A DNA stretch of 64,000 bases from a virus: the IMG/VR virus record IMGVR_UViG_3300023202_000336, positions 32,001 through 96,000 of that record; one strand, written 5' to 3'. This document shows, one piece after another, positions 1-64,000 of this stretch. The notes beneath the pieces are model-generated. The model was not told where the DNA came from. It did not search any database and saw nothing but the letters and a program-made list of their open reading frames with translations. Within the stretch, counting starts at the first letter, position 1. Every line of letters starts with the position of its first letter. A program made the position numbers and the translations under genes.

Positions 1-1
1 T

Positions 2-2221
2 TGGATCGTTTATGATTACGACGGTAACCTGCTTTGCATCGCATTAGATAATGAGGGCGAGGGTTGGAAGCTGACCGAGTGGGTTAATTTTGAGGGCCTC
101 TCGCAGAATAAGTTACGAGAGATGCTTGACATGGGGTTTATGACCATGTTGGAGGCAGCGAAAGGGCGCGACAGTTACACCTACATCATAGGTAATCACG
201 CCTTCGATTGGGCTGACGAGAACAGTTCCTACTTCAAGGAACTGTTAGGCGATAAGTTCGAAGGTAAGAACTCTGTTTCGATTGATATCGATTTGGACGA
301 GTTCAGATCTCAAGTGGAGAAGCTGGTTGCGCCGAAGGATGTTACTTTCAAGAAGGAGGCCGGTGAGGAGCGCGAACCAGAAGTCGATAATCATTCGTCA
401 GCGCCACAGCATAAGATGCGACCGAGAGCGGAACTTATCCTTTTCACGAAAGGCGGCGTCTATGCGATTGATAAGGGTGATTACCTCCTCTTTCCTGGTG
501 GTGGTGTCGACGACGGTGAAGAGCCTCGCGATGCGGCTATTCGGGAGACGATCGAGGAATCGAATCGTCACCCGATCAATGTCGACCAGTCCGGTATCGT
601 TGAAGCCGTCTGGCCTGAAGACAGTGGAAATGACTTTTGGGACGATTCGAAGTTCGATGGAGAACGGACGTACTTCTTTCTCGGCGTCGATTCCGGAGAA
701 GCTGGAGTTACGCATGACGACCAGGAGAAGTTCGAAGTCAAGTCGTTCGATACGATCATCGATCGATTGGGTGAGCTTATCGAAGACGAGAGCCAGCAGT
801 GGGCCCGGCGGAACAACGAGATTCGACGTGAACTCGTAACGCGAGCGAAAGAGAATGCGCAGCGAGACGAGGGGATGAAGCCGATGAAACGTGCGAGCAG
901 TTTCGAGGACTTCGTGGTCAAACGGGCTCAGCAGTATCTCGATAAGGGGATGTTGCCGCCTCCGTGGCTCTACGATGAAGTGAAAGAGGGTCAGGAGTAC
1001 GATATCACGCAGCAGGAAGAAGTGGTCGGTGACGCACAGGCCCCGGCGCAGCCGGCGCCACCTCCGATGCAGCAGATTCAGCAAGCGACTCCCGAAGCGA
1101 GATATCAGATTTCAGGAGCGCCAAAAGATTTCGACGAAGCGTTTGCTGATCAACTGCGTCAGCAGGTCACGCCGCAAGCACAGCCGGGGGCGCAGGTCCA
1201 GCCACGAGCCCAGACAGCTCCTGGAGGCGGTGTCGGTGCGCCTTACAAGGCTGCACAGGCGATCACGCATTCAGGAGCGTTTCGTCAGAGTACCCCCGAG
1301 CTTGTTACTTCCGGTGGTTCCGGTGATACGCTTCAGGACGAGCGGGAAGAGTATGGTGTTCCGGAATCGATGATGACGGAGCCCGGAGACGTCGGTAAGT
1401 CGACGAACGCACCTGCGATCGGGACGAATATCGTTCCGCCGCTCCAGAATGATCTCGAGAAAGAAGCGTCATTGAAGGAACGGATACGCCGGAAAGTAGC
1501 TGAAGCTGTTCCGTCGCCCCTTCGCTCGCTTACTGTTTTGATGCAGATAAAGGCTGCCGCTATGGCGCTCGAGGAAGAGTTGCGCGTCGGAACGAAGGAG
1601 GAGCTGGAGCATACGTCCGATCTGGATGAGGCAGAAGAGATCGCGCGTGAGCATCTCGAGGAAGACAAGAACTACTACGATAAGCTCGAAGACGCTGGTC
1701 TTTTGGACGCGACTCGTAACAAGGAGAAGAAAACCGCTGACGTTGTCCAGCTGATGCCGAGGCGTGAACAGATCCTTTTCACCCCTGAGGGAAAGCTGGT
1801 AGCACGTCCGACTGGTCGACGTCGGTTCGAGCTTCCGCAGGAAGGGCCGGGCCGCCCTGTTCCTTACGAGGAGCGTATCCCGTTCATCCCTCCGACTGGT
1901 ATCGAAGAACCCGGCTTCCATGGATATGATGTCGGCCTCCATATTGGCGAGGTTCCAGAAGTTCCCGAAGGGTTCGAAACAGTCGACCCTGAAGAGGCGC
2001 TGAAGCAGTTCTACGGAAGCATGGGTATCGCTGAGAATCGGCCGTATCGGCAGCTCGATCGTGCACGTGCACGCGCGATCCTTCGCTACCTGAAGCGCAA
2101 GAAGAAGGAGCGCGAAGAGGAGCGGCAGGAGCCGGTCACGGACGAGCCGATGAATCGTCCAGAATTTTCTACAACCGAGGGGACATTTAGTGAGGCGCCA
2201 GGGGCTGTTCGGGACTATTGA
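2..2221 (+). CDS. Multidomain protein: Nudix hydrolase, low-complexity linker, DUF5661-like domain (5-prime truncated by window edge)
   Basis: Frame is open from position 2 (WIVYDYDGNLL...) through the ATG at 122. Nudix box PGGGVDDGEEPRDAAIRETIEES at about 494-562. ELRVGTKEELEHTSDLDEAEEIAREHLEEDKNYYDKL matches the DUF5661 pattern from memory. Confidence 0.75.
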   Translation, partial: WIVYDYDGNLLCIALDNEGEGWKLTEWVNFEGLSQNKLREMLDMGFMTMLEAAKGRDSYTYIIGNHAFDWADENSSYFKELLGDKFEGKNSVSIDIDLDEFRSQVEKLVAPKDVTFKKEAGEEREPEVDNHSSAPQHKMRPRAELILFTKGGVYAIDKGDYLLFPGGGVDDGEEPRDAAIRETIEESNRHPINVDQSGIVEAVWPEDSGNDFWDDSKFDGERTYFFLGVDSGEAGVTHDDQEKFEVKSFDTIIDRLGELIEDESQQWARRNNEIRRELVTRAKENAQRDEGMKPMKRASSFEDFVVKRAQQYLDKGMLPPPWLYDEVKEGQEYDITQQEEVVGDAQAPAQPAPPPMQQIQQATPEARYQISGAPKDFDEAFADQLRQQVTPQAQPGAQVQPRAQTAPGGGVGAPYKAAQAITHSGAFRQSTPELVTSGGSGDTLQDEREEYGVPESMMTEPGDVGKSTNAPAIGTNIVPPLQNDLEKEASLKERIRRKVAEAVPSPLRSLTVLMQIKAAAMALEEELRVGTKEELEHTSDLDEAEEIAREHLEEDKNYYDKLEDAGLLDATRNKEKKTADVVQLMPRREQILFTPEGKLVARPTGRRRFELPQEGPGRPVPYEERIPFIPPTGIEEPGFHGYDVGLHIGEVPEVPEGFETVDPEEALKQFYGSMGIAENRPYRQLDRARARAILRYLKRKKKEREEERQEPVTDEPMNRPEFSTTEGTFSEAPGAVRDY

Positions 2222-2993
2222 GGTTCGTGATTCGGACGGATCACGTGAGTTGCTGATCAACGATCAGCGTCAAGGTGGGTCGTATCTTTTTCCGGATGCC
2301 TCTTCCGTCTCCGATCGCTCCGGTCCTGGCCCGGTTTCGAGTTCGCCGTATCACTATGGTTGGCTCATCGCAGGCGTTATGAATCCGACCGGAAGCGGAC
2401 TCATGACTGGCCTTGGAAGCGGCGCAGGTGCGGTTCAGTTGCTTGCGAACTTTTCAGGCGTTGATCTTACCGTCGTTGAGATCGATCCGAACGTGGTTCA
2501 ACTCGCGCTGAAGGCGTATCCGTTGATCGGCCATTACATTAATCTCGGCCAACTGAATATCGTGATCGACGACGCAGGTTCGTACCTTTCCCGTCGATAC
2601 GATAAATGGGATTTCGGCCTCGTTGATACCTACGATGGCGCTGATGCGCTCATTGATAAGTCGCTTCCGAAAGTCGCCGATCGCTGCGAACATCTCTACA
2701 TCAATGCGATCGATCGGTTCAACGGGCCTTCGATTTCGAAGATCACGGCGATAATGGCGGTACTCGAGAAGCCGATCGTCGAGGTTTTCAAGATCACGAC
2801 GCCAGAAGCAGTCGCTTTCTACGAGGATCGGTCGAACTGGATTCTCACGACAGAAGAGCCAGACTGGGTTAAACTCTCGAAATTCGAGCCGTTTCGGGAC
2901 ATTGATCACCAGAACGCCGATCGGGCCCGATTCATGTGGGACTACTTGCTCTCGAGCTCGATCTCGGAAGTTAACCCGCTCTTGCAAAATTGA
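2190..2993 (+). CDS. Spermidine-synthase-like class I SAM-dependent methyltransferase/aminopropyltransferase
   Basis: GLGSGAG glycine loop, VVEIDP, IVIDDA, GLVDTYDG motifs. GTG start overlaps the upstream gene end. Confidence 0.72.
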   Translation: MRRQGLFGTIEVRDSDGSRELLINDQRQGGSYLFPDASSVSDRSGPGPVSSSPYHYGWLIAGVMNPTGSGLMTGLGSGAGAVQLLANFSGVDLTVVEIDPNVVQLALKAYPLIGHYINLGQLNIVIDDAGSYLSRRYDKWDFGLVDTYDGADALIDKSLPKVADRCEHLYINAIDRFNGPSISKITAIMAVLEKPIVEVFKITTPEAVAFYEDRSNWILTTEEPDWVKLSKFEPFRDIDHQNADRARFMWDYLLSSSISEVNPLLQN

Positions 2994-3028
2994 GGAAACA
3001 GCGATAGTGTTCCACGAGGAACACTTCC

Positions 3029-3805
3029 ATGGGTATCAGCTACTGTAAGGACCTCTCCCGTTTACCGGCGAAAGCGAGGGCTCAGAAAGTGGAAGGAAAC
3101 GAGGGGCTCCCGAAGAACGCGGCGGTCGCCGGAGCAACAAGCAGTGCGATCAAGGTCATACGAGGTGAGGATCCGGATTCCCCGGTAGAATATCTCGATG
3201 AGGTCGGAGGCGGGTCTGCACCTGCGCCGAATAACGATGATAAAGCCGTTTACGTCAGGCACCCTCCAGAGGAGCTTTTGAAGCGTGGCATCAAAGAGGA
3301 TCCAGCTGCGCTCAGCCGGGTTCCCGACCGCGTGAAGACGGCCGAGGACGTTCAGAAGGCGCAGGAGAGAAAGCAGGAGGAGCGGTCAGAGGAGCATATT
3401 CGGCCAGCTCCAGCGCCGGAGCCCGCGCCGGTCAAAGCGGCCCCGAGGGCAGCTTCGAAGCCCGAGGGCGGAGAGCGGAAAACGACGAATTTCGTCGGAC
3501 GTCATCCGGCCGCGAAGCCGCTTGAGAAGGTACGTCTTGCGATCTCGAGCCCGACGATGGGAAAGGTGCGAACGACTGCACTTTACGTCTCCGTGTCGCC
3601 CTCTATCGTAGCGATTATCTATTCCGGCGAAGATGAATCGAATATCTTCGAGCCCCCGGCACTCGGCAAAGAGAACCCGATTACGGTCGAATATGATGGG
3701 AATTCGTATGAATGCTGGTGTTTTGGATTCAGTTCAGAAGTCAATATCCCTGCGTTCGGGAATGCGCCGGCTTTGTTGGTTGTTCTGCCCCGCTGTCCTG
3801 AATAA
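3029..3805 (+). CDS. Hypothetical protein (Pro/Ala-rich middle, beta-rich C-terminal domain)
   Basis: 258-aa ORF with GAGGA RBS, fits the operon tiling; no recognised motif. Confidence 0.65.
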   Translation: MGISYCKDLSRLPAKARAQKVEGNEGLPKNAAVAGATSSAIKVIRGEDPDSPVEYLDEVGGGSAPAPNNDDKAVYVRHPPEELLKRGIKEDPAALSRVPDRVKTAEDVQKAQERKQEERSEEHIRPAPAPEPAPVKAAPRAASKPEGGERKTTNFVGRHPAAKPLEKVRLAISSPTMGKVRTTALYVSVSPSIVAIIYSGEDESNIFEPPALGKENPITVEYDGNSYECWCFGFSSEVNIPAFGNAPALLVVLPRCPE

Positions 3806-3832
3806 CCTTGCGTAATTATATAAGCGAGAATC

Positions 3833-6703
3833 ATGCCTTCCAATTTCGCTTTCAGCCCGACTCATAGCTCGCTCATCCCGACGATGAGTAACCAGCCCTT
3901 CGGTGCCGAGCAGCTGACGCCGAATTTCCGAAACTTCCCGACACCGTGGCTCGATTATTCGACGGTCGCGGTGCCCGATAACCACGAACTGGTGATGTGG
4001 TGGGCCCAGTACTTGTGGATCATGGATGGGAACTTCAGAACGGCGATGGAGCGCGTCGCGGCACATTTTGTCACGACCATCGACTTCCCTGACCTTGAGC
4101 CGGGGGAGGAGTCTGTTTGGAAGGACCTTTTCCTTCAGTTCCTCGATTACCGCGCTGAGCTTATGGCTGCGGCGATGGACTACCTGTGTTTCCGAGGCGA
4201 TACGCGGGTGGTGGCTCGCGACGGGATCTATGAGATCTGCGAGCTTGAGGGGAAGGAAGTAGACGTCTTGTCAGAAGGCGGTGTCTATAGGCCGGCCAAG
4301 TTCAAGCGGTTCGGGATCCAGGAGCTTATGGAGGTCGAGTTTAGTGACGGGCGCACCGTGCTCGCTACTCCCGAGCATCAGTGGATCGTTGAAAGTAACG
4401 GTGGATCTATTCGTGTCCCGACTACCCAGCTGGCCGGTCGGCGTATAGAGCGTACCGTAGCTGAGCGTCCCGAGCGCGGTAACGGTTATTCCGAAGGAGT
4501 CCGTCACGGGTTCGTTTTTGGAGATGGATCTACTTATAACAAGCATCGAGAGAATCAGTTCTCGGTAGCGAACTTCTACGGTGATAAGACGGAACTGCTC
4601 CCCTATTTCGAAGGGTTCGGAGGGGAGCCGCGTAAATACGAGTACAGTTACGGAGCTGCCGTTATTAAGATACACGGGCTTCCGGCTCATTATAAACAGC
4701 TCCCGGATCCCGAAGTGAGTGCTGAGTATTGGTACGGATTCGTAAGTGGATTTCTTGCGGCAGACGGGTCTGTCGATACGCATGGTTGTGTTATTCTCAC
4801 TCAGGAGGCGAAAGAGACGCTCGCATCGATAGTCGAACAGCTTCCGCGTATCGGAATGGTCGCAGGACCGATCCGTGGTTACACTCAGGAAAGGACTTTG
4901 CCTGAGTACGACGGAGAGCAGAGGTCTGGTGAGACCACGATGCATTACGTGACGCTTCTGAAGCGTTTCATGCAGCCGGAAGATTTGCTTCTTTCAGGGC
5001 ATCGAGCTAAGTTCGAGGACAAATGGAAAGCGACCAATTACGGTAAATATATTCACGTGAAGAGCGTGAAAGAGACCGGCATCGTCGAAGATGTATACTG
5101 CTGTGTCGAGCACGAGACACACTCTTTCGTTATCGAAAACGGGATACTTACCGGCAATTGCTATGGGAATCTGGTTACGACGCTTTACCTTCCGTTCCGC
5201 CGTTACATGCGGTGCAGGCGGTGCGCACTCGAGCAGCCTATCGAGCGACTCAGCTATAATCTCCAGTTTTCCGCATCACCGCCGCATCTGATCTGGCGCC
5301 GCCGTGCCGATTGTCCGCGTTGCGGCGATAGTGCTCCTTACGAAGTAGTCGATCGTCGTGATAGCGATCTCGGGAAGGTCCGCATTAATCGTTACGATCC
5401 TTCTGATATTGAGATCGCCTGGAACAGGCATAGTCATAAGAAGGATATTTACTGGAGGATTCCCGAGGAGGACCGTCGAGATATTCTCGGAAAAGCCCGT
5501 ATCCATATCGATACGACTCCGCTCGAGGTTCTCGAGGCGGTTGCTGTCAACGGGAGACTTCGTTTCGAAGATAACATGGTCTTCCATCAGGCCGAACCTA
5601 ATATCTCCGGGATCAAGACGAGAGGCTGGGGTATTCCCCGGTCTATCTCGAACTTCAGGACCGCATGGCTTCAGCAATTGATCAACAAGCTCGATCAGGC
5701 AGTTGCGATCGATTACACGCTCGGTATCCGGCTTATCAGCCCGGCTGAGACGTCCGGATCTACTGACCCGCTTCAGACGCAAGGGCTTGAAAACTTTGCC
5801 TCGAAGATGAGTTCGATCGTTCAGGAGCACCGGGCGAACCCGGCGTCGTACCATACGTCGCCGTACCCGGTAAACTATCAGTTCCTCGGTGGCGAAGGCA
5901 GCGACGTCATGCCGGCTGATAAGATCAAGTTCCGTCAGCAGGAGTACCTGAACCAGCTCGGCGTGCCGCTCGAGTATCATCAGATGAATCTGCAGTCGCA
6001 GGCAGCGCCGATGTCGCTTCGGATGTTTGAAGCGTTCTGGCAGGGTATTCCGAGCTTCTACAATCGCCTCCTCGAGTGGGTCACCACGACGCTCTCGCGC
6101 GTGTACAACCTCGAGGATACACGCGTTCAGATGCAGAAGACCACGATCGCTGATGATCTCGAGCGTAAGGCGGTACTGTTGCAGCTGATGTCCGCGAACC
6201 AGCTCAGCCCGGAGACGGCGCTGCGTCCGTACGGCATCGATGCGCACGAGGAAGTGAAGAAGGTCTTCTCGCACGAGGACTACGTGGCGAGATTGCAGCG
6301 TGAGGCGGAAGAGCGTCAGCTGAATCGTGAAGAGATGGGTGTCATGAAGGGCATGTCGGCGCACCCGACTCCGTCGCAGATGGCGATGCAGCAGCAGGGG
6401 GCTGCTGCCGGGGGGATGCAGCCGCCTCCTCCTGGCACCCCGATGGGCGGCGTTCCGGCCGGCGGCCTCCCGCAGATGGGCCCGACCCCGCAGAGTCTCG
6501 AGGCTATGGGCGAGCAGGCCGAAATGATCGCTCAGCAGCTGGTGGGTCTTGATGAGTATACTCGGAAGCAGGAGCTCAAGGCGCTGCGGGAGTCGAATAA
6601 GGATCTGCATGCGCTTGTGACGAAGAGCATGGAGGAGATTCGGAGTGCTGCCCGCTCGGAGGGTGGACACATGCTCCTTTCACAAGGGGCAGGGGGCGTG
6701 TAA
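3833..6703 (+). CDS. Portal protein (intein-containing, with CxxC..CxxC insert)
   Basis: Spliced extein reads MDYL|CYGNLVTT (portal-like D..YGN motif) and has FHQAEP..RGWGIP. Gln/Pro-rich C-terminal tail. Position precedes head genes. Confidence 0.72.
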   Translation: MPSNFAFSPTHSSLIPTMSNQPFGAEQLTPNFRNFPTPWLDYSTVAVPDNHELVMWWAQYLWIMDGNFRTAMERVAAHFVTTIDFPDLEPGEESVWKDLFLQFLDYRAELMAAAMDYLCFRGDTRVVARDGIYEICELEGKEVDVLSEGGVYRPAKFKRFGIQELMEVEFSDGRTVLATPEHQWIVESNGGSIRVPTTQLAGRRIERTVAERPERGNGYSEGVRHGFVFGDGSTYNKHRENQFSVANFYGDKTELLPYFEGFGGEPRKYEYSYGAAVIKIHGLPAHYKQLPDPEVSAEYWYGFVSGFLAADGSVDTHGCVILTQEAKETLASIVEQLPRIGMVAGPIRGYTQERTLPEYDGEQRSGETTMHYVTLLKRFMQPEDLLLSGHRAKFEDKWKATNYGKYIHVKSVKETGIVEDVYCCVEHETHSFVIENGILTGNCYGNLVTTLYLPFRRYMRCRRCALEQPIERLSYNLQFSASPPHLIWRRRADCPRCGDSAPYEVVDRRDSDLGKVRINRYDPSDIEIAWNRHSHKKDIYWRIPEEDRRDILGKARIHIDTTPLEVLEAVAVNGRLRFEDNMVFHQAEPNISGIKTRGWGIPRSISNFRTAWLQQLINKLDQAVAIDYTLGIRLISPAETSGSTDPLQTQGLENFASKMSSIVQEHRANPASYHTSPYPVNYQFLGGEGSDVMPADKIKFRQQEYLNQLGVPLEYHQMNLQSQAAPMSLRMFEAFWQGIPSFYNRLLEWVTTTLSRVYNLEDTRVQMQKTTIADDLERKAVLLQLMSANQLSPETALRPYGIDAHEEVKKVFSHEDYVARLQREAEERQLNREEMGVMKGMSAHPTPSQMAMQQQGAAAGGMQPPPPGTPMGGVPAGGLPQMGPTPQSLEAMGEQAEMIAQQLVGLDEYTRKQELKALRESNKDLHALVTKSMEEIRSAARSEGGHMLLSQGAGGV
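4187..5158 (+). mobile_element. Intein with LAGLIDADG homing endonuclease in portal (324 aa)
   Basis: Starts CFRGDTRV; block B LATPEHQW; LAGLIDADG helices HGFVFGDGS and SGFLAADGSV; ends HSFVIENGILTGN, followed by Cys(+1). Confidence 0.93.
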
Positions 6704-6732
6704 GCTATCCTCCGTAGCGAGGAATACCTTCG

Positions 6733-7278
6733 ATGGCGTTATTTTCGAGACTGCGCAGGACACTCGGACGAGCGGGTGAGGGCGCAAGAGAACGTATAGA
6801 GCCGATTCTCAAGTACGACATCAAGGGAGCGCCCGGAGCGGCCTGGAGAGGTGCGCGTCGGGGGGTAAGAGGCGGAATAGAGCGCTACAAAAATCTTTCT
6901 CCTGAGGCGAGAAAGGCGTTGACGGTTGGCACAGGCGGTACCGGAGCAGCTCTGGGGACGTACCATTTCGCGGGGAAACCGCTCGCCGAGAAGTATCAGA
7001 ATTTGGCGTGGCCGGAGCAGGTAGAAGACCCGGACACTCCTGGAGAACTCATTCCTGGTAGGCAGCCGGGTGAGCTTGGCGCGACTGATATGAAGGTTCC
7101 GCTGTCGCAACGTATGGCCGCCGGCACCAGGGAGACCATCCCTGGAAGAACCGGTGAGTTACTCGGCGGTGCGATCGATTTTGCCGGACGACACCCTTTT
7201 ATTACTGCTGGCGCTGTCGGTGTACCCGCGCTCGCTCTTTATTATCTTTTGAGTAAAGACGACGATGAACGCCGATGA
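6733..7278 (+). CDS. Hypothetical Gly/Ala-rich protein with two hydrophobic helices (candidate ejection protein)
   Basis: VGTGGTGAALGTYHF and FITAGAVGVPALALYYLL segments; no Cys; overlaps next start (ATGA). Confidence 0.7.
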   Translation: MALFSRLRRTLGRAGEGARERIEPILKYDIKGAPGAAWRGARRGVRGGIERYKNLSPEARKALTVGTGGTGAALGTYHFAGKPLAEKYQNLAWPEQVEDPDTPGELIPGRQPGELGATDMKVPLSQRMAAGTRETIPGRTGELLGGAIDFAGRHPFITAGAVGVPALALYYLLSKDDDERR

Positions 7279-10094
7279 CACTCGCGAAGAAGATCGAGAA
7301 GAGACGGCGCGCGACCATGAAGGGCTCGAAAGGTAATTTGAGCCAGCACCCCGTCCGTAACCTTCATGCTCCGCGTAAAGCGAAGCTGGACGGCGACGGC
7401 TGGGAGTACTTCTACAAGCAGGCGATGCAGAAGTTTGCAGCCGAAGAGAGGAGTCGGCTGCGCCATATCCTTTATGTAATGGGCCGATCTCTCCAGGCTA
7501 TAAGGCCCGAGGCGCTTCAGAAGTTCGACAATAATCCGATGAAGTTTACCAATTATCTTATGGAGAATTCTGAGCATATTATTCCGACCGTGAGCGCTTA
7601 TAGTGCGATTACCGGAGATCCAGAGTTCGCGAGAGCTGCACGGTATCTGACTAGTCAGACGACCGGTCTCGAAAATATCGATGAAGTTAACGATGCGCTG
7701 AAGATAGAAGGACTCGACCTGCTCGGAAGCTTAGCGGTGGTAGGAACTCCGATAAAGGGGCTTACGAGACAGGCTGCGGAGTGGGGACCGAACGCTTATG
7801 CGATACATTATACGCTCGATCAGGTTTCGGGAGGGAAGGCTCGCGAATACATTGCCGAGGCGATAGAGCCACATGTGGACAAGTTGGAAGCGCATATCAA
7901 TGTTCATGAGTCACAGGCGAAGCTCAATAACGCGTTGATGTCGGGGGCTGGCGAGGAGGAAATTGAAGGTCTTCGGAGTCAGCTTCGGAATAACCGTGAA
8001 CGACTTATCGTCGAGAAGTCGCAAGGTTTCGCCCCTGATTACGAGACGACCGCGAAAGAAGTATCGGCTATGCGAGAGCTTGGTCTCGACGGGACAAAGC
8101 TTCTCGCTGAATCTTTTGCGATCGGTCTTTCTCCTATACAATATCCATGGATTCGATTTGGGCTCGAGCACTCTGGCCTCGGGCCAACCGCTATTCAGCG
8201 TACCCGAACCGAGGCGGAAGCGCGTGCTAGAAACGTCTCTGACCCAGGGGTTGAAGGCCAAACTTTACTACGAGGTATCCCTGGGACACCCTATAGGCCT
8301 GGCGACACCGTTACTCCTGAGATAAGGAGCGAGCTTCAACAGAAGGGGGTCGAGACTATCGCGGTAGTTCCCCCTGAGAGTACTGCTGAGAGATCGGCAC
8401 GTTTGGGCGCCGAGATTTCGTCGACAATAGCTGAATCGGCGGTCGGTATGAATGCTCTCCGGAGGGCGAGAGCCGCGGCGAAAGCGGCTCCGCGTGGATC
8501 ATCAAGGCTGTTTACTGCGGCCGGAAAAGCTGGGAGAGGAGCCGCTGCGTTTGGGAAAGCTCTCGCGAAATACTCTCCTCTTATAAGAGGAGTGATAGGG
8601 GGTGCAGAAGGCTATCATGCGATGAAGCCGGGGGCTCGTGAGCAGGTCTCGCAGCGGATAGCGGATATATATCGAGAAGAGAGAGATCTTCCTTGGTACG
8701 AGAGGGCTGGACGTGCGGCGCGGGATATCGGTGAAGGAGTCACCGGTTTAGGAGACCCGCAGCAGGCTCGAGCGCGACTTGCCGCCATGTGGGGTGCCCC
8801 TGGGCCCGAGGGGAAGTCCCGCGAAGAGATTCTTCAGGAACTTGAGCGTACTGAGAACTTCCGGGAGATGACTGCGCAAGCCGCATCAGATGTAACGGAT
8901 ATCATGCCGGGGATCGATCCCATTCGTGCCGAATGGATGGGCGCGACGATTGCGCTCAATCGCCTCCGTATAGCGGAGGGCGAACGCGCCGGTCCCGGGT
9001 ACGTTGCTGACCCTGCGCTTCGTGCACGCATTGAAGGGATGTCTTCGGAAGAACTTCAGACGGAGCTTACTGAGGCGGAGCGTCAGGCTTATCACACTCA
9101 CGCCTTCGATGAAGCGCTGCCTCATATACTCGAAGGCCACCACCCGTACGACGTAACGACGATTGAAAATGCTCGTAGACTTCTGCATCAGATGGGGCCT
9201 GCCGCATTTTCTCGGATGTTTTTAGATGCGGTCGACGAGCAGATAGTACCTACGAGACATGCTCTTGGGAAGCAGCTCCTTCGGCCCAGTGGAAACATTC
9301 CGACAGGTACTATTGTTACTCCCGAGATACAGCAGAAACTCCGTAGCGAGGGGGTAGAAGGCGTCGTAGCGGCGACATATTATCCGAATAGAGAGTTGAT
9401 GACCTATCTTCAGGAAGGTTCGAAAACTCCCGAGGGCGAGAGTAATCTTCTTCCTTATAGAGTAGATCCCGAGAAAAGACCGTTGGTTGCACGATTCACT
9501 GATCGTACGGAGCAGCCGCTTCGTCATCGCATGGAGCAGCAGCGCGAGAGAGCGCATAAGATTCGGAGACGACGTTGGAGAGAGCTGGGGAGGGCGCATC
9601 AGAAGGAGCTCCGTGAGCGAGAGCGGGCACAGCGAAGCGCTGAAACAGAGCGACGGCTCAGCGAAATGGACCGGGAGTTTGAGGAGGAATATCAGAGGTG
9701 GGAGCAAGCCCGTCGTCGACAAGACCGTCAGCAGCAAGAGGCGATGGACCTCCGTCACGCTCAGCAGTCGAAGCTGACGCAACGGGTACTCGACTGGAGT
9801 CGAGGCCGCCGTTCTCCGACAAGAAGGCCTACGATACCGGCGGGGGTGGCTCGTGCTGAGATTGCGCAGCATCTTCAGCGCAAGGGACAGCTTACCCCCG
9901 GTACCAGGAGAGCGATCTCCGAGGCTCGGCATCTCCCTCCGGCGGGGCCGCAGCAGCAGAAGGCGCTTCCGCAGACGCGTTTGAGTGATTACAGAGGTCA
10001 GTTCGAGCCCCCGTCCGTTGACGTCCAGGGTTCTACAGCGCAGAATGTATTCGCGGACGCAGGTCCGCTCGATCTCGTGGAACACGGACCTTAG
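7275..10094 (+). CDS. Large hypothetical protein (939 aa, Cys-free, Arg/Glu coiled-coil C-terminus)
   Basis: Long ORF coupled to neighbours. Two internal PG(D/T)T(V/I)(V/T)PEI..L..GV modules. N-terminal YKQAMQKFAAEE motif. Confidence 0.8.
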   Translation: MTLAKKIEKRRRATMKGSKGNLSQHPVRNLHAPRKAKLDGDGWEYFYKQAMQKFAAEERSRLRHILYVMGRSLQAIRPEALQKFDNNPMKFTNYLMENSEHIIPTVSAYSAITGDPEFARAARYLTSQTTGLENIDEVNDALKIEGLDLLGSLAVVGTPIKGLTRQAAEWGPNAYAIHYTLDQVSGGKAREYIAEAIEPHVDKLEAHINVHESQAKLNNALMSGAGEEEIEGLRSQLRNNRERLIVEKSQGFAPDYETTAKEVSAMRELGLDGTKLLAESFAIGLSPIQYPWIRFGLEHSGLGPTAIQRTRTEAEARARNVSDPGVEGQTLLRGIPGTPYRPGDTVTPEIRSELQQKGVETIAVVPPESTAERSARLGAEISSTIAESAVGMNALRRARAAAKAAPRGSSRLFTAAGKAGRGAAAFGKALAKYSPLIRGVIGGAEGYHAMKPGAREQVSQRIADIYREERDLPWYERAGRAARDIGEGVTGLGDPQQARARLAAMWGAPGPEGKSREEILQELERTENFREMTAQAASDVTDIMPGIDPIRAEWMGATIALNRLRIAEGERAGPGYVADPALRARIEGMSSEELQTELTEAERQAYHTHAFDEALPHILEGHHPYDVTTIENARRLLHQMGPAAFSRMFLDAVDEQIVPTRHALGKQLLRPSGNIPTGTIVTPEIQQKLRSEGVEGVVAATYYPNRELMTYLQEGSKTPEGESNLLPYRVDPEKRPLVARFTDRTEQPLRHRMEQQRERAHKIRRRRWRELGRAHQKELRERERAQRSAETERRLSEMDREFEEEYQRWEQARRRQDRQQQEAMDLRHAQQSKLTQRVLDWSRGRRSPTRRPTIPAGVARAEIAQHLQRKGQLTPGTRRAISEARHLPPAGPQQQKALPQTRLSDYRGQFEPPSVDVQGSTAQNVFADAGPLDLVEHGP

Positions 10095-10095
10095 T

Positions 10096-11145
10096 ATGGC
10101 ACTTCTCCCCGGTTTTGGCTCGTTCGCTCGCGACGCTATTGCGCGTGGTATGAAGAATATCGGTGGTCCTGCCGAGGATACTGTATCTGGGTCCCCTGCT
10201 CAGGAAGGTGTTCAGGCGCCTACTCCTTCGATAGAAGCGAGAAGGGCTTCCGGAGGTCCCCAGGTAGGTGCGCCGGGCGCTGGTACAGCTACTACGAAAC
10301 CTCCTACGACCAAGGCTACGCCTCCTCCTACTGATTTTCTTGGGCGCCCGGTCGGGACCGGAGCTGCTCCTGGTATCGAAGTGCCCCTTCCTGCAGGTGG
10401 TCAGGAGCCGATTCCTTCACCTCCGAAGGGGGAGAACGGCCATAAGCCGAAAGTCCCCACTGACGAGACGCCTCCTGCTGGTGACCGTCCGGCTGAGGTG
10501 ACGGAAAAGCCGGAACCTCTTGGGTTGAAGGCGGAGAAGGCATTCCGGAGTCAGCTTTTGAAGCGGCATGAACAGAGCCTCAAGAAGGCGGAGAATAAGT
10601 CTTTTTGGGATACTACGAAGGAATGGCTTGGGTCCGACTGGAAGAATCTTTTGATTCCGGCCGGCCTTCTCATGATGTTTTTCAATAACAACGTGGCCCG
10701 CCTTCTCGGTGCGGTAGCGATCGGTGCGGGCGGTTATAACCTGTATCAGCGTGGAAAAGCGCTTCTGAGCGACGATCATCCGCACCATGATCTTGTAACG
10801 AATGCAATTGCTCAGAGTGCGTCCTATACCGACCCGCAGACGAAAGAAAACATACCTTTCGGGAACTCTCAACAGGTTGTTGAAAATATACGTCAGACCC
10901 ATGGACCGGAGGCTGCACAGACGGTGAAGCAAGGTCTCATCGATTATCAGATGGCTCACCGGATCGGCGGTACTGATTTCATTATGCGTCAGCTTGCGAA
11001 CAGGCAGGAGCAGGCGCTGCGAGAAAAGTATGGTCGCGACGTTAATCTCGGGTATCAGTCGACGGTTCAGGAGAACCTCGGAAGTGCGCTCGGGTCGGCG
11101 AATCAGTGGATCCAGTCGCAGTGGCAAGGTCTTTGGAATCGATAG
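10096..11145 (+). CDS. Hypothetical protein, Pro/Thr-rich N-terminus plus hydrophobic hairpin
   Basis: Start moved to ATG 10096, just after the upstream stop. LLIPAGLLMMFF..LLGAVAIGAGGY hairpin; no Cys. Confidence 0.72.
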   Translation: MALLPGFGSFARDAIARGMKNIGGPAEDTVSGSPAQEGVQAPTPSIEARRASGGPQVGAPGAGTATTKPPTTKATPPPTDFLGRPVGTGAAPGIEVPLPAGGQEPIPSPPKGENGHKPKVPTDETPPAGDRPAEVTEKPEPLGLKAEKAFRSQLLKRHEQSLKKAENKSFWDTTKEWLGSDWKNLLIPAGLLMMFFNNNVARLLGAVAIGAGGYNLYQRGKALLSDDHPHHDLVTNAIAQSASYTDPQTKENIPFGNSQQVVENIRQTHGPEAAQTVKQGLIDYQMAHRIGGTDFIMRQLANRQEQALREKYGRDVNLGYQSTVQENLGSALGSANQWIQSQWQGLWNR

Positions 11146-11808
11146 ATGCCGTATTCGAGTGCAGCTGATTTCGCTCAAGTACAGGATTACCGACGGCGTG
11201 TTGCTGGCGATCCCTCGCGGTCGCTCGTGAGCAAAGCGCGGGCGCTTGCAGACGTCCAGCGCGAAATCGATAAGCCGGAACCTCGTCGGGGAATGACGTT
11301 CGGAGACGTATTCCGCGGTGCGATTGGGGCAGCGGCTGGATATGGTATCGCGAGAGGCGCAGCGAATGCGATGAACGTCGATCCCGAGTACAAAGGAATA
11401 CTGAGCGCCGCAGGTGCCGGATTAGGAGCTCTTATGAATTCAGGTATGCTCAAGCGTGGAGCTTCAGAAGAGGAGCGGACGCATGCTTTCCGTTTCGGTT
11501 TCGTGAAGGCGGCGCGAGACGTCGGTTACTTCGCGAAGGAGTCTGCTTTCTGGCCGATCCCTACGGTACCGATCTCTCCCGGCTCGGTGATGGCGATCCC
11601 GCGAGGTCTCGCCGGAGCTGCGGCTCGCGGCGGTCAGATCGTAGGCTCTGCGATCGGGGCGGCCGATGCTCCTGACGAGGATGAGGTTGAGTTAGCTGAG
11701 ATTCAGGTCCAGAAGGCGTTGCTCGAGGAGCAGCTCGATAGGCTGAAGTCCGAGCGACGCAATCGGGCACTCAAACGCCTCCTTGCGGAAAGGCGGGAAC
11801 AGAGATAG
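11146..11808 (+). CDS. Glycine-zipper hypothetical protein
   Basis: GAIGAAAGYGIARG, GILSAAGAGLGAL, GQIVGSAIG segments; KRGAS and KESA motifs; no Cys. Confidence 0.72.
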   Translation: MPYSSAADFAQVQDYRRRVAGDPSRSLVSKARALADVQREIDKPEPRRGMTFGDVFRGAIGAAAGYGIARGAANAMNVDPEYKGILSAAGAGLGALMNSGMLKRGASEEERTHAFRFGFVKAARDVGYFAKESAFWPIPTVPISPGSVMAIPRGLAGAAARGGQIVGSAIGAADAPDEDEVELAEIQVQKALLEEQLDRLKSERRNRALKRLLAERREQR

Positions 11809-11817
11809 TATACGGCC

Positions 11818-12162
11818 ATGCGCGATGGAATGGCGAAAACGCTTCGGATTCCGCACGGAGTCCCGATAGCGAGGCATAAGCCGGCACCGAAGATCAACGT
11901 CCCGAACGGACGCGAGACGCCGCTCTTTCATCCCGACGACCCTGACGAGAAGAAGCTCCAACAGATCTGGATCGTGAAAGTGCGCATCTTCGATCTCTCG
12001 AAACCGGAAGACGCCAGGGATTATCAGGAAGCGTGGCAGAAGATTACAGACGGACACGCGGTGAAGTCCGAGGACCGGATAGACTTCAATTCTGAGCGGG
12101 GCACATATATCGCTTTCTTGCGTTGGGCGGAGTTCGATTATAGACTCCCTGAAAGCGCATAG
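11818..12162 (+). CDS. Hypothetical protein
   Basis: 114-aa ORF filling the operon gap; no Cys. Confidence 0.62.
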   Translation: MRDGMAKTLRIPHGVPIARHKPAPKINVPNGRETPLFHPDDPDEKKLQQIWIVKVRIFDLSKPEDARDYQEAWQKITDGHAVKSEDRIDFNSERGTYIAFLRWAEFDYRLPESA

Positions 12163-12170
12163 GAAGTAGT

Positions 12171-13010
12171 ATGCAGAAAGCGGCTGCCCACGAGTGGGCA
12201 ACAGACCCGGGGTACATCCCTGTATTTGCTCTCGGCGGTGCGGCGCTCGGAGGCGGGGCTCGTTTACTGAAGAACCTCTTCGACCTTGGAAGACGTGGCC
12301 CGACGAAGTCTCCAGTGGAGATAGCGCGCCCTCTTGCGGCGCTCTCTGAGGTTCCGGTCGAGGTCTCTAAAGAGGAGGCCGAGGAGTTGCGTAAGCGCGG
12401 CGTCAAGGTTCGGAGGATGCTTTCGAAAGAAGGCGCTCATAAGAAGGAAGGTATTTCACGACTGCTGGGGTCCGCTGGACTTCTCGGTCTTGGAACCCTT
12501 TCGACCGTCGGCGGGTGGCATCTCGCCGATACGCTTATCGATGCTGCTCGGAAGCGGGCGGCGAAGAAAGATGTCGAAGACGTGAAGAAGCGGATACGCC
12601 GTATCCTCGAGGAATCGCCGTCTAATCGTGATGACGAGAAGCTCTTCGGTTACATGAAGGCGGCCGAAGACAAGTACTTCAAGAAAGAAGCGATCCTGAA
12701 GGACATTCCGGTGATTCTTGGCGGGAGCCTCGGTATTAGCGGCGTTCTTGCGGGCCTGGCCGCTTACAATCGTTTGCAGCGGTCTGCTGAGGCGTCTCCT
12801 AAGTTGACCGCATTGAAGTCTATGCTTGCTCGGAGACTTCCGCAGCGTCCGAGTATGACGATGGTGCCTGTTCTGCGAGAAGGCGACGAAGAAGAAAAGG
12901 AGGACGAGGAGCGTATCCAGCCGCGCTTCGTTCCTGTTGAGCGGGTGAGGACGCCCGGGAGCCCAGCAGTACAGGCGGCGAGAAACCGTAGCACCTCCAA
13001 TTGGATTTAG
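12171..13010 (+). CDS. Glycine-zipper hypothetical protein with three hydrophobic helices
   Basis: FALGGAALGGGA, LLGSAGLLGLGTLSTVGG, ILGGSLGISGVLAGLAAY, each preceded by a K-x-A/G motif; no Cys. Confidence 0.75.
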   Translation: MQKAAAHEWATDPGYIPVFALGGAALGGGARLLKNLFDLGRRGPTKSPVEIARPLAALSEVPVEVSKEEAEELRKRGVKVRRMLSKEGAHKKEGISRLLGSAGLLGLGTLSTVGGWHLADTLIDAARKRAAKKDVEDVKKRIRRILEESPSNRDDEKLFGYMKAAEDKYFKKEAILKDIPVILGGSLGISGVLAGLAAYNRLQRSAEASPKLTALKSMLARRLPQRPSMTMVPVLREGDEEEKEDEERIQPRFVPVERVRTPGSPAVQAARNRSTSNWI

Positions 13011-13018
13011 AGGACGTT

Positions 13019-16000
13019 ATGCCGTTTACGGCTTGGTCCCCTGATCACGCTCGCCCAGGACTGGGGCCGGCTCCATTCGATCCGCCGACTCCGGCCGCGA
13101 AGCCCGTGCAGCTGCGTCGATTCGATGACATCGAACAACAGCGAAAGGCTATCTACGAGTCCGCGCGGAGTGCGTTCCAGAATCTTCGTCCGATTCAGAA
13201 CGCGTCGTACCGAATCGAAGTAGCTGACGTCGATTACGACACCCCTGATTTCGAGCCTTCGATCTCCGACGAAAAGAAGGCGCTTCTGCAGAGCGGGTCG
13301 CTTCATCGCCCCCTTAAGGGCACGGTTCGTCTGGTTGATCAGAATACCGGAGACGTAGTTGGTGAGGAGCGGACGACGCTCGCACACGTGCCACACCTCA
13401 ACAGTCGTGGTATGGTGATCCGAAAAGGAGTTGTCTGGGTTCCGCGGAACCAGGCCCGCTTGAGACCCGGCGTGTATACGCGTCACAAGAAGAGTGGCGG
13501 AATAGAGGCGCAGTTCAATGTGAAGGGTGGTCGCGCCTTCCGTATCGAGCTCGAGCCAGAGTCCGGTCTTTTCAAGATGAATATCGGCCAGTCGACCACC
13601 CGTCTCTATCCGATTCTTCGTGCGATGGGTATCACTGATGACGCGATGCGAGAGGCGTGGGGTGACGAGCTGTTCAAAAAGAACTATCGACGTGAATCCG
13701 GGAGCGACGACAAAGACCTGAGAAAGGTCGTGAAGAAGCTCGGACCTTCGGGGGTGACTGTCGAGGATGATCAGCTCGTTGACGTATTAAAGGAGTCGGT
13801 ACAGAAGTCGAAGGTCGATCCGGACGTCATGGAAATCACGATGGGGGAGCGAGCTGAGAACGTCGCCCCTGAGCATCTCTTTCAGGTGACGAACAAGATT
13901 TTGAACGTGAGTCGCGGGACTGCTGACGGCGATAACCGCGATTCGCAGGCGTTCCAGTCGATTCATTCTGCCGAGGATTTCATACGGGAACGGCTCGAGA
14001 AAGATCAGGTAGGAGCGCTGCGTAAACTCCTCTGGAGGGCGACACGAGAGAAGAAGCTTCCGAAGGTCCAGTCGGGGCTGATGAATAAGAACATCTCTTC
14101 GATTTTCGAAGGCTCCGGTCTCGCGGTCGCTGCAGAGGATATCAACCCGTTCGAGATTCACGACCTACGGCAGGGGATCATTCGACTCGGTGAGGGCGGG
14201 ATCAGCTCAGAGAGGGCTGTGAGCCGCGAGGCACGCGGTGTGCAAGCGAGTTACGCAGGTCTGATCGACTCGGGGAGAGGGCCGGAGTCGGGAAGACTCG
14301 GGTTGGATCTGCGTGTGACCGATGCAGCGCAGAAGGGCGACGACAACCAGCTCTATACCGAGGTGAGAAATCTCAAGACCGGTGAGACTGAAACTGTGTC
14401 TGCGAGAACACTTTCTTCGAAGATCGTCACCTTCCCTGGCGAACTCTCGTCCGATACCAAGAGAATCCCGGCGATTAAAGGCGATAAGATCGTTTACGTC
14501 CCGAAAGACGAGGTCGATTACGAGATTGCGAGTCCGAATGACATGATGTCACGGGCGACCGCGATGATCCCGTTTCCAGAGTCGATCAAGGGCCAGAGGC
14601 TGCTCATGGGCGCGCGTATGACCTCCCAGGCTCTTCCGCTGGAAGAGGCTGAAGCGCCTTATGTGCAGACAGCGTCGAAGGACGGGACTAGCCTTCATAA
14701 ACAGATGGGCCCGGTCGTTGGTGCCCGGGTTTCTCCGGTCGGAGGGGTTGTAACGAAGATTTCTCCCGATTTCATTGAGCTCGCGGCCGATGACGGCAAG
14801 AAGCGTCGTATCGACCTTTACAACAACTATCCGACTGCTCGTAAGACGATGATACATAACGAGCCCACGGTGAAGAAGGGTCAGCGGATCAAGGAGGGTG
14901 ATCTCGTTGCGAAGTCAAATTTTACGAGCGACGACGGGACTGCGGCCGTAGGGCGTAATCTTCGTACCGCATTTGCGATCGCAGAAGGCAATACGATCGA
15001 AGACGCGTTCGTCATTTCGGAGTCGGCAGCGAAGAAGCTCACGTCGCAGCATCTCTATAAGCATGACGTCGATTTGAAGGATCTCGAATCGACGGATAAG
15101 AAGCGGTACGTTTCGATATACGCTGATAAGTGGGGTCCCGAGCAGCTCGATCGATTGGATGATGACGGGGTCATTAGAGAAGGAGCAACGGTAAACGCCG
15201 GAGACCCGGTTGTTCTCGGTTTTGCGAAGAAAAAGAAGCGAGGTGTCGGGGCGCTGATGCGTTCGCCAAGAGATGCTTTCGCTGATAAAACGCAGACGTG
15301 GAATCATCATTCGCCGGGCGTAGTGACGGACGTGGTGAAGGGGCGTAAAGGGATAAAGGTTACGCTCAAATCAAAGGAGGCGATGAAGCCGGGCGACAAA
15401 CTGTGCTATAGCCCTGACCACGAAATACTTACACAGCGCGGCTGGATACCCGTCTCAAAGACACTACACTCTGATCTGATAGCCTCGCTAAACCCGGATA
15501 CGGATGAAATTGAGTACGTTCGTCCGGTGGAAATACATTCTTTCGATCACGATGACGTAATGTATGAGGTCGAGTCTACACAGGTGTCGATGTGCGTTAC
15601 TCCCGACCACAAAGTATATGCTTCTAAAAAGAAGGATAAGAAGGATCTCGATTATCATCTTTTTGAGGCGCGAGAGTTGTTCGGAAGGACATATCGTCTC
15701 AAAAACTCTGGGAGGTGGGCAGGAGAGTCTCCAAGTCACATCGTGTTCCCTGAGTGTCAGGTTAAACACGGTGGAATAGGTAACTCATATCGCACTATTC
15801 CTGAAAAGGCAATATCAATACAGGCTTATTTCGTTCTGTTAGGCCTCTTTCTGTCTGAGGGGAATGTATTTAAACACGTGAAGAGCGGGAGCTACGGTAT
15901 AGACATAACTCAGTGTAAAGAAAGTAATATAATCAAAATAAAGCACGTGTTGGATAGCCACGGTATTAAGTATTCTCGTAATAAGACTAAGTTCCGGCTT

Positions 16001-18544
16001 TACGGGCGTCAGTTGCTTAATTATTTTGAGCAATTTGGAAAGTGCCACGAGAAATATATACCCAACTGGGTTTTTTCGTGTAGCAGTGAGGACCTTAAAA
16101 TACTCTTCGAATGGATGATGCTTGGAGATGGGCACTATAGTGCTACATGCGCTTCTTATGTGACTACGTCTAAAAATCTCGCCGACGACTTTCAGAGGCT
16201 TTGTCTTCATATCGGATACGCCGGAAAGGTAAAAGCTACTAATAGAGAGCCGTGTATTCTCAAGTTTCCGGGTAGAGAAGACGTCACTATTCCTAAAACA
16301 CGGTACGACGTAAGCGTGTATAGGGGTAAGCTGAATCCTACCATTAATCACAGCCATACGAGGCACCAGCGCGGGCAGTCTGAGAGATGGGTTAATTACA
16401 CGGGAAAGGTGCATTGTGTAACTCTTGAGAGGAATCATATACTTTATACGCGTAGGAACGGGAAGGCTCATTGGAGCGGCAATACCTCGCGGTACGGGGC
16501 CAAGGGTGTAATTTCAGAGATTCGACCTGATGAGCAAATGCCGACTGACGACGACAGTCGACCGGTCGAGGTGATTGCGAATAGTCTCGGAGTGATCTCT
16601 CGGACCAATCCTTCCATGCTTGCTGAAGCTATTCTCGGAAAGATCTCAGAAAAAACGGGCAAGCCGTACGTGATCAAGGGGTTCGGAAATTCCGGTGACG
16701 TTGTGGAGTATGCGCTTCGCGAAGGAGTTAAGCATGGGGTCGTAAGTGTCGATGACGAAGGCAATATAACCGACGTTGGCGTACTCACCGATCCGAGGGA
16801 TAACCGGAAGATCAAAAATATGTTCACCGGAATCCCGTATCTGATGAAGCTACACCACGTTGCAGAAGCGAAGATCAGCAGCCGTGATACCGGCGGTTAC
16901 ACCGCTGAAGGAATACCTGCCCGAGGCGGGAAAGAAGGCAGCAAGCGGATTGGGCTTCTCGACGCGCATAGCTTGCTCTCAGCCGGAGCTACCGAGTTTC
17001 TCAAAGATGCGAAGCTCATTCGTGGGCAGCGTAACGACGAGTACTGGCGAGCATTAAAGGCGGGTGATACCCCGTTGCAGCCAACGGTTTCGTTTGCGAA
17101 TGAGATGTTCAAGTCGCAGCTTCGAGCAGCTGGGGTCAATCTTCGTGAAAAAGGGACACGTACCGGTCTCGCGCCGCTCCTTGATCAGGACGTTGATAAG
17201 ATCGCTCAGCATGAGATTGAGCGTCCCGGCACTTTTGATTTCGAAACGATGCGCCCGATCAAAGGTGGTCTTTTCGATTTGACGGCGACTGGTGGAGCGG
17301 AAGGGACTCGGTTCTCGAAGATCACGCTTCCGAGAAAGATTCCACATCCACTTTTCGTCGAGCCGATCCAGCGGGTGCTTGGTCTGACCGGTAAGCAGTT
17401 CGAAAATGTTCTCTCCGGGAAGGAGGAGCTTCACGGCGAAACTGGCCCGGACGCGGTCGAGAAGGCGCTCAAGAGTCTTGATGTAGACCGAGAGATCGGC
17501 CTTGCGAAAGAGGAGATTCGCACCGGAAAGAAAACGCGTCGTGACAAGGCGGTGAAGAAGCTGAATTATCTTACCGGTATCAAGCAGATGGAGATCAATC
17601 CAGAAGATCTGATGATCAGCAAGATCCCGGTGATCCCTCCCCGTTTCCGCCCGATTTCGAAGGCGAAAAATATCGACATCGTCCACGACTTGAACTACCT
17701 CTATCACGACCTGTTAGAGGCGAAGAAGAACTATAACGATGCTCAGGAGGTGTTCGGAGAGGCTGACGACGAATATATGACGATGATGAATGCGGTGAAA
17801 TCCGTCGCGGGGTTGCGTGAACCGGTGAATCCGAAGTCAGTCGATCAGGGCGTGAAGGGCATTCTTCGCTACGCGATTGGAATCGGCGATAGTCCGAAGT
17901 CGGCAACCTTTCAGCGTAAGGTGATAGGAAGTGCGGTCGATACAGTCGGGCGCGGTGTTATTACGGCCGACTCGAACCTCGATATGGACGAGGTCGGTGT
18001 TCCTGAGGATATGGCGTGGAATATCTTCAAACCGTTTACGATGCGTCGACTCCGTCGCTACGGGTATTCTGCTCGTGACTCGCTCAAGGCGGTTAAGGAT
18101 CGCACCCCGGTTGCCAGGAAGGCGCTTGAGGAAGAAATGGCGGAGCGACCGGTCGTTTACAACCGCGCCCCGTCGTTGCACCGCTACAGCTACGTAGGCG
18201 CTTGGGGCAAGATCAGGGACGATGACGCGATTGGTATGCCCTACCATACTTTGAAGGGGCTGGGAGGTGACTACGACGGGGATACGGTGAACATCCATGT
18301 TCCCGTTTCGTCTGACTCGGTCGATGAGGTCAAAGAGAAGCTCATGCCGAGTAAGAACCTCTATTTCACAGGTACCTTCGAGACGCACCTCGAGCCGAAT
18401 CAGGATTATTTGGCCGGACTCTTCCTTGCGAGCATGCCGGATCCGAAGGAAGAGGTAAAAACGTTCGCAAACGAAGAAGAGGCTCGAAAGGCCTATGCGC
18501 GAGGAGAGATCAGCGCACGAACGCCGATCCGTATTCTTGCGTGA
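13019..18544 (+). CDS. rpoBC: Multi-subunit RNA polymerase, beta subunit fused to N-terminal half of beta-prime (intein-containing)
   Basis: Beta motifs: GPESGRLG, RLLMGARMTSQALPL, GNTIEDAFVIS, GDKL|TSRYGAKGVI, NSLGVISRTN, YLMKLHH. Beta-prime motifs: KIPVIPPRFRP, VDTVGRGVI, YNRAPSLHR, catalytic GGDYDGD (18263-18283). Start placed at ATG 13019 behind a GAGGA RBS. Confidence 0.95.
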   Translation: MPFTAWSPDHARPGLGPAPFDPPTPAAKPVQLRRFDDIEQQRKAIYESARSAFQNLRPIQNASYRIEVADVDYDTPDFEPSISDEKKALLQSGSLHRPLKGTVRLVDQNTGDVVGEERTTLAHVPHLNSRGMVIRKGVVWVPRNQARLRPGVYTRHKKSGGIEAQFNVKGGRAFRIELEPESGLFKMNIGQSTTRLYPILRAMGITDDAMREAWGDELFKKNYRRESGSDDKDLRKVVKKLGPSGVTVEDDQLVDVLKESVQKSKVDPDVMEITMGERAENVAPEHLFQVTNKILNVSRGTADGDNRDSQAFQSIHSAEDFIRERLEKDQVGALRKLLWRATREKKLPKVQSGLMNKNISSIFEGSGLAVAAEDINPFEIHDLRQGIIRLGEGGISSERAVSREARGVQASYAGLIDSGRGPESGRLGLDLRVTDAAQKGDDNQLYTEVRNLKTGETETVSARTLSSKIVTFPGELSSDTKRIPAIKGDKIVYVPKDEVDYEIASPNDMMSRATAMIPFPESIKGQRLLMGARMTSQALPLEEAEAPYVQTASKDGTSLHKQMGPVVGARVSPVGGVVTKISPDFIELAADDGKKRRIDLYNNYPTARKTMIHNEPTVKKGQRIKEGDLVAKSNFTSDDGTAAVGRNLRTAFAIAEGNTIEDAFVISESAAKKLTSQHLYKHDVDLKDLESTDKKRYVSIYADKWGPEQLDRLDDDGVIREGATVNAGDPVVLGFAKKKKRGVGALMRSPRDAFADKTQTWNHHSPGVVTDVVKGRKGIKVTLKSKEAMKPGDKLCYSPDHEILTQRGWIPVSKTLHSDLIASLNPDTDEIEYVRPVEIHSFDHDDVMYEVESTQVSMCVTPDHKVYASKKKDKKDLDYHLFEARELFGRTYRLKNSGRWAGESPSHIVFPECQVKHGGIGNSYRTIPEKAISIQAYFVLLGLFLSEGNVFKHVKSGSYGIDITQCKESNIIKIKHVLDSHGIKYSRNKTKFRLYGRQLLNYFEQFGKCHEKYIPNWVFSCSSEDLKILFEWMMLGDGHYSATCASYVTTSKNLADDFQRLCLHIGYAGKVKATNREPCILKFPGREDVTIPKTRYDVSVYRGKLNPTINHSHTRHQRGQSERWVNYTGKVHCVTLERNHILYTRRNGKAHWSGNTSRYGAKGVISEIRPDEQMPTDDDSRPVEVIANSLGVISRTNPSMLAEAILGKISEKTGKPYVIKGFGNSGDVVEYALREGVKHGVVSVDDEGNITDVGVLTDPRDNRKIKNMFTGIPYLMKLHHVAEAKISSRDTGGYTAEGIPARGGKEGSKRIGLLDAHSLLSAGATEFLKDAKLIRGQRNDEYWRALKAGDTPLQPTVSFANEMFKSQLRAAGVNLREKGTRTGLAPLLDQDVDKIAQHEIERPGTFDFETMRPIKGGLFDLTATGGAEGTRFSKITLPRKIPHPLFVEPIQRVLGLTGKQFENVLSGKEELHGETGPDAVEKALKSLDVDREIGLAKEEIRTGKKTRRDKAVKKLNYLTGIKQMEINPEDLMISKIPVIPPRFRPISKAKNIDIVHDLNYLYHDLLEAKKNYNDAQEVFGEADDEYMTMMNAVKSVAGLREPVNPKSVDQGVKGILRYAIGIGDSPKSATFQRKVIGSAVDTVGRGVITADSNLDMDEVGVPEDMAWNIFKPFTMRRLRRYGYSARDSLKAVKDRTPVARKALEEEMAERPVVYNRAPSLHRYSYVGAWGKIRDDDAIGMPYHTLKGLGGDYDGDTVNIHVPVSSDSVDEVKEKLMPSKNLYFTGTFETHLEPNQDYLAGLFLASMPDPKEEVKTFANEEEARKAYARGEISARTPIRILA
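15404..16483 (+). mobile_element. Intein with LAGLIDADG endonuclease in RNAP beta (360 aa)
   Basis: Starts CYSPDHEIL; block B VTPDHKV; helices LLGLFLSEGNV and WMMLGDGH; ends HWSGN, followed by Thr(+1). Inserted in the conserved GDK motif. Visibly more AT-rich than flanks. Confidence 0.93.
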
Positions 18545-18587
18545 TTGTCCATCTGGTACTGTCGCTACTCGAGAATAGGATACGTAC

Positions 18588-19613
18588 ATGACACCGTTAC
18601 AGCTGAAACTCTACAAGCGGTCCTTCGTTCCGATGGGGCCGTCCGCGGAGAAAACCGGCCAGCAGGCGTCCGGACCCGGCGGAATGCCGGTCGGTCCCGG
18701 CGCTGGCGCTCCTCCGCCTCCGGGAATGATGCCTCCTGGTGGAGGGATGCCTCTGCCTCCTGGCGGCGCCGGCGGGACGCCTCCGCCCCCGGGTATAGGA
18801 CCGATGGATCCGTCAGCTCCGATGGATCCCGCTGCGGGTGGTGCCCCTCCGGCCGACCCTATGGCTGCACTTCCTCCGATGCCGGGGGAGGAAGGGCTCG
18901 ATGTGCCACCGGAGACGCTTCCGGAGGACCTCGGAGCCGCCCCTGAGGGCGGGGGTGACGGTCTTTCTACGGCAGATGCAGAGGCGGCTGCGAAGATCCA
19001 GCAGCAGACGCTCGATATCGTCGAGCGGACGCTGGACATGGTCGGTAAGACCAAGAAGGATAAGCCGCAAGAGGGTGCCCAGGACCTGCAGCAGGACGGC
19101 CAGGAGCAGGCCGATCAACAGCAGGAAGAACCACCTCCTGAGGCTCAGCCGGGACCTATCACCGGTGAGCCCGGCTTTAGCCCGGGCATGATTAATGGTC
19201 CACTTAAGCTGGGCTCGGCATCGATTGTTACGAAGGCCCTCAAGACGGCGGCTGCTCGTCGTGCCGCTACTAAGACGGCTGCGGTGCTCACGCAGCTGTT
19301 GGTTAAGAACGCTCAGTCCTCAGCCGATATCTGGCGTAAGAAGCGTGGAATGAAGCCCGGCCAGCGCGTGACGGCTCCGAGTAAAGCGTATCGTACTGGG
19401 GTTGCTGGAGGGGCAACGGCGATGACTTCTACGCAGACTCCTACGACTACGCAGACTCCTACGACTACGCAGACTCCTACGACTACGCAGTCCTCCGCTG
19501 ATATTTGGCGTCAGAACCGTGGAATGAAGCCCGGCCAGCGCGTGACGGCCCCGACGGAGGGGGCAGGGGCGGTGACTTCTCGGCAGACTCCTACTGGTTA
19601 TTACTCTCTATGA
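18588..19613 (+). CDS. Pro/Gly-rich low-complexity protein with internally duplicated C-terminal unit
   Basis: Poly-Pro/Gly/Met N-half; two copies of SSADIWR..RGMKPGQRVTAP; TQTPTT repeats; clustered KTAA/KNAQ motifs; no Cys. Confidence 0.72.
   Translation: MTPLQLKLYKRSFVPMGPSAEKTGQQASGPGGMPVGPGAGAPPPPGMMPPGGGMPLPPGGAGGTPPPPGIGPMDPSAPMDPAAGGAPPADPMAALPPMPGEEGLDVPPETLPEDLGAAPEGGGDGLSTADAEAAAKIQQQTLDIVERTLDMVGKTKKDKPQEGAQDLQQDGQEQADQQQEEPPPEAQPGPITGEPGFSPGMINGPLKLGSASIVTKALKTAAARRAATKTAAVLTQLLVKNAQSSADIWRKKRGMKPGQRVTAPSKAYRTGVAGGATAMTSTQTPTTTQTPTTTQTPTTTQSSADIWRQNRGMKPGQRVTAPTEGAGAVTSRQTPTGYYSL
19431..19490 (+). repeat. 18-bp tandem repeat, 3.3 copies (ACGCAGACTCCTACGACT; encodes TQTPTT)
   Basis: Read directly from the sequence. 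Confidence 0.9.
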
Positions 19614-21271
19614 GGCTTGGGAAGTTCGCCTTTGGTAAGTCCGCTCAGTACCAGGGCGCACCGGTAGGTGGCGCTGGGATGATGTGGAACCCGATGGGGA
19701 TGTTGCAGCAAGCTCATCAGCAGCGTTTGCAGCACGGGCAGCGCTCCTCGGATTTCGCATATGGACCTCCCGCAGCGCCTGGATTCGTGACAGGGCAGCA
19801 GGCGGCGGTAGGAGGCGCCCAGGCGGTAGCTGGTTCAATCGGCGCGCTGATTATGGGCGTCGCGATGCCTTACATTCAGTCTGTCGCAGGCGAGGCCGGC
19901 GTTGACCTTCATCAGCCGTATCAGATCGCTTACGGGGCGAATCCGGCCGATGCTCGAGAGATCGCACGAGTCACGGGTCAGGTCATGCAGCGTCAGTTCG
20001 AGACGACCGGTGCGAGTGTTCAGGGCCTCATTTCAACGTTGGACGAGCAGGTTGAGAAGAATTTTGGTATCGAGCTTCCTCTTGAGGAGATCCGCCATCT
20101 TCCCGCCGGAGCTGTTGGAAACTTCGTTCAGCAGCTTTCTATGTTCGTTCCCGAGATTCAGACGGTTCTTTCGACGATGGATCCTCGTTATATTTCTGAC
20201 CTCTCACCGATGGTGAAGGCGACTTACGTCGCAAATAATGGTGAGTTCGATCCAAACGTATTTAGAAACGTCGTTCAGGATTTTCAGCAGTCCTACAATA
20301 AAGGGCAGTTCAGAGGAGTCCCTGCCCAGATCGCGATGCATGCGGTACAGTATGCGAAAGAGCGAGGCGGTCCTGGCGCGGGAATGCGGGAAGCGGTAAA
20401 CGCTGCGCAGTCTGCGAACGCATTCGTTCAGGCGGGACTTGCGCCGAGCTTCGGAGAGGCGCTCACGCTTGTAAACGAGGTTGATCCAACTGGTGGCCTC
20501 ATAAATCCGACGAGAGCGATTCGTTACGCATCCCAGCTGAACGAGATGGCGAAACGCGGATTCGTCGATCGGAAGCATATCTTCGAAGCCGCCCGTGTCG
20601 CTCGGCAGCAGGGTCTCCCAATTAGGGCGGCGATGACGGCAGTCGCTGGCGGCGGCCGTGCACGAACGATGGTGCGTGGACCTCGTGGAAGTGAGCTCGC
20701 GGAGACCGCGGCGAGTACGATGGCCCGCATGGGCGAGTCTGACACGATGCGGCTACTCGCGGCAGCGCACCAGCAGAGCCCGAGGGCACGGGGCCTCATT
20801 GAGCGGGCGCTCGAGACGGGCGATAACCGCCTCCTGGACCGCGTTATACAGAAGGCCCAGCAAAGCCCTCGTCTGATGGCCTCGAAGACTCATGTCGACC
20901 CTTCATACCTGATCAACCGGATGGATCCGAATATGATGCGCGGTCAGGTCATGTCAGATGTGCGGCGATTCGCTGCGCAGACTGGCAGCCGCGACCTTCA
21001 GCGGCTCGTGAACCGCCCCGAGGAGCTTCAGAGACGTCTTCGCACGCACGATTTCACTGGTCTTGATCCGCAGGCGGTTCGGTACTTGAGTGAAGGCGGC
21101 CCGACTGGCGGCCGTCTCGGTGCAGCTGCGATGACGTTCGCAGACCCGTTCGGCACCGAGTCTGACCTCTCGAGGTACCATAAGCCTCCGAAGCGGCTTG
21201 GTCTCCCGTTCCCGGAGATGAAGCCGAGCGGCCCTCCCGTGACACAGCGTTTCGATCCGGTCGAACGGTGA
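19610..21271 (+). CDS. Ala/Gly/Gln-rich helical protein (candidate ejection or tape-measure-like)
   Basis: Start set at ATG 19610 (ATGA overlap). 553 aa, hydrophobic AVGGAQAVAGSIGALIMGV segment; no Cys. Confidence 0.72.
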   Translation: MRLGKFAFGKSAQYQGAPVGGAGMMWNPMGMLQQAHQQRLQHGQRSSDFAYGPPAAPGFVTGQQAAVGGAQAVAGSIGALIMGVAMPYIQSVAGEAGVDLHQPYQIAYGANPADAREIARVTGQVMQRQFETTGASVQGLISTLDEQVEKNFGIELPLEEIRHLPAGAVGNFVQQLSMFVPEIQTVLSTMDPRYISDLSPMVKATYVANNGEFDPNVFRNVVQDFQQSYNKGQFRGVPAQIAMHAVQYAKERGGPGAGMREAVNAAQSANAFVQAGLAPSFGEALTLVNEVDPTGGLINPTRAIRYASQLNEMAKRGFVDRKHIFEAARVARQQGLPIRAAMTAVAGGGRARTMVRGPRGSELAETAASTMARMGESDTMRLLAAAHQQSPRARGLIERALETGDNRLLDRVIQKAQQSPRLMASKTHVDPSYLINRMDPNMMRGQVMSDVRRFAAQTGSRDLQRLVNRPEELQRRLRTHDFTGLDPQAVRYLSEGGPTGGRLGAAAMTFADPFGTESDLSRYHKPPKRLGLPFPEMKPSGPPVTQRFDPVER

Positions 21272-21502
21272 ATGCGCATTCACAATGAGGAACGGTTGAT
21301 GATCGTCCGTATCGTCCATGAGAACGGGAAAATCTATGATATGCCGGTCTCCCAGGTCTCGGTACATACTGAGAACGGCGACCCGTGTATGCTCGCTTAC
21401 GAGCACGCAAATCTGATAGTTTGTTCCCATGTGAACGAAAAGGACTTTGAACGGCAGTGTGCGCAGCTGAAAATCGACCGCATCGAGGTGCCCCATGCCT
21501 GA
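21272..21502 (+). CDS. Small hypothetical protein
   Basis: 76-aa ORF abutting both neighbours; start uncertain. Confidence 0.55.
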   Translation: MRIHNEERLMIVRIVHENGKIYDMPVSQVSVHTENGDPCMLAYEHANLIVCSHVNEKDFERQCAQLKIDRIEVPHA

Positions 21503-21809
21503 CTGTGCGGTAGAGCAAGAAGCAATCGAGCGTCTCAGGTCATTAACCTGTGATGCGATGATGCATTATTTCGAAACTTTCGATGAGTATCCGACGCATC
21601 TGTACGTGAATACTGGGTCTGATGCTGAGAGGATCGTGAGATCAGCGCTTGAGAGGGTCGGTACCACCGAATTTCTTTTTGCGTTGACGGTTGTTCTCCG
21701 GAAGTTCTCTTTCGGGAAATCTGATCTTTTCGTCGGTGAGGACCGGTACGCCTCGGATATGCGGCGCTGCGCGGTGTTGAGCTATCGAAATTACAGTTCA
21801 GGCTCGTGA
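21495..21809 (+). CDS. Small hypothetical protein
   Basis: 104-aa ORF, overlaps the upstream stop. Confidence 0.55.
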   Translation: MPDCAVEQEAIERLRSLTCDAMMHYFETFDEYPTHLYVNTGSDAERIVRSALERVGTTEFLFALTVVLRKFSFGKSDLFVGEDRYASDMRRCAVLSYRNYSSGS

Positions 21810-21812
21810 GAC

Positions 21813-23687
21813 ATGGCTGATATCACGACTGTTGGTACGATTCTTATTAATGACGCGCTGCCTGAGGATATGCGTAAGAAGGAGCATCGTCTCGATAAAA
21901 AAGGTGTTCACGAGCTGTTTATGGAGCTCGCGAAGAAACATCCGGAGAAATACAGCGCGGTTCTGCAAGAACTTTCGAATGTAGGAAAAACGGCTGCATG
22001 GACCGAGGGGCTGAGCGTGAGTCTCGCGGCGCTTCGTAAATCGAAAGCGAAAGAAGCGATATTGCAGCCGGTCAGAGAGAGAATCAGAGCGATCGTCGAT
22101 GACGATGATCTCAATGATGAAGAGCGAAACGAAGCTATTATTAACGAGCTTATGAAGGTTTCGAACGATCTGACGGAGGCCATTTACGAAGAGTCGAAAG
22201 CGGAGGGATCGCCTTTCGCAGTTCAGATCGAAAGCGGTGCGCGTGGAAAGAAGTCGAATCTCGCAAGTCTCCGAGGGGCCGATTTACTCGCGACTGACCA
22301 AAACGATAACTTCATTCCTGTTCCGATATGGAACTCATATGCCGAAGGGCTCACTCCGGCGCAATATTTTGCTGCGAGTTACGGGCAGCGGAAAGGTATG
22401 CTGAATACGAAGCTCGCGACGGCAGATGCTGGATTCCTCTCCAAACAGCTCGTGAACGCTGCACATCGGCAGGTTGTTACGAGGGACGAGCCTGAGGCGA
22501 CGCGCCTTCCAGTGGGCCTTCCGACGAGGACGGACGATAAAGATAACATTGGAGCCGTTCTCGCCCAGGACGTCGGTAAGTATACAGCTGGAACCGTTCT
22601 CGACGATGAGACGCTCGAAGACCTCCAGGACGAAGGTATCGAGGACATTCTCGTGCATTCGATCATGACCGAGCCGTCTGCGGACGGGGGCGTGAGTGCA
22701 CAAGCGGCAGGACATCGTACCCGTGAAGGACTTCATCAGCTGGGGGACAATATCGGTATCCCTGCCGCGCAAGCGGTTGGCGAACGATTGAGCCAGGGAT
22801 CTTTATCGGCGAAGCACTCCGCTGGAGTTTCAGATCGTGTCAGTAAATCTGGGTTCGAGTACATCAATCGCCTCATCCAGGCTCCCGAGAGCTTTCCCGA
22901 GGCAGGACCGCTCGCGGAAGAAGATGGCTTGGTCGAAGACGTCCGTGAAGCTCCGCAGGGTGGTAACTATATCCGCGTGAAGAAGCGCGAGTATTACATC
23001 CCTCCGGGCTTGAACGTGACGGTCAAGGTCGGCGACGAGGTAGAGCAGGGTGATGACCTCAGCGATGGGACGCCGCACCCAGGAGATCTGGTTCGCCTTC
23101 GCGGGATCGGCGAAGCGAGGCGGGTTTACATGCAGAACCTCAAGGAGGCGCTCGATGCCTCGGGAGTCGACGCACATCGACGCAACGTTGAGGCTGTTAC
23201 GGCCGGGCTGATAAATTGGGCACGTGTGACCGACCCTGACGGCATCGATCAGCACATTTACGATGACGTAGTTCCTTTCAACAACTTGGCTTACAGCTAT
23301 AAGCCTCGTGCTGACGCTGAAGAACTCGAACCGAAGAAGCTCGTAGGACGTTACCTGGAGGAGCCGGTCCTCCATTATACGCCAGGAACACGGGTGACCC
23401 GGAAGATCGCGAAGGATCTCGAGAAGTGGAAGATCAAGAAGGCGTTCGGTCACCAGGATCCGCCCGAATTCGAGCCCCACATGGTCCGCGGTCTTCACAG
23501 TATTTTCCACGATCCGGACTGGAGGACCCGTCTTTCAGGCTTTTATACTGCTTCGGCCTTCCAGAAATCACTTCACCGAGGGCGCGAATCTGATGTCCAG
23601 AGCACGAGTTACGTCCCGTCTCTGACGACACCGCAGGTGCTCGGCCGGCAGCTGAAGACGCTTGGCAAGTACGGTCAGCAGAGATAG
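21813..23687 (+). CDS. rpoC: RNA polymerase beta-prime subunit, C-terminal half
   Basis: ESGARG; bridge helix YGQRKGMLNTKLATADAGFLSKQL; GDNIGIPAAQAVGE; trigger loop LSQGSLSAKH; SBHM-like VKVGDEVEQGDDLSDG. Confidence 0.93.
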   Translation: MADITTVGTILINDALPEDMRKKEHRLDKKGVHELFMELAKKHPEKYSAVLQELSNVGKTAAWTEGLSVSLAALRKSKAKEAILQPVRERIRAIVDDDDLNDEERNEAIINELMKVSNDLTEAIYEESKAEGSPFAVQIESGARGKKSNLASLRGADLLATDQNDNFIPVPIWNSYAEGLTPAQYFAASYGQRKGMLNTKLATADAGFLSKQLVNAAHRQVVTRDEPEATRLPVGLPTRTDDKDNIGAVLAQDVGKYTAGTVLDDETLEDLQDEGIEDILVHSIMTEPSADGGVSAQAAGHRTREGLHQLGDNIGIPAAQAVGERLSQGSLSAKHSAGVSDRVSKSGFEYINRLIQAPESFPEAGPLAEEDGLVEDVREAPQGGNYIRVKKREYYIPPGLNVTVKVGDEVEQGDDLSDGTPHPGDLVRLRGIGEARRVYMQNLKEALDASGVDAHRRNVEAVTAGLINWARVTDPDGIDQHIYDDVVPFNNLAYSYKPRADAEELEPKKLVGRYLEEPVLHYTPGTRVTRKIAKDLEKWKIKKAFGHQDPPEFEPHMVRGLHSIFHDPDWRTRLSGFYTASAFQKSLHRGRESDVQSTSYVPSLTTPQVLGRQLKTLGKYGQQR

Positions 23688-23711
23688 ACTTTCTGAAACG
23701 GTAGGATCACT

Positions 23712-26015
23712 ATGCCCAACACGAGTGAGACGGCTCTCGAGAAGACCTTTTCCGACCTGGCGTATTCACATCTCCGGGACCAGAGCCAATCGCTTCTGGA
23801 TTATCTGGTCGGATTCCAGCTTCTGAAGTCCGAGGACGACGGTGAGCGCGCGGTCGGGATTTTCGGTTTCGAGGTCGATAACGACTATTACTACGCCCCG
23901 ATCTTCTTCCTGAACGGAGAGATTCGTGGGCTCGATACGCTTTATTCGGTGAAATCGGATCTCTTTATGCCGATTACCGAGGGCTGGGTCAATCACGTGA
24001 TCAATCGTCGGCAGGCGAATCTCGGCGATTCTGACCGCCGTGACCGTCGTGCTCGTGGCATCAACTACCCGAACTACACCCGATTGAAGATCATTCCCGG
24101 CGGGTCTGGCTCGGTGAATCTGAAGTTGGCGTCTGAGCAGCGTGAGGCGATGATCACGGCGATGACTTCGGAGCGTGAGATCCCGAGACTCAACCTGATT
24201 CAGGGCCTCAAGGAGGCCGGTGCGACCGAGTTCTTCAAGGAGGCGATGGAGCGTCATCCGAGAATGCTGGAGGCGTTCAATCAGTTCTACAATGTTTTCG
24301 ATCTCGAGCCTCAGCGGAAGCAGGCGGCCGAGGAGAAAGATCTTCCCGAGCCGGTGACGATCATTACGTCGATGACGGACGAGGGGGTCGATCAGCTGAC
24401 CGACGAGCAGCGTGAGACGCTTCTTGAAGGCGGCGAGGTTGCGATCGATAACCGTCCGGAAGTCTCTCGTTCGATCCTGTACAAGAAGGAAATCAAGCAG
24501 GTACTCGAGAACCCGACTAAGGGCGGCCTCTACGATGTCCTGTGGTACGATGGTTCGGTCTATCCGGCGCTGATCGCCCCGACCGGATCGTCGAAGAATG
24601 AGGTCACGGTCTATTGCCCTGAATTCGATATGCATTGCGAGATCGACAGTCGCTGTGTGTTCATCGCCCGTCGTTACGGCGATGAAGAGTTGCGCCGCTG
24701 GCTCGAGGATAACGCGGTGCCTGCGAGCGAGGCCCGCCCTGGGCAGTCCGGTATTTTCGTGAGCACCGAAGGCGAAGGGACTGGCGCTTTCTGTATCGAG
24801 GGGGCGACCCAGGGCGTCGACGGTTTGACGATTTACATCGTGCATGACACCTATGAGATGAGGGCGCTCGACGGCCATAGCGGACTGAACGTGATAGGTG
24901 GAGCTTCGCGCGGCAATAACGGAAATCCGACGCCGAATATGTATAAGGAACTGTCTTTCGGCGGAAGCGGGATGCATCACATGATCCCCGGGTTTTCGAA
25001 TCGCCCGGCGGAGGACCCGAACTGCCGCGTCAGTTCGATTATCGTCGCTCCCGAAGGCGGGTCGAATCCTCGGTACTCGAAGGACAAGTGCATCGTCAAT
25101 GACAAACACTTCTACTTCTTGAAGCTGAACAACTTCACGCTTCGTAAGCCTGAGTACGATGACCTTAATACGGCTCGGAGAGAGGAAGAGAAGTACAACG
25201 CGCCGAAGTACGACGTTGTCTTGAGCAAGACCGATTTCGGAAACTACGATACGCTTGCTGAAGGCCTCGATAAGGTTGCGGGCGACCTCAAGTCGTGGAA
25301 CGACGGAGATCAGATCGTGATCGACAGTGAGATCGGTCGTTACTCGATGAACAAGACTGCCGCCTTCAGACACCTGATGGTCGATCAGGGGCTTGGAGAA
25401 GATGACGCGAAGTTGGTGCTCAAGGAAGCCTCGCGTCAGCCGAGTACCTACAAGATCAAGAAGGTCGCAGCGTCCGAGACCCAGCTTCTTCAGCTTCCTG
25501 ATGTCGATGATACCGATGTTGGAGGGCTGCTCTCGTCGTTCCATCGGACACAGGTCCCGTATGCCACGGCGAATCAGGCTCAGACGATCGATAACCGTGA
25601 GTTCTATCGCTACTACTCTCCGTACGGGAGTGGTGGAGCGCCGGATAATGAGACGGACACGTTCTCCGTTCTTGAAGAGGCCGGAAAGACGGGTCAGAAG
25701 GATGTCTTCGATGCAGCGGCGCTTGCGTCGTTGATCAAGAATCATAACCCGACCGATCTCGTCGATCGGTTCCTTCCGACGATCGTTTCCGGGATGGACC
25801 GTATCGGCCGGATGCTGTTCCTGATCTACTGGCACTACGAGGACTTTGAAGAGCGCTACGGGGAGAACGACCTCAGCGAGCTGATCGATAATCTCCGTTC
25901 CGTCTTCGAGCAGCTGGGAGATGTGATCATCTCGGCGAAGAAACGGACGCTTTCTGGCGATCCCGAACATTACGGAATGGAAGCAGCTCCGCTTCTTGAA
26001 GGCGGAATGTCGTGA
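23712..26015 (+). CDS. Multidomain hypothetical protein (767 aa), candidate inner-head protein
   Basis: Long ORF with domains separated by KLAS, KQAA, KVAG, KTAA and KVAA motifs. Confidence 0.78.
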   Translation: MPNTSETALEKTFSDLAYSHLRDQSQSLLDYLVGFQLLKSEDDGERAVGIFGFEVDNDYYYAPIFFLNGEIRGLDTLYSVKSDLFMPITEGWVNHVINRRQANLGDSDRRDRRARGINYPNYTRLKIIPGGSGSVNLKLASEQREAMITAMTSEREIPRLNLIQGLKEAGATEFFKEAMERHPRMLEAFNQFYNVFDLEPQRKQAAEEKDLPEPVTIITSMTDEGVDQLTDEQRETLLEGGEVAIDNRPEVSRSILYKKEIKQVLENPTKGGLYDVLWYDGSVYPALIAPTGSSKNEVTVYCPEFDMHCEIDSRCVFIARRYGDEELRRWLEDNAVPASEARPGQSGIFVSTEGEGTGAFCIEGATQGVDGLTIYIVHDTYEMRALDGHSGLNVIGGASRGNNGNPTPNMYKELSFGGSGMHHMIPGFSNRPAEDPNCRVSSIIVAPEGGSNPRYSKDKCIVNDKHFYFLKLNNFTLRKPEYDDLNTARREEEKYNAPKYDVVLSKTDFGNYDTLAEGLDKVAGDLKSWNDGDQIVIDSEIGRYSMNKTAAFRHLMVDQGLGEDDAKLVLKEASRQPSTYKIKKVAASETQLLQLPDVDDTDVGGLLSSFHRTQVPYATANQAQTIDNREFYRYYSPYGSGGAPDNETDTFSVLEEAGKTGQKDVFDAAALASLIKNHNPTDLVDRFLPTIVSGMDRIGRMLFLIYWHYEDFEERYGENDLSELIDNLRSVFEQLGDVIISAKKRTLSGDPEHYGMEAAPLLEGGMS

Positions 26016-26026
26016 AATAGGAACCT

Positions 26027-26248
26027 ATGCGCAAGGAAAACGCAGCTCAGATACTCAGGCGGATCTTTGAGAAGAACGCTGAAGGGGAAGGAGGCCCTCC
26101 GTTGAGGACCGACTCCGGGTATGATTACGGGACCGTCTCTTCGGCTGTCCAGAAGGAATCACCGCAGCAGGGCGAGCGCGGGTTGATGAACAGCTCGAAA
26201 ACTGCTTCGATCCTTTCGAAGACTTTTCATAAGCTCGCAAATCGATAA
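26027..26248 (+). CDS. Small K-x-A-motif protein
   Basis: 73 aa, AGGA RBS; KNAE, KTAS, KLAN. Confidence 0.6.
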   Translation: MRKENAAQILRRIFEKNAEGEGGPPLRTDSGYDYGTVSSAVQKESPQQGERGLMNSSKTASILSKTFHKLANR

Positions 26249-26277
26249 CCTCATAAAACCTTACAGGGAGTAGATTC

Positions 26278-26469
26278 ATGGCTTTGACCAAGAAGGCGGC
26301 TGCTGAGAAGCTGGCGCAGGATGCTCAGAACGATCGCGAGAACGCGTTCGAGTTCGGGTTCTACAAGATCGCGCAGGATCTCGGCCTCAGCGAGGACGAG
26401 TACTCGAACTTCTATCAGGCAGGACTCGACAAGTTCGCGACCGCGTACGAGCAGGAAAACAGTAAGTAA
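26278..26469 (+). CDS. Small K-x-A-motif protein
   Basis: 63 aa, GGGAG RBS; KKAAAEKLAQ; FEFGF segment resembles FRFGF in the 11146 gene. Confidence 0.65.
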   Translation: MALTKKAAAEKLAQDAQNDRENAFEFGFYKIAQDLGLSEDEYSNFYQAGLDKFATAYEQENSK

Positions 26470-26473
26470 TTCG

Positions 26474-27265
26474 ATGCTGATAGCGCCGAGCCGCCCTGAC
26501 TGGCGTTGGGCGCGAGTTGCCGAGCTTTCTCAGTATTCGGATACGCGAGCCCTCGCTCGTCTTTCGAAAGACGATCAGCAGACGCAACGTGCGTTTCGCT
26601 TCAAGCGTGCTTTCGACCGTGGTGCCGGTGACGAGTATCCAGAACTACTCGCAGCGCACGATGTTTTCGTCGAAGACCAGGACCGCCGCGGGATTCTCGA
26701 AGGGTTTCTGCTGACAGGGGCTTCGAACGAGGAGATTAGCGAGCATAACTGGGTCGACCCGAAAGTTGTTCAGGACTATCACGATATCTTCTTTGATGTC
26801 CGAGAAGGCCTGAAACACCCGGGATGGATCTGCTCAGCGGTCTTCAACGGGATGCCGCATAAAGGTGCGCACGCCGGTGATAAGATCGGGATGGCACATC
26901 GTTTCGCTTGGTTCGGCGGATTCGACCTCTTCAAGCGGATGGTGGTACAGGGGCTTGCCCCCGCTGAGACTCACGAGGTGCTTAGGAGCATCACTCGGGA
27001 CGTGCTCATGAAGAACTCGGTCGAATCGGCGCTGAGCTATGGGAGTCGCGGCGATATCGCTCACGAGTACATGCGGATGGCCTTTAACAAGGATAACTTC
27101 GAAGACGATGACGCGAAATCGATGGATACCGATTACGAGAAGGCAGTCGACGCGTTCTTTACAGGGATCGGTATCTCCGTTGCGGATGCAACTGATTCGC
27201 GTAATTTGGAAGCACCGAAACAAGAGCCCCGCGAGGCCGATTACGAGGTAGTCAAAGATGGCTGA
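26474..27265 (+). CDS. Hypothetical protein with HTH-like segment
   Basis: Start moved to ATG 26474. ILEGFLLTGASNEEISEHNWVDPKVVQDYHDIFFDV looks helix-turn-helix-like. Confidence 0.65.
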   Translation: MLIAPSRPDWRWARVAELSQYSDTRALARLSKDDQQTQRAFRFKRAFDRGAGDEYPELLAAHDVFVEDQDRRGILEGFLLTGASNEEISEHNWVDPKVVQDYHDIFFDVREGLKHPGWICSAVFNGMPHKGAHAGDKIGMAHRFAWFGGFDLFKRMVVQGLAPAETHEVLRSITRDVLMKNSVESALSYGSRGDIAHEYMRMAFNKDNFEDDDAKSMDTDYEKAVDAFFTGIGISVADATDSRNLEAPKQEPREADYEVVKDG

Positions 27266-28634
27266 TAATCTTATGAGCGACCAGCGGCATACTGAACTGA
27301 TGAAGGCAGCTGAAGCCTGCATCGGTCTGATGAACGTTGGTGTTCGCCCGAATCCGGCGCTTGCGAAGATCGCTGACGATCATCATATGAACGAGAAGGA
27401 AGTCTCGTTGGTCAGTCATGCGGTGAATAACTCGAAGCAGCTGGCGCACCTTCAGACGACTTCTCCCGAGAAGAGAGAAGAGGAGTTTCCGATTACCGAC
27501 GCCGAAGAGGTGAAGGTGATTCGGACGCAGCCTTTGACGAATGCTGAGGACGACCCAGGTGATCGGTACGGGCCTCAGGACGAGAAGGGTGAGACGACTA
27601 AACAGAAGTATCATGAGAATGATGCGCTCGATATCAAGGAGGAGCTGGATAAGGAAGCTGCCGCCTCTTATAGCGAGAACTCGGACTTCCGCCTTCAGCC
27701 GTCCCAGCCTGATGCCGTTTCGACGCTGAGATCAGCTTGGGGCCTCGAGAAGGGGGTTCCGAAGCTCGCTGAGTACGAGGATCCCAACCCGTTTGCGAAG
27801 CTCGACTACTATCGGATTGGTGTGGAAGAGGCGCGACTCAAGTACGCCGCTGCACGTGATCAGGCCATTTCAGCGATTAATTCGCTTTCGGAGAGCTTTC
27901 GTCGAGTCGATGCGCCGCGTTTCGCTGAGTTCGAGAAAGCGGCGGCTGCAACCGGCGTGTCCCGGCGGACGCTCGATTTCATCTACGAAGCCGGTCGTCT
28001 CGAGAAGTTCGGGGAAGAGCGTGCCGATTTGACCCAGAAGCTGGCGTCGCCGCTCTATATTACTTCGAAGACGAATGAGTATGTTCAGAAGAGTGTATGC
28101 GCGGACAATTTTCTCAAAGAAGCGATCGACGCGTCAGCGGCGCTAAGTGTAATCAAGAAGAGGGCTGAAGCTGCTTCTCCGAAGATCGCTGGAGATACTC
28201 CGACCGGAGTTCCTGGTGACATCTTCAAGATCGACCTCGACCCGCAGCCTGCGGAAGAGGCTCTCTCGAGAGCTCCGTCTGAGTTTCTCGGTCTCGGAGA
28301 GGACCCGGTTGAGGGGATCCGTGGTATCGCTGGGATAGGTGAAGCTGAAAAAGATAAGAAAGAGCCTCGTCTTTCGCAGGAAGCGACGCAGGAGATGGCA
28401 AACTTCGAGGCTCGTGCCGTGCTCGAAGAGTTGATGGAAGACCCAGTGGTCGGCGGGTATAGCATGCCGGAAGTGGTTGAAGCCTATAACGCCGCGATGT
28501 CGGTGAATCCGAACTTTGGAAAGGCGGCGTTGACGAGCTACATGCGTCAGCATCTGGCCACCGAAGGCGCGGTTCCGCTCGATCTCCAGCTGAGAGCTTC
28601 TCCGCGCACGCCTGCTGGGGTGGGAGGAGACTAA
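27258..28634 (+). CDS. Hypothetical helical head-region protein
   Basis: 458-aa ORF, coupled to neighbours; KAAE, KEAAAS, KLAS motifs. Confidence 0.75.
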   Translation: MADNLMSDQRHTELMKAAEACIGLMNVGVRPNPALAKIADDHHMNEKEVSLVSHAVNNSKQLAHLQTTSPEKREEEFPITDAEEVKVIRTQPLTNAEDDPGDRYGPQDEKGETTKQKYHENDALDIKEELDKEAAASYSENSDFRLQPSQPDAVSTLRSAWGLEKGVPKLAEYEDPNPFAKLDYYRIGVEEARLKYAAARDQAISAINSLSESFRRVDAPRFAEFEKAAAATGVSRRTLDFIYEAGRLEKFGEERADLTQKLASPLYITSKTNEYVQKSVCADNFLKEAIDASAALSVIKKRAEAASPKIAGDTPTGVPGDIFKIDLDPQPAEEALSRAPSEFLGLGEDPVEGIRGIAGIGEAEKDKKEPRLSQEATQEMANFEARAVLEELMEDPVVGGYSMPEVVEAYNAAMSVNPNFGKAALTSYMRQHLATEGAVPLDLQLRASPRTPAGVGGD

Positions 28635-28635
28635 C

Positions 28636-29619
28636 ATGCCTTTCGCAGAGGTCGCTGCCGACGTTCTGACTGATCCTCAGAAGCAGATGAAAGTTGCCGC
28701 GGAGGTGGGTGACGAGGAGGCGCAGTCTGCTGAGGAGCGTGCGAAGAGTCGTCGTCTCAAGGCGATTCTTTATACGTTGGCGGGGATCGGTACCGTAGGG
28801 CTTGGTTCTTACTTTCTTCTCAAACACCCCGATAAGGTCGCTGAAGGGGTGAGAAAGGTTTTTGGTGGAGAGGAAGAGCCAGAGCAGACCGCTGCAGAAC
28901 GTTTGAAAGGAGCGGTTACCTCTCCGAGTATAGCGGGCGGTCTTGCTTACCTCGGTGCCGGAACTCGAACTGGCGCTTCGTATCTTCCGAGGACGCTTCA
29001 GAAGTTTCCGTTCTTTACGGGTGACCGTGCGCTTTCGCTCGAAAATCTTCGAAAGCATATTGCCGCGGTCTCAACACCTGAAGGTCAGACAGCAGCCGCG
29101 CAGGCGAAGACCCCTGATCAGAGGCTCGGGGCTCTTATGACGGATCTTCCAGAGCTGGAGCAGCGCAGAAAGTTGCATAAAGAGCTGGGAAGGGCTCGAG
29201 GCAGAGAGGGGTCGATATTGAATCTCATCGCTGCTGATCCGAAACTTAAGCGCATAGATGAGATCTTGCAACTTCCTCGTGCGCAACAGCAGGCGCTGAT
29301 AAAGAAATTGAAGGCCCCGGCAAGGACCATTCCCGGTCTTTCCGGCCTCCAAGACGTACGGTTCATGAAGAACCTTGAGCGCGGCTTAGGAGAACTCGCA
29401 GCACAGGAAGGAAGGAAAACTCCTGGAGCAGGAGAGCGCGCGAGAGCTGTTAGGCGCTTTCTTGGAGCGGATCCTGAGACGCTTCACGGTGCGCTGAGGT
29501 CGTACCGGAAGGCACGTGCTCCGAGAAGTTTCTGGGGAGGCGTCGGGCGAGCTGCTGTTGTTCCGACGGCAACTATGGTCCCCGGTGCGCTTGAGACTTA
29601 TGAGGCATGGACTGACTAA
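28636..29619 (+). CDS. Hypothetical basic protein with hydrophobic helices
   Basis: ILYTLAGIGTVGLGSYFLL and IAGGLAYLGAG, downstream of QMKVAAEV; TAATG coupling to the protease; no Cys. Confidence 0.72.
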   Translation: MPFAEVAADVLTDPQKQMKVAAEVGDEEAQSAEERAKSRRLKAILYTLAGIGTVGLGSYFLLKHPDKVAEGVRKVFGGEEEPEQTAAERLKGAVTSPSIAGGLAYLGAGTRTGASYLPRTLQKFPFFTGDRALSLENLRKHIAAVSTPEGQTAAAQAKTPDQRLGALMTDLPELEQRRKLHKELGRARGREGSILNLIAADPKLKRIDEILQLPRAQQQALIKKLKAPARTIPGLSGLQDVRFMKNLERGLGELAAQEGRKTPGAGERARAVRRFLGADPETLHGALRSYRKARAPRSFWGGVGRAAVVPTATMVPGALETYEAWTD

Positions 29620-31523
29620 TGATTACGAAACTGATCCTTCCGCAGTCGTTTAGTTTCGATGGTCCAGCCGCGTCGTTGGTGCCACTTCATCGCGTCGGAG
29701 GGGCTGATTCGCAATGGTTGCGGAAGCATGCGAGTCATGGAGTCTTTCATGACCTCCTTCGAGACCTGAAGCCGATTCCTGGTAAGTCCGTTATTCATGT
29801 ACTCGCGGTCGGTGACGAGGAGCTGTGGGGCCCGAACCGAAACGGCGACGGGTTCAGTCGTGAAGATAATGTGACCGCGCATCGGACGTTCAAAGACATC
29901 GGTCACGTCTTCAGGCACCACCAGAATGATGATCCGTTCAAGGCCGTCGGTGATATCATCGCTACGGCGCATAACGAGAATATGTCTCGGATCGAGTTAC
30001 TTCTCGGGCTCGATAATACGAAGTGTCGCCGTGAGATCGAAAAGGTCGATAACGACGAAGATCTCCCTGTGAGCATGGGTTGCTTTACGGCCGGTCACTT
30101 TCTGACGCTCGAAGACGGGTCGGTTATTAGGTTAGAGGACGCAGTCGAAGGTCAGCAGGTATTGACGCATTTAGGTAATCGGCTACCTATTACACACGTT
30201 TTTAATCAGGACCCGTATACCGGCACGTTGTATACTCTGAAGGCCCGAACGGTTGAGGACGTTGAGGCTACGGCCGAGCACCCGTTTTTTGTAGTGCGTC
30301 AGGAGCATATTGTTCACACGGGCCGTAAAACACGCCGCGTGGATCCGTCTAAACTTAATCAACTTGATGTTACGTTAGACGCTGACTGGGTTGCTGCGAA
30401 GGATCTTCGGGTAGGCGACTACTTGGTTACTCCCGTGAACCTTGAAGAAGAGCTTCCGGATTACATTCCCCGTACCGACACCCCTGTTCTCGCAAGGCAC
30501 ACGACCAAGGCCTGTCGAGACTTGGAGACTACTCACCGCGGCGGAAGTAGGTTGCGTGTAGATGATTTCATTCTTACACCTATCCGTGATATCTTGTCGC
30601 GAGACGTTGTAGACGAGCCCGTTTACAATATTGAGGTACAGAGTGATAACTCGTACGTGATTAATGGCATCGCGGTTCATAATTCTCTTCAGGATTTCGA
30701 TGTTTGTTCTCATTGTGGTCATAAGGCGCCAACGGCTTCGGATCATTGCGAACATATCAAGAAGATGCTCGGACAGGTCTTGGAGGACGGTACCAAGATC
30801 TACATGAAGAACCCGAAGCCGAAGTACTTCGATCTCAGCCTCGTTTTCAAGCCGGCTGATCGGATCGCGTACACGCTTCGGAAGGTTGCTGCCGCTGGTG
30901 GCGAAGTCATCGGGGGCCACGAACTGGCTGACATGGTTGGTCTCGTCGATTGGACGCATCCGAAGATGGCTGCGAAGCGGACGCTGGCGGCGATGTATAA
31001 AGAGATCCCGATGACGATCCGTCAGGTGACACGTCCGAAGGACGTCCATCCGAATGTCGCTGCGGAGCTCAAAAAGCAGGCGAATCTCCACGGAATCGAC
31101 CAGTTGCTCGGATTCCTGCATTCGAACGGGTGGCTCCTGAGCCCACGTGACTTCGCCGAGGTGATCGGGCACCCCGAGCCTGAGAAGTGCGAAATGGCGG
31201 TTGCGAAGCACGATGGTATGGACGATTTCCTCGACGATCACAGCGAAGTCAAATCGTTGGAAGTCCCTGTCATACAAGACCCTATGACTTTGAGCGGGCG
31301 AGCTCTCGAGGAGCTTGAGGGCGCCTGTTCGATGCATCCTGACAAGGTCCAGAAGCGGGTGATTTCGATTACCGTGACCGGACCTTCAGAGAAGACTGCT
31401 CAGATCGAGGATACGGCTGAAGCGAAGGGGTTGGCAGCGCTGTACAACCACTATAAAGTAGCATTCGCTATGCAGTTCCAGTCTCGGAACGATATCCTTC
31501 GCAACGTCGCAGCTACGTTCTGA
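29619..31523 (+). CDS. Prohead (capsid maturation) serine protease with mini-intein
   Basis: NRNGDGF, FRHHQN, VSMG|S, DVCSHCG..CEH, FDLSLVFKPAD..A pattern typical of phage prohead proteases; directly upstream of scaffold and capsid genes. Confidence 0.8.
   Translation: MITKLILPQSFSFDGPAASLVPLHRVGGADSQWLRKHASHGVFHDLLRDLKPIPGKSVIHVLAVGDEELWGPNRNGDGFSREDNVTAHRTFKDIGHVFRHHQNDDPFKAVGDIIATAHNENMSRIELLLGLDNTKCRREIEKVDNDEDLPVSMGCFTAGHFLTLEDGSVIRLEDAVEGQQVLTHLGNRLPITHVFNQDPYTGTLYTLKARTVEDVEATAEHPFFVVRQEHIVHTGRKTRRVDPSKLNQLDVTLDADWVAAKDLRVGDYLVTPVNLEEELPDYIPRTDTPVLARHTTKACRDLETTHRGGSRLRVDDFILTPIRDILSRDVVDEPVYNIEVQSDNSYVINGIAVHNSLQDFDVCSHCGHKAPTASDHCEHIKKMLGQVLEDGTKIYMKNPKPKYFDLSLVFKPADRIAYTLRKVAAAGGEVIGGHELADMVGLVDWTHPKMAAKRTLAAMYKEIPMTIRQVTRPKDVHPNVAAELKKQANLHGIDQLLGFLHSNGWLLSPRDFAEVIGHPEPEKCEMAVAKHDGMDDFLDDHSEVKSLEVPVIQDPMTLSGRALEELEGACSMHPDKVQKRVISITVTGPSEKTAQIEDTAEAKGLAALYNHYKVAFAMQFQSRNDILRNVAATF
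30081..30683 (+). mobile_element. Mini-intein (201 aa, no recognisable endonuclease) in prohead protease
   Basis: Starts CFTAGHFLT; block B ATAEHPFF; ends YNIEVQSDNSYVINGIAVHN, followed by Ser(+1). Confidence 0.92.
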
Positions 31524-31560
31524 GGATTCATTAGAACGTTAACCGCGTAAGGGAACGATC

Positions 31561-33042
31561 ATGACTAAGAGTCGAAACCTGCTGGACGAGCTGGATGGCC
31601 TCATCAAGCGTGCAGGCGCGAAGAAGGCCGAGGAGCTCGAGAAGGCGGAACAGGAAGAGCAGGCTGGAAACGGCGAGGAAAAGACCGCCGGCGAGACCAG
31701 CCGTAAGATGGACAACGAGGACGACAACACCACCGCTGCGACGACCGGGGAACAGGCCGCCGCGAACAAGCGTGACAACCGCGATCACTACTCGGCTGGA
31801 AGTACCGATAAGGGTGCTGAGACGAATCCGAGTGGCGAAGCGGTTGACATGAGTTCGGACATGGCCGACGCCGTCGATTCTGACGGGCAAGAAGGCCCCG
31901 AGCCCGGTCACGTCGCCGAGGGTGGTGTCGGTTCCGAAGGGCCTCAGGGCCCCGGCGAGGAGACCGACGTCCCGAATAAGGCCGGTTGGGATAGCGGCGC
32001 GTTTGCTGGTGTGAAGAAGCGCGCCAGCGAGCTCTCCGAAGAACTTCGTAAGATTGCCCGCGGCTATAAGCACAAGGGCAAGGATGGTGATTACGAAGGT
32101 GATTACGAGGAGGGCAGCAAGGGAAAAAAGCATAATCCCGGCTACCACAAGAAGGGTTCTTCCGAGCTCAATCCGCTTCAGGAATTCCTGGTAAAATCCG
32201 CGCGCGTCAGTGAAGACCCTCAGGTCAAGGCCGCTGCTGACGCTGTCGAAGACGATGCGGCCTTGGCTGGCGCTGCGAGTGACGCCATCATGCAGGGGAT
32301 CGAGGCTGGCGAGATCGGTGACGAGGAAGCCGCTCAGATTCTCGAGGAGGCGGTCCAGGCTGGTGCCGTTTCTGAGGAAGAGCTCGCGGAGGCAGCTGAG
32401 ATGGTTCAGGCTGCGACTGCTGAAGGGGGCGGCGAAATGGCCGGAGCGGGAGAAGCCGATCTTGGTGGTGCCGAGATGGCTGGCGGTGAGATGGCTGGCG
32501 GCGCGATGGATTACGAAGCGCTTCCCGAGGAAAAGCTGGCGTTCGCCGAAGTCGGCCCTGAGAGCGAGCACTACGTCAAGAAGCTCGCCTCGCTTTATCC
32601 TGACGAGATGAATGCGGGGTATGCGTTCGGCCTCAAGCTGGCGCAGGAGCTGTCCGAGCTCGCCGAAAAGGAAACTGGTGACGAGGGCGACTACGAAGAG
32701 AAGGAGGAGAGGGAAGAGAAGGGCGACTACGAAGAAGGTAACGGTGAGGATGAGAACGGCGGAGAAGAGGCCCCTCCGGCTGACGCTGTTCCGCCCCCTG
32801 CCGAGGCCGCCCCTCCTGCTGCTCCTGAAGAGGTTGCTCCGATAGGTGCCGAGGACTATGCTCCTCAGTCTCCCGAAGAGGAGCAGGCTCTCCAGGCCGT
32901 CCAGGAGGAGCTGGGGCTCGATGATGCCGCGCTCGCGCAGATCATGGCCGCCCCGGTCCCCGGTGAACTCGACAAGGTCGCTTCTGCGAAGTCGAAGTAC
33001 CGGTCTCTCATCTTGAATAAGGTTGCAGCTAGCTGGCAGTAA
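31561..33042 (+). CDS. Scaffolding-like acidic protein
   Basis: Very Glu/Ala/Gly-rich, 493 aa, between protease and capsid genes; many K-x-A motifs. Confidence 0.65.
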   Translation: MTKSRNLLDELDGLIKRAGAKKAEELEKAEQEEQAGNGEEKTAGETSRKMDNEDDNTTAATTGEQAAANKRDNRDHYSAGSTDKGAETNPSGEAVDMSSDMADAVDSDGQEGPEPGHVAEGGVGSEGPQGPGEETDVPNKAGWDSGAFAGVKKRASELSEELRKIARGYKHKGKDGDYEGDYEEGSKGKKHNPGYHKKGSSELNPLQEFLVKSARVSEDPQVKAAADAVEDDAALAGAASDAIMQGIEAGEIGDEEAAQILEEAVQAGAVSEEELAEAAEMVQAATAEGGGEMAGAGEADLGGAEMAGGEMAGGAMDYEALPEEKLAFAEVGPESEHYVKKLASLYPDEMNAGYAFGLKLAQELSELAEKETGDEGDYEEKEEREEKGDYEEGNGEDENGGEEAPPADAVPPPAEAAPPAAPEEVAPIGAEDYAPQSPEEEQALQAVQEELGLDDAALAQIMAAPVPGELDKVASAKSKYRSLILNKVAASWQ

Positions 33043-33072
33043 CCGTAACCTGTAAGCCAAGGAATCACGAAG

Positions 33073-33513
33073 ATGCCTAACGAAGATATCATCAAGGAAG
33101 CGGCGGACCTGCTCGACCAGCTGGTCAAGCATGCCGAAGCCGCTGACAAGCACGCGGAGGAGGCAGAGTCCGAGGCCAAGCAGGCGAAGGAAGCTGCCGC
33201 CAACGCGTCGAAGGAGCATCAGAAGACTGCTGCTGCGGAGGAGGCCGAGATCGGCCAGCTCGCGAAGCAGGCGTCTGATGCCCTCATGAACGCGGGCCTG
33301 CTGGGGTCGCAGGAGAAGGCTGACGAGTTCGCCAGCCTGATCCGCGACCCGAAGGTTGCGCTCGCGAAAATGGCCCAGTTGACGCAGTACGTCAAAGCAC
33401 CGAAACTGGGAAGCGTGGTGGTTGAGGATAACAGCTCGGCTCCCGCAGAGCCCACCGCCGACGAGCGTTGGGACATGCACATGAAGCAGGCGGCTGCTCG
33501 GCTCGGTCTGTGA
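33073..33513 (+). CDS. Small coiled-coil head protein (scaffold-like)
   Basis: 146 aa, Ala/Glu/Lys-rich; KEAA, KHAE, KTAA, KQAS, KQAA. Confidence 0.7.
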   Translation: MPNEDIIKEAADLLDQLVKHAEAADKHAEEAESEAKQAKEAAANASKEHQKTAAAEEAEIGQLAKQASDALMNAGLLGSQEKADEFASLIRDPKVALAKMAQLTQYVKAPKLGSVVVEDNSSAPAEPTADERWDMHMKQAAARLGL

Positions 33514-33556
33514 CGCTCCAGCCGTTTTCACCAAGTCTCTCTAAGGAGTAACATCA

Positions 33557-34222
33557 ATGGTTCTTCAGACTTCTATGGGGCAGAACAAGCTGGACGTCCG
33601 TTTCGGCGACCGCAATACTCTGCCGTACTACGTCGGCATTCTTGACAGTGCGTTGCTGTCAGATGACGACATCGTCGCTGCGATCACTGCTGGTCGGGTG
33701 ATGTCGCTCACCACTGGTACTAAGCTCGTCCCGGGAATCCTCGTGGCGGCTGCTGCCGATGGGGGCAACTTCCCGTACTACGCGTGGTCCGGCCTCGATA
33801 AGAACAACTCGCCGGACGTCGAGCGTACCCGTGGTATGCATGGCTATCTCGACAAGCCGGCCGGTGGTGTTGGTGGACCGCAGAGCCCAGGGTTCTTCGG
33901 TATCCCGACCAGCTCTGAGCTCGTCGGTCCGTTCGGCACCATCCAGATGGACAACAGCCTCGAGCTTTCGTCTACCGCGTTCGACACGAGTGCTGGTGCG
34001 ACTTATGCTCCGGGCGACCCTCTGACCGCTGTTGCGGCCGATAGCGCTGAGAAGTCCAATCGTGGTCTTCTCCGTCCGGCCGAGGCCGCTACCGACGTGA
34101 TCGTCGGTCGTGTTGCCGCGGCTGCTCGGTTCACCGGTCCGGAAGGGTTCGACCATCTGGCCTTCCGTCCGGACTTCGTGGCCGGTACCACCGTCCCCGA
34201 CACTATCCTCGATAACGACTGA
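33557..34222 (+). CDS. Capsid cement/decoration protein
   Basis: Immediately upstream of the MCP; YAPGDPLT..GLL..VIVGRV pattern; strong AAGGAG RBS. Confidence 0.6.
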   Translation: MVLQTSMGQNKLDVRFGDRNTLPYYVGILDSALLSDDDIVAAITAGRVMSLTTGTKLVPGILVAAAADGGNFPYYAWSGLDKNNSPDVERTRGMHGYLDKPAGGVGGPQSPGFFGIPTSSELVGPFGTIQMDNSLELSSTAFDTSAGATYAPGDPLTAVAADSAEKSNRGLLRPAEAATDVIVGRVAAAARFTGPEGFDHLAFRPDFVAGTTVPDTILDND

Positions 34223-34272
34223 TAGCGTCGGATAGCCCTGCTCACTACGAGTGTATACAAGGATTCAACACC

Positions 34273-35211
34273 ATGACTCAAGAGAAGCTTAGCGCGGCTC
34301 AGTCGAATAAGATCTTCTTCGGTCTGCTCGATAGTGGGCAGGTGAAAGAGGCACAGGATATGGTCTCGGACTTTACCCGAGTTCGTATCCGGGAGAGTTC
34401 CTTCTTCGAGAAGATTCTCCCCTCGGTCAAGATCGCTGACGACGAGCTGACGCCCCAGCTGGATAACGACAAGAATGTGAAGCTGGTGGAGCGCGAACCC
34501 GCGTCTCCGGCGGCCGTCACTATTCCGCTCGGTACCCAGCCGGTTCAGTACTACTTCCGCGGCGATCGGTTCCCGGTCTTTTTCGACCGGATCGTGACGA
34601 CCAAGTTCACCAAGGATATCTCCGAACTCCGTACCTACGGGATGGATATCCGACAGGTGATCTCGGATAACGCGGTCCTCGATATGGACTTCGAGTTCGA
34701 CCGCAAGATGATCGCTGCTGCGCAGTCGATCGTCGGCGCGGAAGGCTCGACCGTCCCCGAGACCGGGGTCATCCAGAACCGGAAGATCGTCGATCCGCTC
34801 GGCATCACCCGTAACTCGCTCTTCGAACTGCGGAAGATCCTCCCTGAGACTTTCGCTCACCTCGAGAGTGTGACGATTCTCGTGAATAACATCACTATTC
34901 ACGACGTTGCGAAGTTCGGGCGAGACGACCAGGGCGGCGACCTCTCGGAGACGATGTTCGTCGAGGGGTTCCAGCAGAAGCAGCTGCTGGGCGCCAACTG
35001 GATTGTGACAAACAAGACAGAGCTGATCGAGAACAGCACCTTCTGGTTGTTTGCCTCGCCCGAGTTTATCGGGAAGAGCTTTATCCTGGAGGACGTGACG
35101 CTCTTCCTTGATAAGAGGGCATTCAATCTGGAGTTCTTCGCTTACACTGAGCGTGGTGCTACCATCGGTAACGCTGCTGCGGTCGCGAAGGCTCGGATCG
35201 CTACTAGCTAA
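34273..35211 (+). CDS. Major capsid protein (HK97-fold, putative)
   Basis: 312 aa, strongly biased codon use, last gene of the protease-scaffold-cement block, followed by a terminator. Confidence 0.75.
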   Translation: MTQEKLSAAQSNKIFFGLLDSGQVKEAQDMVSDFTRVRIRESSFFEKILPSVKIADDELTPQLDNDKNVKLVEREPASPAAVTIPLGTQPVQYYFRGDRFPVFFDRIVTTKFTKDISELRTYGMDIRQVISDNAVLDMDFEFDRKMIAAAQSIVGAEGSTVPETGVIQNRKIVDPLGITRNSLFELRKILPETFAHLESVTILVNNITIHDVAKFGRDDQGGDLSETMFVEGFQQKQLLGANWIVTNKTELIENSTFWLFASPEFIGKSFILEDVTLFLDKRAFNLEFFAYTERGATIGNAAAVAKARIATS

Positions 35212-35235
35212 CTCCAGTTACGCTAGTTACTTACG

Positions 35236-35274
35236 AGAATCCCCCGGCCTGGAAGGGCTGGGGGATTCTTTTGT
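35236..35274 (+). terminator. Intrinsic terminator after MCP
   Basis: Stem AGAATCCCCCGGCCT / GGGCTGGGGGATTCT with GGAA loop, followed by TTTGT. Confidence 0.75.
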
Positions 35275-35437
35275 ACGTCGGCCTGGCGTTTCGAACTGAT
35301 GAGTGGAAACCGAGGCCCGACCAGCCCACCTACGCACCTGGCGCTCTACTACACCTGTCGCTCTACCCGATATCGCTGCTATTACGATGGCTGGATAAAC
35401 CGTTGCAAAGTTTACTTAAAAGCTACTTTGAAAGTTT

Positions 35438-36457
35438 ATGCGAAGCAGAATAACGGATGAGGTCGCGAGAAAGGCTTATGAGTTCTACAAGCAGGGGCAC
35501 TCGCTTGTGGAAGTTGCTAAGAAGTATGAGTTTACCGCGTCTGGTCTCTCGGTTGCATTCTCCAAGCGTAAATGGCCTACACGTCCACGTGGACCCATCC
35601 CTGAGCGTGGAAGGCACCTCACTGCTTCAGACAAGGAAATTATCCTGAAAGCTTACTCTGAAGGGAATACAACTATTCGTTCACTCGCTAAGTCTTATGA
35701 GGTATCTGAAGGAGTGATTCGAAACCTGCTAAAGTCCTTCAATGTTCAAACGAGAAGAGATTGGTCGCGTCGTCGACAAGAGGACGGCAGCATCGTTTGC
35801 ATAGATTGTAGTGTACCAATAACAACTCAAAACGCCCAGAAGGATAAGTATCGTAAATCAGGATTGATCAGTCGTTGCCGAATTTGTCAGCGGAGACATA
35901 TCAGGTATAAGAAATATAAGCTGACGTATGACCAGCTCTTAAGACGTTTAAAGATACAGGGATATAAATGTCCGATCTGTGAAGGACATCTCGAGGAATC
36001 ACTTTTAAAGGTAGATCATTGTCACCGTCGAAAGGTAGTGCGAGGATTACTATGTAACGATTGTAACGTTGCTCTCGGGTATGTCTGCGACAATGCAGAA
36101 ACGCTCGTTCGAATGGCAGATTATCTTGCTACGGCTGATACTGGTTCCGTTGCTACTCGTACTGGCGTCTATAGCTGCGGTTCGACCGATAACGAGAAAC
36201 ATCGTTATGCAGTTTATGGGATTACAGCGGAGCGCTTCAATGAGCTGAAGGAAGCTCAAAATAACGTATGCGCCTGTTGTCAACATTTTCGGACGACTCA
36301 GCGAGCACCCGATCTAGTGATAGAGCATTGTCACATCTCCGGCCGGATCCGCGGCCTCACATGTCAGTATTGTAACCGAGCTATCCAGCACTTTAAAGAC
36401 CTTGCAAATCGATGTCTTCGCGCCGCTGATTACCTTCAGCAAGCGCAGGAGGGATAA
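35438..36457 (+). CDS. Putative homing endonuclease: two HTH-like domains plus two Endonuclease VII (His-Me finger) domains
   Basis: CPICEG..VDHCH..VRGLLCNDCN and CACCQ..IEHCH..IRGLTCQYCN; AT-richer than flanks. Confidence 0.82.
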   Translation: MRSRITDEVARKAYEFYKQGHSLVEVAKKYEFTASGLSVAFSKRKWPTRPRGPIPERGRHLTASDKEIILKAYSEGNTTIRSLAKSYEVSEGVIRNLLKSFNVQTRRDWSRRRQEDGSIVCIDCSVPITTQNAQKDKYRKSGLISRCRICQRRHIRYKKYKLTYDQLLRRLKIQGYKCPICEGHLEESLLKVDHCHRRKVVRGLLCNDCNVALGYVCDNAETLVRMADYLATADTGSVATRTGVYSCGSTDNEKHRYAVYGITAERFNELKEAQNNVCACCQHFRTTQRAPDLVIEHCHISGRIRGLTCQYCNRAIQHFKDLANRCLRAADYLQQAQEG

Positions 36458-36458
36458 A

Positions 36459-37463
36459 ATGCCGAGGCTTACTCACGAGCAGACCGCGGACGTGATAGCT
36501 CAATACGAAGATGGTATGACGATGCGAGCGATAGCTGAAAAGTTTAGTATTACTAAAATGGCGGTGAGTAAGCTGCTCCGAAGGAATGCGGTTGCTACAC
36601 GGCCAGTTGGACGCCCTAGTACTTTGAAGGCTGCACTTTCAGCAGCACCAGTGGGGTTGAGCCCGTCATATCTTCCTCCTGTTATAGGCGTCTTCCACAA
36701 TCTTGCGATCGTATCGGTCAATCCTCGAGAGTGGAATATTCACACGATAATGGGCCGGTTTGATCAGACGCATGCGCAGGCGGCCCAGTGGATGCTACAT
36801 CTTCAGAGACATCTGGTACTCTCAGGCTATAAGTATCTTATATTATGGGAAGATGAGGTGCATTCTCCGCCAGTAACCAATATGGTTAGGCACAAAGCTC
36901 GAAAGCAGACTCGAAAAGTTTATGCGCGAAAATGCAGTATCGTCGAAGTCGATCGTTCAACATCGAACGAGTTCTATCGGAAACACCATATACAAGGCAC
37001 CTGTACGGGCACCGTCCACTACGGTCTCGAAAACGAAAATGAGCTCGTCGCATGTATGAGCTTTAATCAAGGCTCTGCCTGTCGAGGTAAACGAGAAGAT
37101 CATTTGCTTCAGCGATATGCGACTGCATGCCAGGTGACGGGCGGAGCCTCGAAATTATTGGCCGCGTTTCGTTCGGATCATTCAGGTCCTATTGTGAGCT
37201 ATTCAGACGAACGATATGCTGCTGGCGGGAATCTTTACCAGATACTTGGCTTTTCCCAGGTACACGTTCATAAGCCGGATTACAGGTACTGGCGAGACGG
37301 AACTTGGTATCCGAAGAATGCGAAACAGAGGCGTCACCTTTATGCAGAAGCAGCTGATCGTGGTGCCCCTTTTCCAGAGGGGAGCAAAGAGTTCAATATG
37401 GCTGAGGCATTAGGTTATCTTCGCTGCTACGACATGGGAAAGATTACCTGGAGGCTTGAGTAG
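36459..37463 (+). CDS. Hef-like putative homing endonuclease (HTH, degenerate Vsr-like, GNAT-like domain)
   Basis: Start ATG 36459. LILWEDE, KVYARKC, NEFYRKHHIQG, LVACMSF, GGASKLL, VSYSDERY, GNLYQILGF, PDYRY. Confidence 0.68.
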   Translation: MPRLTHEQTADVIAQYEDGMTMRAIAEKFSITKMAVSKLLRRNAVATRPVGRPSTLKAALSAAPVGLSPSYLPPVIGVFHNLAIVSVNPREWNIHTIMGRFDQTHAQAAQWMLHLQRHLVLSGYKYLILWEDEVHSPPVTNMVRHKARKQTRKVYARKCSIVEVDRSTSNEFYRKHHIQGTCTGTVHYGLENENELVACMSFNQGSACRGKREDHLLQRYATACQVTGGASKLLAAFRSDHSGPIVSYSDERYAAGGNLYQILGFSQVHVHKPDYRYWRDGTWYPKNAKQRRHLYAEAADRGAPFPEGSKEFNMAEALGYLRCYDMGKITWRLE

Positions 37464-37489
37464 CTGTTCTTCTCAGCTCGAGCACCCTC

Positions 37490-37518
37490 TTGACAACTCT
37501 CCCTACGAGACATAGTAA
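37490..37518 (+). promoter_or_regulatory. Possible sigma70-type promoter
   Basis: Perfect TTGACA at 37490-37495 but only a weak -10 (CATAGT or TAGTAA), upstream of the GAAGGAG RBS of the H1-like gene. Confidence 0.3.
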
Positions 37519-37536
37519 CCGCCGAAGGAGCCCACT

Positions 37537-38289
37537 ATGTCGAAGAAGACAGCGAAGAAGTCTTCGAAAAAGAAGAAGCCAGTAAAGAAGACTGCAAAGA
37601 AGGTAGCAAATAAGAAGACCGCGAAGAAGACCGCGAAGAAGACCGCGAAGAAGACCGCGAAGAAGACCGCGAAGAAGACTGCGAAGAAGGCGGTAAAGAG
37701 AAGCGTAGCTAAACCTACTTACGAGAACCCACCGAATTCCTGGTCAGAAGCTGCAGCGCATATTTTGAGTCAGATAGAGGGGGTCCATTTTACGCCTGAC
37801 GAACTCTATAGAGCATTTATGCAAAACACTCGGAAGGAGGTAACTATACGCTCTCCCTCAGGACCTCAGCACAGTATCGTTACGGCTTCACCCACTCCTG
37901 AGATGGAAGAGCAGCGGCTTCGTCGACGGTTGAGCAGTCTGAAGCAGAATCTCTCTCGTTACAGCAGAAAGCCTCAGATGCTCGCGAAGGAACTCGATGA
38001 TATTCTCTCTGGCGAGCTCGATCGTAATAAGAAAAAGGACCCGTTTGTAGAGAAGTGTGAGAAGTTCGTTGCGAGGGTACATAATGTCGTACACAACCTT
38101 CCGAGGTACCTTCGTTGGTGCGGCGACTCGTTGGCGGTTGAGCTGAGGAGTCTTGCAGACGAGGCTGAAGATATCGATAAGCAATGTAAGAAGGGAAAGT
38201 ATATCCCCGAAGAGTTGATTTCTATGAAACAACTTACCGAGATCGAGATACTCGGAGGTGATATTCATCGTGGTAAGGGGCCGGAATGA
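37537..38289 (+). CDS. Protein with histone-H1-like Lys/Ala-rich N-terminus
   Basis: MSKKTAKKSSKKKKPVKKTAKK followed by tandem KKTA; C-terminal helical domain unassigned. Confidence 0.75.
   Translation: MSKKTAKKSSKKKKPVKKTAKKVANKKTAKKTAKKTAKKTAKKTAKKTAKKAVKRSVAKPTYENPPNSWSEAAAHILSQIEGVHFTPDELYRAFMQNTRKEVTIRSPSGPQHSIVTASPTPEMEEQRLRRRLSSLKQNLSRYSRKPQMLAKELDDILSGELDRNKKKDPFVEKCEKFVARVHNVVHNLPRYLRWCGDSLAVELRSLADEAEDIDKQCKKGKYIPEELISMKQLTEIEILGGDIHRGKGPE
37612..37683 (+). repeat. 12-bp tandem repeat x6 (AAGAAGACCGCG; KKTA)
   Basis: Five perfect copies plus one with a C>T change. Confidence 0.92.
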
Positions 38290-38332
38290 AAACTGGCGGT
38301 AGCTTCTATTCATGTAGAGCGAGTACGACTCA

Positions 38333-40246
38333 ATGAGTCAGAAACTTATTGAAGCACGAGAGGCACTTGATCGGGGCGACTACGAAAGGGCGTGGTCGCT
38401 CTTCGATGCATTGATTGCTTACGGCGAAGAGGTCGAGAACGCACACATCGGGAAGGTTGCGATCTTCGTTAGGCGTGAGCAATTTCGAGAAGCAGCGGAG
38501 TATATAGAGAAGTGCGGTATTAATGCCGTTGAGATGTTGATTAACCTTTCTGCCTGTTATCGACACCTTAAAGAAGAAGAGAAAGAGATAGAGGTACTCA
38601 AGCGTATCGCTCGGACAGGGCAGAAGCGTTACGACGAGCCGTATCGTCTTCTCGCGCAGAAAGCGAAGGACCGTGAGGACTGGGAGTCTGCTTACGAAGC
38701 ACTCGTCCCGTTGTTCCACATGGAACCTGAGGACTTTTCGATTTGCTATTCGCTTGCGGAGGCATGTAAGAAGTTGGATCTTCGTAAGCAGGCTATCACG
38801 TATTTTGTACGTGCGATCGAGCTTGCAGACGGCGATGAGAAGACGGCTGGCTCGCTTCGAATGCTGATCGGAAGCCTCTATAAAGATTGTGCACAGCAGG
38901 AGAGCGCCGTCTGGAACTATCAGGAAGCCTACCGTCTTCTGGGTACATCAGATCCATGCTCGAACCTGATCGTACTTCTGCAGTATTTCCATCAGGCGAC
39001 GCTTCGCGACTTCTATGCGCAAAGCGTCGACTATAACTTACGCTTCATTCGCTCCCTCCCGAAGTACACGTATTCTCTCGAGCGGTTGGATCCGAAGAAA
39101 GAGAAGCTGACGATCGGATTCATGAGTGGCGACTTTCTCGCTCATTCGCTTGCGCATTTGATTCTCGAGGTTTTCAAGCAGTTTAGAGAGGTCGCACCGC
39201 AGCACACTTACATTTGTTATATGGAGCGCCCTGCGGAGAAAGAAGATCGTGTTTCAGAGATCTTCAAGAGATCGGTCGATGAATGGAAGTGTACCAGCGA
39301 TCTCTCCGATAAAGATGCTGCGGAAATGATTCATAATGACGGGGTCGACGTACTCATCGATCTCGCCGGTCATACCGCATGTAATCGTCTCAAAGTATTC
39401 GGACACAAGCCAGCACCTGTTCAGATGAGTTGGATTAGTGGGATGATGACACCGCCGGCGATCGAGACGATCAATTACTTCTTCACCGATAAATGGATGC
39501 TTCCGCCGAATGCAGCCGAGATCTGCCCTGAGCGACTTATACAGTTGCCTTCTGCATTTACTTACTTCCCGCTCGCGAACATTGAAGCGACCGAAAAACT
39601 GCCGAGTGAGAAGGACGGAATTATAAACTTTGGGTCGTTTAATAACCCGTGTAAGATCAGTACGACCGTACTCGAGACATGGGCCGACTGCCTCAAGGCG
39701 GTGCCGAACTCACGGATGCACATCAAGATCTATTCGAAGTCGACCGAGCGTAACTTCCGTAAGGTCTTCGAACGAAAAGGTATTGCGAAGGATCGACTCG
39801 TTTTCGTCTATCAGCTCCCGTCGGTCCCTGACGTACTGCAGTACTACACTCAGAATATCGATATCATACTCGATACTTGGCCCTGCGCCGGAATGCTTAC
39901 CTCGACGGAGGCGCTCTGGATGGGGGTCCCGATCATCACGCTGGTCGGGGATACGTTCCTCCACCGGCAGACGTGGTCGGTACTCAATCAGCTCGGGCTG
40001 GAGAATCTCGGCGCTGAGACGGAGGAAGAGTTCGTCGAGAAGGCGAAGTCGTTAGCTACCGATAGGAAGCGACTTACGGCGATGAGAGGTGGTCTCAGGG
40101 CTCGTTTTGAAGGTGCCCCCATGCGAGACGCGAGGCTTATAAGCTCAGCTATAGTAAAAGGTTGCGAGGCGGCCTGGATCGACTGGTGCGAGTCGAGAGC
40201 GCCTCTGAAGCATTTGGAACGGCGTCTGGAGCCTGTGACCACGTAA
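38333..40246 (+). CDS. TPR-containing GT41 glycosyltransferase (OGT/SPINDLY-like)
   Basis: N-terminal TPR-like helices; IGFMSGDFLAHS, IHNDGVDVLIDLAGHT, KPAPVQMSW, FGSFNNPCKI, LDTWP, EALWMGVPIITL. Confidence 0.88.
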   Translation: MSQKLIEAREALDRGDYERAWSLFDALIAYGEEVENAHIGKVAIFVRREQFREAAEYIEKCGINAVEMLINLSACYRHLKEEEKEIEVLKRIARTGQKRYDEPYRLLAQKAKDREDWESAYEALVPLFHMEPEDFSICYSLAEACKKLDLRKQAITYFVRAIELADGDEKTAGSLRMLIGSLYKDCAQQESAVWNYQEAYRLLGTSDPCSNLIVLLQYFHQATLRDFYAQSVDYNLRFIRSLPKYTYSLERLDPKKEKLTIGFMSGDFLAHSLAHLILEVFKQFREVAPQHTYICYMERPAEKEDRVSEIFKRSVDEWKCTSDLSDKDAAEMIHNDGVDVLIDLAGHTACNRLKVFGHKPAPVQMSWISGMMTPPAIETINYFFTDKWMLPPNAAEICPERLIQLPSAFTYFPLANIEATEKLPSEKDGIINFGSFNNPCKISTTVLETWADCLKAVPNSRMHIKIYSKSTERNFRKVFERKGIAKDRLVFVYQLPSVPDVLQYYTQNIDIILDTWPCAGMLTSTEALWMGVPIITLVGDTFLHRQTWSVLNQLGLENLGAETEEEFVEKAKSLATDRKRLTAMRGGLRARFEGAPMRDARLISSAIVKGCEAAWIDWCESRAPLKHLERRLEPVTT

Positions 40247-40311
40247 GTGCTCGTAATAAGGTAAACAACCACTTATTATCAATACCCGTACATCTACTAG
40301 GAGTACGGACG

Positions 40312-40833
40312 ATGGCTCAGACGCCTCTCGGACATTTCCAGCGGACCCAGAACGGGCGCTTCTTGTACGGCCGCTGCAACAACTACCGCCTCAAGTCGGC
40401 GTTGGCCTCAATGCCGAACCCGAATCTCGACCTCGGGAGCACCGATCTCGATTCTGGTGCTTCTCCGCTTACGGTGAGCCACGACGTGGCTGCCGGCGTC
40501 GGTCAGACTTCGATCGTTGCTGATCAGCGTGAGAACTGGCCTTCGAGCGGCTCCGTGAATGGGGCTGGCACGTCCCAGGTCCTGACCCAGGGTGGGATCG
40601 CTGCACGGACCGAAGGCTTCCCGCGGGTGGATAACAACGGCGTTTCGTCGATCTCTGAGACCCAGGACTGGATCTACGATGATGGCGATCCGGCCGATAC
40701 CGGGGTCGGGTTCGGCTCGAACACCTCTCATGACTACACTTCCGCTGGGACCTTCCGGCCAGACCTGTCCTGCAAGGACGGCCTCGGGCGTGAGTCGCTT
40801 CAGGAAGAGGTCGAAGAGATCGTCGTTACCTGA
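40312..40833 (+). CDS. Structural protein with C-terminal PKD/Ig-like domain
   Basis: Start ATG 40312 after an AGGAG RBS. WIYDDGD..SHDYTSAGTFRPDL..KDGLG resembles the PKD consensus. Confidence 0.6.
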   Translation: MAQTPLGHFQRTQNGRFLYGRCNNYRLKSALASMPNPNLDLGSTDLDSGASPLTVSHDVAAGVGQTSIVADQRENWPSSGSVNGAGTSQVLTQGGIAARTEGFPRVDNNGVSSISETQDWIYDDGDPADTGVGFGSNTSHDYTSAGTFRPDLSCKDGLGRESLQEEVEEIVVT

Positions 40834-40913
40834 CGTAACCCGACAACATTACTAATCTTTACACTTGTAAAACGCAAGCTGCCGATTAACGTCCCGGCAT
40901 CAACGGAGATATT

Positions 40914-41714
40914 ATGTTCGGTGATGTCGATACTTCGAAGCCGCACACTATCGTCCGAGTGCACCATACGACTCGGATGATGGGGTTGCGTCGCATCGTT
41001 CTTACGCCCGGTGAATATCTCATCCAGGGTGATGCGCGGCGTTACATCTCGAAGACTTCTGATCGTCAGAAGATGCAAGCTGGTATCCTCGACGTCGAGT
41101 ATTGCACCGGCGTCGATGCAGCGCCGCTGATCGAGGACTCCGGTCCGCTAGTGGACGATCCGATCGAGGAGGCCGATGAAACTGTGAATGCGCAGTCACA
41201 GTTCGATACGGCCGATCGGGAGGTCCGCGGTTCGTAGGAGAAGCATCCGTACGATACCTCTTCGATCCCTTCGGATTCTGAGAACGCCGTCGAGACCTTC
41301 TATCACGAGCTTCCGACGGGGGCCTGCTTCCTCTATATGGGCGAGGTTTACGCGAAGATCGAAGACGAGTACGCGATGAAGATCTCCGATTACGAGACCT
41401 TTGTCTTCGAGGGCCATCATGGAGTGACGATCAGTCGCGAATTTTACGAGCAGCTCAAGCGTGATGAAGCTCCGGAAGAAGCCTCTGAAGACGTCTCTGA
41501 AGACGTGAGTGCCGTGAACGATGAAACGACTACTGCAGTCGTTTTCGACGATGTCGAAACGTTCGAGGATGCTGGCGATTTCGGCCACGTTATCGCGAAA
41601 GTTCCAGACGTTGACTCCGCGCCCGAGGATAAAACCGCTCCGGTAGAAGATCAGAAGCCTGAGGTTCTTAAGAGCGAGCTGACCGGTCGTCGGCGTCAGC
41701 GCTCCGCATCCTAG
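40914..41714 (+). other. Acidic hypothetical protein interrupted by a single in-frame TAG (41235-41237): readthrough or nonsense allele
   Basis: ORFs 40914-41237 and 41337-41714 share a frame, and the 33 codons between the TAG and the next ATG are open and look coding. Confidence 0.55.
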
Positions 41715-41752
41715 GCAATTGCAGCCCTCGGAGGGTTGCGTAAAGTGGTATC

Positions 41753-41923
41753 ATGAAAGCCACGCATGCCGCTATCGGACGCGGACTTGCGAAGTTCGCG
41801 CATGCTCCGTTAGTAAAAATTGCTCACGTAAAGGAAGCTCGTCGGAGATGGCTCGAAGACGACGACCTCATTAAACTGTGCAGGCTCTTCAAGGAGAAGC
41901 ACAAGGCCGGGAGTGCTGAATGA
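41753..41923 (+). CDS. Small basic protein (56 aa; not in supplied ORF track)
   Basis: MKATHAAIGRGLAKFAHAPLVKIAHVKEARRRWLEDDDLIKLCRLFKEKHKAGSAE; ATGA overlap with the next gene. Confidence 0.58.
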   Translation: MKATHAAIGRGLAKFAHAPLVKIAHVKEARRRWLEDDDLIKLCRLFKEKHKAGSAE

Positions 41924-42951
41924 CTGCTCCGTCGATTCTTTCTGCACAGCATCAAGACACGACGCTCTACATAATTTTTGATAGAGCAATCTCGGTAACC
42001 GGTGGTTCCGAGCTTGATGGGTTTACGTTCACGCTCGATCCCGGCGGAGTTATCACCCCGTCTTTTAGCAGCGTCGACGACAACGCGCTGATCGCGACGC
42101 TTTCGTCCGCCGTTAATCCCGGCGAGACGTTGAACGTCGATTACGATAGTGGAACGGGAACTGTTGTCGAAGCGGTTGCCCCGAACGACCCTGCAGGTGA
42201 CTTCGACGTCGATGCAGTCGCTTACTTCGAGACACCAATTGTTCGGCGAGCAGAAACCGGAAGCGGTGCCGGGAACAATGACGACGTTACCATTTTCTTC
42301 GGAGAGCCGGTCGCATCGACTGACGGTGACCTTCTCGCCGGTATCACCATTAATGTAAACACCGCTTCAATCGATCTGAGTAGCGCAACCGCTTCGCTGA
42401 ACGCTGATCAGACCGAACTGACGATTTCGACTGGTACCAATTTCGTTTTCTCAGATACAGTCACTGTCGATTACGATGACTCGTCCGGGAACTTGAAGAC
42501 GTTCCCGACCGGATTCGTCGCAAGCTTTACCGGACTCGCAGTCACGAATCTTTCGACCGATGGGCTTCCGGATAGCCAGTACCCGAACAGCTTTGCCGTG
42601 AAGCAGCCGCTCGATGTGAAGGATAGCGTCGTTACCGGCGTGGTCGCGGTGAATCTCAACCCGGTTGATCTCGAGCTCGTCGATAAGTACGGGCCGATTT
42701 CCATCGTTACCGGCGGTGACTTTGGAACGTCGACAACTTGTACTATCGTTGGTGGTAATCAGAACATCATTGACGGTGTCGAAGTGAAAGAGTCTTTTAC
42801 GAAGGATGCATGCGGTTCGATCGTGAACGCAACCGACGCCGCTGCTGATTGGCAGGATAAGATTATCGACCGCATAAGTGTTGAGCTCGGCGCACTGAGG
42901 ACCATCGATCAGAACGTGACCAACGTGAACGAAACCGTAGTGAGTATCTAA
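41920..42951 (+). CDS. Ig-like (SwmB-type) repeat structural protein
   Basis: Two related units (LYIIFDRAI..VDYDSGTG and VTIFFGEPV..VDYDDSSG); Thr/Asp/Val-rich. Confidence 0.62.
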   Translation: MTAPSILSAQHQDTTLYIIFDRAISVTGGSELDGFTFTLDPGGVITPSFSSVDDNALIATLSSAVNPGETLNVDYDSGTGTVVEAVAPNDPAGDFDVDAVAYFETPIVRRAETGSGAGNNDDVTIFFGEPVASTDGDLLAGITINVNTASIDLSSATASLNADQTELTISTGTNFVFSDTVTVDYDDSSGNLKTFPTGFVASFTGLAVTNLSTDGLPDSQYPNSFAVKQPLDVKDSVVTGVVAVNLNPVDLELVDKYGPISIVTGGDFGTSTTCTIVGGNQNIIDGVEVKESFTKDACGSIVNATDAAADWQDKIIDRISVELGALRTIDQNVTNVNETVVSI

Positions 42952-43916
42952 TGACCGCACTTGATAACGCTCTTAAGAAAGTCGCTCAGCTCTATGAGGA
43001 TATGGATAACGTTGAGCGATGGTATCAGCGTCAGATGCGAACGTATCCGAACCGAAGAGCAGCATACGAGCAGCAACTTCAGAAGTATCTCGAGAGAAAG
43101 TCCAAGCGCGAGATGCGTCGCCAGCGAAATACCGCGAAGCAGGAGGCGCGTCGGAAGGCCGATAAAGAATGGCGTCAGCGAGTAACCAAGGGGCTGCGCG
43201 AAGCACAAAGTCGGCGGAAGACGCGAGAGGCTGACCCGGTTTACGCCGCGCAGCTGGCACGAAGTTATCAGGTTGCCGGGACCCCTCAGTCCAAGCGGCC
43301 CAGATGGCTCCATCATGCTGCCGCGACGCCTGCGTTCCAGCAGGCCTCGCAGGCGATTAGCGGTTTCAGGCGCGCAGGGGGTGGCGTGTATGCGCAGTCG
43401 GTGACTTCTCCGAGACACCGCCAGTTCCAGCGTCAATTAGGGAGGGTCGCCGAGCTTCCGGCGTATCAGGCCCGCGCCGCGCAGACTGCTGCGCAGTACA
43501 GGGCTCCGACTCCCGGGGCAGGGAGCGGATTCTTTTCGTCGGTCGGGGAAGGTCTCGGTAAAGCCTGGGAGGGCATTAAAGGAGTCGGGCAGACCATCGG
43601 AGGGCTTTTCGGTGGAGCCAAGACCGCTCAGTCGGCTGATCTGATGTCTCCGATGTTCGGAAGGTATCGGATGAACTTCAACCGCCCCTTCCGATTCAGA
43701 TCTCGGCGTCCGCTGATGACGTTCGGAAACGGTGGCCGTTTCGTTCCTGGGTCTGGCGAGCAGCGATTCGGGGGCCCGTTCGTCCCTGGATCAGGCGAGC
43801 AGCGCTTCGGTGGGAAGTTCAAGCCCGGATCAGGGGAAACATGGTTTAGTGGTCGTTTTAAGCCTGGATCCGGCGTGATGTTCGGGAAGGGTAAGCACCG
43901 TCCCAGGGGCCTTTAA
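42951..43916 (+). CDS. Highly basic protein with C-terminal 13-aa F/G-rich repeats
   Basis: Arg/Lys/Gln-rich; KVAQ and KTAQ motifs; coupled at both ends; no Cys. Confidence 0.72.
   Translation: MTALDNALKKVAQLYEDMDNVERWYQRQMRTYPNRRAAYEQQLQKYLERKSKREMRRQRNTAKQEARRKADKEWRQRVTKGLREAQSRRKTREADPVYAAQLARSYQVAGTPQSKRPRWLHHAAATPAFQQASQAISGFRRAGGGVYAQSVTSPRHRQFQRQLGRVAELPAYQARAAQTAAQYRAPTPGAGSGFFSSVGEGLGKAWEGIKGVGQTIGGLFGGAKTAQSADLMSPMFGRYRMNFNRPFRFRSRRPLMTFGNGGRFVPGSGEQRFGGPFVPGSGEQRFGGKFKPGSGETWFSGRFKPGSGVMFGKGKHRPRGL
43731..43883 (+). repeat. Four diverged 39-bp coding repeats (GGRFVPGSGEQRF-type)
   Basis: GGRFVPGSGEQRF / GGPFVPGSGEQRF / GGKFKPGSGETWF / SGRFKPGSGVMF. Confidence 0.85.
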
Positions 43917-44794
43917 TGTCGATCGCTCCTATTGAGATCGCTCCTTCGTCCGAGCCGTCACAGACGAAGACGGCCCGCGTTCCTCACCAGGGCAGGAAGC
44001 AGCTCGTTTTTAAATTGACGAACGCCGACGGCAAGGCGCTGAAACTCGACGAAGAAGTTGAAAATCCGCCGGCCGATCTTCCCGACTTCTCACCGCAGAA
44101 ATCAGCGACTGGGACGAAGGTTTCTATTCGGCTTAAAAGTAGTCAGGGTAGTCTGACCGGCCCTTCGATGTTCGACATTCAGGGCGAGATTCTCGATCAG
44201 GAGAAGTATCGCGGGTTCGTCGTCTTTCAGCTTACGCAGGAAGAGACGAACCGCGCTGGAGTACACGAAGCTTCAATCGGCCGCTTCGTTTCTGGTGAGT
44301 ATCTTACGGACGTTTGGCGGGTACTCATAATTATCGAGCCGAGTGCTTTCTCTCAGCTTCAGGGAGTCGGTCCTCTGACTATTCCGGAGATTCGTCTCGC
44401 ACTTCTCGATCTCGAGACCACGACCGGTGGGGCACCGTTTAACAATCTGCTTGATGACGTCGAGTTCCAGGAAGTTGAGATCGTTCATGCGATGCGTCGT
44501 GTCATCGACAAGTGGAACGAGACGCCTCCTCCTGTGAACCCGCATACGCCCGCGAGTTTCCCGTATCGGTACTGGTGGCTTCAGGGTACGTGCGCGCATC
44601 TGCTTCTGATGGGAGCGGCTCGATACCGGCGTAACCGTCTCGACTATCAGGCCGGCGGAGTTGCCATCAACGATCAGTCGAAGGCGAATGAGTACGAACA
44701 GATCGGACGATTGAAGATGCAAGAGTTCGATCAGTGGATGATGCATGAGAAGACGCGTATCAACATGGACCGCGTGTGGGCGACCGGGATCTGA
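43916..44794 (+). CDS. Head-tail adaptor (neck) protein with extra N-terminal beta domain
   Basis: IPEIRLALLD..NNLLDDVEF..WNETPP..YQAGGVAIND pattern; position after head genes. Confidence 0.62.
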   Translation: MSIAPIEIAPSSEPSQTKTARVPHQGRKQLVFKLTNADGKALKLDEEVENPPADLPDFSPQKSATGTKVSIRLKSSQGSLTGPSMFDIQGEILDQEKYRGFVVFQLTQEETNRAGVHEASIGRFVSGEYLTDVWRVLIIIEPSAFSQLQGVGPLTIPEIRLALLDLETTTGGAPFNNLLDDVEFQEVEIVHAMRRVIDKWNETPPPVNPHTPASFPYRYWWLQGTCAHLLLMGAARYRRNRLDYQAGGVAINDQSKANEYEQIGRLKMQEFDQWMMHEKTRINMDRVWATGI

Positions 44795-44800
44795 CGCGTT

Positions 44801-45505
44801 ATGGCCGAACCCATTGTCGGACTCGGAGTTCCTGCCGCAGCGCTTCTCTACGAACTAGTCGGTAATCCTCTTCTCGGACGTTACGCAGGAACGCCGCTCG
44901 ACGAGCGCCGGCTCGATGACCGCCGACGTCGAGCGATACTCAAGCGAGTTGGTGCACATCCGAAGACACCTTGGACCGAAGTAGAGGCAGAAGAAGGTGA
45001 CGAGCCGAGCGCTTTCGTCGACCCCTCAAACATTGAAGCGGCCCAGACTGCATTCAATCTCAAGCTGACCCCCGCACAGAAACGTCTTGCAGAGAAGCAC
45101 GGTGTTATCCTGACCCACCCGCGCTCGAGTTCTGCAGTTTTTGCGCATGAGGCGGGCCATGCCGCTGAACAGCAGCAGCACAAGCGGCCGTTCTGGCCGT
45201 ACGCACTTTCTACTGGGCTTGCTGGTATCGGCGGAGCGCTCGCTGGCGGGATCGGCGGACATTATTTTAAAAGTCCGTACGCTGGCATGGGGATTGGCGG
45301 GCTTACGGCACTTGCGCTCGGTGCTCCGATGTTGTACGAAGAGTATCGTGCAAGTCGGCGCGCAGATGAGCAGCTGAAGAAAGATGAGAAGAGGAAGTGG
45401 CCTGGGCGCAAGCGCCTCGGATCCGCTTTTCTGACTTACCTCGGCTCGGCGCTTGCTCCTGCTCTCGCCGTCGGCGCTTATACAGGGTACAAAGCCTCAC
45501 AATGA
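44801..45505 (+). CDS. Membrane-associated HExxH zinc metallopeptidase-like protein
   Basis: FAHEAGHA, two glycine-zipper helices, downstream EYRASRRA (possible third ligand), C-terminal hydrophobic helix. Confidence 0.65.
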   Translation: MAEPIVGLGVPAAALLYELVGNPLLGRYAGTPLDERRLDDRRRRAILKRVGAHPKTPWTEVEAEEGDEPSAFVDPSNIEAAQTAFNLKLTPAQKRLAEKHGVILTHPRSSSAVFAHEAGHAAEQQQHKRPFWPYALSTGLAGIGGALAGGIGGHYFKSPYAGMGIGGLTALALGAPMLYEEYRASRRADEQLKKDEKRKWPGRKRLGSAFLTYLGSALAPALAVGAYTGYKASQ

Positions 45506-46317
45506 CCATTCGTCCGGAAAAAAGAGGGCCGTTTCGCAGGTTGACCGTCGACGCCCATTTCAACGCGATCGTTGAAAACCGGGTGCTCGTCGAGTGGGCG
45601 CTGAACAGAGAGTTTGACAATCCAGGGCCGTACAAGTTCACGCTCTTTCGTGGTTTCGCGGTGAACGATGACAACTTCATTCCGGTATCTGAAACGATCG
45701 ATCAGCCTTGGCTCTACGATAACAATCCGGCGAGGCCGGCGAAGGGAACCGACGTTTTTTACCGGGTAACGCTCGAGGACGGAAACGGAGACGTTTTTAC
45801 TTCGCAGGCGGTATCTGCCGGGACCAACTGGGAGCGTTACGACTGGACGCTTGCTCGGGAGATCATTCGTAAGGAGTCGCTGCTCCTAGCGAAACGGACC
45901 GGTACCGATGGGTTTCTTCTGAAGCGGCGGGTATTTGGAGACAGGTGCCCGTGTACCGATCCGGAGACACTTCGGACAGTCGATCCTGATTGCGACCAGT
46001 GCTTCGGTACCGGTATTCTCGGTGGATACTATGATCCCGTCCGTTACCCGGTTTCGATGAATCCGGTGCAACGGATCAAGAAGCTCAATCAGGACACGGG
46101 GCTTCAGTCTCAGATTATCGAGACAGTGCGTGCCTTGGCGCACCCTCGGCCGTCTCAGAACGACGTCTGGGTTCATCGATTTACCGATCAGCGATATATT
46201 GTACAACCAGATATCGTAGCGATCGCGCGTCACCGTGGCGTCGATCTCATCCTCAATCTTCGTCTCGAGGAACGAGCCCGTTCCGAGTCGATTTACGACA
46301 TCCCGGTGCCATGCTAG
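45502..46317 (+). CDS. Head-closure/neck protein with CxC..CxxC motif
   Basis: Start ATG 45502 (ATGA overlap); GDRCPC..PDCDQCFGTGILGGY. Confidence 0.55.
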   Translation: MTIRPEKRGPFRRLTVDAHFNAIVENRVLVEWALNREFDNPGPYKFTLFRGFAVNDDNFIPVSETIDQPWLYDNNPARPAKGTDVFYRVTLEDGNGDVFTSQAVSAGTNWERYDWTLAREIIRKESLLLAKRTGTDGFLLKRRVFGDRCPCTDPETLRTVDPDCDQCFGTGILGGYYDPVRYPVSMNPVQRIKKLNQDTGLQSQIIETVRALAHPRPSQNDVWVHRFTDQRYIVQPDIVAIARHRGVDLILNLRLEERARSESIYDIPVPC

Positions 46318-46448
46318 AAGACGTTATCATTCGTCGTAGAAAAGGTGAGAAGCCGAGAGAGAAGGAGGAGCGGCCGGTAGTAGCCCCGCGGCCCGCTCGC
46401 CCACTCATCTCTCGTACGTATGGACCCCTTCGTCGCGTGAGATTCTGA
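46311..46448 (+). CDS. Small basic protein (45 aa; not in supplied ORF track)
   Basis: MLEDVIIRRRKGEKPREKEERPVVAPRPARPLISRTYGPLRRVRF; fills the gap exactly, with TGATG coupling to the next gene. Confidence 0.5.
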   Translation: MLEDVIIRRRKGEKPREKEERPVVAPRPARPLISRTYGPLRRVRF

Positions 46449-47272
46449 TGACAAAACGTGACGACGGAAACGAACAGGACCTCCGGATACGGAATGACCT
46501 CGACGCGAAGCCGCTCGATGATGACAACCCATTTACCGGTACTATTCCTGAGGGGAAAGATCCCTGCGTCGACGGGCACGGTGATCAGACTGATATCCCC
46601 CCTCCTGAGCCCGAGCCGGGTGATGAGATCCTTTATAACTGGGCTGATATCTCAGAGGTATGTCCTGACGGCTTCTCGATAGATACGCTCGATCTCTTCA
46701 TGATACGTCTCATGAAGAACCATTTCTCGTCTGCCGACAAGATCTTCGATCCCGAGCTCAAGTCATTGGTTTTCTCTGAAGACTCTGGCGAGACGGGAAT
46801 CCGGATTGTATTCAATACGAACTGGGACGCCGAGAACGTCGGGTTTCTTCCGGCGATCATCGTCAAGCGTCTCCGTCAGCGGTCACCGCAGCACTCGGTG
46901 ATCGGCGACCGGGGTGAAACGAGCGATCTCGCCGCTGGGACTGAGCGCTTCGTACGTCATTATCAAGGCGGGCATCGCTTTCTCGTGATGGGCGAGACCG
47001 ATGCTCAGACAGAAGCGATCGCGAAAGAGCTCCACTTCTTTCTCACCTGCTTTAGCCCCATTTTCCGCTCGGAACTCCCGTTCCACGACTTCCAGGTAAC
47101 CGATCTCGGTGAGCTCGGTCTCCTCGATGGGACTGGGAATACGTTCGCCGTCCCCGTCCAGGTCGTTTACGCTTACGAGTTCGCCTGGACAATCCAGCGG
47201 ACTCGCCGAGACTTGAGGGGCGTTCGGATTTCTCTGACGACCAACCTTTCGTCGGATCCGACGAGGAGTTAA
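46448..47272 (+). CDS. Tail terminator/completion protein (putative)
   Basis: Position directly before sheath; PAIIVKR..HRFLV pattern. Confidence 0.5.
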   Translation: MTKRDDGNEQDLRIRNDLDAKPLDDDNPFTGTIPEGKDPCVDGHGDQTDIPPPEPEPGDEILYNWADISEVCPDGFSIDTLDLFMIRLMKNHFSSADKIFDPELKSLVFSEDSGETGIRIVFNTNWDAENVGFLPAIIVKRLRQRSPQHSVIGDRGETSDLAAGTERFVRHYQGGHRFLVMGETDAQTEAIAKELHFFLTCFSPIFRSELPFHDFQVTDLGELGLLDGTGNTFAVPVQVVYAYEFAWTIQRTRRDLRGVRISLTTNLSSDPTRS

Positions 47273-47274
47273 TC

Positions 47275-49290
47275 GTGGCTGTATGCGCTCCTGTTGAGAG
47301 AGAATCGCTTCTGAGCAACTTCCTCGAGATGCCGGGGGAGCTGGTCGATGATCTGCGCACCATTATCGTCGGTCCCGATTACGCTTCTCGGAAGCACGAT
47401 GTCGAGTCTTCGACGAATCTCGTAGGAGCCTACGACGAGACGGCAGGTACCAGCAGCGCGTGGCCGAACCTTCAGAGTGACGAAACGGTCGATTTGACCA
47501 CAGCGAAGGTCTTCATAGCGAACGCGCTCGTGAACTACTACGCCGATACCGCACCTGCCCCCGGCGCAACTGAAGGTGCTCAGAGCGGTACGACTCCGAG
47601 CGCAATCATTCACGATAGTGGAAATACGATCTGGACTGGTTCGAGCTTCACTCCAGCGCTGAATATACCTGTCGAGGTTGGCGACTACGTGAAGTTGGAC
47701 GACGAGGGCGGAAACGTTCTCGAAACGAGAGTCGCAGGATTCGACTCATCCGGCTCAGACCCGGATATCCTCATCCTCGAGGACAACCTCCCTACCGCAC
47801 TTACCGGTGGCGCGAACTTCAACGTGATTCTCGCAGAGATCGTTGATGAGATCGAGCTCGATAGTACCGACGTTACGTTGGCTGCATCGACGGTTCAGGC
47901 GGACGCCGGTATTACCGCTTCGACCGACCGCACAGGATCGACGTCCTACCCCGTTATCGGAGGGACCGATTTTTCGGATGTATTCACTGATTACCGAGCG
48001 ATCCGTGATACGAACGAGAATACCGTAATCTCGGTTCGAGAGCCTTCCGAGCTCGGCTCGTTCTTCGTCGGTTACGAGAATCCCGATTCCGAGCTCGGGT
48101 TCGCGGTTGCGCGAGCACTCGCACCGGTCACGGATCCTCCGACCTCGAACCCGCCTGCGGTACTGTTTATTGCGCTTCAGTCGGACGACCTTGCCGGCTA
48201 TCAGGAAGCGTTTAGTCGTATACGTAATCGACGTGACTGGTACATAGTTGCCCCACTTACCGAGGACATCAGCGTGATCGGTGAGTTGACGACGTTGCTT
48301 TCGCAACGGAGCCTGCTTGACCTTACCAGCCATGGAATGGTCTCGCAGTCGCTGACGCTCGAGACCATCCTCGTATCCGGGGCTGGAAACACCGTGAACG
48401 TCGATGACTCGTTGACTTCTGGTGAGGATCGGACGGTAACGAGAGACGGAGGTATCACCGATCCGTTTGCTGACGCGATAGCAGGCGACATCGTTCAGAT
48501 CGCTGGCACTGATTTCACGATCGAGTCGGTCGTAAGTAACCAAACGGTAATTATTACCTCTCCCACTACGTCCGGTCCTGGGCAGACGCTCAACAACGTC
48601 CGTCATCCACTCTCGTTCGAGGAGCAGGCGGAAGATTACGGGCAGCGCGCTTCGGCTTTCATGAATCGTAATCTTTCCGTGATTTTCCCTCCGGACCCGC
48701 AATGGAACGGGGAAGTCGTCGAAGGCTATCTTTTCGCGGCAGCGACGGCAGGTATTCGCGGGTACACGATGCCGCATCAGAGTATCGTCGGTACGCTCTT
48801 CGAAAGTGGATGGTCGGTCCCTCAGTCTGCGGGCGAGTTCCTCCCGTTCCTGGATGACCTTGCTGCGGACGGTGTTTTCGTGATCGAGGAGTGCGAATCT
48901 CTCCCGGGGAATGCAGTTATTCGCGATGGGAACAATACCGACCAGAGCTCGACGATTGCATCGAAAGAAAGCCTGACGGCAAATTCCGATGCAGTACGGC
49001 GCTTCTATCGCGGACGGCTCGGAGCTTTCAGTGGTAAGAACAAGATAACGGTCGCGTTGATCAACACGCTGCGAGCGGAAGCAATTGGTGCCGGCGAGTT
49101 CCTGATGACCTCCACCAGAGTGAAACCTTTCGGGAGCGTAATCATAGAGCACGTGGTCGGCGCGCTGACGCAGGATCCTGTGAACATTACGAAGCTGATC
49201 ATTCCGATTACAGTGACGATTACGCCGAGCTTGGAAGATGTGGACGTTAGTATCACTATTCTGACCGAGTTTGCGACGGCGGTAGTATAG
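47275..49290 (+). CDS. Tail sheath protein
   Basis: 671 aa, GTG start, C-terminal sheath-like region (AATAGIRG..PHQ..LAADGVFVI..IRDG), followed by a tube-sized gene. Confidence 0.72.
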   Translation: MAVCAPVERESLLSNFLEMPGELVDDLRTIIVGPDYASRKHDVESSTNLVGAYDETAGTSSAWPNLQSDETVDLTTAKVFIANALVNYYADTAPAPGATEGAQSGTTPSAIIHDSGNTIWTGSSFTPALNIPVEVGDYVKLDDEGGNVLETRVAGFDSSGSDPDILILEDNLPTALTGGANFNVILAEIVDEIELDSTDVTLAASTVQADAGITASTDRTGSTSYPVIGGTDFSDVFTDYRAIRDTNENTVISVREPSELGSFFVGYENPDSELGFAVARALAPVTDPPTSNPPAVLFIALQSDDLAGYQEAFSRIRNRRDWYIVAPLTEDISVIGELTTLLSQRSLLDLTSHGMVSQSLTLETILVSGAGNTVNVDDSLTSGEDRTVTRDGGITDPFADAIAGDIVQIAGTDFTIESVVSNQTVIITSPTTSGPGQTLNNVRHPLSFEEQAEDYGQRASAFMNRNLSVIFPPDPQWNGEVVEGYLFAAATAGIRGYTMPHQSIVGTLFESGWSVPQSAGEFLPFLDDLAADGVFVIEECESLPGNAVIRDGNNTDQSSTIASKESLTANSDAVRRFYRGRLGAFSGKNKITVALINTLRAEAIGAGEFLMTSTRVKPFGSVIIEHVVGALTQDPVNITKLIIPITVTITPSLEDVDVSITILTEFATAVV

Positions 49291-49300
49291 GGAGCCGTAG

Positions 49301-49738
49301 ATGGCTGACGCAACTTGTTCTGAACACCGACTCGAGGGTACGATTCGTGGGACGAATTTTACCATCGAAGGAATCGATGACGCTGCGGCGGGGCTCGTTC
49401 AGAGCTTTCAGCTTCAGTTCAAGAGAGAGCTCGCAAGGATCTACGATCTTGCCGATCCTGGGTTCTACTACATTGAGGGGCCGAGCGAGGGGAGAGTTGG
49501 GTTCAGTAAAATCGTTGGCCCGAAAGGTGCTCCGAAACTGACGTGCGACTGTGAGCCGAGAACGCTCGTACTCAATGCTGGCGAGACGATCTGTTTTCCG
49601 GAACCGACCGCTGCCCAGATCGAAGGAGCGACGTACACTCTTCTCAACGCGCTCCCGTTTGGCATTAGTGGTCAGGGAAACTCGAATAACTTTTTGATCA
49701 GTTTTAGCATAAGCTATCTCTTCAGCGATTTAAGGTAG
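49301..49738 (+). CDS. Tail tube protein
   Basis: 145 aa; LVQSFQLQFKRELARIYDL..FYYIEGPSEG pattern; follows sheath. Confidence 0.7.
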   Translation: MADATCSEHRLEGTIRGTNFTIEGIDDAAAGLVQSFQLQFKRELARIYDLADPGFYYIEGPSEGRVGFSKIVGPKGAPKLTCDCEPRTLVLNAGETICFPEPTAAQIEGATYTLLNALPFGISGQGNSNNFLISFSISYLFSDLR

Positions 49739-49745
49739 TGCCGTT

Positions 49746-52310
49746 GTGGCAACGTTCGGACAGAACGTAGGAGATCAGCAAGGCGCTGGGAACTCGGGTA
49801 ACGTCGGGCCCGGACAGCCTCCATCTACCGATTTTAATTTTCCGAGATATACCGATCTCGGCAGGTTTCCTCAGCCGCTCTACGTTCTTCGTGGAACCAT
49901 TCTCGCCGCGTTTCAGGGCCTGCAGTATTACGAGGTAGCAACCGATCACGGCCGTTACTTCGCGATCTACCGTGGAAGCAGCCGTGGTCAGATCGGTGCG
50001 ATGGAATCGGCCGGGTTTCTTCCTGGCGAGCAGGTTTGGATTGCGGTCGCCCCATCTCTTGGATCGTTTAACGGCGTTATCATCGGAGCAGCGAGTCACG
50101 CGCTCGCGGGCGATTTTCGTCAGGCGATCCCACTGACCGTTTTCCCGCAGGTAGCCGGGTTAGAAGTACAGGGCGGGGACGAGGGTTCGGGCGGAAGCGC
50201 CCGCATGTCCGGCCAGCTTCTCGCCGAACTTCCGCTACTGAGAAACTACAATAGCGGCATTCTCGATTCGGTCGACAGCGACTGGATGATGCATAACGCC
50301 ATCGGCGGTGCACTTGCCGTCGAGGCGTTCCGTACGTATCTTCAGGGCGGCCCGATGTCGGGCATCTACTGTTATAGCGACGGCGATCATACCCGGGTCG
50401 TTGGAAGTCGTTACGAGCTGATTACGTTCGCTGAAGAATACGAGGATCGTCAGCTTGGGCCGAACATCGTTCAGGTTGGCCGAAAAGTTTATTATCCGAT
50501 GGACGCTATCTACGAAAACGTTCCTCAGCGTCTTCGTGTGAGCGGCCCTGCGTACGGAGGTCACCAAGAGTTCCACTCCTACCGTGATAAAGATAATCTG
50601 GAAGACGAGGCTCCCGGGACGTTTGATCGTATTGCGTTGCTGCATGAATACCGCGGTCTCGATGGTGCTTACGTCCTTACGTCTGCGCATTCCATCACGC
50701 TTCAGAAGCGCGTCGGTGTTCGCGTTCCGATCGAGATCCTTGAGGGTGAAGTTGAGGAAGAAGAGGAAGATGGTGAAGAAGATGGTGAAGAAGAAGAGCT
50801 CACTCTTGAGGAGCAGGCCGAACAGTTCGGGATAGATACCGACGGGTTAACTGAAGAAGAAATACAGCAAGAGATTACCGAGGCTCGGAATCTTGCCCGT
50901 TGTGAACCAGCGGATCCAGAATTCTCGCCGAACAAGCCGGTCGACGGTGGAAGCGTCTACGCAACCGTTGTCCAGAGTCTTCGGATAAATACCGATCCGG
51001 AAGATACGAAGGATCCTCTCGAGTTCGCGATGAACTCTCGGAGCCTCGCCGACCGCATCGTCGACTGGCAGGCGCGCGGAGGGCTCGACGGTCTTACGGC
51101 TCAGTGGCGTCAGGGCCAGAAGCCGACGAAGATTTTTGATGAGGACGAGCAGCCGAAGGATTCGCTCATCGGTTGCGATCCTGGAATGTGGAAATGCGTT
51201 CCCAAGTCATTCACGCTCAACCTCGACCCGTATACAGCGAGTAAGCGGTACTTCCTCGGGAGAGCTATATTCACTATCACGGAAGATGGGAGCGTCGTCA
51301 TACAGGACGCGCAGGGTAGTCAGATAATGATGTCCGGAGGGAATATCTACCTCTCCGCACAGCACGACATTATTCAAGTGGCGGGCCGTAATAAGCTCGA
51401 CGTCGCCGGACGAGATATGGGTCACCGTGCTGGCCGTCATCTCGACCAGCAGGCGAATGAAGGCCGGATTACACAGGCTTCTGGTTCACAGATGTCGATC
51501 GTGGCGGGTATGGACGGCCACGGTGGCATTTTGATGGAATCGAGAGGCCAGCATTCGAGTACGGTCGATACCGGCGAGCTTCCCGCTACCGGCGGCGGTA
51601 TCATCATGCGCTCGAAGCACTTCATTGGGATGCGTGCGACGAACATTTCGATGAAGGCTCGTGGACCGACTGGGTGGTCCGCGCGCGAAGGTGGGAGCGG
51701 GATGATCACGCTCGATGCGGGAGATCTCGTAGCCTGGAGAGCGAAGAACGATCAGTTCTTCGGAAGTTTCGGGGCACAGATCATAGCTAAGCTTGAGAGC
51801 GCCGGAAACTCTACCGGAAAGATCGTGCTCGGTGCAAACTCGATGCTTGGACGTCTGCATGTCGTAAACGAATTGATCTATAAGCGTCTTCTCCATCAGA
51901 ACAGCGGTACCGAGTCGTTCGATGAGAAGCGCATTTTTGATCTTCTGAATTTCCTCGATGAGTATCTCAAGTCGCAGCTCGAGTACGAGAATCATCCTCT
52001 CGAGATCGGAGAAGACTACGAGCCTCGGTTCCTGGATTCGGCGCAGTATACGCTGCCGAGAAGTCAGTTCTTTACGCTCCCGCAGCCTGAGTGGGAGATC
52101 CGGTCGGTGAATCGTTTCGAGGGTAACTCGACCATGCTGAACGCGTTTATGATCGACACTCAGCTGAACGGATCGATCGCGTTCCCTGGGACCGAGGCCT
52201 GGAAGGTGACGCGAAACGAAATCTCTGAGCCCGACTATGGTGACGAACCGACCGTTGGTACGACTTTCAATCAGGTAGGCGCAAGCGGAGGCCTGAGAAA
52301 GGGGATCTGA
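49746..52310 (+). CDS. Baseplate central spike (gp5/VgrG-like OB fold plus beta-helix)
   Basis: N-terminal PGEQVWI OB-like region; repetitive beta-strand run GSQIMMSGGNIYLSAQHDIIQVAGRNKLDVAGRD; internal acidic insert. Confidence 0.6.
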   Translation: MATFGQNVGDQQGAGNSGNVGPGQPPSTDFNFPRYTDLGRFPQPLYVLRGTILAAFQGLQYYEVATDHGRYFAIYRGSSRGQIGAMESAGFLPGEQVWIAVAPSLGSFNGVIIGAASHALAGDFRQAIPLTVFPQVAGLEVQGGDEGSGGSARMSGQLLAELPLLRNYNSGILDSVDSDWMMHNAIGGALAVEAFRTYLQGGPMSGIYCYSDGDHTRVVGSRYELITFAEEYEDRQLGPNIVQVGRKVYYPMDAIYENVPQRLRVSGPAYGGHQEFHSYRDKDNLEDEAPGTFDRIALLHEYRGLDGAYVLTSAHSITLQKRVGVRVPIEILEGEVEEEEEDGEEDGEEEELTLEEQAEQFGIDTDGLTEEEIQQEITEARNLARCEPADPEFSPNKPVDGGSVYATVVQSLRINTDPEDTKDPLEFAMNSRSLADRIVDWQARGGLDGLTAQWRQGQKPTKIFDEDEQPKDSLIGCDPGMWKCVPKSFTLNLDPYTASKRYFLGRAIFTITEDGSVVIQDAQGSQIMMSGGNIYLSAQHDIIQVAGRNKLDVAGRDMGHRAGRHLDQQANEGRITQASGSQMSIVAGMDGHGGILMESRGQHSSTVDTGELPATGGGIIMRSKHFIGMRATNISMKARGPTGWSAREGGSGMITLDAGDLVAWRAKNDQFFGSFGAQIIAKLESAGNSTGKIVLGANSMLGRLHVVNELIYKRLLHQNSGTESFDEKRIFDLLNFLDEYLKSQLEYENHPLEIGEDYEPRFLDSAQYTLPRSQFFTLPQPEWEIRSVNRFEGNSTMLNAFMIDTQLNGSIAFPGTEAWKVTRNEISEPDYGDEPTVGTTFNQVGASGGLRKGI

Positions 52311-52999
52311 TGAGCATGAGTGACGAGCAACTTCAGGAACTGGCGATTGGTACGCCGAGTGACGAGCAACTTCAGGAACTGGCGATTGGTACGCCGAACG
52401 AATCTTCGCAGGAGAAAGAAGACCCTCTGAAGGATATGCCTGACCCCGAGCCGCATGTAGTCGAACGGGCTCAGAAACTCGTTGATGACATGCAGCAAGG
52501 AAAGAAATTCTCGCAAGTTATCGATAGCGAAAAGAAAGAGAAGAAGCGGGCGGAGAAATCTGACGATATTCCTAAGAAGAGCCGTGTCGAGTTTCTCGCA
52601 CACATCCTCGAGGGTGTTCCGTTCAGAAAGACCTATGAGTTCTTCGACAGGAAGTTCACGGTTACATTCCGAACGCTCTCGAAGAGCGAAGAGGCGCAGC
52701 TCCTTAAGATCATAGCTGCTGAGGAAGTGCCGCAGCCGCAACAGGAGCAGGTCTTCTTCCAGCTCCTGCTCGCCGCCTCTATCGAGTCGTATACGGTCGA
52801 AGGCAAGAAGCACCGTATCGCGATATTCGGCACTGTAGCTCCCGAGGAAGACCCGCTCGAACGGTATCGGGAGTGGATGACTGAGACGAGCCGCGAGCGT
52901 TATCAGATTCTTAAGAGGGCTCATAAGCAGTTCCGTCGATTGCTTGCGATTATGATCGAGGAGGCAGGAAGCCCGGATTTTTGGAAGTCCCTCTCGTAG
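52310..52999 (+). CDS. Tail assembly chaperone (G-like)
   Basis: FRKTYEFFDRKFTVTFRTLSKSEE pattern; ends with a slippery site overlapping a -1 frame ORF. Confidence 0.62.
   Translation: MSMSDEQLQELAIGTPSDEQLQELAIGTPNESSQEKEDPLKDMPDPEPHVVERAQKLVDDMQQGKKFSQVIDSEKKEKKRAEKSDDIPKKSRVEFLAHILEGVPFRKTYEFFDRKFTVTFRTLSKSEEAQLLKIIAAEEVPQPQQEQVFFQLLLAASIESYTVEGKKHRIAIFGTVAPEEDPLERYREWMTETSRERYQILKRAHKQFRRLLAIMIEEAGSPDFWKSLS
52319..52396 (+). repeat. Perfect 39-bp tandem duplication (SDEQLQELAIGTP x2)
   Basis: AGTGACGAGCAACTTCAGGAACTGGCGATTGGTACGCCG twice. Confidence 0.92.
52958..52981 (+). promoter_or_regulatory. Putative -1 programmed frameshift site (G_GAT_TTT at 52975-52981) with upstream SD-like GAGGAGG
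   Basis: Heptamer is in the chaperone reading frame, the -1 frame stays open to 53373, and the SD-like element lies 10 nt upstream. Confidence 0.55.
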
Positions 53000-53373
53000 C
53001 GGCCGTTCTTCGAGCCGTTTCGAGAGGGCTTCTCGATCTGAGAAGCTATGAGGATTCGCCGCGGTGGTGGGCCGGATTCACGCTGAAGCTCCGTATGGCG
53101 CGATTTGGTGTTCTTGCGGAGAAGTCGCGTCTCGAGGCTCAGTGCGAGTCTTCGCTGATCCCGCTCTCGAAGGGGTCGTTCGGGAGAGCTGAGCGCGCTG
53201 AAAAGCTGAGAAATGCCGTAAGTCGCTTCGAAGAGGCGCTGAGTTTCCGTGAGTCCGAGGCGTTGCAGGAGGGTGACGAACTCGACCTTCTGGCGAAATG
53301 GTATATCATTAACGCACCAGATAGGTTACGTAAGTTAGGGGTAGATTTTGGCTCTCTTGTATCCGATCGTTAG
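52981..53373 (+). CDS. Tail assembly chaperone T-like extension (probably expressed as G-T fusion)
   Basis: -1 frame ORF overlapping the chaperone end; only a TTG start is available. Confidence 0.58.
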   Translation: MEVPLVAAVLRAVSRGLLDLRSYEDSPRWWAGFTLKLRMARFGVLAEKSRLEAQCESSLIPLSKGSFGRAERAEKLRNAVSRFEEALSFRESEALQEGDELDLLAKWYIINAPDRLRKLGVDFGSLVSDR

Positions 53374-53803
53374 TTTCGATGATGACGACGATGAGGAAGA
53401 TCTCGGCGATAGTCCGTTCGATTTTTTCGAAGAAGATTCCGGCGACGACCCTTTTGTTGATTCCGAGAACTTTTTTACCCCTCTCGACGAGGATCCGGGA
53501 ATGAGCGTAGATATCTTTCCCGACGACGCCGATGAAGGTATTCCAGATCTGGCGATCGATTCGTTGACGAGCGTGAGCTCGTTCGGAGAAGGGGCTGCCG
53601 GGATCTTCGGACGTGACCTCTTCGGTGACGAGGATGAGACTGCCGAGGGGCTGAGGGTCGCCGAGAACGATATCGGGCATACGCTCCAGGAGGAGGGAAG
53701 TGCAGAAGCGGTAGAGGCGCTTGTTCGTAAGAACATCGCCGATTCGTACGGGGCGCTCCCTGTTTCACGTGGAACACTTCGTTCCGGATCCGGTGTTGGC
53801 TGA
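53348..53803 (+). CDS. Extremely acidic hypothetical protein
   Basis: 151 aa, TTG start, D/E/F-rich N-half, TGATG coupling to the next gene. Confidence 0.58.
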   Translation: MALLYPIVSFDDDDDEEDLGDSPFDFFEEDSGDDPFVDSENFFTPLDEDPGMSVDIFPDDADEGIPDLAIDSLTSVSSFGEGAAGIFGRDLFGDEDETAEGLRVAENDIGHTLQEEGSAEAVEALVRKNIADSYGALPVSRGTLRSGSGVG

Positions 53804-54282
53804 TGGCGACGGTAGTAGGTTGCAGCGGCGGCGCGGGCCGCATCATCGCGATCGACTCTCAGGAGGCGACGACACTGACTGTCGGGCTGAGTTATGCCGG
53901 CGGCGACGATGCAGAAGCGACCGAGGATCTTGTGAGGCTGGGTATCGTTACCCAGGTACAGGCTGCACAGAACATCGCGGCTCAGTTCCAGAACGCGCTG
54001 ACCGATGCGATTTACGTAACTCCGTTCGGCGACCTCCCGGGGACGGTACGAGTAAGCTTCGTCACCAATAGGACCTGCAACAAGGACGAAGAGGTTCCAC
54101 TCGACGCAATTCAGCACTACCTCAATCGCCGCCTTCTTCCGGGAAGGAATCTCGTCGCAGCGACGATCACGATCGGATCTGGTACGTTTCGAGGCTATCT
54201 GGTGGCCCTGCTGATTAACGGGAGTTCTCAGGGAACGCCGATTGTGAACTCGACGCTGGTATTCAAGGCGTGGCCACAATGA
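53803..54282 (+). CDS. Tube-initiator/baseplate tube-like protein (putative)
   Basis: DAIYVTPFGDLPGTVRVSF..FRGYL pattern. Confidence 0.5.
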   Translation: MATVVGCSGGAGRIIAIDSQEATTLTVGLSYAGGDDAEATEDLVRLGIVTQVQAAQNIAAQFQNALTDAIYVTPFGDLPGTVRVSFVTNRTCNKDEEVPLDAIQHYLNRRLLPGRNLVAATITIGSGTFRGYLVALLINGSSQGTPIVNSTLVFKAWPQ

Positions 54283-54734
54283 TCAATTCGTTTCTCGTGA
54301 CGCTTCACAACTCGGAGACGCAGCCGACGAATCCTTCATCGGAGGTAGGCGACGTGCTCTGGCCGGATACGTATCTGCCGAAAACATTCAATACCGATGA
54401 GGCGATTGCCGAGAAGATACTCTTCGATGGCGAGGCAGACGCTCTCCGTCATTTTCTGAGAGCAATCCAGATGCTGTGGGTTGTTGAGAACAGTGTTCAC
54501 GCCAACACAATCTTTCAGGATGACCCGAGAACCTCTTATACGCAGGAGCAACTCGAGGGGCAGTTCAAGGGGACCGTACTCGAAAAGCAGCAGATCAGCC
54601 GTATTCTCGGCTGCATCGACAAGATTCCGGCGACGAAGTTCCTGAGCGGCGAGCTTCTTGAGACGTTTCGTTTCGCGCTTTCGCCGATGGATCGTCTCGC
54701 GGCTGTGATCGCTCATTTCGGGAAGCGACCGTGA
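54270..54734 (+). CDS. Hypothetical tail/baseplate protein
   Basis: 154-aa ORF (start may be ATG 54279), GTGA overlap with the next gene. Confidence 0.6.
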   Translation: MATMINSFLVTLHNSETQPTNPSSEVGDVLWPDTYLPKTFNTDEAIAEKILFDGEADALRHFLRAIQMLWVVENSVHANTIFQDDPRTSYTQEQLEGQFKGTVLEKQQISRILGCIDKIPATKFLSGELLETFRFALSPMDRLAAVIAHFGKRP

Positions 54735-56203
54735 CTGAGTCTGTCGCTACGCCGTCGTCGATCCGGCTCTTCAGCCGTGGCGGTACGTACGATATCGCGT
54801 CGGTACGAGCCACGTTTACTGCGAACGGCATCAATGCTGCCGAGGTTGATCTCGCAGTTGGTCGTAACGAGCAGGGAAACCTCGTAAATATTGCGTTCGA
54901 TCGAGGAGACGATGCGGCAATATTTGTCAACAACGCTGACGTATTTACCGACTCGTCCTTTTCGACCTTCGGGTTCCTGAGGGCCTCCAACTTCACGCTT
55001 TTTAGCGGCGTGATCGATGACTTCGGTCCGAGCGATATTTCGTATGGAGCCTTCACTATTCGCGTGCGGATACTCGGTAACCTCGTAAAGCTCACGTCGG
55101 GGACACTTCAGGCGAACCAGATAGTACCGACCTCTTATCTCGATACGCGTGTCCCATTCTCTTACATGGTAGGAAAATCCGAGCAGTTCGTGCTCAACCC
55201 TGAACGTGCTGCGAATGGGTTTTTCTCCGAGCTCCGCCGAGCGCTCCTTGGCATCTCGGAGGATAAGACCGCGTCGGCAGGAAGCGTGACCTCTCAGATC
55301 CAGCTTCAGTTTTCTGGTTCGAACCTCGATGCGGCCGAGCAGCTCCTCGATACGAGAGGTGAGTTGAATTGGGATCAGCAGGCGCGACCGACTATTGCTG
55401 GGGTTACCAACCATATTAACGAACTATTTGGACGGGAGTGGTTTTACGAGTCGATTTTCAATCGAATCATTACGATTGGTGAGATGCTTCGATTCGCGAT
55501 CGTCGAGAACGGGAGTGGTATTAAAGTCGTTCCGTATCATCCTTTCTTTCGGAGAGCGGATGCGGTCGAGATCCCTTCGAGTACCTATAACTCGATCCAA
55601 CATGTCCCGGGGGAAGGGTTTCCGAATTACAGTGGGGCAGTCATGGTCTCGGGCGGGGGGCACGATTCCGCAAGTCCTGGAGACCTGGTGATGGGTCAGT
55701 ACAAGCGGCTGGGGAGTACGATCGGACAGGTTTTCACCGCAACGGCTCCACCGTTCTTCAGTGCGATGTCCTATTCGCAATTTTTCCCGAAAGGCGCCGA
55801 ACGCCGTGCCACCGTCGGAAACGTCGCATTCGCGAATATCCTCGCCAAGATCCTGACATGGGAGCTGAACTATAAGAGAGGATTGGTGGTTTCGTCTCCG
55901 ACGCTTCGGACGGATATTGCGCCTCTTTCTGCCGTGAGAGTCGATTTTCCGAATATCCCAGAGATCCAGGCAGGCACCGATACACCGGCTGTCTACGGGT
56001 CGGTACAAAAAGTGACGGTTGTGATGGATGCCTCACGGCAGTACGCTGCTACTACCTTTCATATAGGTTACGTACGATCCTACCAGCAACAGGAGCAGGA
56101 AATCGATCCTGATTTGAGCCCAAATGAGCACCCCTTCTGGAACACCAACTCGATTGGAGGACGTCTGGACTCAATCCAGGAGCGGGGCACGAGCGTCGTC
56201 TAG
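54731..56203 (+). CDS. Baseplate hub protein (gp27/late-control-D-like, putative)
   Basis: 490 aa, beta-rich; LFSGVIDDF near the N-terminus and YGSVQKVTVVMD near the C-terminus. Confidence 0.55.
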   Translation: MTESVATPSSIRLFSRGGTYDIASVRATFTANGINAAEVDLAVGRNEQGNLVNIAFDRGDDAAIFVNNADVFTDSSFSTFGFLRASNFTLFSGVIDDFGPSDISYGAFTIRVRILGNLVKLTSGTLQANQIVPTSYLDTRVPFSYMVGKSEQFVLNPERAANGFFSELRRALLGISEDKTASAGSVTSQIQLQFSGSNLDAAEQLLDTRGELNWDQQARPTIAGVTNHINELFGREWFYESIFNRIITIGEMLRFAIVENGSGIKVVPYHPFFRRADAVEIPSSTYNSIQHVPGEGFPNYSGAVMVSGGGHDSASPGDLVMGQYKRLGSTIGQVFTATAPPFFSAMSYSQFFPKGAERRATVGNVAFANILAKILTWELNYKRGLVVSSPTLRTDIAPLSAVRVDFPNIPEIQAGTDTPAVYGSVQKVTVVMDASRQYAATTFHIGYVRSYQQQEQEIDPDLSPNEHPFWNTNSIGGRLDSIQERGTSVV

Positions 56204-56906
56204 CGACGCTTACGACTCCTGGCGGAAGAATCAGACGCCTTCGAATCTCAAGCGGGTTATCGATGATCTCGAGCCGACGATCAAGTCGTCGATTCGTACC
56301 TACGTCGGTCCGCGCGTATCGCCGACTATCGATCAGCGGGCGAAGATCATCGCAGCGAGGGCGGTGAAGAAGTACGATCCGTCTCAGAAAGCGAATCTTA
56401 ATACTTACGTGTCGAATCAGCTTCGTGAACTTCAGAGGACCGCTCCGCAGATCAGCGACCCTCTTTCGCCGAGTGAACGATTTCGCCAGAATCAGGGCGA
56501 GATCATGACCGCTGAAACCGAGATCGAAGACCGTATCGGGCGTCCGGCGACCGATGAAGAGATAGCGAGAGCTACAGGATTCCCGGTGAAACGCGTGACG
56601 AAGGTCCGTGAGCGCATGCGTGCTAGGGTGCCGATGTCGGTATACGAAGACTCTTTCGGTGAGGATGATGACGACGGGGCTGAAGATATCGTCGCGTCGG
56701 AGCACACCGATTACGACGACTGGGTCGACGCCGTCTATCAGGACCTGGACGATATCGACCGGCTCATATTGATGCATCGCACCGGTTACCGAGGCACGAA
56801 TATCCTGAGCAATCGAGAAATCGCGATGAGACTCGACATGTCTCCAGCCTCGGTGAGCCAGCGGGCAGGGCGTGTTCAGAAACGATTGGATGAATTCTAT
56901 GAGTGA
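56124..56906 (+). CDS. RNA polymerase sigma factor, FliA/WhiG (sigma28)-like
   Basis: Region 2: AVKKYDPSQKANLNTYV. Region 3: IEDRIGRPATDEEIARATG. Region 4: LSNREIAMRLDMSPASVSQ. Confidence 0.85.
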   Translation: MSTPSGTPTRLEDVWTQSRSGARASSSDAYDSWRKNQTPSNLKRVIDDLEPTIKSSIRTYVGPRVSPTIDQRAKIIAARAVKKYDPSQKANLNTYVSNQLRELQRTAPQISDPLSPSERFRQNQGEIMTAETEIEDRIGRPATDEEIARATGFPVKRVTKVRERMRARVPMSVYEDSFGEDDDDGAEDIVASEHTDYDDWVDAVYQDLDDIDRLILMHRTGYRGTNILSNREIAMRLDMSPASVSQRAGRVQKRLDEFYE

Positions 56907-57450
56907 GCAGGAACTTCATTCGGATACCGCCGCATGGCTGGGTGAGCGGAGCGGATTCCGTCAGAGTATCGCAGGAGCATTTCTTGCAGGAGGCCAGGCT
57001 CCTGCTGAAGAGGAAGGTGCTCAAGAGGAAGAAGAGGCTCAGGAGCAGGAGGAACCGAGTCCGGGAAACCAGCAGTCATCTGATTTTGGGTGCGAGGTAT
57101 CTCACAACGACGCCTTCAGCGGCGTCGAGACCAACCCGTTCCAGTCCGAGGTCGAGGGAGGTTTCCCTGACTCGACAGCGATCACGAAAGACATTCTCGA
57201 TGGAGTAAAGGACTTCGAAACTGCCGAGAAGCTCATTCCGCTTCAGCGGCAGGTGAATGCGCTCGAATCCTTCCGTAAGACGACGCTGAACAGGAAGCAG
57301 CGCCGGGTCCATCTCCTTCGGCATTCGCAGGAGAATTGGGGCCGCGAAGAGCAGTATCAGTCCGAGCTCCAGGCAGCGTTGATAGGGCGTCAGATTGGTC
57401 TCTCGGGAAATATCGAGGCCGAGCAGACAGAAGAGAATGGCGAATCCTGA
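56899..57450 (+). CDS. Acidic hypothetical protein
   Basis: Start set at ATG 56899, overlapping the sigma stop; Glu-rich. Confidence 0.6.
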   Translation: MSEQELHSDTAAWLGERSGFRQSIAGAFLAGGQAPAEEEGAQEEEEAQEQEEPSPGNQQSSDFGCEVSHNDAFSGVETNPFQSEVEGGFPDSTAITKDILDGVKDFETAEKLIPLQRQVNALESFRKTTLNRKQRRVHLLRHSQENWGREEQYQSELQAALIGRQIGLSGNIEAEQTEENGES

Positions 57451-57508
57451 GCTTTTCAGAGGTGGAAGTGCTCTCTGAGAGCCCCAAAATAAGTCATAGG
57501 GAAGGGTT

Positions 57509-57889
57509 ATGGCCGAACTGCAAGATCTCGGGTTGGAGAAGCAAAGCGAGGGATTCGCGCTTGTTGCTCCGATGACGGATCTCGAGGATCGGATGAAGAA
57601 CCGGTTCCTCATTCAGTTTTTGAGCAGTCGGCGCGGGGAGCGCGGGAGCGTGTTCATTTCCGAAATGGCGGCAGGTCGTATCAAGTCGAATGCAGAGATC
57701 ATCTCACTGTTCTCACTCGCTTCGCAACAGGTCATGGTATTGCTTCGAAAGCTGAATAACGAGATTTTTCCGCTGCACACGAATCTCGACTCGTTCACTT
57801 TCATCGACCTCTTCAACGTCATTTTGAACTTCACTATCTTTACAACTGAAGGCAGCATCAGCGCGAACGCCGAGGTGAGTGAGTCGTGA
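57509..57889 (+). CDS. Baseplate wedge/sheath initiator (gp25-like)
   Basis: 126 aa; NRFLIQFLS..GS.F pattern; precedes the baseplate J-like gene. Confidence 0.58.
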   Translation: MAELQDLGLEKQSEGFALVAPMTDLEDRMKNRFLIQFLSSRRGERGSVFISEMAAGRIKSNAEIISLFSLASQQVMVLLRKLNNEIFPLHTNLDSFTFIDLFNVILNFTIFTTEGSISANAEVSES

Positions 57890-59544
57890 CTTCTATCGAC
57901 GAAAATCTGACGCAGAGCGACATCGATGATGCGAAGGAAGCGATCCGCACGCTGCTGCAGGAACAAGATCCGACGCTCGATTTGAGTAACGGCGGGCCGG
58001 TCGATAGCCTTCTGGTCGACGGTACTTCGCTTGTTGCAGCACAGAACGATGCCGACGTCGATCGTGCATTCCTTCTTCAGAGTCTTCAGGCGATCGCTTC
58101 CGGGACCGTCACGGTTGAAGATGAGGACCTCGAGAACCTCATGGAGGCGTATTTTCTCGCGCGGAAAGAGGCGGTTCCGGCGACTGGAGACGTGGAGTTC
58201 ATCGTTTCCGAAGACCGGGTCTATACGATACCGGCTGGATTCACCATCCGATTCGGTGATCAGGCGTACGAAGTAACACAGACCTTTACGGTCTCTCCGG
58301 ATGGAACGACCGGTGTCGATTTTTCGGATGAGACGAATATCCGCCTTCAAGATATTTTCGACGAAGAGACCGGGTTCGGTCATCGATTCGTCATTCCGTT
58401 TTCGTCGGTCGAATCCGTTCCCGAAGCGATTCGTACCGCAGGTGATCGATTTACGCCGGATCAGGGCTTTTCTGGACTCGGCCCGATAGAGGCTGCTGAG
58501 AACTTTCAGGGCGGTACTGCTGAAGAGACGAACGCCGAGTTCGCATCGCGTGGACTTACCGGTGTTCTTGCCGAAACTGTTGGTGGAAGAGATAACATCA
58601 ACAAGATCGTCGGGCAGGCGGTCCAGAACGCGGTCTCGAATACGGTCGGTATCAACGATCCGCTGATGACACGTGATCGTAACAATGTCTTCAATCTCCC
58701 CGTTGGCGGGAAGATCGATGTTTACGCGAAGTCCGGAGCGATCGGCCAGGAGGCTTTCCAGGTCGATGCGGAAGTGGTCGATGTCGGGGCACGTCGCCTC
58801 AAAGTGAGACTGACTCGCGAAGAGAGCGCCGGTGTTTACCGAGCGGTAGTCGCTGGGTTCTTCGTATCGTCTCCTCCTGGAGGGATTACCGGCGAGATTA
58901 CGATCGAGTCCATCGAGCACTTCGCAGCGACGGTCGACGGGTTTAATCCGGAGATGCCGACCGAGATTGAGCGAGCATTTTCCGCTAATCAAGAGATCGA
59001 GATCACGTTTACCGATACGCGCGTCGATAGTCTTCTTAACCCGATCGTGACGCTGAGCTTCGTTGGTGAGACCATCAGCGGAGCGTATCAGGCCGAGACG
59101 CAGTTCCAGCCGGGTATCTTGTCGGCCGCTGACGCACTGAGTGCAGACGACGACGTTCGCCCTCCGGGGCTGGACGTATTGGTGAAAGCAGCAGTCCCGT
59201 GCATCACGAATATCAGTGTTGTTGCACAGACTCCCGAGGATTATAGCGGTCCCGATGAAGAGTCGCTTCAGCTTTCGATCGTATCGGCAGTCAACCTACT
59301 TCCGGTGACGCGTGCGTCGCTGGACGCGTTTACGATCTCTACGATCGTGCAAAATGCTGCACCAGATCTGACGGTTTCATCGGTAACGATGACCGGGACC
59401 GTTTTCGGGCAGGACGATACGGACATCTCTATTCCGCAGACGTCCTCGAAGCTCCAGATCCCGCTCAATACCACCGCGAAGGTTGGGCCGGCGAATACTT
59501 ATTTCACGACGACTTTCGATAAAGTGACGGTGACCTTTGTTTGA
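57886..59544 (+). CDS. Baseplate J/gp6-like wedge protein
   Basis: RKEAVPATGDVEF..YTIPAGFTI..FQGGTAEETNAEFASR..GGKIDVY: characteristic baseplate J motifs. Confidence 0.78.
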   Translation: MTSIDENLTQSDIDDAKEAIRTLLQEQDPTLDLSNGGPVDSLLVDGTSLVAAQNDADVDRAFLLQSLQAIASGTVTVEDEDLENLMEAYFLARKEAVPATGDVEFIVSEDRVYTIPAGFTIRFGDQAYEVTQTFTVSPDGTTGVDFSDETNIRLQDIFDEETGFGHRFVIPFSSVESVPEAIRTAGDRFTPDQGFSGLGPIEAAENFQGGTAEETNAEFASRGLTGVLAETVGGRDNINKIVGQAVQNAVSNTVGINDPLMTRDRNNVFNLPVGGKIDVYAKSGAIGQEAFQVDAEVVDVGARRLKVRLTREESAGVYRAVVAGFFVSSPPGGITGEITIESIEHFAATVDGFNPEMPTEIERAFSANQEIEITFTDTRVDSLLNPIVTLSFVGETISGAYQAETQFQPGILSAADALSADDDVRPPGLDVLVKAAVPCITNISVVAQTPEDYSGPDEESLQLSIVSAVNLLPVTRASLDAFTISTIVQNAAPDLTVSSVTMTGTVFGQDDTDISIPQTSSKLQIPLNTTAKVGPANTYFTTTFDKVTVTFV

Positions 59545-61012
59545 TTTCGATGCGCTCATAAAAGAAGCTCTTCGAGATCCGAAGCAACTCTGGCGTGCGC
59601 TCGATTCTTTCTGGCGTCATCGTACCGAACCGTCGACGCGTGATCTCGTCCAGTACCTGAGCTTCGCTAATCTCCTCTTGTACCTGAACGTGCGCGCGAG
59701 AAGTAATCATTTTGTTTCGATGCAGAATCCTTCTCAGATGCAGAAGGTGCTCAAGCAGCCTTGGCTTCCCATAGTGATCTTCAAAGATCAGCTCGAGGAA
59801 GTCGATTTCATCAAGTACGGTGATGGGTTCGATTACGACGATCCGCCCGAATTCGATTATGGAGATGGGACGGGAACTTCGACATTCCGTTATCCGCTCG
59901 ATGATAATGTTTTCGATGTGAAGGAACTCGTCGATTCGGTCACCGAAACACGTTTTGCGTTTGATGCCTCGCAGTTCGATTTCGACCGCGATAAGCGAGA
60001 GCTTGCGTTTGATATCGATCCGTTCACTATTGTGCCTTCGAAGACGCTTCAGGAGAGTGGACGCGAATATATCGTCCTTTGGGCACGGAACATCGAGATC
60101 GACCTGGAGGCACCGTTTCGGTGGAACGGGTTCCTCGCCCGATACAGCGGTATCACTTCGGAACAGTACGTTGAAAGTCTCAAGATACTTTGGAGGCTCA
60201 TCATACATGGCCCGAACACGAGGGACTTCAAAAGCGGGCTCATGGCGGCCCTCGGATTTCCGTTCGCGAAAGAGGACGGAGTCATCCGTCGGATCGACGA
60301 TGATGGGCACCAGTTACTGATTTCGACGGATGAAACGACGCACAAGGCGAGTAATTCACTCTCGGCGGTAGTACAGGTCGGTGACGAAGTCGAAGACGGG
60401 ACGCCGCTGACGGACGGTGTGAAGTTCTTCGAATACGAGGAGACGCTGTTAGCTACCGACGAGGAGCTTCCGGCGCTCTCGATGACGGTCCCCCTGAGCA
60501 CCGGGAAAGTTGTTGAGCTCCTTTTCCGTAATTTCGATACAGTCTGGGACTTCGAAGCTGGGCGGCCCTCCGAGTGGAGGTTTCCAATTTCTGGAGAGGA
60601 CCCTGACATCGAGCAGTTCTGGGTTGACGTCGATACCTTCGCGACGGCAAACGGTATCGATCTCGAAACGACCTTTGGGCTCCCCGACGTCATCAACCCG
60701 ATGCGGATGATCATCGACCAGCTTCTGAAGAACAACCTCTTCGTCGCTTCGCTGGATAACGAAGATATCCCAGTGAGTAATCCGGCTGGATTTGCCGATC
60801 GGGCGCGGAAATTGCTCCTCTCGCCGGCCCAGCTTATCGTGATCCATCAGGACGTTGGAAGCGTTTCCGACGCCTACGATCTTGGTGTTAACACTTCCGA
60901 AACCGTCGGGTTTGGATACCATGCACTTCCGTCGACGGAAGTAATTTCGGTCCCTGGAAGTGGTACTGATCTGACGTTTTTCGACTACGCACCCATGGTG
61001 GCAACCTCATGA
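59537..61012 (+). CDS. Baseplate wedge protein (gp7/tail-I-like, putative)
   Basis: Follows J; GLMAALGFPF..G pattern. Confidence 0.55.
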   Translation: MFDFDALIKEALRDPKQLWRALDSFWRHRTEPSTRDLVQYLSFANLLLYLNVRARSNHFVSMQNPSQMQKVLKQPWLPIVIFKDQLEEVDFIKYGDGFDYDDPPEFDYGDGTGTSTFRYPLDDNVFDVKELVDSVTETRFAFDASQFDFDRDKRELAFDIDPFTIVPSKTLQESGREYIVLWARNIEIDLEAPFRWNGFLARYSGITSEQYVESLKILWRLIIHGPNTRDFKSGLMAALGFPFAKEDGVIRRIDDDGHQLLISTDETTHKASNSLSAVVQVGDEVEDGTPLTDGVKFFEYEETLLATDEELPALSMTVPLSTGKVVELLFRNFDTVWDFEAGRPSEWRFPISGEDPDIEQFWVDVDTFATANGIDLETTFGLPDVINPMRMIIDQLLKNNLFVASLDNEDIPVSNPAGFADRARKLLLSPAQLIVIHQDVGSVSDAYDLGVNTSETVGFGYHALPSTEVISVPGSGTDLTFFDYAPMVATS

Positions 61013-61557
61013 GAGATGTATTCGACCTTTCGAAGTTCCTCCGTGGATACGTGAGGGTTTGGAACGAAGTCGGCGATGTGACCGAATCGGACAATCTCGT
61101 CGTTTTCAACGGTGGCGATATCATAACGCAGCTCCTCGCTGGTAATCAGGAGTATCAGATATCGCACTTCTATTTCCTCTACGAGAACACTGTCGGCTCT
61201 CCGGCGCCGATCGCCCCTGCTCGGAGCGATACTGCAACGTCGCTCCAGTCGATCACCCCGCCCCAGGATCTGTTGCGAGCGTCGATTCTCGACCCGGTGA
61301 CGCTCGAGGCGGCGGACGTGAATCACCTTTTCAACCGGGCGACATTCCTTTCCGTGACGGCGTCGTCGACGGGTGATGTGAACGGATTGAGCTTCGGCGC
61401 TGGGAGCGACTCGAAGGTCTTCCATCTCGGGATGGTTGCGGCGCCGACCGGAGCGATCGGTGGCGACATATTGTACGCCTCGTTCTCGCTCCCGACCGAA
61501 ATCCCGGCAGCTGGAAGTGGTCAGATCTCGGCGGCCTGGGCGACGGAGGCTGATTAA
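61009..61557 (+). CDS. Baseplate/tail-fibre attachment protein (putative)
   Basis: SDNLVVFNGGDIITQLL..FHLGMV..ILYA pattern, like tail-collar N-terminal domains. Confidence 0.5.
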   Translation: MRDVFDLSKFLRGYVRVWNEVGDVTESDNLVVFNGGDIITQLLAGNQEYQISHFYFLYENTVGSPAPIAPARSDTATSLQSITPPQDLLRASILDPVTLEAADVNHLFNRATFLSVTASSTGDVNGLSFGAGSDSKVFHLGMVAAPTGAIGGDILYASFSLPTEIPAAGSGQISAAWATEAD

Positions 61558-63302
61558 TGGCGACGTTTCCTCCGATGGTTCGCTTGTTCGTTGACGGTGA
61601 TCCGGCGAATGCGTCGACAACCAACATCCATATCAATCAGCTGATCCAGCGCACCGATTGGCTCAAGGATCAGCTCGAGCAGTTCATCGAAGGCAAGCGC
61701 CTGATCCTGCCGAACCAGCAGGTCGAGTCTGGGTTGATCCCGGGAACGCCGGTCTACATGGATACGTCGACCGACGTGTTCCGTGCTGCACAGGCGAAGG
61801 TCAGTGAAGACGATGCGAATCTCGCTGACCCGGAGACCTTCTGGCAGGGGATTATCCTGACGGTCAGCGGAACGACTGCTGACATCGCGCTGGTAGGTGC
61901 GATTGAGCAGGATACCGGAGACTGGGATGCGGTCTTCGAGGATGGATCGTTTGCTTCCGGTGACGTTTTCCTCTCAGCAGTCGAAGCGGGCAAGATTACG
62001 ACGGAGCGTGGAACGCTCGGTGTTTATATCGGGCACATGCGCTCCACTGGTGAGTTGCTGATCAAATCAGGGGCTCCGGGTGCTTTCCTCGATCACGTCC
62101 ACTTCCAGCGGCTGCTTCAGGGAGAGCCTGCTGGGACGGTGACGGATCCGGCGTTCGGTGATCCGCACGCGGTCGACACGCCCGATTCCAACGAGCAGGG
62201 CTGGCTCCCGGCGAACTCGACGTACTTTCCCGGATTCGTCGTTGGCGTACAGATTCCGACCGGAGCGAAATTCGGTTACAACATTCAGCATCCAGATGAA
62301 GAGGATCTTCGCGAGATCTTCCCGGTTCTTCCGGCCGATAATGCGCAGTTCAGTCAAGGCGGGGCGATCGTCGATACGTCGAAGATTGTCATCAACGAGT
62401 TCGGTATCTGGTGGCTGGATAACACTTACGGAAACGCGCCGTGGCCGGTCGATTTCGCTGCGAATGGGGTCGCGACCGATATCCTTCTCTGGTCGACGCG
62501 TATCATCGCGCAAGCATCGTTCGCTGATACGCTGCTCGCGATCATTTTGAATGAGCTCGCATCGGGTGAGATCGATAACATCGCAGTCTCGAGTATCCTT
62601 TCCGGAGCGAGCGGTGACCTCGAAGTTACCGGTACCGAAGGTGACGCTGTCAATGGCTTTCAGGGGCAGGTGACGGTCACCAACAAAGGCGTCACCGCTC
62701 AGCGTCATGGCCGCGGCCTGATCATTACTGCTCCGAGCGGAAACAATACCACTGGGTTCAAGGGTCTGCTCGATATCGATTTCGACGCAGATATCCCGGC
62801 TCAGCATATCTGGACCGAGTTGACCGGTGGCGGCGACAAGGTCGATCTTTTCACGACAAACGGCGTGAATAGCGGTACGTCGATTGGCCTTCGTGCACAC
62901 GTTCTCGGATCTGATATCGGGAACGACTTCATCGATTTCATGATCCACGTCGGTCAGGATCTGATCTCGACGGTCGATTACGAAGTGACGATCAGGATTC
63001 TCGGTGGGTCCGACACTGCGTCGCTCGTGACACCGGTTCTGCGTGACGTGAACGTATCGTTCTATCGCATGTCGATCGGGTCGCCGGCGTCAGATACGAC
63101 TTTCGTCCGTACCGAGCAGTTCCAGGTCAAAGAAGGTGCTCCGGGCGAACTTCAGCGGGCGAGCGTTGGACCGTTTGCGGACGTGTTTGTGAATCAGAAT
63201 GATTCGATTCTGGTACGGTTCGAGAACAACAACGCAGGGAACCCGCTTCCGGCTGGGACGTTCCGGCTGCTGCAGGTTCTCTACGATTTGAACAAGGCGT
63301 AA
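61557..63302 (+). CDS. Tail fibre/baseplate-associated structural protein
   Basis: V.DGDPANA..N..INQLIQRTDWLK N-terminus typical of fibre anchors; beta-rich. Confidence 0.6.
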   Translation: MATFPPMVRLFVDGDPANASTTNIHINQLIQRTDWLKDQLEQFIEGKRLILPNQQVESGLIPGTPVYMDTSTDVFRAAQAKVSEDDANLADPETFWQGIILTVSGTTADIALVGAIEQDTGDWDAVFEDGSFASGDVFLSAVEAGKITTERGTLGVYIGHMRSTGELLIKSGAPGAFLDHVHFQRLLQGEPAGTVTDPAFGDPHAVDTPDSNEQGWLPANSTYFPGFVVGVQIPTGAKFGYNIQHPDEEDLREIFPVLPADNAQFSQGGAIVDTSKIVINEFGIWWLDNTYGNAPWPVDFAANGVATDILLWSTRIIAQASFADTLLAIILNELASGEIDNIAVSSILSGASGDLEVTGTEGDAVNGFQGQVTVTNKGVTAQRHGRGLIITAPSGNNTTGFKGLLDIDFDADIPAQHIWTELTGGGDKVDLFTTNGVNSGTSIGLRAHVLGSDIGNDFIDFMIHVGQDLISTVDYEVTIRILGGSDTASLVTPVLRDVNVSFYRMSIGSPASDTTFVRTEQFQVKEGAPGELQRASVGPFADVFVNQNDSILVRFENNNAGNPLPAGTFRLLQVLYDLNKA

Positions 63303-63303
63303 C

Positions 63304-63684
63304 ATGGCGTTTTCGGTAACGCTTGAGAAGCAACTCACGGCGACGGATCCGGCTACGCAGCCGGAGCCGATCAAAGTGATCTTGAAGGTGACCGCTTTCG
63401 ACGGGATCCCCGACGCTGGCGTGTTTCTCTTCCTCGTCGATACGGTGACCGGAGTCCCTTTCTTCGATACCATTGCTTCTGTCGTTGATTACGATGAATT
63501 TTTCGTAGACGTGATCAGCGGGAACACGCACGTACGGAAGTCTGAGGTCGAGAAGGTCTTCGAAACGTCCGAAGCTGCCGAAGAGTTTATCACCAGTGCT
63601 GAAGGCGGCATTCAGACGCTTGTGGATGACTTCAAGCGGATCGACGATTTCGATCCGCCGGTGACGAACGTCATCAGTGCCTAG
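63304..63684 (+). CDS. Hypothetical protein
   Basis: 126-aa ORF coupled to neighbours. Confidence 0.62.
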   Translation: MAFSVTLEKQLTATDPATQPEPIKVILKVTAFDGIPDAGVFLFLVDTVTGVPFFDTIASVVDYDEFFVDVISGNTHVRKSEVEKVFETSEAAEEFITSAEGGIQTLVDDFKRIDDFDPPVTNVISA

Positions 63685-63961
63685 ACAACGTGTTGTCGAT
63701 ACCGCATTCCTCGTGCGGCTCGCGAGGAATAAACTTTTTCGTTGGATGAACTCGCTCGAGCCGATTCGTAAGATCGCCTCCGGTCAGCGGAAAAGCAGCT
63801 GCTGCGGGAAGAAATCGTTCACTGCGAAGAACGTTCCTTCGCATGTCTTTCAGTCGGTTATTCGTCAGCCGACTTTTCGCGACGATCTTTTACGCCTGAA
63901 ACAAGACCTCGGCGTACAGGAGCTCACTCTCCAAGTACTGCACCTTCGGGAGACGCTGTAA
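63677..63961 (+). CDS. Small basic hypothetical protein
   Basis: 94 aa, GTG start overlapping the upstream stop; RKIAS and SSCCGKK. Confidence 0.5.
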   Translation: MPRQRVVDTAFLVRLARNKLFRWMNSLEPIRKIASGQRKSSCCGKKSFTAKNVPSHVFQSVIRQPTFRDDLLRLKQDLGVQELTLQVLHLRETL

Positions 63962-64000
63962 AGTCGATTCCGAGCTCCATCAGATGCGCGATGAGCTTCT

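What the first reader, a model, noticed from the sequence alone, without database searches (positions are those of the whole stretch)
2..43916. Recurring K-x-A(S/A/Q) motif at domain boundaries of head-region proteins: predicted maturation-protease code
Seen: the motif sits at N-termini and between domains in many head-region ORFs. Examples: Nudix protein (KKEAG, MKRAS, EKEAS, IKAAA, KKTAD), 12171 (MQKAAA, KKEAI), 18588 (LKTAAA, TKTAAV, VKNAQS), 23712 (LKLAS, RKQAA, DKVAG, NKTAA, KKVAAS), 26027, 26278, 27258 (DKEAAAS, QKLAS), 28636 (MKVAA), scaffold (EKTAG, KKRAS, KKLAS, DKVAS, NKVAAS), 33073 and 42951 (KKVAQ, AKTAQS). The protease itself has RKHAS before and RKVAAA right after its catalytic domain. 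The MCP begins MTQEKLSAAQ. Established: T4 gp21 and phiKZ gp175 process many inner-head proteins at short motifs ending in Glu. Phage prohead proteases are related to herpesvirus assemblin, which cuts after Ala (HCMV release site YVKA/S). Inference: this phage uses an Ala-P1, Lys-P3 specificity to convert many head genes into polyprotein-derived virion products.
Basis: partly seen in the sequence, partly recalled or inferred. Interest (0 to 1): 0.85.

Follow-up and report, generated by a model that had tools for sequence, protein, structure and literature searches.

The report
Lys-x-Ala head-protease cleavage code
The head-assembly proteins of this uncultured 180-kb phage and its relatives carry a conserved hydrophobic-x-Lys-x-Ala signal that most likely marks where the phage's T4/herpesvirus-type capsid protease cuts, a rule unlike the "cut after glutamate" rule of every studied relative, though no cut has been measured.

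Summary
In 26 unselected head-block ORFs, [LMFI]-x-K-x-A-[SAG] occurs 19 times against 3.0 expected (z≈9, local-composition shuffles). The reversed motif occurs 4 times, and the tail and endonuclease ORFs have none. K-x-A is the top pattern of 1,600 residue pairs tested. It ranks first or second of 400 in the block upstream of the MCP in 16 related phage loci (MCP identity down to ~26%, including cultured Salmonella phage Arash) and is unremarkable downstream.

Sites are positionally conserved. They flank the protease catalytic domain in 58-68 of 69 family members, in its only two internal low-confidence linkers. They are over-represented at N-termini and coincide with module joints of the Nudix polyprotein. 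The protease has the T4 gp21/herpesvirus assemblin fold, with invariant Ser and His, and carries a 201-aa intein beside the catalytic Ser.

The best reading is a prohead-protease processing code with Lys at P3 and Ala at P1. Cleavage itself is inferred. About half the K-x-A copies lie inside predicted helices, so not every copy need be cut. I found no published report of this rule, but this scan has already reported it on other genomes (e1-5688984, e1-5818503).

The parts
2..2221 (+). C-terminal 739 aa of a 1491-aa enzyme polyprotein that starts 2254 nt before the window. It contains Nudix and DUF5661-like modules, 14 K-x-A in the whole protein, and 8 in the 699-aa part within the window (from the ATG at 122).
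   Evidence: Pfam NUDIX E=1e-9. K.A[SAGQ] 10 against 2.46 expected. Homology-block and indel endpoints against relatives fall on K-x-A sites at residues 736-738, 870-872, 1048-1050, 1168-1170 and 1329-1331.
23712..26015 (+). 767-aa head protein of unknown fold and a candidate substrate. It has 8 K-x-A, 7 of them followed by S/A/G.
   Evidence: K.A[SAG] 7 against 0.5 (z 9.2). Sites at 138, 203, 521, 571 and 584 are kept at or within 2 residues in L002/L003.
26027..26248 (+). 73-aa ORF with 3 K-x-A.
   Evidence: 3 against 0.5 expected. No orthologue tested.
27258..28634 (+). 458-aa three-domain helical head protein and a candidate substrate, with 11 K-x-A.
   Evidence: 11 against 3.8. In 43 homologues K-x-A averages 10.3 per sequence against 2.6 for A-x-K. 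The site at 132 is kept in 40/43 and the site at 254-261 in 41/43. Sites 132, 261 and 309 lie in linkers or loops of the AF2 model.
28636..29619 (+). 327-aa protein with an N-terminal Q-M-K-V-A|A at residues 17-22, a candidate propeptide.
   Evidence: No BLAST-detectable orthologue in relatives, so conservation is untested.
29619..31523 (+). Prohead serine protease precursor (634 aa). The catalytic domain is interrupted by an intein and followed by a helical C-terminal domain.
   Evidence: Intein-free orthologue: phrog_18299 head maturation protease E=2.7e-11. AF2 pLDDT 88. Foldseek top matches are T4 gp21 5JBL (prob 1.00, TM 0.56), then the herpesvirus proteases. H100 and S151 are invariant.
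29724..29732 (+). Protease self-site 1: L-R-K36-H-A38|S, upstream of the catalytic domain.
   Evidence: In the family K is 68/69, A is 66/69, and P1' is S35/A24. It lies in the low-pLDDT segment 34-38.
30072..30074 (+). Predicted catalytic Ser152, in the P-V-S-M-G motif.
   Evidence: The column is invariant in 69 sequences. Position.
30081..30683 (+). 201-aa intein (Cys155 to Asn355, with Ser as the +1 residue), inserted two residues after the catalytic-Ser motif.
   Evidence: Pfam Intein_splicing E=7e-11. It is absent from the L002/L003 orthologues, whose sequence runs straight through. Coordinates.
30882..30890 (+). Protease self-site 2: L-R-K422-V-A424|A, directly after the catalytic domain (release-site position).
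   Evidence: In the family K is 58/69, A is 61/69, and P1' is S38/A14. It lies in the low-pLDDT segment 223-227 of the model.
31561..33042 (+). 493-aa acidic, Ala-rich scaffold-like protein with 13 K-x-A.
   Evidence: 13 against 5.7. Sites at 16, 341, 472 and 487 are kept in L002/L003. Sits between protease and MCP. No Pfam or PHROG hit.
33073..33513 (+). 146-aa helical scaffold-like protein with 10 K-x-A.
   Evidence: 10 against 3.2 (z 4.4). Sites at 51 and 65 are kept in both relatives.
34273..35211 (+). Complete major capsid protein (312 aa) with a conserved K25-E-A27 (nt 34345-34353), a predicted 27-residue N-terminal propeptide.
   Evidence: Covers 96% of the Arash MCP gp226. K25, E26 and A27 are invariant in alignment A1, and K-E-A is present in all 19 clade MCPs printed.
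12171..13010 (+). 279-aa protein that starts M-Q-K-A-A|A and has F-K-K-E-A|I at 170-175. A weaker candidate substrate.
   Evidence: Conservation not tested.
18588..19613 (+). 341-aa Pro/Gly-rich protein with three K-x-A in a C-terminal tail. A doubtful substrate.
   Evidence: Sites at 219, 229 and 240. The tail is not conserved in L002/L003.
42951..43916 (+). 321-aa protein with an N-terminal L-K-K-V-A|Q. An untested candidate.
   Evidence: Enrichment is not significant on its own (2 against 2.1).

Best explanation
The motif [L/M/F/I]-x-K-x-A followed by a small residue (S/A/G) is the recognition and cleavage code of the phage's own prohead serine protease (ORF 29619-31523), which has the T4 gp21/herpesvirus assemblin fold. 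After intein splicing rebuilds the active site, the protease is co-assembled into the procapsid. It frees its catalytic domain by cutting the two near-invariant sites that flank it. It then chops the scaffold-like proteins (31561, 33073) at many sites so they can leave. It trims N-terminal propeptides from the MCP (after Ala27) and from internal head proteins. It also separates the modules of the 1491-aa enzyme polyprotein, so these are delivered as individual proteins with the DNA. Shown here: the enrichment, directionality, clade-wide conservation and placement of the motif, the protease fold, and the conserved Ser/His. Inferred: that the motif is cut, that this protease cuts it, and that the scissile bond follows Ala.
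For: (1) Enrichment with local-composition control, and no enrichment of the reversed motif. K-x-A is top of 1,600 pair patterns. (2) It is restricted to head-block genes genome-wide. (3) In 16 clade loci K-x-A ranks 1 (14 loci) or 2 (2 loci) of 400 patterns upstream of the MCP and 79-263 downstream. Arash gp220, gp222, gp223 and gp225 are enriched, although their substrate proteins are no longer BLAST-detectable. (4) Positional conservation is 59-71% per relative against 12-38% for control tripeptides. In 43 homologues Lys within K-x-A is conserved at 0.55 against 0.23 for other Lys. (5) The extended profile at head sites only is P5 L/M (4x), P4 E, P2 Q/E and P1' S/A. (6) The self-sites flanking the catalytic domain are near-invariant in 69 family members and sit in the only internal low-pLDDT segments. 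This parallels gp21 and gp175 terminal processing (PMC9026906). (7) The fold matches T4 gp21 and the assemblins. (8) There is N-terminal over-representation. (9) Polyprotein modules are gained and lost at the sites. (10) The pattern correlates across branches. The Erwinia Alexandravirus protease lacks the self-site and its head block shows no K-x-A excess. Mycobacteriophage I3 keeps K-H-A at the N-terminus and is enriched in its protease-scaffold fusion.
Against: There is no proteomic or biochemical evidence of any cut. In the AF2 model of the 458-aa protein, 7 of 11 K-x-A copies lie inside confident helices. Two near-invariant copies (residues 16 and 37) have E/D at P1' within a folded domain, so part of the signal may be structural or a binding motif. 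P1' Glu is also mildly enriched. The Arash virion proteome reports 80-100% coverage for the scaffold-like gp223 and gp225, which is not what complete degradation predicts. However, that list of 116 'structural' proteins is clearly not stringent (PMC10585845). Clade loci share ancestry, so the 16 loci are not 16 independent trials.
Confidence: 0.68

Rival explanations
1. K-x-A is a non-proteolytic short linear motif. It would be a docking or capsid-targeting signal that recruits proteins to the scaffold, protease or shell interior without being cut. Alternatively it could be a pseudo-substrate that binds the protease groove.
For: Near-invariant copies sit inside confidently folded helices with non-small P1' (residues 16 and 37 of the 458-aa protein). 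The restriction to head-block genes and the N-terminal bias would also fit a targeting tag, like the T4 CTS (PMC9026906).
Against: The best-conserved copies flank the protease catalytic domain in flexible linkers. Scaffold-like proteins carry 10-13 copies each. Polyprotein modules are jointed at the sites. The small-residue preference at P1' is a protease signature. In T4 the targeting tag and the cleavage site are the same element, so this rival overlaps the main reading.
Confidence: 0.14
2. The motif is a cleavage code, but a different protease (host or second phage enzyme) reads it, not ORF 29619.
For: Most head-block ORFs have no recognisable family, so an unrecognised protease cannot be excluded. 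Another report of this scan attributed a second tag to a neighbouring zinc protease (e1-5645143).
Against: No second protease was found by Pfam or PHROGs in the block. The motif's strongest conservation is within the prohead protease itself across a very large family. Presence of the self-site tracks presence of enrichment in the three branches compared.
Confidence: 0.08
3. It is a compositional or structural by-product of Lys/Ala/Glu-rich helices, with no specific function.
For: The scaffold-like proteins are Ala-, Glu- and Lys-rich and helical. ORF 37537 shows how a KKTA repeat inflates K-x-A counts.
Against: Shuffles confined to 10-40-residue windows leave z at 7-10. The reversed motif is not enriched. 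There is position-specific conservation, a P5/P1' signature absent from tail K-x-A sites, and persistence across GC 0.44-0.64.
Confidence: 0.04

Closest known systems
T4 prohead protease gp21 with its L/I-x-E code and capsid-targeting sequences, and the phiKZ gp175 (S/A-x-E) and SPN3US gp245 (A-x-E) systems (PMC9026906, PMC10052503)
   Same: Same protease fold. A short motif with determinants at alternate positions ending at P1. Many substrates, comprising scaffold/core proteins cut many times, N-terminal propeptides on internal head proteins and the MCP, and self-processing at the protease termini. As in phiKZ-like phages, there is a virion-associated multi-subunit RNA polymerase in the head block.
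   Different: P1 is predicted to be Ala and P3 Lys, with a hydrophobic P5, instead of Glu at P1. No x-x-E pattern is enriched here. The protease is not matched by Pfam. It carries a Cys/His cluster after the catalytic Ser, a long helical C-terminal domain and, in this phage, an intein.
Herpesvirus assemblin (UL26/UL80 family) maturation and release sites, cleaved Ala|Ser
   Same: Related fold. Predicted Ala at P1 and Ser/Ala at P1'. There is a site directly after the catalytic domain that would release it from a C-terminal extension, as the herpes R site does (herpes site rules are from established knowledge, not tested here).
   Different: Herpes sites have V/L at P3 (M site) or Tyr at P4 with Lys/Gln at P2 (R site), whereas here Lys is at P3 and Leu/Met at P5. 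Herpes proteases have very few substrates, while this system has dozens of sites in roughly ten proteins. Sequence identity is about 10-13%.
Cargo or polyvalent polyproteins of phages, and the earlier reports of this scan on K-x-A-jointed polyproteins (e1-5792038, e1-5771228)
   Same: A long chain of unrelated enzyme modules (phosphoesterase/ligase ... Nudix ...) joined by the motif that fills the scaffold and protease. Modules are gained and lost at the joints between relatives.
   Different: Packaging and ejection of the modules are not shown. Only the C-terminal half lies in this window.

Membership tests
gp21/assemblin-fold prohead serine proteases (herpesvirus-protease-like fold; T4 gp21, HK97 gp4, phiKZ gp175, herpes assemblin) | The characteristic protease fold | tested here: met
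   AF2 model of the intein-free orthologue has pLDDT 88. Foldseek top PDB hits are 5JBL T4 gp21 (prob 1.00, TM 0.56, rmsd 3.8 over ~170 columns), then the pseudorabies, HCMV, KSHV, EBV and HSV proteases. E-values are weak (0.04-0.5), but every protease-domain hit is of this fold. BFVD hits include annotated prohead proteases.
gp21/assemblin-fold prohead serine proteases | Conserved catalytic Ser and His | tested here: met
   S151 and H100 are invariant and H87 is at least 90% conserved in 69 sequences down to ~28% identity. Their catalytic role is inferred. I made no residue-level superposition on gp21.
gp21/assemblin-fold prohead serine proteases | Gene position in the head module next to scaffold and MCP | tested here: met
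   The order is protease, scaffold-like 493-aa, 146-aa, 221-aa, then MCP. The order is the same in Arash, gp222 to gp226.
gp21/assemblin-fold prohead serine proteases | Sequence-profile membership (Pfam Peptidase_S77/S78/S80/U35 or similar) | tested here: not met
   No Pfam protease family at E up to 5. The only matches are PHROG phrog_18299 'head maturation protease' at E=2.7e-11 and the unannotated phrog_2774. It is therefore an uncurated branch with 3,132 representatives at E<0.001.
gp21/assemblin-fold prohead serine proteases | Proteolytic activity and autoprocessing | not testable with these tools
   Needs biochemistry or virion proteomics.
T4/phiKZ-type processing code (short motif ending in Glu at P1) | Enriched and conserved [L/I/S/A/G]-x-E motif in head proteins | tested here: not met
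   In the unbiased scan of all residue pairs at gaps 0-3, K-x-A is top (z 7.2) and no x-x-E pattern is among the leaders. E.A[SAGQ] is conserved at only 22-31%.
Herpesvirus assemblin site rule ((V/L)-x-A|S) | Ala at P1 with Ser at P1' | tested here: inconclusive
   The site profile has Ala fixed, then S (2.8x) or A (1.8x). The scissile bond itself is not determined.
Herpesvirus assemblin site rule ((V/L)-x-A|S) | Hydrophobic V/L at P3 | tested here: not met
   P3 is Lys (K in 68/69 and 58/69 at the self-sites). The hydrophobic determinant is at P5.
Inteins (Hint domain, class 1) | Cys1, terminal His-Asn, nucleophilic +1 residue, absence from orthologues | tested here: met
   Pfam Intein_splicing E=7e-11. 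Cys155...His-Asn355|Ser356. L002/L003 orthologues lack the 201 aa and read straight through.

The most novel reading that the evidence does not exclude
A very large, uncurated branch of the gp21/assemblin-fold capsid proteases (over 3,000 representative clusters, found in ~170-190-kb phages with virion RNA polymerases) has abandoned the Glu-P1 rule of all studied phage relatives. It has adopted a herpesvirus-like Ala|Ser bond read through Lys-P3 and Leu/Met-P5. It uses this as a portable 'cut here' joint that lets unrelated enzymes be strung into capsid-delivered polyproteins and swapped between phages.
Probability: 0.5. Interest if true: 0.7.

Novelty: new variant of a known kind. Interest (0 to 1): 0.6.

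Why it matters
Prohead-protease codes are known experimentally for only a handful of phages, and in the T4/phiKZ lineage they all end in Glu. A second code that can be read directly from sequence would let the mature ends of dozens of orphan head and ejected proteins be predicted across a widespread, almost unstudied group of large phages. That group includes the cultured Salmonella phage Arash, where the prediction could be tested at once. It would also define the boundaries of injected enzyme modules, such as the Nudix, ligase and phosphoesterase units. It offers a natural example of specificity switching within one protease fold, towards the Ala|Ser bond used by herpesvirus assemblins. Finally, it would give a design rule for loading and releasing cargo in such capsids.

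Tried and rejected
1. DNA megablast of 20 kb of the window against annotated phages found no match.
2. tblastn of the 767-aa protein found only a marginal Arash hit.
3. Pfam on the protease, with or without the intein, found no protease family.
4. I hoped the Arash proteome paper would show processing. It mentions no protease or cleavage, and its 116-protein list with near-complete coverage is uninformative.
5. The phage G paper has no cleavage-site data.
6. Literature searches for 'K-X-A'+protease+capsid, prohead protease+assemblin+specificity, and Bixzunavirus+protease+cleavage returned nothing. Cheng et al. 2004 is not held.
7. I considered that the MCP was split by the endonuclease insert. 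I rejected this because the 312-aa ORF covers 96% of the Arash MCP.
8. I considered helical or compositional bias. I rejected it on local shuffles and the reversed-motif control.
9. In some searches I used ORF 10094-11145 out of frame. This was corrected to 10096 and the result did not change.
10. My greedy genome-wide gene caller picked some antisense ORFs, such as 31531-33534 on the minus strand. I replaced these by hand.
11. I did not attempt a residue-level active-site or S1-pocket comparison with gp21.

Full report
WHAT THE WINDOW IS. The window is bases 32001-96000 of a complete 180,134-bp IMG/VR virus record with direct terminal repeats. All long ORFs lie on the + strand. The region 2-43916 is the head module. 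It holds, in order:
- the C-terminal half of a 1491-aa enzyme polyprotein with a Nudix domain;
- a 956-aa ORF at the portal position, with a weak intein match (not confirmed here by any portal-family hit);
- a beta/beta'-type RNA polymerase in two genes;
- a run of proteins with no known family;
- the protease (29619-31523);
- two scaffold-like proteins;
- a 312-aa MCP (34273-35211).

There is no close annotated relative. The nearest described phages are the 'orphan' Salmonella phage Arash and Vibrio phages D69/D181/D148, with MCPs about 28% identical. The MCP ORF covers 96% of the Arash MCP, so it is complete. The endonuclease/GT41 block after it is an insertion next to the MCP gene, not within it.

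- K.A: 106 against 67.5 expected (z 5.0).
- K.A[SAG]: 44 against 16.7 (z 7.3).
- [LMFI].K.A: 41 against 12.3 (z 8.7).
- [LMFI].K.A[SAG]: 19 against 3.0 (z 9.2).

The reversed motifs gave 79, 20, 18 and 4, so they are not enriched. The 21 tail ORFs and the 5 ORFs of the endonuclease insert have no copy of the full motif. Shuffle windows of 10, 40 or the whole protein give the same answer. To exclude cherry-picking, I scored all 400 residue pairs at gaps 0-3. K-x-A was the strongest of 1,600 patterns (72 against 32.5, z 7.2), the next best reached z 4.6, and the tail set showed nothing comparable. Genome-wide, the excess is confined to the head block plus one minus-strand ORF just past the window end.

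CONSERVATION. Two relatives with about 55% identical head proteins (L002, L003) keep K-x-A at the aligned position in 59-71% of cases per relative. Control tripeptides in the same proteins (K..A, E.A, K.G, K.E, A.A, K.[LVI] and others) are kept in 12-38%. Several sites persist inside otherwise unalignable linkers. For the 458-aa protein I collected 42 further homologues (32-48% identity). Each has 7-13 K-x-A (mean 10.3) but only 2.6 A-x-K. Lys within K-x-A is conserved at 0.55, against 0.23 for other Lys. The sites near residues 132 and 254-261 are present in 40 and 41 of 43 sequences.

I then took 16 clade loci retrieved with an MCP profile, with MCP identity 26-87% and GC 0.44-0.64. In the unselected 10 kb upstream of the MCP, K-x-A ranks first (14 loci) or second (2 loci) of 400 patterns, with z from 4.3 to 7.8. 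Downstream it ranks 79-263. In the Arash-like subclade the substrate proteins are no longer detectable by BLAST, yet Arash gp220, gp222, gp223 and gp225 are enriched. The motif therefore outlives recognisable homology. These loci share ancestry and are not independent trials.

A SHARPER MOTIF. L-x-K and M-x-K were co-enriched. A profile of 635 upstream K-x-A sites shows P5 as L/M/F/I in 59% of sites (L and M about 4x enriched). P4 favours E (2.9x), P2 favours Q/E, P1' favours S (2.8x) and A (1.8x), and P2' favours E/V/D. The 99 K-x-A sites of downstream (tail) genes show none of this.

THE PROTEASE. ORF 29619-31523 carries a 201-aa intein (Cys155 to Asn355, with Ser at +1; nt 30081-30683). The intein is absent from the relatives, whose proteases are 428-432 aa. 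Pfam recognises no protease family. The intein-free orthologue matches PHROG 18299 'head maturation protease' at E=2.7e-11. An exhaustive search found 3,132 representative clusters at E<0.001, and many are about 800 aa and match in two stretches, consistent with frequent inteins.

In an alignment of 69 intein-free members (down to ~28% identity), H100 and S151 are invariant. S151 lies in P-V-S-M, two residues before the intein insertion point. Three Cys after it are also invariant. The AlphaFold2 model (pLDDT 88) finds T4 gp21 (5JBL; probability 1.00, TM 0.56) and then the herpesvirus proteases as its best solved matches. Its best viral models are phage G gp19, Gordonia Pupper, phiRSL1, PaBG and annotated prohead proteases. 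Foldseek E-values are modest (0.04 and above), so the assignment rests on the fold, the PHROG match, the conserved Ser/His and the gene position taken together.

THE KEY LINK. At site 1, K is present in 68/69 and A in 66/69, with P1' S35/A24 and P5 L/M/F/I. At site 2, K is 58/69 and A 61/69, with P1' S38/A14 and P5 L in 49. These two sites are the only internal segments of the model with pLDDT below 50, at residues 34-38 and 223-227. Flexible, conserved, substrate-like sequences on both flanks of a capsid protease domain match what is described for gp21 and gp175 terminal processing (PMC9026906). They also match the position of the herpes release site.

PLACEMENT IN SUBSTRATES. Thirteen of 28 head-block proteins have K-x-A in their first 40 residues, against 5.5 expected (0 of 1000 shuffles). 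For tail proteins the figure is 3 of 21 against 2.0. All clade MCPs printed carry K-E-A near residue 27.

In the polyprotein, homology blocks and indels relative to three related genomes begin or end at the sites. One block runs from 870 to 1052 (sites at 870-872 and 1048-1050). One relative lacks residues 1173-1328, a gap bounded by the sites at 1168-1170 and 1329-1331. Other blocks end at 740 and start at 1327. By my count, about 6 of 11 internal endpoints lie within 4 residues of a site, where about 8.5% is expected per endpoint. This count is a rough hand estimate.

The AF2 model of the 458-aa protein (pLDDT 78) gives a mixed picture. Sites 132, 261 and 309, which have small P1', lie in a linker, a loop or a helix end, and site 169 (P1' Glu) also lies in a loop. 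Sites 16, 37, 195, 227, 287, 301 and 422 lie in confident helices. So 'between domains' is only partly true, and not every copy need be a cut site.

HOW FAR THE CODE REACHES. Distant members of the protease family occur in Mycobacterium cluster C phages and in Erwinia Alexandravirus. Mycobacteriophage I3 keeps K-H-A before its catalytic domain. It shows K-x-A excess only within its own 1408-aa protease-scaffold fusion (18 against 8.2), together with some R-x-A excess. The Erwinia phage's protease lacks the self-site, and its head block has no K-x-A excess, with D-x-E as the top pattern. That is three data points only, but self-site and enrichment go together.

COMPARISON WITH THE KNOWN. T4 gp21 cuts after L/I-x-E, phiKZ gp175 after S/A-x-E and SPN3US gp245 after A-x-E with Ser at P1'. 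In those phages scaffold proteins are cut many times, internal proteins lose N-terminal targeting propeptides, and the protease processes itself (PMC9026906, PMC10052503). The present system has the same logic and the same fold, but a different predicted code. That code shares Ala|Ser with herpesvirus assemblin sites (established knowledge) but not the hydrophobic P3. I found no paper reporting a Lys-x-Ala rule. The search covers only open-access literature.

PRIOR SCAN REPORTS. Other follow-ups in this scan reached the same reading on different genomes of this clade (e1-5688984, e1-5818503, e1-5792038). I saw these only after my own tests, and they are not independent evidence.

VERDICT. Cleavage and the exact bond remain to be shown. 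This is a new variant of a known kind of system.

Noticed in passing
window 30081-30683: The protease intein (201 aa) sits two residues after the invariant catalytic-Ser motif P-V-S-M-G. Many family members of ~800 aa match the intein-free query in two stretches split at the same place, so this looks like a recurrent intein insertion hotspot in capsid proteases.
   Followed up: partly
window 3833-6703: The 956-aa ORF at the portal position has a weak Intein_splicing match (E=1.7e-6, residues 132-440, below the Pfam cutoff). It also has no K-x-A at all (0 against 2.5 expected).
   Followed up: no
genome 96617-97570, minus strand (617-1570 nt beyond the window end): A 317-aa ORF outside the head block, with coding-like GC3, carries 8 hydrophobic-x-K-x-A sites against 0.9 expected. 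It is the only strongly enriched gene outside the head block, and a candidate extra capsid cargo or scaffold protein encoded elsewhere.
   Followed up: partly
window 2-2221 and genome 29746-34221; L032-L037: The 1491-aa enzyme polyprotein is rearranged among relatives. The Nudix module, the DUF5661-like module and the C-terminal module occur in open frames of 520 to 1009 aa, or in separate ORFs, with breakpoints at K-x-A sites.
   Followed up: partly
window 35438-40833: A ~5-kb lower-GC stretch (0.49-0.50 against ~0.56) follows the complete MCP gene. It holds two endonuclease-like ORFs, a Lys-rich KKTA-repeat protein (37537-38289) and a 637-aa TPR/GT41-like ORF (the GT41-like label comes from another first-reader note, not tested here). 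It looks like an insertion absent from the MCP-proximal region of relatives. The KKTA repeat inflates K-x-A symmetrically and is not part of the code.
   Followed up: no
window 18588-19613: The C-terminal tail contains an internal duplication (the SSADIWR...GMKPGQRVTAP segment occurs twice) and T-T-Q-T-P repeats.
   Followed up: partly
L002:17020-18318 (alignment A2), equivalent to window 30684-30800: The protease family has three invariant Cys (C161, C164, C175 in L002 numbering) plus nearby His immediately after the catalytic Ser. This is a probable zinc-binding insert. I did not check whether T4 gp21 or the herpesvirus proteases have an equivalent.
   Followed up: no
L030 (Mycobacterium phage I3, NC_067270.1 45365-49591): The cluster C mycobacteriophage homologue is a 1408-aa protease fused to a long low-complexity/scaffold-like region, annotated only as 'hypothetical protein'. 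PHROG 2774 (profile length 1263, unknown function) is probably this fusion.
   Followed up: no

Follow-up and report, generated by a model that had tools for sequence, protein, structure and literature searches.

RNA polymerases (RNAPs) carried in virions and N4-type ejection proteins with suppressed cysteine are already known, and the RNAP described here is a variation on both kinds. In N4-like podoviruses (N4 gp50-52, DEV gp71-73) the virion-delivered polymerase is encoded beside ejection proteins, and suppression of Cys is conserved throughout this set. For the ejection operon of the Schitoviridae, including the N4-type vRNAP, this has been ascribed to transit through the tail or periplasm (PMC11445570, PMC3715699). 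The N4 enzyme is a single chain of 3,400-3,500 amino acids with a T7-like single-subunit domain, and N4-like phages possess further polymerases for later genes. Multisubunit β/β'-like RNAPs without α or ω are found in phages of the phiKZ/AR9 type, and the phiKZ-type virion RNAP is injected for early transcription (PMC13282480). The virion copy of phiKZ is encoded next to head genes: gp178 and gp180 adjoin the head protease gp175. phiKZ harbors two RNAP sets of four or five polypeptides each and no sigma homologue. Its injected vRNAP contains 16 Cys in 2614 aa (0.61%) and its nvRNAP 33 in 2850 aa (1.16%). This indicates that loss of Cys is not obligatory for an ejected multisubunit RNAP. The deep-branching β/β' proteins of the mReC lineage were described from uncultured tailed phages in IMG/VR and metagenomes, some on contigs of more than 200 kb, in a paper that makes no mention of virions, fusion of β/β' chains, inteins or cysteine (PMC7481178).

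The window analyzed here, a 64,000-nucleotide stretch of an IMG/VR virus record, is part of a complete 180-kb tailed-phage genome; compared by description, this phage resembles the mReC lineage as an uncultured tailed phage with a multisubunit RNAP. All features given below are located on the plus strand. The RNAP genes lie between the portal gene and the genes for a protease-like protein and the capsid, with short or overlapping junctions. The portal protein (3833..6703) was recognized by a tblastn match to Arash portal gp204 (E 1.7e-43). The initial annotation had placed the RNAP between portal and prohead protease, and these flanks were borne out, the protease-like protein (29619..31523) being a homologue of Arash gp222 with a weak match to the PHROG head maturation protease (E 1.6e-5). 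The major capsid protein of 312 aa (34273..35211) is homologous to the Arash capsid protein gp226 (E 7e-25). A sigma-70-like factor encoded at 56124..56906 (Pfam Sigma70_r3, E 3.8e-9), a homologue of Arash gp10, was the only sigma factor detectable in searches of the genome. The complete genome was also checked for a second RNAP, as proposed at the outset, and none was detectable. Neither α (PF01000) nor ω (PF01192) gave a match in the complete genome, whereas 14 of 14 control genomes matched; the T7-like single-subunit RNAP (PF00940) gave no match in the genome in a search run without a positive control.

The sequence features support the initial assignment of a two-barrel, bacterial-like RNAP that is composed of a β/β'-N chain and a β'-C chain. 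The ORF at 13001-18544 has its true start at the ATG in position 13019 (P0151) and encodes a β N-extein of 795 aa (13019..15403; Pfam Rpb2_6, E 4.6e-36), an intein of 360 aa (15404..16483; Pfam LAGLIDADG_3, E 2.3e-7) and a C-extein of 686 aa (16484..18544), in which the remainder of β is fused to β'-N. The β'-C chain of 624 aa is encoded at 21813..23687 (Pfam Rpb1_5, E 1.1e-18, and RPOC_hybrid). The β double-psi-barrel motif GDK...R-x-G-x-KG is present; the N-extein ends at the active-site motif GDKL, and the whole reads GDKL/TSRYGAKG once the intein is removed. The catalytic triad motif DYDGD (nt 18269-18283) is intact and aligns with the bacterial DFDGD. Matches to Pfam Rpb1_2 (E 4e-19) and Rpb1_5 (E 1e-18) were above the cut-offs, and Rpb1_1 reached 28.2 bits, under its cut-off of 39.7 bits. 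The best PDB matches were bacterial β' subunits (E 4.5e-41 and 8.7e-39). The fold is unrelated to that of the N4 enzyme. The chains also differ from those of phiKZ, whose divergence is so great that a Pfam Rpb1_2 search of that genome gives no match, whereas the window RNAP is close to bacterial enzymes (E 1e-36 to 1e-41) and comprises one two-chain set used with a sigma-like factor.

The β/β'-N chain must first splice out its LAGLIDADG intein, and this splicing is predicted from the motifs of the element. The intein spans C802..N1161 (nt 15404-16483), starts with CYSPDH, contains TPDH as block B and ends with ...WSGN, followed by Thr as the +1 residue. It shows the class 1 features of Cys1, T-x-x-H, a terminal Asn, a nucleophilic +1 residue and two LAGLIDADG motifs, with Gly instead of His as the penultimate residue. 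The fusion ORF has its 10 Cys at aa 802-1139, all of them within the intein, in accordance with the approximately 10 noted initially. The spliced exteins of 1481 aa contain none, nor does the β'-C chain, and the recount thereby agrees with the initial reading of both chains.

Both zinc sites of bacterial β', the N-terminal ribbon with four Cys and the C...C-x6-C-x2-C site, are missing. In the PDB alignments the bacterial DGLFC of the first site (Zn1) is aligned to GGLFD (nt 17264-17278), which puts Asp in place of the first ligand, and the ribbon has been deleted down to about 11 residues ahead of the next conserved block. At the second site (Zn2), formerly at about nt 22662-22712, the bacterial TCE...C..C stands opposite TEPSADGGVSAQAAG, and all four ligands are replaced. 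These alignments uphold the initial description of an RNAP purged of Cys and Zn.

The absence of Cys extends over the neighboring genes. The ORFs between 6733 and 23687 contain no Cys in 5,081 aa, close to the approximately 5080 aa estimated initially; this total leaves out the intein and two small ORFs of 76 and 104 aa (21272-21502 and 21495-21809, three Cys each), which, intein aside, hold all the Cys encoded in the block. Upstream of the RNAP, six tightly packed ORFs (6733-7278, 7275-10094, 10096-11145, 11146-11808, 11818-12162 and 12171-13010) account for 2,082 aa. They are rich in Ala, Gly, Pro and Arg, contain hydrophobic segments of the glycine-zipper type and showed no family match in Pfam or PHROG; their Atlas models have a pLDDT of 0.46-0.49. 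ORFs of similar size occur at the same positions in relatives, and the six are candidate internal or ejection proteins. Between the RNAP genes lie two low-complexity ORFs, one with Pro/Gly/Thr repeats (18588-19613) and one rich in Met (19610-21271), together 894 aa without Cys; neither found a match in family-profile searches, and the corresponding position in relatives is taken by shorter ORFs. The C-terminal part of an enzyme polyprotein of 1491 aa is located at 1..2221. It contains Pfam NUDIX (E 1e-9) and DUF5661 (E 4e-5) modules, which are fused to β'-C in relatives. The 699 aa in the window lack Cys, and all five Cys of the polyprotein lie at aa 695-764.

The Cys share is 1.24% in the ORFs of the genome, 0.70% in the other virion-module ORFs and 1.74% in the rest. 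Depletion of equal strength in non-virion proteins, which the initial annotation had named as contrary evidence, is thus not found. Given the genome-wide rate, a Cys-free block would arise with a probability of about 1e-28, and given that of the other virion-module ORFs, with one of 2e-16. Reading the RNAP exteins and β'-C in frame yields no TGY codon, whereas the two alternative frames yield 41 and 72, which shows that the absence of Cys is not due to base composition.

The Cys-free RNAP is a trait of a large clade of uncultured phages. Comparison with homologues, as advised initially, showed that the absence of Cys is clade-wide, with none in 126 of 150 β'-C extein representatives and in 64 of 77 intein-free β-β'N homologues. 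A further 17 of the 150 retain just the Zn2 quartet, joined in two cases by a single additional Cys, and seven have one or two Cys. The sigma-like factor is Cys-free in the window and in 12 of 12 homologues, and the C-terminal extensions fused to β'-C in 88 relatives contain 20 Cys in 54,033 aa. In a tree of 133 rows, made up of 50%-identity cluster representatives and the window's own protein and diverging to about 40% identity, the loss of Zn2 requires one change, with a branch support of 93. Gene order around the RNAP is conserved in relatives. In one of them (L012) neither the RNAP chains nor two ORFs beside them contain Cys, whereas a neighboring ORF of 802 aa has 17. The near-absence of Cys is therefore conserved in homologues of the polymerase and its neighbors, a trait shared with the N4 type.

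Named cultured phages with related RNAPs infect Salmonella, Vibrio, Ralstonia, Rhizobium and Cobetia, all of which are Gram-negative. Salmonella phage Arash (OQ632216), the closest relative in culture, and Vibrio phages D181, D148 and D69 share with the window phage the fusion of β to β'-N with a separate β'-C, an RNAP that directly follows the portal, a sigma-like factor among structural genes, the loss of Zn1 and a nearly Cys-free enzyme, despite an identity of only 26-30%. The Cys counts of these portal-adjacent RNAPs are 1 and 4 in Arash (1 Cys in 1525 aa plus the four Zn2 ligands) and 1, 1 and 4 in D181. However, this group retains the Zn2 quartet C-x51-C-x6-C-x2-C, whereas the window phage and its clade replaced all four ligands. 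Arash further differs in a second sigma factor, gp196, in an RNAP without intein and in a single small ORF between portal and RNAP, where the window harbors the six Cys-free ORFs (~2,080 aa). The β' proteins of Carin-5 (Cobetia), the RHph_Y65 group (Rhizobium) and RP13 (Ralstonia) are homologous with 22-24% identity, but their RNAP genes adjoin those for DNA polymerase, dCMP deaminase, dUTPase or ribonucleotide reductase, and a sigma factor is adjacent to the RNAP in Carin-5. β' is a single full-length chain in Carin-5 and RHph_Y65 and is annotated as two ORFs in RP13. These replication-module RNAPs keep both zinc sites (C-x-C-x12-C-x2-C and C...C-x6-C-x2-C), with 10 Cys in β' of Carin-5, 16 in RHph_Y65 and 9 and 7 in RP13, an ordinary content of 0.4-1.7%. 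Thus, Cys content among related phage RNAPs correlates with location in the head module or the replication module.

Virion mass spectrometry of Arash ranked the RNAP homologue Gp206 first (128 unique peptides, 3516 spectra) and Gp216 fifth by spectral count (40 unique peptides, 1210 spectra), and the sigma factor Gp10 was represented by 24 unique peptides and 467 spectra (PMC10585845). The second sigma factor Gp196, with 3 Cys, is missing from the virion table (PMC10585845). In the rows compared, enzymes of replication and nucleotide metabolism had 2 to 11 unique peptides (PMC10585845). The published structural proteome comprises 116 proteins including ligase, primase and ribonucleotide reductase (PMC10585845), which indicates that the virion preparation was not clean. 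As the Arash homologue tops the virion proteins, packaging of the window RNAP is probable by analogy with a relative that is only 28-30% identical.

The loss of Cys and of both zinc sites in a bacterial-type phage RNAP is best explained by packing into the virion and delivery with the DNA, and we consider it reasonably likely that the purge is an adaptation to this route. The RNAP would be made late and packed in the capsid, probably together with the sigma-like factor and the adjacent Cys-free, low-complexity and glycine-zipper proteins. It would enter the next host with the DNA and start phage transcription there without the host RNAP. With only one RNAP set detectable in the genome, later transcription would fall to newly synthesized copies of this core. 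On its way out of the capsid the enzyme would have to pass a narrow channel, perhaps threaded unfolded and refolding in the host as proposed initially, and it may also traverse an oxidising periplasm, the presence of which is presumed. Loss of Cys, deletion of Zn1 and replacement of Zn2 may then be adaptive, as such a protein could afford neither wrong disulfides nor the need to take up zinc again on refolding.

A packaged RNAP might instead have been purged for shelf life, as a stored enzyme must resist oxidation and metal loss, and unfolded threading and periplasmic disulfide catalysts would play no part. Cys depletion does reach virion proteins that need no ejection: the capsid protein and several tail-region ORFs lack Cys. 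Among ORFs with 150 aa or more, 25 of 56 are Cys-free in the virion module and 6 of 83 elsewhere. The signal may thus mark virion proteins rather than ejected ones, and the ejection of a Cys-containing RNAP by phiKZ shows that transit alone does not demand a purge. However, the exteins of the portal, with a CxxC...CxxC pair, and of the protease-like protein keep Cys, so that storage in the particle is no general bar to it. A complete purge is seen only for the RNAP block, the sigma factor and the enzyme modules, which are nearly Cys-free where fused in relatives, and the suppression published for Schitoviridae is confined to their ejection operon. We regard storage as an unlikely cause.

Delivery with the DNA, our preferred reading, also has to be weighed against an unpackaged, intracellular middle or late polymerase that is Cys-free for another purpose, such as resistance to thiol-directed or oxidative stress in the course of infection, or to a phage shut-off factor directed at the zinc sites of the host RNAP. 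The virion evidence comes from Arash, in a preparation that also held plainly intracellular enzymes, and a single RNAP must in any case serve later genes inside the cell. Nevertheless, an intracellular role is quite improbable in view of the conserved position within the head module, the correlation of Cys content with module location in related phages and the peptide count of the Arash RNAP, the highest of all and far above those of the replication and nucleotide enzymes compared; no thiol-directed factor was identified. Neutral drift or a compositional accident, for which the rarity of Cys and the many Cys-poor phage structural proteins could speak, is extremely improbable, given the frame-specific lack of TGY codons, a probability below 1e-15 even at the virion-module rate, persistence over the 133 diverged tree rows, the confinement of Cys in the 17 β'-C representatives to the four zinc ligands (plus the one extra in two) and a genome that is not uniformly Cys-poor.

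Inteins also occur in other genes of this region. The portal carries its own predicted intein at about nt 4187-5158 (C119..N442, +1 Cys443), for which Pfam Intein_splicing gave 28.3 bits, under the cut-off of 35.8 bits, and a third is located in the protease-like ORF at about nt 30081-30683 (Intein_splicing, E 7e-11). In line with the clade-wide purge, the scar residue left by inteins in β'-C relatives is Ser or Thr for 65 of 65 inteins and Cys for none.

The multisubunit RNA polymerase (RNAP) is encoded by two genes. ORF 13001-18544 (start ATG at 13019) shows the Pfam domains Rpb2_6 (E 4.6e-36), Rpb1_1, Rpb1_2 and LAGLIDADG_3 and specifies a beta/beta'-N fusion chain (beta-beta'N), and ORF 21813-23687, with Rpb1_5 and RPOC_hybrid, specifies the beta'-C chain of 624 aa. 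A 360-aa intein (Cys802-Asn1161, nt 15404-16483), followed by Thr, splits the beta active-site motif, for which the spliced reading is GDKL / TSRYGAKG. The initial annotation had described the spliced 1481-aa chain and beta'-C as free of cysteine, had placed about 10 Cys in the intein and had estimated some 5080 Cys-free residues over 6733-23687. These figures were reproduced on recounting: the 10 Cys of ORF 13001-18544 are all located at residues 802-1139, inside the intein, and no Cys occurs in the exteins (795 + 686 aa) or in beta'-C. The ORFs across 6733-23687 comprise 5,081 aa without Cys once the intein is set aside along with the small ORFs 21272-21502 and 21495-21809, each of which has three Cys. 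Genome-wide, Cys accounts for 1.24% of residues. The rate falls to 0.70% in the remaining virion-module ORFs and is 1.74% in the rest of the genome, so that an equally strong depletion outside the virion proteins, which had been considered at the outset, does not occur. Within the RNAP genes TGT and TGC are absent in frame, and the other two frames contain 41 and 72 of these triplets; base composition does not account for the absence of Cys.

Structural zinc sites are a feature of cellular multisubunit RNAPs, and the beta' zinc sites (Zn1 and Zn2) are kept in all bacterial and replication-module phage RNAPs compared. The bacterial Zn2 motif ...TCE-x4-G-x-C-x2-C-x-G corresponds here to TEPSADGGVSAQAAG, and the upstream fourth ligand is likewise replaced. 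At Zn1, bacterial DGLFC, which opens the ribbon at the beta' N-terminus, is aligned to GGLFD. The distance from GGLFD to the next conserved block is about 11 residues, which, judged by the spacing of the E. coli zinc ribbon, indicates that the Zn1 ribbon has been deleted. The proposed purge of both Cys and zinc thus holds for this enzyme, and the catalytic DYDGD is unchanged. Comparison with any second RNAP elsewhere in the genome had also been proposed, but no second beta/beta' set was found, nor were alpha and omega subunits. A search of the genome for a T7-like RNAP (PF00940) gave no match, but neither did its controls, so that this negative carries little weight. The only sigma factor detectable in the genome is a sigma-70-like protein at 56124-56906 (Sigma70_r3, E 3.8e-9), which has no Cys; its homologues are Cys-free in 12 of 12 cases.

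The source record is a complete virus genome of 180,134 bp with direct terminal repeats, and the region has no DNA-level match among 50,697 phage records (megablast). The RNAP genes are positioned between a portal gene (3833-6703), homologous to gp204 of Salmonella phage Arash (OQ632216; E 1.7e-43), and a gene for a protease-like protein (29619-31523) that matches Arash gp222. This agrees with the siting between portal and prohead protease given in the initial annotation, the match to the PHROG head maturation protease being weak. The major capsid protein is encoded at 34273-35211. From the portal gene to beyond beta'-C the gene junctions are overlapping or short. Six Cys-free ORFs separate the portal from the RNAP, another two lie between the RNAP's own genes, and all eight are without a family match in PHROGs or Pfam. 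Their sequences, rich in Ala, Gly, Pro and Arg, contain hydrophobic stretches of glycine-zipper type, a resemblance that is consistent with internal or ejection proteins. In the ESM Atlas, the 939-aa and 279-aa members gave uninformative, low-confidence results, with pLDDT values of 0.46-0.49, TM scores of at most 0.26 and feature scores of at most 0.81. Three inteins interrupt the head module, in the portal, RNAP beta and the protease-like protein, with Cys, Thr and Ser, respectively, as +1 residues. Unlike the RNAP, the portal and protease-like exteins retain Cys, the portal with a CxxC...CxxC pair and the Cys +1 scar. Upstream of the portal, a 1491-aa polyprotein with NUDIX and DUF5661 domains, starting 2,254 nt before the window and ending at 2221, has all 5 Cys within one 70-aa stretch. 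Just 3' of the capsid gene, ORF 35438-36457 (339 aa) has a Cys content of 5.3% (18 residues) that includes several CxxC pairs, in sharp contrast to its Cys-free neighbours.

The absence of Cys is a trait of the whole clade. An exhaustive HMMER search of 50%-identity clusters matched beta'-C to 1,043 cluster representatives (E<1e-30), which indicates a common but unstudied transcription strategy. Among the best 150 of these, all at least 40% identical and 606-634 aa long without inserts (bacterial beta' has roughly 1,200-1,500 aa), the polymerase part is Cys-free in 126 after removal of inteins. Seventeen carry exactly the quartet C-x53-58-C-x6-C-x2-C, with a single further Cys in two of these, and seven have one or two Cys. 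Thus, the Cys residues that survive in the beta'-C family are almost exclusively the four zinc ligands. A tree rooted with Arash and Vibrio phage D181 explains the zinc-less state, which spans 133 rows (50%-identity cluster representatives plus the protein of the present phage), by a single change (branch support 93). In the fusion chain, Cys is lacking in 64 of 77 intein-free homologues (1,436-1,554 aa, 43-71% identical); eight have one and four have two, and the last, relative P0195, has 11 together with intein Pfam domains. Relatives at 57% and 45% identity preserve the gene order of polyprotein, portal, small ORFs, beta-beta'N, one or two ORFs, and beta'-C. In the relative at 45%, Cys is missing from both RNAP chains and from the ORFs on either side of beta-beta'N, and the next downstream ORF has 17.

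The nearest cultured relatives of beta'-C at the protein level are found in Arash (28% identity, 98% coverage) and in Vibrio phages D181, D148 and D69 (26%); remoter ones occur in Ralstonia phage RP13, Cobetia phage Carin-5 and a Rhizobium phage group. These polymerases divide by genomic location into Cys-bearing enzymes of the replication module and depleted enzymes next to the portal. The RNAP genes of Carin-5, RHph_Y65 and RP13 are located among genes for DNA polymerase, dCMP deaminase, dUTPase or ribonucleotide reductase, and their beta' has both zinc sites and other Cys (10, 16, and 9 + 7 Cys). Those of Arash and D181 directly follow the portal gene; beta-beta'N contains 1 Cys in 1,525 aa in Arash and 1 + 1 in D181, and both harbor the Zn2 quartet in beta'-C. 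The enzymes form a graded series, from both sites in the replication module via Zn2 only in Arash-like phages to none in the present clade. In Schitoviridae, the virion RNAP and two operon partners have Cys contents of 0.00075%, 0.0055% and 0% vs 0.865% proteome-wide, a loss ascribed to passage through the periplasm during ejection (PMC11445570, PMC3715699). PhiKZ runs counter to any strict rule: 16 Cys occur among the 2,614 aa of the virion RNAP that it injects (gp80, gp149, gp178, gp180), and 33 among the 2,850 aa of its non-virion RNAP. The coordinates of these genes were taken from the annotation, as Pfam recovered none with PF00623 and one with PF00562; the chains are too divergent for confident alignment (no phiKZ match to Rpb1_2). 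The phiKZ protein gp181 (record 189334-196047; 34334-41047 of phiKZ locus L017), annotated as a tail-associated endolysin/tail fiber, has a single Cys in 2,237 aa (0.04%), far below the phiKZ virion RNAP (0.61%) and DNA polymerase (1.57%).

Mass spectrometry of Arash virions detected Gp206 (beta-beta'N) most strongly of all proteins (128 unique peptides, 3,516 spectra) and Gp216 (beta'-C) fifth (40; 1,210); sigma factor Gp10 (24; 467) and the SNF2-like helicase Gp217 (38; 1,148) were also well represented, and the second sigma factor Gp196 was missing from the table (PMC10585845). Gp217 contains no Cys and Gp196 three. The list of 116 proteins also includes ligase, primase and ribonucleotide reductase, and its authors concede possible contamination by abundant intracellular enzymes (PMC10585845). 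The packaging evidence is therefore suggestive rather than conclusive. We consider it most likely that the virion carries an RNAP holoenzyme and delivers it together with the DNA. The cause of the Cys purge is less certain. It would follow from transit via a narrow channel and an oxidising periplasm, or almost as plausibly from a need to endure long storage outside the cell. A purely intracellular role of the RNAP is less likely, as the location-dependent Cys pattern speaks against it. Neutral drift can in practice be excluded: zero Cys would arise with a probability of ~1e-28 given the Cys frequency of the whole genome, and of 2e-16 given that of the other virion-module ORFs.

If the holoenzyme is delivered in this way, the same core probably serves after new synthesis too, since a second RNAP could not be detected. 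N4 and phiKZ differ in this respect; a likeness for a single-core strategy is provided by poxviruses. It is conceivable, though doubtful, that the clade follows a comparable strategy in a bacterium, with one RNAP core carried and used throughout infection and co-delivered with the sigma-like factor and an enzyme kit. This kit would consist of RNA/DNA enzymes (NUDIX, SNF2 helicase, DUF5661) that are separate here and fused to beta'-C in relatives. Were this the case, the RNAP would be the first of cellular type known to fold and work without zinc or thiol, and absolute Cys absence would be a sequence-only marker of the whole injected protein set in uncultured phages. The existence of a large natural clade that lacks both zinc sites and all thiols and keeps the catalytic motifs shows that zinc sites and thiols are dispensable for the core fold, and the two-chain, metal-site-free enzyme is a simple candidate for refolding and mechanistic work. 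The rule of no cysteine in ejected proteins would be extended from single-subunit N4-type to cellular-type polymerases, and Cys content could help to pick out, in metagenomic phage genomes beyond the reach of proteomics, proteins that may be delivered by the virion. Neither a 2026 jumbo-phage review (PMC13282480) nor the paper on multisubunit-RNAP-encoding Caudovirales (PMC7481178) mentions a Cys-free state or such an architecture in virions.

The motif K-x-A-[AGS] is a putative maturation-protease site that fits the virion-module proteins. It occurs 48 times in the other virion-module ORFs, compared with 19 +/- 4 in shuffles (~2.5-fold), with 5-7 copies each in 23712-26015, 27258-28634 and the polyprotein, and is not enriched in the remainder of the genome. 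A possible role as a mark of RNAP packaging or processing finds no support, since the RNAP block shows no enrichment (6 vs 7 in shuffles) and beta-beta'N has no copy.

In 88 relatives beta'-C carries extensions of 300-1,150 aa, which contain 20 Cys in 54,033 residues and NUDIX, DUF5661, DUF4269 or SNF2-helicase domains. In relatives P0029, P0036 and P0127 such modules are fused C-terminally and are themselves Cys-free; here, NUDIX and DUF5661 are also found in the polyprotein that precedes the portal. Equivalence of the extensions to the ORF downstream of beta'-C was rejected, as they are heterogeneous and match only a short piece of that polyprotein. The 150 beta'-C representatives contain 65 inteins, at most two per protein, at a few recurrent sites (query residues ~188-210 and ~322-342), which makes this RNAP family an intein hotspot. 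All 65, which are not independent as insertion sites are shared, start with Cys and leave behind Ser (64) or Thr (1). In D181 (5848-11362 of locus L019), beta-beta'N is annotated as pieces of 514 and 1006 aa, between which lie two very small ORFs and the gene of a homing endonuclease; this arrangement points to an intron or split gene in the place of the intein of the present phage.

What the first reader, a model, noticed from the sequence alone, without database searches (positions are those of the whole stretch)
16860..22830. Unusual RNAP subunit architecture: beta fused to beta-prime-N, beta-prime split, both zinc sites deleted
Seen: beta runs straight into beta-prime. The clamp Zn-binding domain is cleanly missing (GGLFDLTATGGAEGTRFSKITL at 17264-17329, where bacteria have GLFC..four-Cys domain..RMGHIEL). 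The chain stops soon after the catalytic loop. The remainder starts 3.3 kb and four ORFs later at TTVG, and the Cys ligands of the second Zn site are replaced (VTRDEPEAT; HSIMTEPSADGGVSAQAAG). Established: full beta-beta-prime fusions exist in Helicobacter and Wolbachia, and beta-prime splits exist in cyanobacteria, archaea and phiKZ-like phages. I do not know of this particular combination. The fusion puts both catalytic barrels on one polypeptide. No alpha or omega gene was seen in the window.
Basis: partly seen in the sequence, partly recalled or inferred. Interest (0 to 1): 0.8.

Follow-up and report, generated by a model that had tools for sequence, protein, structure and literature searches.

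The report
Two-chain, cysteine-free phage RNA polymerase
A complete 180-kb phage genome encodes its only RNA polymerase as two proteins (all of beta joined to the front half of beta-prime, and the back half separately) with no zinc sites and no cysteines; hundreds of related phages share this layout, it is probably carried in the virus particle, and I found no paper that describes it.

Summary
One ORF (13019-18544) encodes all of RNAP beta fused directly to beta-prime residues ~19-554 (Salmonella numbering). The clamp zinc domain is deleted. The rest of beta-prime is a separate gene (21813-23687), four ORFs later, with all four ligands of the second zinc site replaced.

- A 360-aa LAGLIDADG intein splits the beta active-site motif.
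- The exteins hold 0 Cys in 2111 residues.
- The window has a sigma-like gene (56124-56906).

The layout is not an artefact and not unique:
- All 150 best cluster representatives share the same fused gene and the same C-terminal end.
- Salmonella phage Arash and Vibrio phages D69/D148/D181 have it too.
- In Arash particles, mass spectrometry found both chains and a sigma-like protein.

A sister clade has complete single-chain beta-beta-prime fusions that keep only the four zinc-site cysteines. The genes lie between portal and capsid genes, and the complete genome has no alpha, no omega and no second RNAP.

Best reading: a virion-packaged, sigma-using, two-chain RNAP for early transcription. 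Earlier follow-ups in this scan reached the same reading on other phage genomes. No paper I found describes the architecture.

The parts
13019..18544 (+). Fused RNAP gene: beta + intein + beta-prime N-half. 1841 aa from ATG 13019; the open frame starts at TTG 13001, and P0001 numbering uses that 1847-aa translation.
   Evidence: Pfam Rpb2_6 (E 4.6e-36), LAGLIDADG_3, Rpb1_1 and Rpb1_2; PDB beta and beta-prime chains; SD-like GAGG before 13019.
13019..15403 (+). Beta N-extein, ending in GDKL (first Lys of the beta active-site motif).
   Evidence: Aligns to RpoB 1-~1066.
15404..16483 (+). Intein of 360 aa with a two-motif LAGLIDADG homing endonuclease. It starts with Cys, ends ...SGN, and the +1 residue is Thr. 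GC is 44.4% against 54-56% in the exteins. It holds all 10 Cys of the ORF.
   Evidence: Intein-less relatives read GDKLSxRYGxKG across the site. The same stretch matches inteins in unrelated phage genes.
16484..17155 (+). Beta C-extein (TSRYGAKG... to GVNLREKG), equal to RpoB ~1067-1337.
17156..18541 (+). Beta-prime N-half (RpoC ~19-554). Zinc-domain deletion scar at 17264-17329, clamp helices at about aa 1551-1619, DYDGD at 18263-18283, last residues ...ARTPIRILA.
18588..19613 (+). Intervening ORF 1: 341-aa Pro/Gly/Met-rich low-complexity protein with no Cys. A compositionally similar 200-aa protein sits at the same place in L006.
   Evidence: No Pfam or PHROG hit.
19610..21271 (+). Intervening ORF 2: 553 aa, no Cys, no known family. 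Absent at this place in L006 and in the JGI contig.
21272..21502 (+). Intervening ORF 3: 76 aa, function unknown.
21495..21809 (+). Intervening ORF 4: 104 aa, 3 Cys, function unknown.
21813..23687 (+). Beta-prime C-half, 624 aa (P0002), no Cys. Starts at the TTVG motif (RpoC ~568). It has the bridge helix, the ex-zinc-site residues at 22476-22502 and 22656-22712, and the trigger loop at 22779-22829 (His kept, Arg933 equivalent replaced by Ser).
   Evidence: Pfam Rpb1_5 and RPOC_hybrid; PDB beta-prime alignment.
56124..56906 (+). Sigma-70-family-like factor (250-260 aa; TTG 56154 is an alternative start), no Cys.
   Evidence: Pfam Sigma70_r3 E 3.8e-9; weak r4 match; phrog_351 sigma factor E 3.6e-14; 27% identical to Arash gp10, E 3e-20; 11 homologues, all 10 sequences counted Cys-free.
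23712..26015 (+). Context: 767-aa protein just downstream, related to Arash virion protein gp218.
   Evidence: Arash proteome.
3833..6703 (+). Context: portal gene (related to Arash gp204) carrying its own intein.
34273..35211 (+). Context: major capsid protein (related to Arash gp226).

Best explanation
This is the only RNA polymerase of a complete ~180-kb tailed phage. It is a pared-down bacterial-type enzyme made of two chains. Chain 1 is all of beta joined head-to-tail to beta-prime residues ~19-554, so it carries both double-psi beta-barrels. It becomes active only after its intein splices out and rejoins the beta active-site motif GDKL|TSRYGAKG (inferred). Chain 2 is the rest of beta-prime, with the bridge helix and trigger loop. 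The break removes a 14-residue surface hairpin tip. The beta to beta-prime join probably replaces the assembly role of the alpha dimer (inferred). A phage sigma-like factor probably supplies promoter recognition through the beta-prime clamp helices (modelled, not shown). The genes sit in the head-morphogenesis block. The enzyme has lost both zinc sites and every cysteine, like most neighbouring virion proteins. It is therefore most likely packed into the capsid late in infection and delivered with the DNA to transcribe early genes without the host polymerase. This follows from the homologous Arash proteins found in particles, and is not shown for this phage.
For: Architecture, shown directly. 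Family-wide conservation: all 150 best representatives (E below 1e-153) are fused proteins that end at the same ...A.RAY.RGEI..PI.I position, and none contains the beta-prime C part. Relatives L006, L014 and a JGI contig show a fused gene of 1467-1475 aa, then 2-5 small genes, then the separate C-half. Arash and the Vibrio phages have the same breakpoints. Catalytic residues (DYDGD, both beta Lys, bridge helix, trigger-loop His) are kept. There is only one RNAP set and no alpha or omega in the complete genome. Packaging: synteny portal > RNAP > gp218-like > gp222-like > capsid protein is shared with Arash. The Arash particle proteome lists gp206 as the most-detected protein (3516 spectra), together with gp216 (1210) and the sigma-like gp10 (PMC10585845). 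The exteins have 0 Cys in 2111 residues against 1.27% for the genome's ORFs (P about 2e-12; about 2e-4 even at an assumed 0.4%). Of 85 C-half homologues, 84 have no Cys. The full-fusion sister clade keeps almost only the four zinc-site Cys. Sigma. Complex model of sigma-like protein with chain 1 aa 1390-1847: score 0.80, best of 3 controls 0.02. That mark was reached by 58 of 80 solved complexes and 2 of 110 mismatched pairs. The runs agree in at least 73% of contacts and the partner pLDDT is at least 74. Contacts fall on aa 1551-1619, the clamp-helix equivalent. Sigma with clamp helices is a solved textbook pair, so this pass shows likeness, not binding.
Against: There is no proteome, transcriptome or activity data for this phage. 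Packaging rests on a relative with only 28-30% identity, and the Arash authors note that abundant enzymes might be carried over in purified particles. Low Cys is common across the whole structural block, so it marks 'virion-like composition' rather than proving packaging. The known virion RNAP of phiKZ is only about twofold Cys-depleted (0.61% against 1.16% in its non-virion paralogue). With a single RNAP whose gene lies in a late-looking operon, it is unclear who transcribes middle and late genes. The trigger-loop Arg933 equivalent is Ser, and the intein lacks the usual penultimate His, so neither full activity nor splicing is guaranteed. Independence from host alpha is untested.
Confidence: 0.75

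Rival explanations
1. The enzyme is a real two-chain phage RNAP but is not packaged or ejected. It is made during infection and transcribes middle or late genes, while early genes use the host polymerase. Its presence in Arash particle preparations would be carry-over of an abundant protein.
For: The Arash authors raise this possibility themselves. The gene sits in a late-type operon. There is only one RNAP set, unlike phiKZ-type phages that have separate virion and non-virion enzymes. Cys-poor composition is shared by many neighbouring genes and could partly reflect regional bias.
Against: In Arash, gp206 is the single most-detected protein, above the capsid protein, and gp216 and the sigma-like gp10 are found with it. 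Placement between portal and capsid genes is kept over 28-30% identity. Complete removal of Cys, including four conserved zinc ligands, across at least 85 homologues is hard to explain for a purely cytoplasmic enzyme.
Confidence: 0.17
2. The two chains form the catalytic core but still borrow the host's alpha dimer, and perhaps omega, for assembly. It would then be a hybrid enzyme, not a self-sufficient one.
For: No phage alpha or omega exists. The beta and beta-prime parts are clearly bacterial in type (E down to 8e-59 against PDB chains), so the alpha-binding surfaces might persist.
Against: If the enzyme is packaged and works on arrival, it cannot rely on assembly with host alpha. Published phiKZ/AR9-type enzymes work without alpha (PMC7598289). 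The covalent beta to beta-prime join removes the main need for an assembly platform (inference). Not tested here.
Confidence: 0.12
3. The layout is an artefact or decay product: a mis-assembly, a frameshift that joins rpoB to rpoC, or a pseudogene broken by inserted genes.
For: None beyond the oddity of the layout.
Against: The record is a complete genome with direct terminal repeats. The same fusion point and the same break occur in at least 150 independent clusters and in four cultured phages. The catalytic motifs are conserved. In Arash, peptides cover 100% of gp206 and 89% of gp216.
Confidence: 0.01
4. The two beta-prime halves are rejoined after translation by a split intein, giving one full beta-beta-prime chain.
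For: The family is full of inteins, up to several per gene. Full single-chain fusions exist in the sister clade.
Against: Chain 1 ends and chain 2 starts inside beta-prime homology, with only a 14-residue hairpin tip missing. There is no room for the ~100-aa and ~35-aa split-intein halves. There is no Cys/Ser/Thr-initiated N-intein, and no ...HN followed by a nucleophile at the start of chain 2, which reads MADITTVG.
Confidence: 0.02

Closest known systems
Salmonella phage Arash gp206 + gp216 (+ sigma-like gp10), OQ632216, PMC10585845; Vibrio phages D69/D148/D181
   Same: Same fusion point, same break before TTVG, same deletion of the clamp zinc domain, same position between portal and capsid genes, similar genome size (~181-188 kb). 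Arash particles contain both chains and the sigma-like protein.
   Different: Only 28-30% identical. Arash keeps the four Cys of the second zinc site, and the window's clade has lost them. The intervening genes differ and in Arash lie partly on the other strand. The paper annotates the genes simply as beta and beta-prime and does not mention the fusion or the split.
Virion and non-virion multisubunit RNAPs of phiKZ/AR9-type jumbo phages (PMC7598289, PMC7824862)
   Same: Phage-encoded relatives of bacterial beta and beta-prime, no alpha or omega, beta-prime split after the catalytic barrel, one version packaged in the head.
   Different: Those enzymes are cut into 4-5 chains with beta also split and nothing fused. 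There are two paralogous sets per phage, no sigma homologue, and much greater divergence from cellular enzymes. phiKZ virion subunits still hold 16 Cys.
Full-length single-chain beta-beta-prime fusions of uncultured phages (P0182-P0212, P0238; 2017-2127 aa)
   Same: Same phage RNAP family (26-31% identity to the C-half), same beta to beta-prime join, clamp zinc domain absent, nearly Cys-free, on 88-185 kb contigs.
   Different: They are not split, and most keep exactly the four second-site Cys. In the tree of the C-half region, all split forms make one clade (SH-aLRT 96) beside them.
RpoB-RpoC fusions of Helicobacter and Wolbachia (from general knowledge, not tested here)
   Same: Beta C-terminus joined to beta-prime N-terminus.
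   Different: Those are cellular enzymes with complete, unsplit beta-prime, zinc sites, alpha and omega.
Cyanobacterial and plastid gamma / beta-prime split
   Same: Beta-prime is divided into two genes after the catalytic barrel.
   Different: Chain 1 here ends at about gamma residue 559 of 624 (8syi_D), so the break is about 65 residues earlier and the TTVG segment goes to the second chain. Beta is not fused in cyanobacteria.
mReC phages (Weinheimer & Aylward 2020, PMC7481178) and phages with separate beta and beta-prime next to a sigma gene (Cobetia Carin-5, Rhizobium RHph_TM30, Vibrio Va2)
   Same: Tailed phages with recognisably bacterial-type beta and beta-prime.
   Different: In the cultured examples beta-prime is a full-length, unsplit gene of ~930-1190 aa among genes annotated as replication or nucleotide-metabolism functions. 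In Carin-5 a separate beta gene and a sigma gene lie directly beside it. The mReC paper does not discuss fusion, split or zinc sites. I could not tell whether its contigs include this family.

Membership tests
Bacterial-type multisubunit RNAP (beta/beta-prime core) | Two double-psi beta-barrels with the DxDxD loop (beta-prime) and two Lys (beta) | tested here: met
   DYDGD at 18263-18283; GDK...GAKG rejoined after removal of the intein; Pfam Rpb2_6 and Rpb1_2.
Bacterial-type multisubunit RNAP (beta/beta-prime core) | Bridge helix and trigger loop | tested here: met
   Both align to PDB beta-prime. The trigger-loop His is kept, but the Arg933 equivalent is Ser.
Bacterial-type multisubunit RNAP (beta/beta-prime core) | Two structural zinc sites in beta-prime | tested here: not met
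   The first site is deleted. The second-site ligands are P, E, S and A. No Cys at all.
Bacterial-type multisubunit RNAP (beta/beta-prime core) | Alpha dimer and omega subunits | tested here: not met
   No PF01000, PF01193 or PF01192 match in the complete genome, while the controls matched. Use of host subunits was not testable.
Bacterial-type multisubunit RNAP (beta/beta-prime core) | Sigma-70-family initiation factor | tested here: inconclusive
   A sigma-like gene is present (r3 above the Pfam cut-off, weak r4, PHROG sigma). The complex model scored 0.80 against 0.02 for the best control, but this may reflect likeness to solved holoenzymes. No r2 Pfam hit.
Arash-type fused and split phage RNAP (unnamed family) | Beta joined to beta-prime ~19-554 in one gene, ending at the ...RGEI..PI.I position | tested here: met
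Arash-type fused and split phage RNAP (unnamed family) | Separate ~600-635-aa beta-prime C-half starting at TTVG, a few genes downstream | tested here: met
Arash-type fused and split phage RNAP (unnamed family) | Location in the head block between portal and capsid genes | tested here: met
Arash-type fused and split phage RNAP (unnamed family) | Presence of the chains in virus particles | not testable with these tools
   Known only for Arash.
phiKZ/AR9-type jumbo-phage RNAP | Beta and beta-prime each split into two or more chains; two paralogous sets; no sigma | tested here: not met
   Beta is intact and fused. There is one set only, and a sigma-like gene is present; definition.
Cyanobacterial-type beta-prime split | Break at the gamma / beta-prime boundary | tested here: not met
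   Chain 1 ends about 65 residues before the end of gamma chain 8syi_D. A direct alignment of the start of chain 2 to a cyanobacterial chain was not obtained.
Class 1 intein with LAGLIDADG endonuclease | N-terminal Cys, C-terminal Asn, +1 Ser/Thr/Cys, two LAGLIDADG motifs | tested here: met
   C...SGN|T; Pfam LAGLIDADG_3; intein-less relatives are contiguous across the site. The penultimate His is missing.

The most novel reading that the evidence does not exclude
A self-sufficient holoenzyme of only three gene products (the beta-beta-prime-N chain, the beta-prime C-half and a small sigma), with no alpha, no omega, no zinc and no cysteine, is stored in the capsid and passed through the tail with the DNA. 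On this reading, the loss of the zinc sites and of every cysteine is an adaptation to storage outside the cell and to unfolding and refolding during ejection. The stepwise series seen here would record that adaptation: fusion with loss of the first zinc site, then the split, then loss of the second zinc site.
Probability: 0.4. Interest if true: 0.8.

Novelty: new variant of a known kind. Interest (0 to 1): 0.62.

Why it matters
If this enzyme works as two chains plus a sigma-like factor, it is the simplest sigma-type multisubunit RNA polymerase known. It would show that a covalent beta to beta-prime join can replace the alpha platform, and that both 'structural' zinc sites of beta-prime are dispensable. 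The family is large and diverse in metagenomes. It offers a natural series: full fusion, split with the second zinc site, split without it. It also has a cultured member on a laboratory Salmonella strain, so the ideas can be tested now. It would add a third kind of virion-carried RNA polymerase, beside the N4/crAss single-chain enzymes and the phiKZ multi-chain enzymes. It could also give a compact, host-independent transcription module for synthetic biology.

Tried and rejected
- The search for related loci in viral contigs with the C-half alone found nothing. Relatives came from the protein searches instead.
- The look-up of encoding contigs had no record for P0010 and no DNA for two contigs.
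- Pfam and PHROGs gave nothing for the four intervening ORFs, the upstream 279-aa ORF or the 767-aa downstream protein. The Atlas look-up of the 767-aa protein gave only TM below 0.3.
- I tested whether the long C-terminal extensions of the sister-clade C-halves are the window's 767-aa neighbour fused on. BLAST found no similarity.
- A search for a promoter motif among intergenic 9-mers found only the phage's CRISPR-repeat-like 31-mer, not a promoter candidate.
- The start of chain 2 could not be aligned to a cyanobacterial chain, so the distance to the cyanobacterial break is inferred only.
- Two HTH hits to Sigma70_r4 at 35438-37463 turned out to be Endonuclease VII/HTH proteins, not sigma factors.
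- A split-intein rejoining of the halves was considered and rejected (see rivals).
- Literature searches found no description of the layout. The library lacks many subscription papers, so this is not proof of absence.
Full report
WHAT THE WINDOW IS. The window is bases 32001-96000 of a 180,134-bp virus record with direct terminal repeats, rated complete. Almost all genes are on the + strand. Megablast against deposited phages finds nothing. At protein level the nearest cultured phages are Salmonella phage Arash (180.8 kb) and Vibrio phages D69, D148 and D181 (~187 kb), at 26-30% identity.

THE OBSERVATION. One open frame runs 13001-18544. ATG 13019 has a GAGG seven bases upstream and gives the 1841-aa length of the database copy, so it is the likely start. 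Pfam finds Rpb2 domain 6, LAGLIDADG_3, Rpb1 domain 1 and Rpb1 domain 2 in that order. PDB searches match beta chains over the first part and beta-prime chains over residues ~1454-1845.

- It begins with Cys, ends ...SGN, and is followed by Thr.
- It carries two LAGLIDADG motifs.
- Its GC is 44.4% against 54-56% in the flanking coding sequence.
- It holds all ten cysteines of the ORF.
- It sits between GDKL and TSRYGAKG. Intein-less relatives read GDKLSxRYGxKG there, which equals the E. coli/Salmonella beta motif GDKMAGRHGNKG at 1063. The precursor therefore cannot have an intact beta active site. That splicing actually occurs is an inference.

With the intein removed the chain is 1487 aa:
- Residues 7-1021 align to Salmonella RpoB 1-1337.
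- The chain then runs straight into the equivalent of RpoC ~19 onward, up to RpoC 552.
It replaces the ~32-residue segment holding RpoC C70, C72, C85 and C88. Arash gp206 has the same deletion.
- The catalytic loop reads DYDGD (18263-18283), and the chain stops 86 residues later.

The second gene (21813-23687, 624 aa) starts MADITTVG, equal to RpoC ~568-575. It aligns to beta-prime through the bridge helix, trigger loop and hybrid domain. Only the 14-residue tip of a surface hairpin (RpoC ~555-568) is missing between the two chains, and Arash breaks at the same place. The four ligands of the second zinc site (C814, C888, C895, C898) are P, E, S and A.

Four ORFs lie between the two RNAP genes. 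None has a Pfam or PHROG match.
- 341 aa: Pro/Gly/Met-rich.
- 553 aa.
- 76 aa.
- 104 aa.

NOT AN ARTEFACT, NOT UNIQUE.
- A search of 1.84 billion cluster representatives with the post-intein part of chain 1 gave 1328 hits below 1e-30. The 150 best are all below 1e-153.
- In the single-stretch hits among these the query maps to the C-terminal end. None of the 150 contains the C-half, and the 12 intein-less-sized ones whose tails I printed all end at the same ...A.RAY.RGEI..PI.I position.
- Their lengths cluster near 1450-1490 aa, then rise in steps to about 3000 aa. Many align in two to four stretches, which I read as one to several inteins.
- The C-half has at least 340 homologues of ~615-635 aa, or longer where intein/Hint or LAGLIDADG domains are present, on contigs of up to ~217 kb.
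- Three relatives with gene maps show a fused gene of 1467-1475 aa, then 2-5 small genes, then the C-half.
- Arash has gp206 (1525 aa), about 4.7 kb of other genes, and gp216 (606 aa).
- In Vibrio D181 and D148 the fused gene is further interrupted by a homing-endonuclease gene, while in D69 it matches as one annotated gene.

WIDER FAMILY AND ORDER OF EVENTS. Searching longer proteins found two more groups.
- Single chains of 2017-2127 aa that carry every beta and beta-prime Pfam domain. These are complete beta-beta-prime fusions, on 88-185 kb contigs. Thirteen of the 19 examined have exactly four Cys, spaced like the second zinc site. Five more have those four plus one extra, and one has a single Cys.
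- C-halves with a 500-1100-aa C-terminal extension and 0-1 Cys. The extension is unrelated by BLAST to the window's downstream gene.

A quick maximum-likelihood tree of the C-half region was rooted on 14 bacterial beta-prime sequences.
- The phage family is one clade (SH-aLRT 100).
- All split forms are one clade (96) beside the full fusions.
- Arash and Vibrio branch first within the split clade.
- The window's clade and the extension clade group together (100).

Combined with the Cys data, the simplest order is:
1. Fusion, with loss of the first zinc site.
2. One split.
3. Loss of the second zinc site, after the Arash lineage diverged.

The outgroup is small and taxonomically narrow, so the rooting is provisional.

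Other phages with bacterial-type RNAP genes (Cobetia Carin-5, Rhizobium RHph_TM30, Vibrio Va2) have a full-length, unsplit beta-prime gene among genes annotated as replication or nucleotide-metabolism functions. Carin-5 also has a separate beta gene and a sigma gene directly beside it.

CYSTEINE.
- The exteins of chain 1 (1487 aa) and chain 2 (624 aa) contain no cysteine.
- Crude gene calls over the genome give 1.27% Cys. That predicts about 27 in 2111 residues, so P(0) is about 2e-12. Even at an assumed 0.4% it is about 2e-4.
- Of 85 C-half homologues, 84 have none.
- Of 16 intein-less-sized fused representatives, 11 have none and 2 have one.
- Many neighbouring head-block proteins are also Cys-free, whereas proteins in the 97-180 kb part of the genome mostly are not.
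- As a comparison, the phiKZ virion RNAP subunits hold 0.61% Cys and its non-virion subunits 1.16%. The trend is the same but far weaker.

SETTING AND PARTNERS.
- Arash proteins map the window as portal (3833-6703, itself carrying an intein), RNAP chain 1, chain 2, a gp218-like protein (23712-26015), a gp222-like protein, and the capsid protein (34273-35211).
- In the Arash particle proteome, gp206 was the most-detected protein (3516 spectra; 100% coverage). gp216 (1210 spectra), gp218 and the 'RpoS-like' gp10 were also found. The authors suggest a role in early transcription but allow for carry-over (PMC10585845).
- The genome has no second RNAP set, and no alpha or omega by Pfam models that matched all 14 control genomes.
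- It does have a sigma-like gene inside the window (56124-56906): Sigma70_r3 at E 3.8e-9, a weak r4 match, and PHROG sigma factor at E 3.6e-14. It is 27% identical to Arash gp10 (E 3e-20).
All 10 sequences counted, the window's own included, are Cys-free.

A complex model of this protein with chain 1 residues 1390-1847 gave these results:
- Score 0.80 against 0.02 for the best of three controls.
- That mark was reached by 58 of 80 solved complexes and 2 of 110 mismatched pairs.
- The runs agree in at least 73% of contacts, and the partner pLDDT is at least 74.
- Contacts fall on residues 1551-1619, which correspond to the beta-prime clamp helices.
- Sigma bound to the clamp helices is a solved textbook interface. 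The pass therefore shows that the likeness is kept, not that binding occurs.

HOW IT MOST LIKELY WORKS.
- Shown: the phage encodes a complete catalytic core in two chains with all key catalytic elements, and nothing else in the genome resembles alpha, omega or a second polymerase.
- Inferred: the intein must splice out. The covalent beta to beta-prime join replaces the alpha platform. The sigma-like factor directs the enzyme to promoters.
- Inferred from Arash and from composition: the enzyme is loaded into the capsid late in infection and delivered with the DNA to start transcription independently of the host enzyme. The loss of zinc sites and cysteines fits a protein that is stored outside the cell and may have to unfold to pass through the tail, but this is a hypothesis.
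- Open points: who transcribes middle and late genes, whether the trigger loop with Ser in place of Arg933 is fully active, and whether host alpha is used.

COMPARISON AND NOVELTY. The enzyme works like a bacterial core plus sigma, but it fails three defining features of that family: zinc sites, alpha and omega. It shares virion association (by homology) and the lack of alpha and omega with phiKZ/AR9-type enzymes. It is built the opposite way, fused rather than fragmented, and it has a sigma-like factor. Its break is not the cyanobacterial one: chain 1 ends at about residue 559 of the 624-aa gamma chain 8syi_D. I found no paper that describes the fusion, the split or the zinc and cysteine loss. 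The Arash paper and the mReC paper do not, and six further searches did not either. The genes are public, however, and the family is large. I therefore rate it a new variant of a known kind (phage multisubunit RNAP), and this window as one more member of that unnamed family.

EARLIER NOTES OF THIS SCAN. Several follow-ups on other phage genomes reached the same reading, with the same closest relatives. A first-reader note on this same stretch pointed out the lack of cysteine, which I then counted myself. I tested each shared claim here independently. New here, as far as those notes show, are the full-fusion sister clade with only the four zinc-site cysteines, the tree that orders the events, and the phiKZ comparison.

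Noticed in passing
window 3833-6703 (+): The portal gene (related to Arash gp204 over nt 5165-6376) carries an intein-splicing domain (Pfam Intein_splicing, aa 132-440). At least two head-block genes of this phage are therefore intein-interrupted.
   Followed up: partly
window 35438-37463 (+): Two tandem genes lie just after the capsid gene in a low-GC stretch (~49-50%). The first has an HTH plus Endonuclease VII domain and 18 Cys. The second has an HTH with a weak Sigma70_r4-like match. They look like homing-endonuclease-type insertions, not sigma factors.
   Followed up: partly
genome 109,670-110,188 (window 77670-78188, beyond its end) and about 20 dispersed copies at genome 1.3-2.9 kb and 107-180 kb: A CRISPR-like array has a ~31-nt repeat ending CGTATCTGAGAC. 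Variant copies are scattered almost only on the + strand (about 28 against 1), mostly outside the structural block. They are probably regulatory or RNA-processing sites, as other first-reader notes suggest.
   Followed up: partly
L002 5848-11362 (Vibrio phage D181; the same in D148): The fused beta-beta-prime-N gene is annotated as two ORFs (514 and 1006 aa), separated by small ORFs and a homing-endonuclease gene at 7674-8291. In D69 it matches as one annotated gene. This is a possible intron or endonuclease insertion, and a model for how such splits arise.
   Followed up: no
L014 7579-11868 and proteins P0127-P0180: A sister clade has the beta-prime C-half followed by a 500-1100-aa C-terminal extension of unknown nature (0-1 Cys). 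P0139 carries AAA_33/AAA_18 kinase-like Pfam domains.
   Followed up: partly
proteins P0182-P0212, P0238: These are complete single-chain beta-beta-prime fusions (2017-2127 aa) on 88-185 kb phage-sized contigs. Most have exactly four Cys, spaced like the second zinc site. In the one gene map obtained, the gene lies near SSB and P22_AR_N genes, not in an obvious head block.
   Followed up: partly
window 15404-16483: The intein ends ...HWSGN, with Gly rather than the usual His before the terminal Asn. Its GC (44.4%) is far below the exteins' 54-56%.
   Followed up: partly
window 22779-22829: The trigger loop reads GERLSQGSLSAKHSAGV. The catalytic His is kept, but the equivalents of Met932 and Arg933 are Leu and Ser, with a Lys two residues later.
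   Followed up: no
L016-L018 (phage phiKZ): The virion RNAP subunits (gp80, gp149, gp178, gp180) hold 16 Cys in 2614 aa (0.61%). The non-virion subunits (gp55, gp68, gp71, gp73, gp74, gp123) hold 33 in 2850 aa (1.16%).
   Followed up: yes
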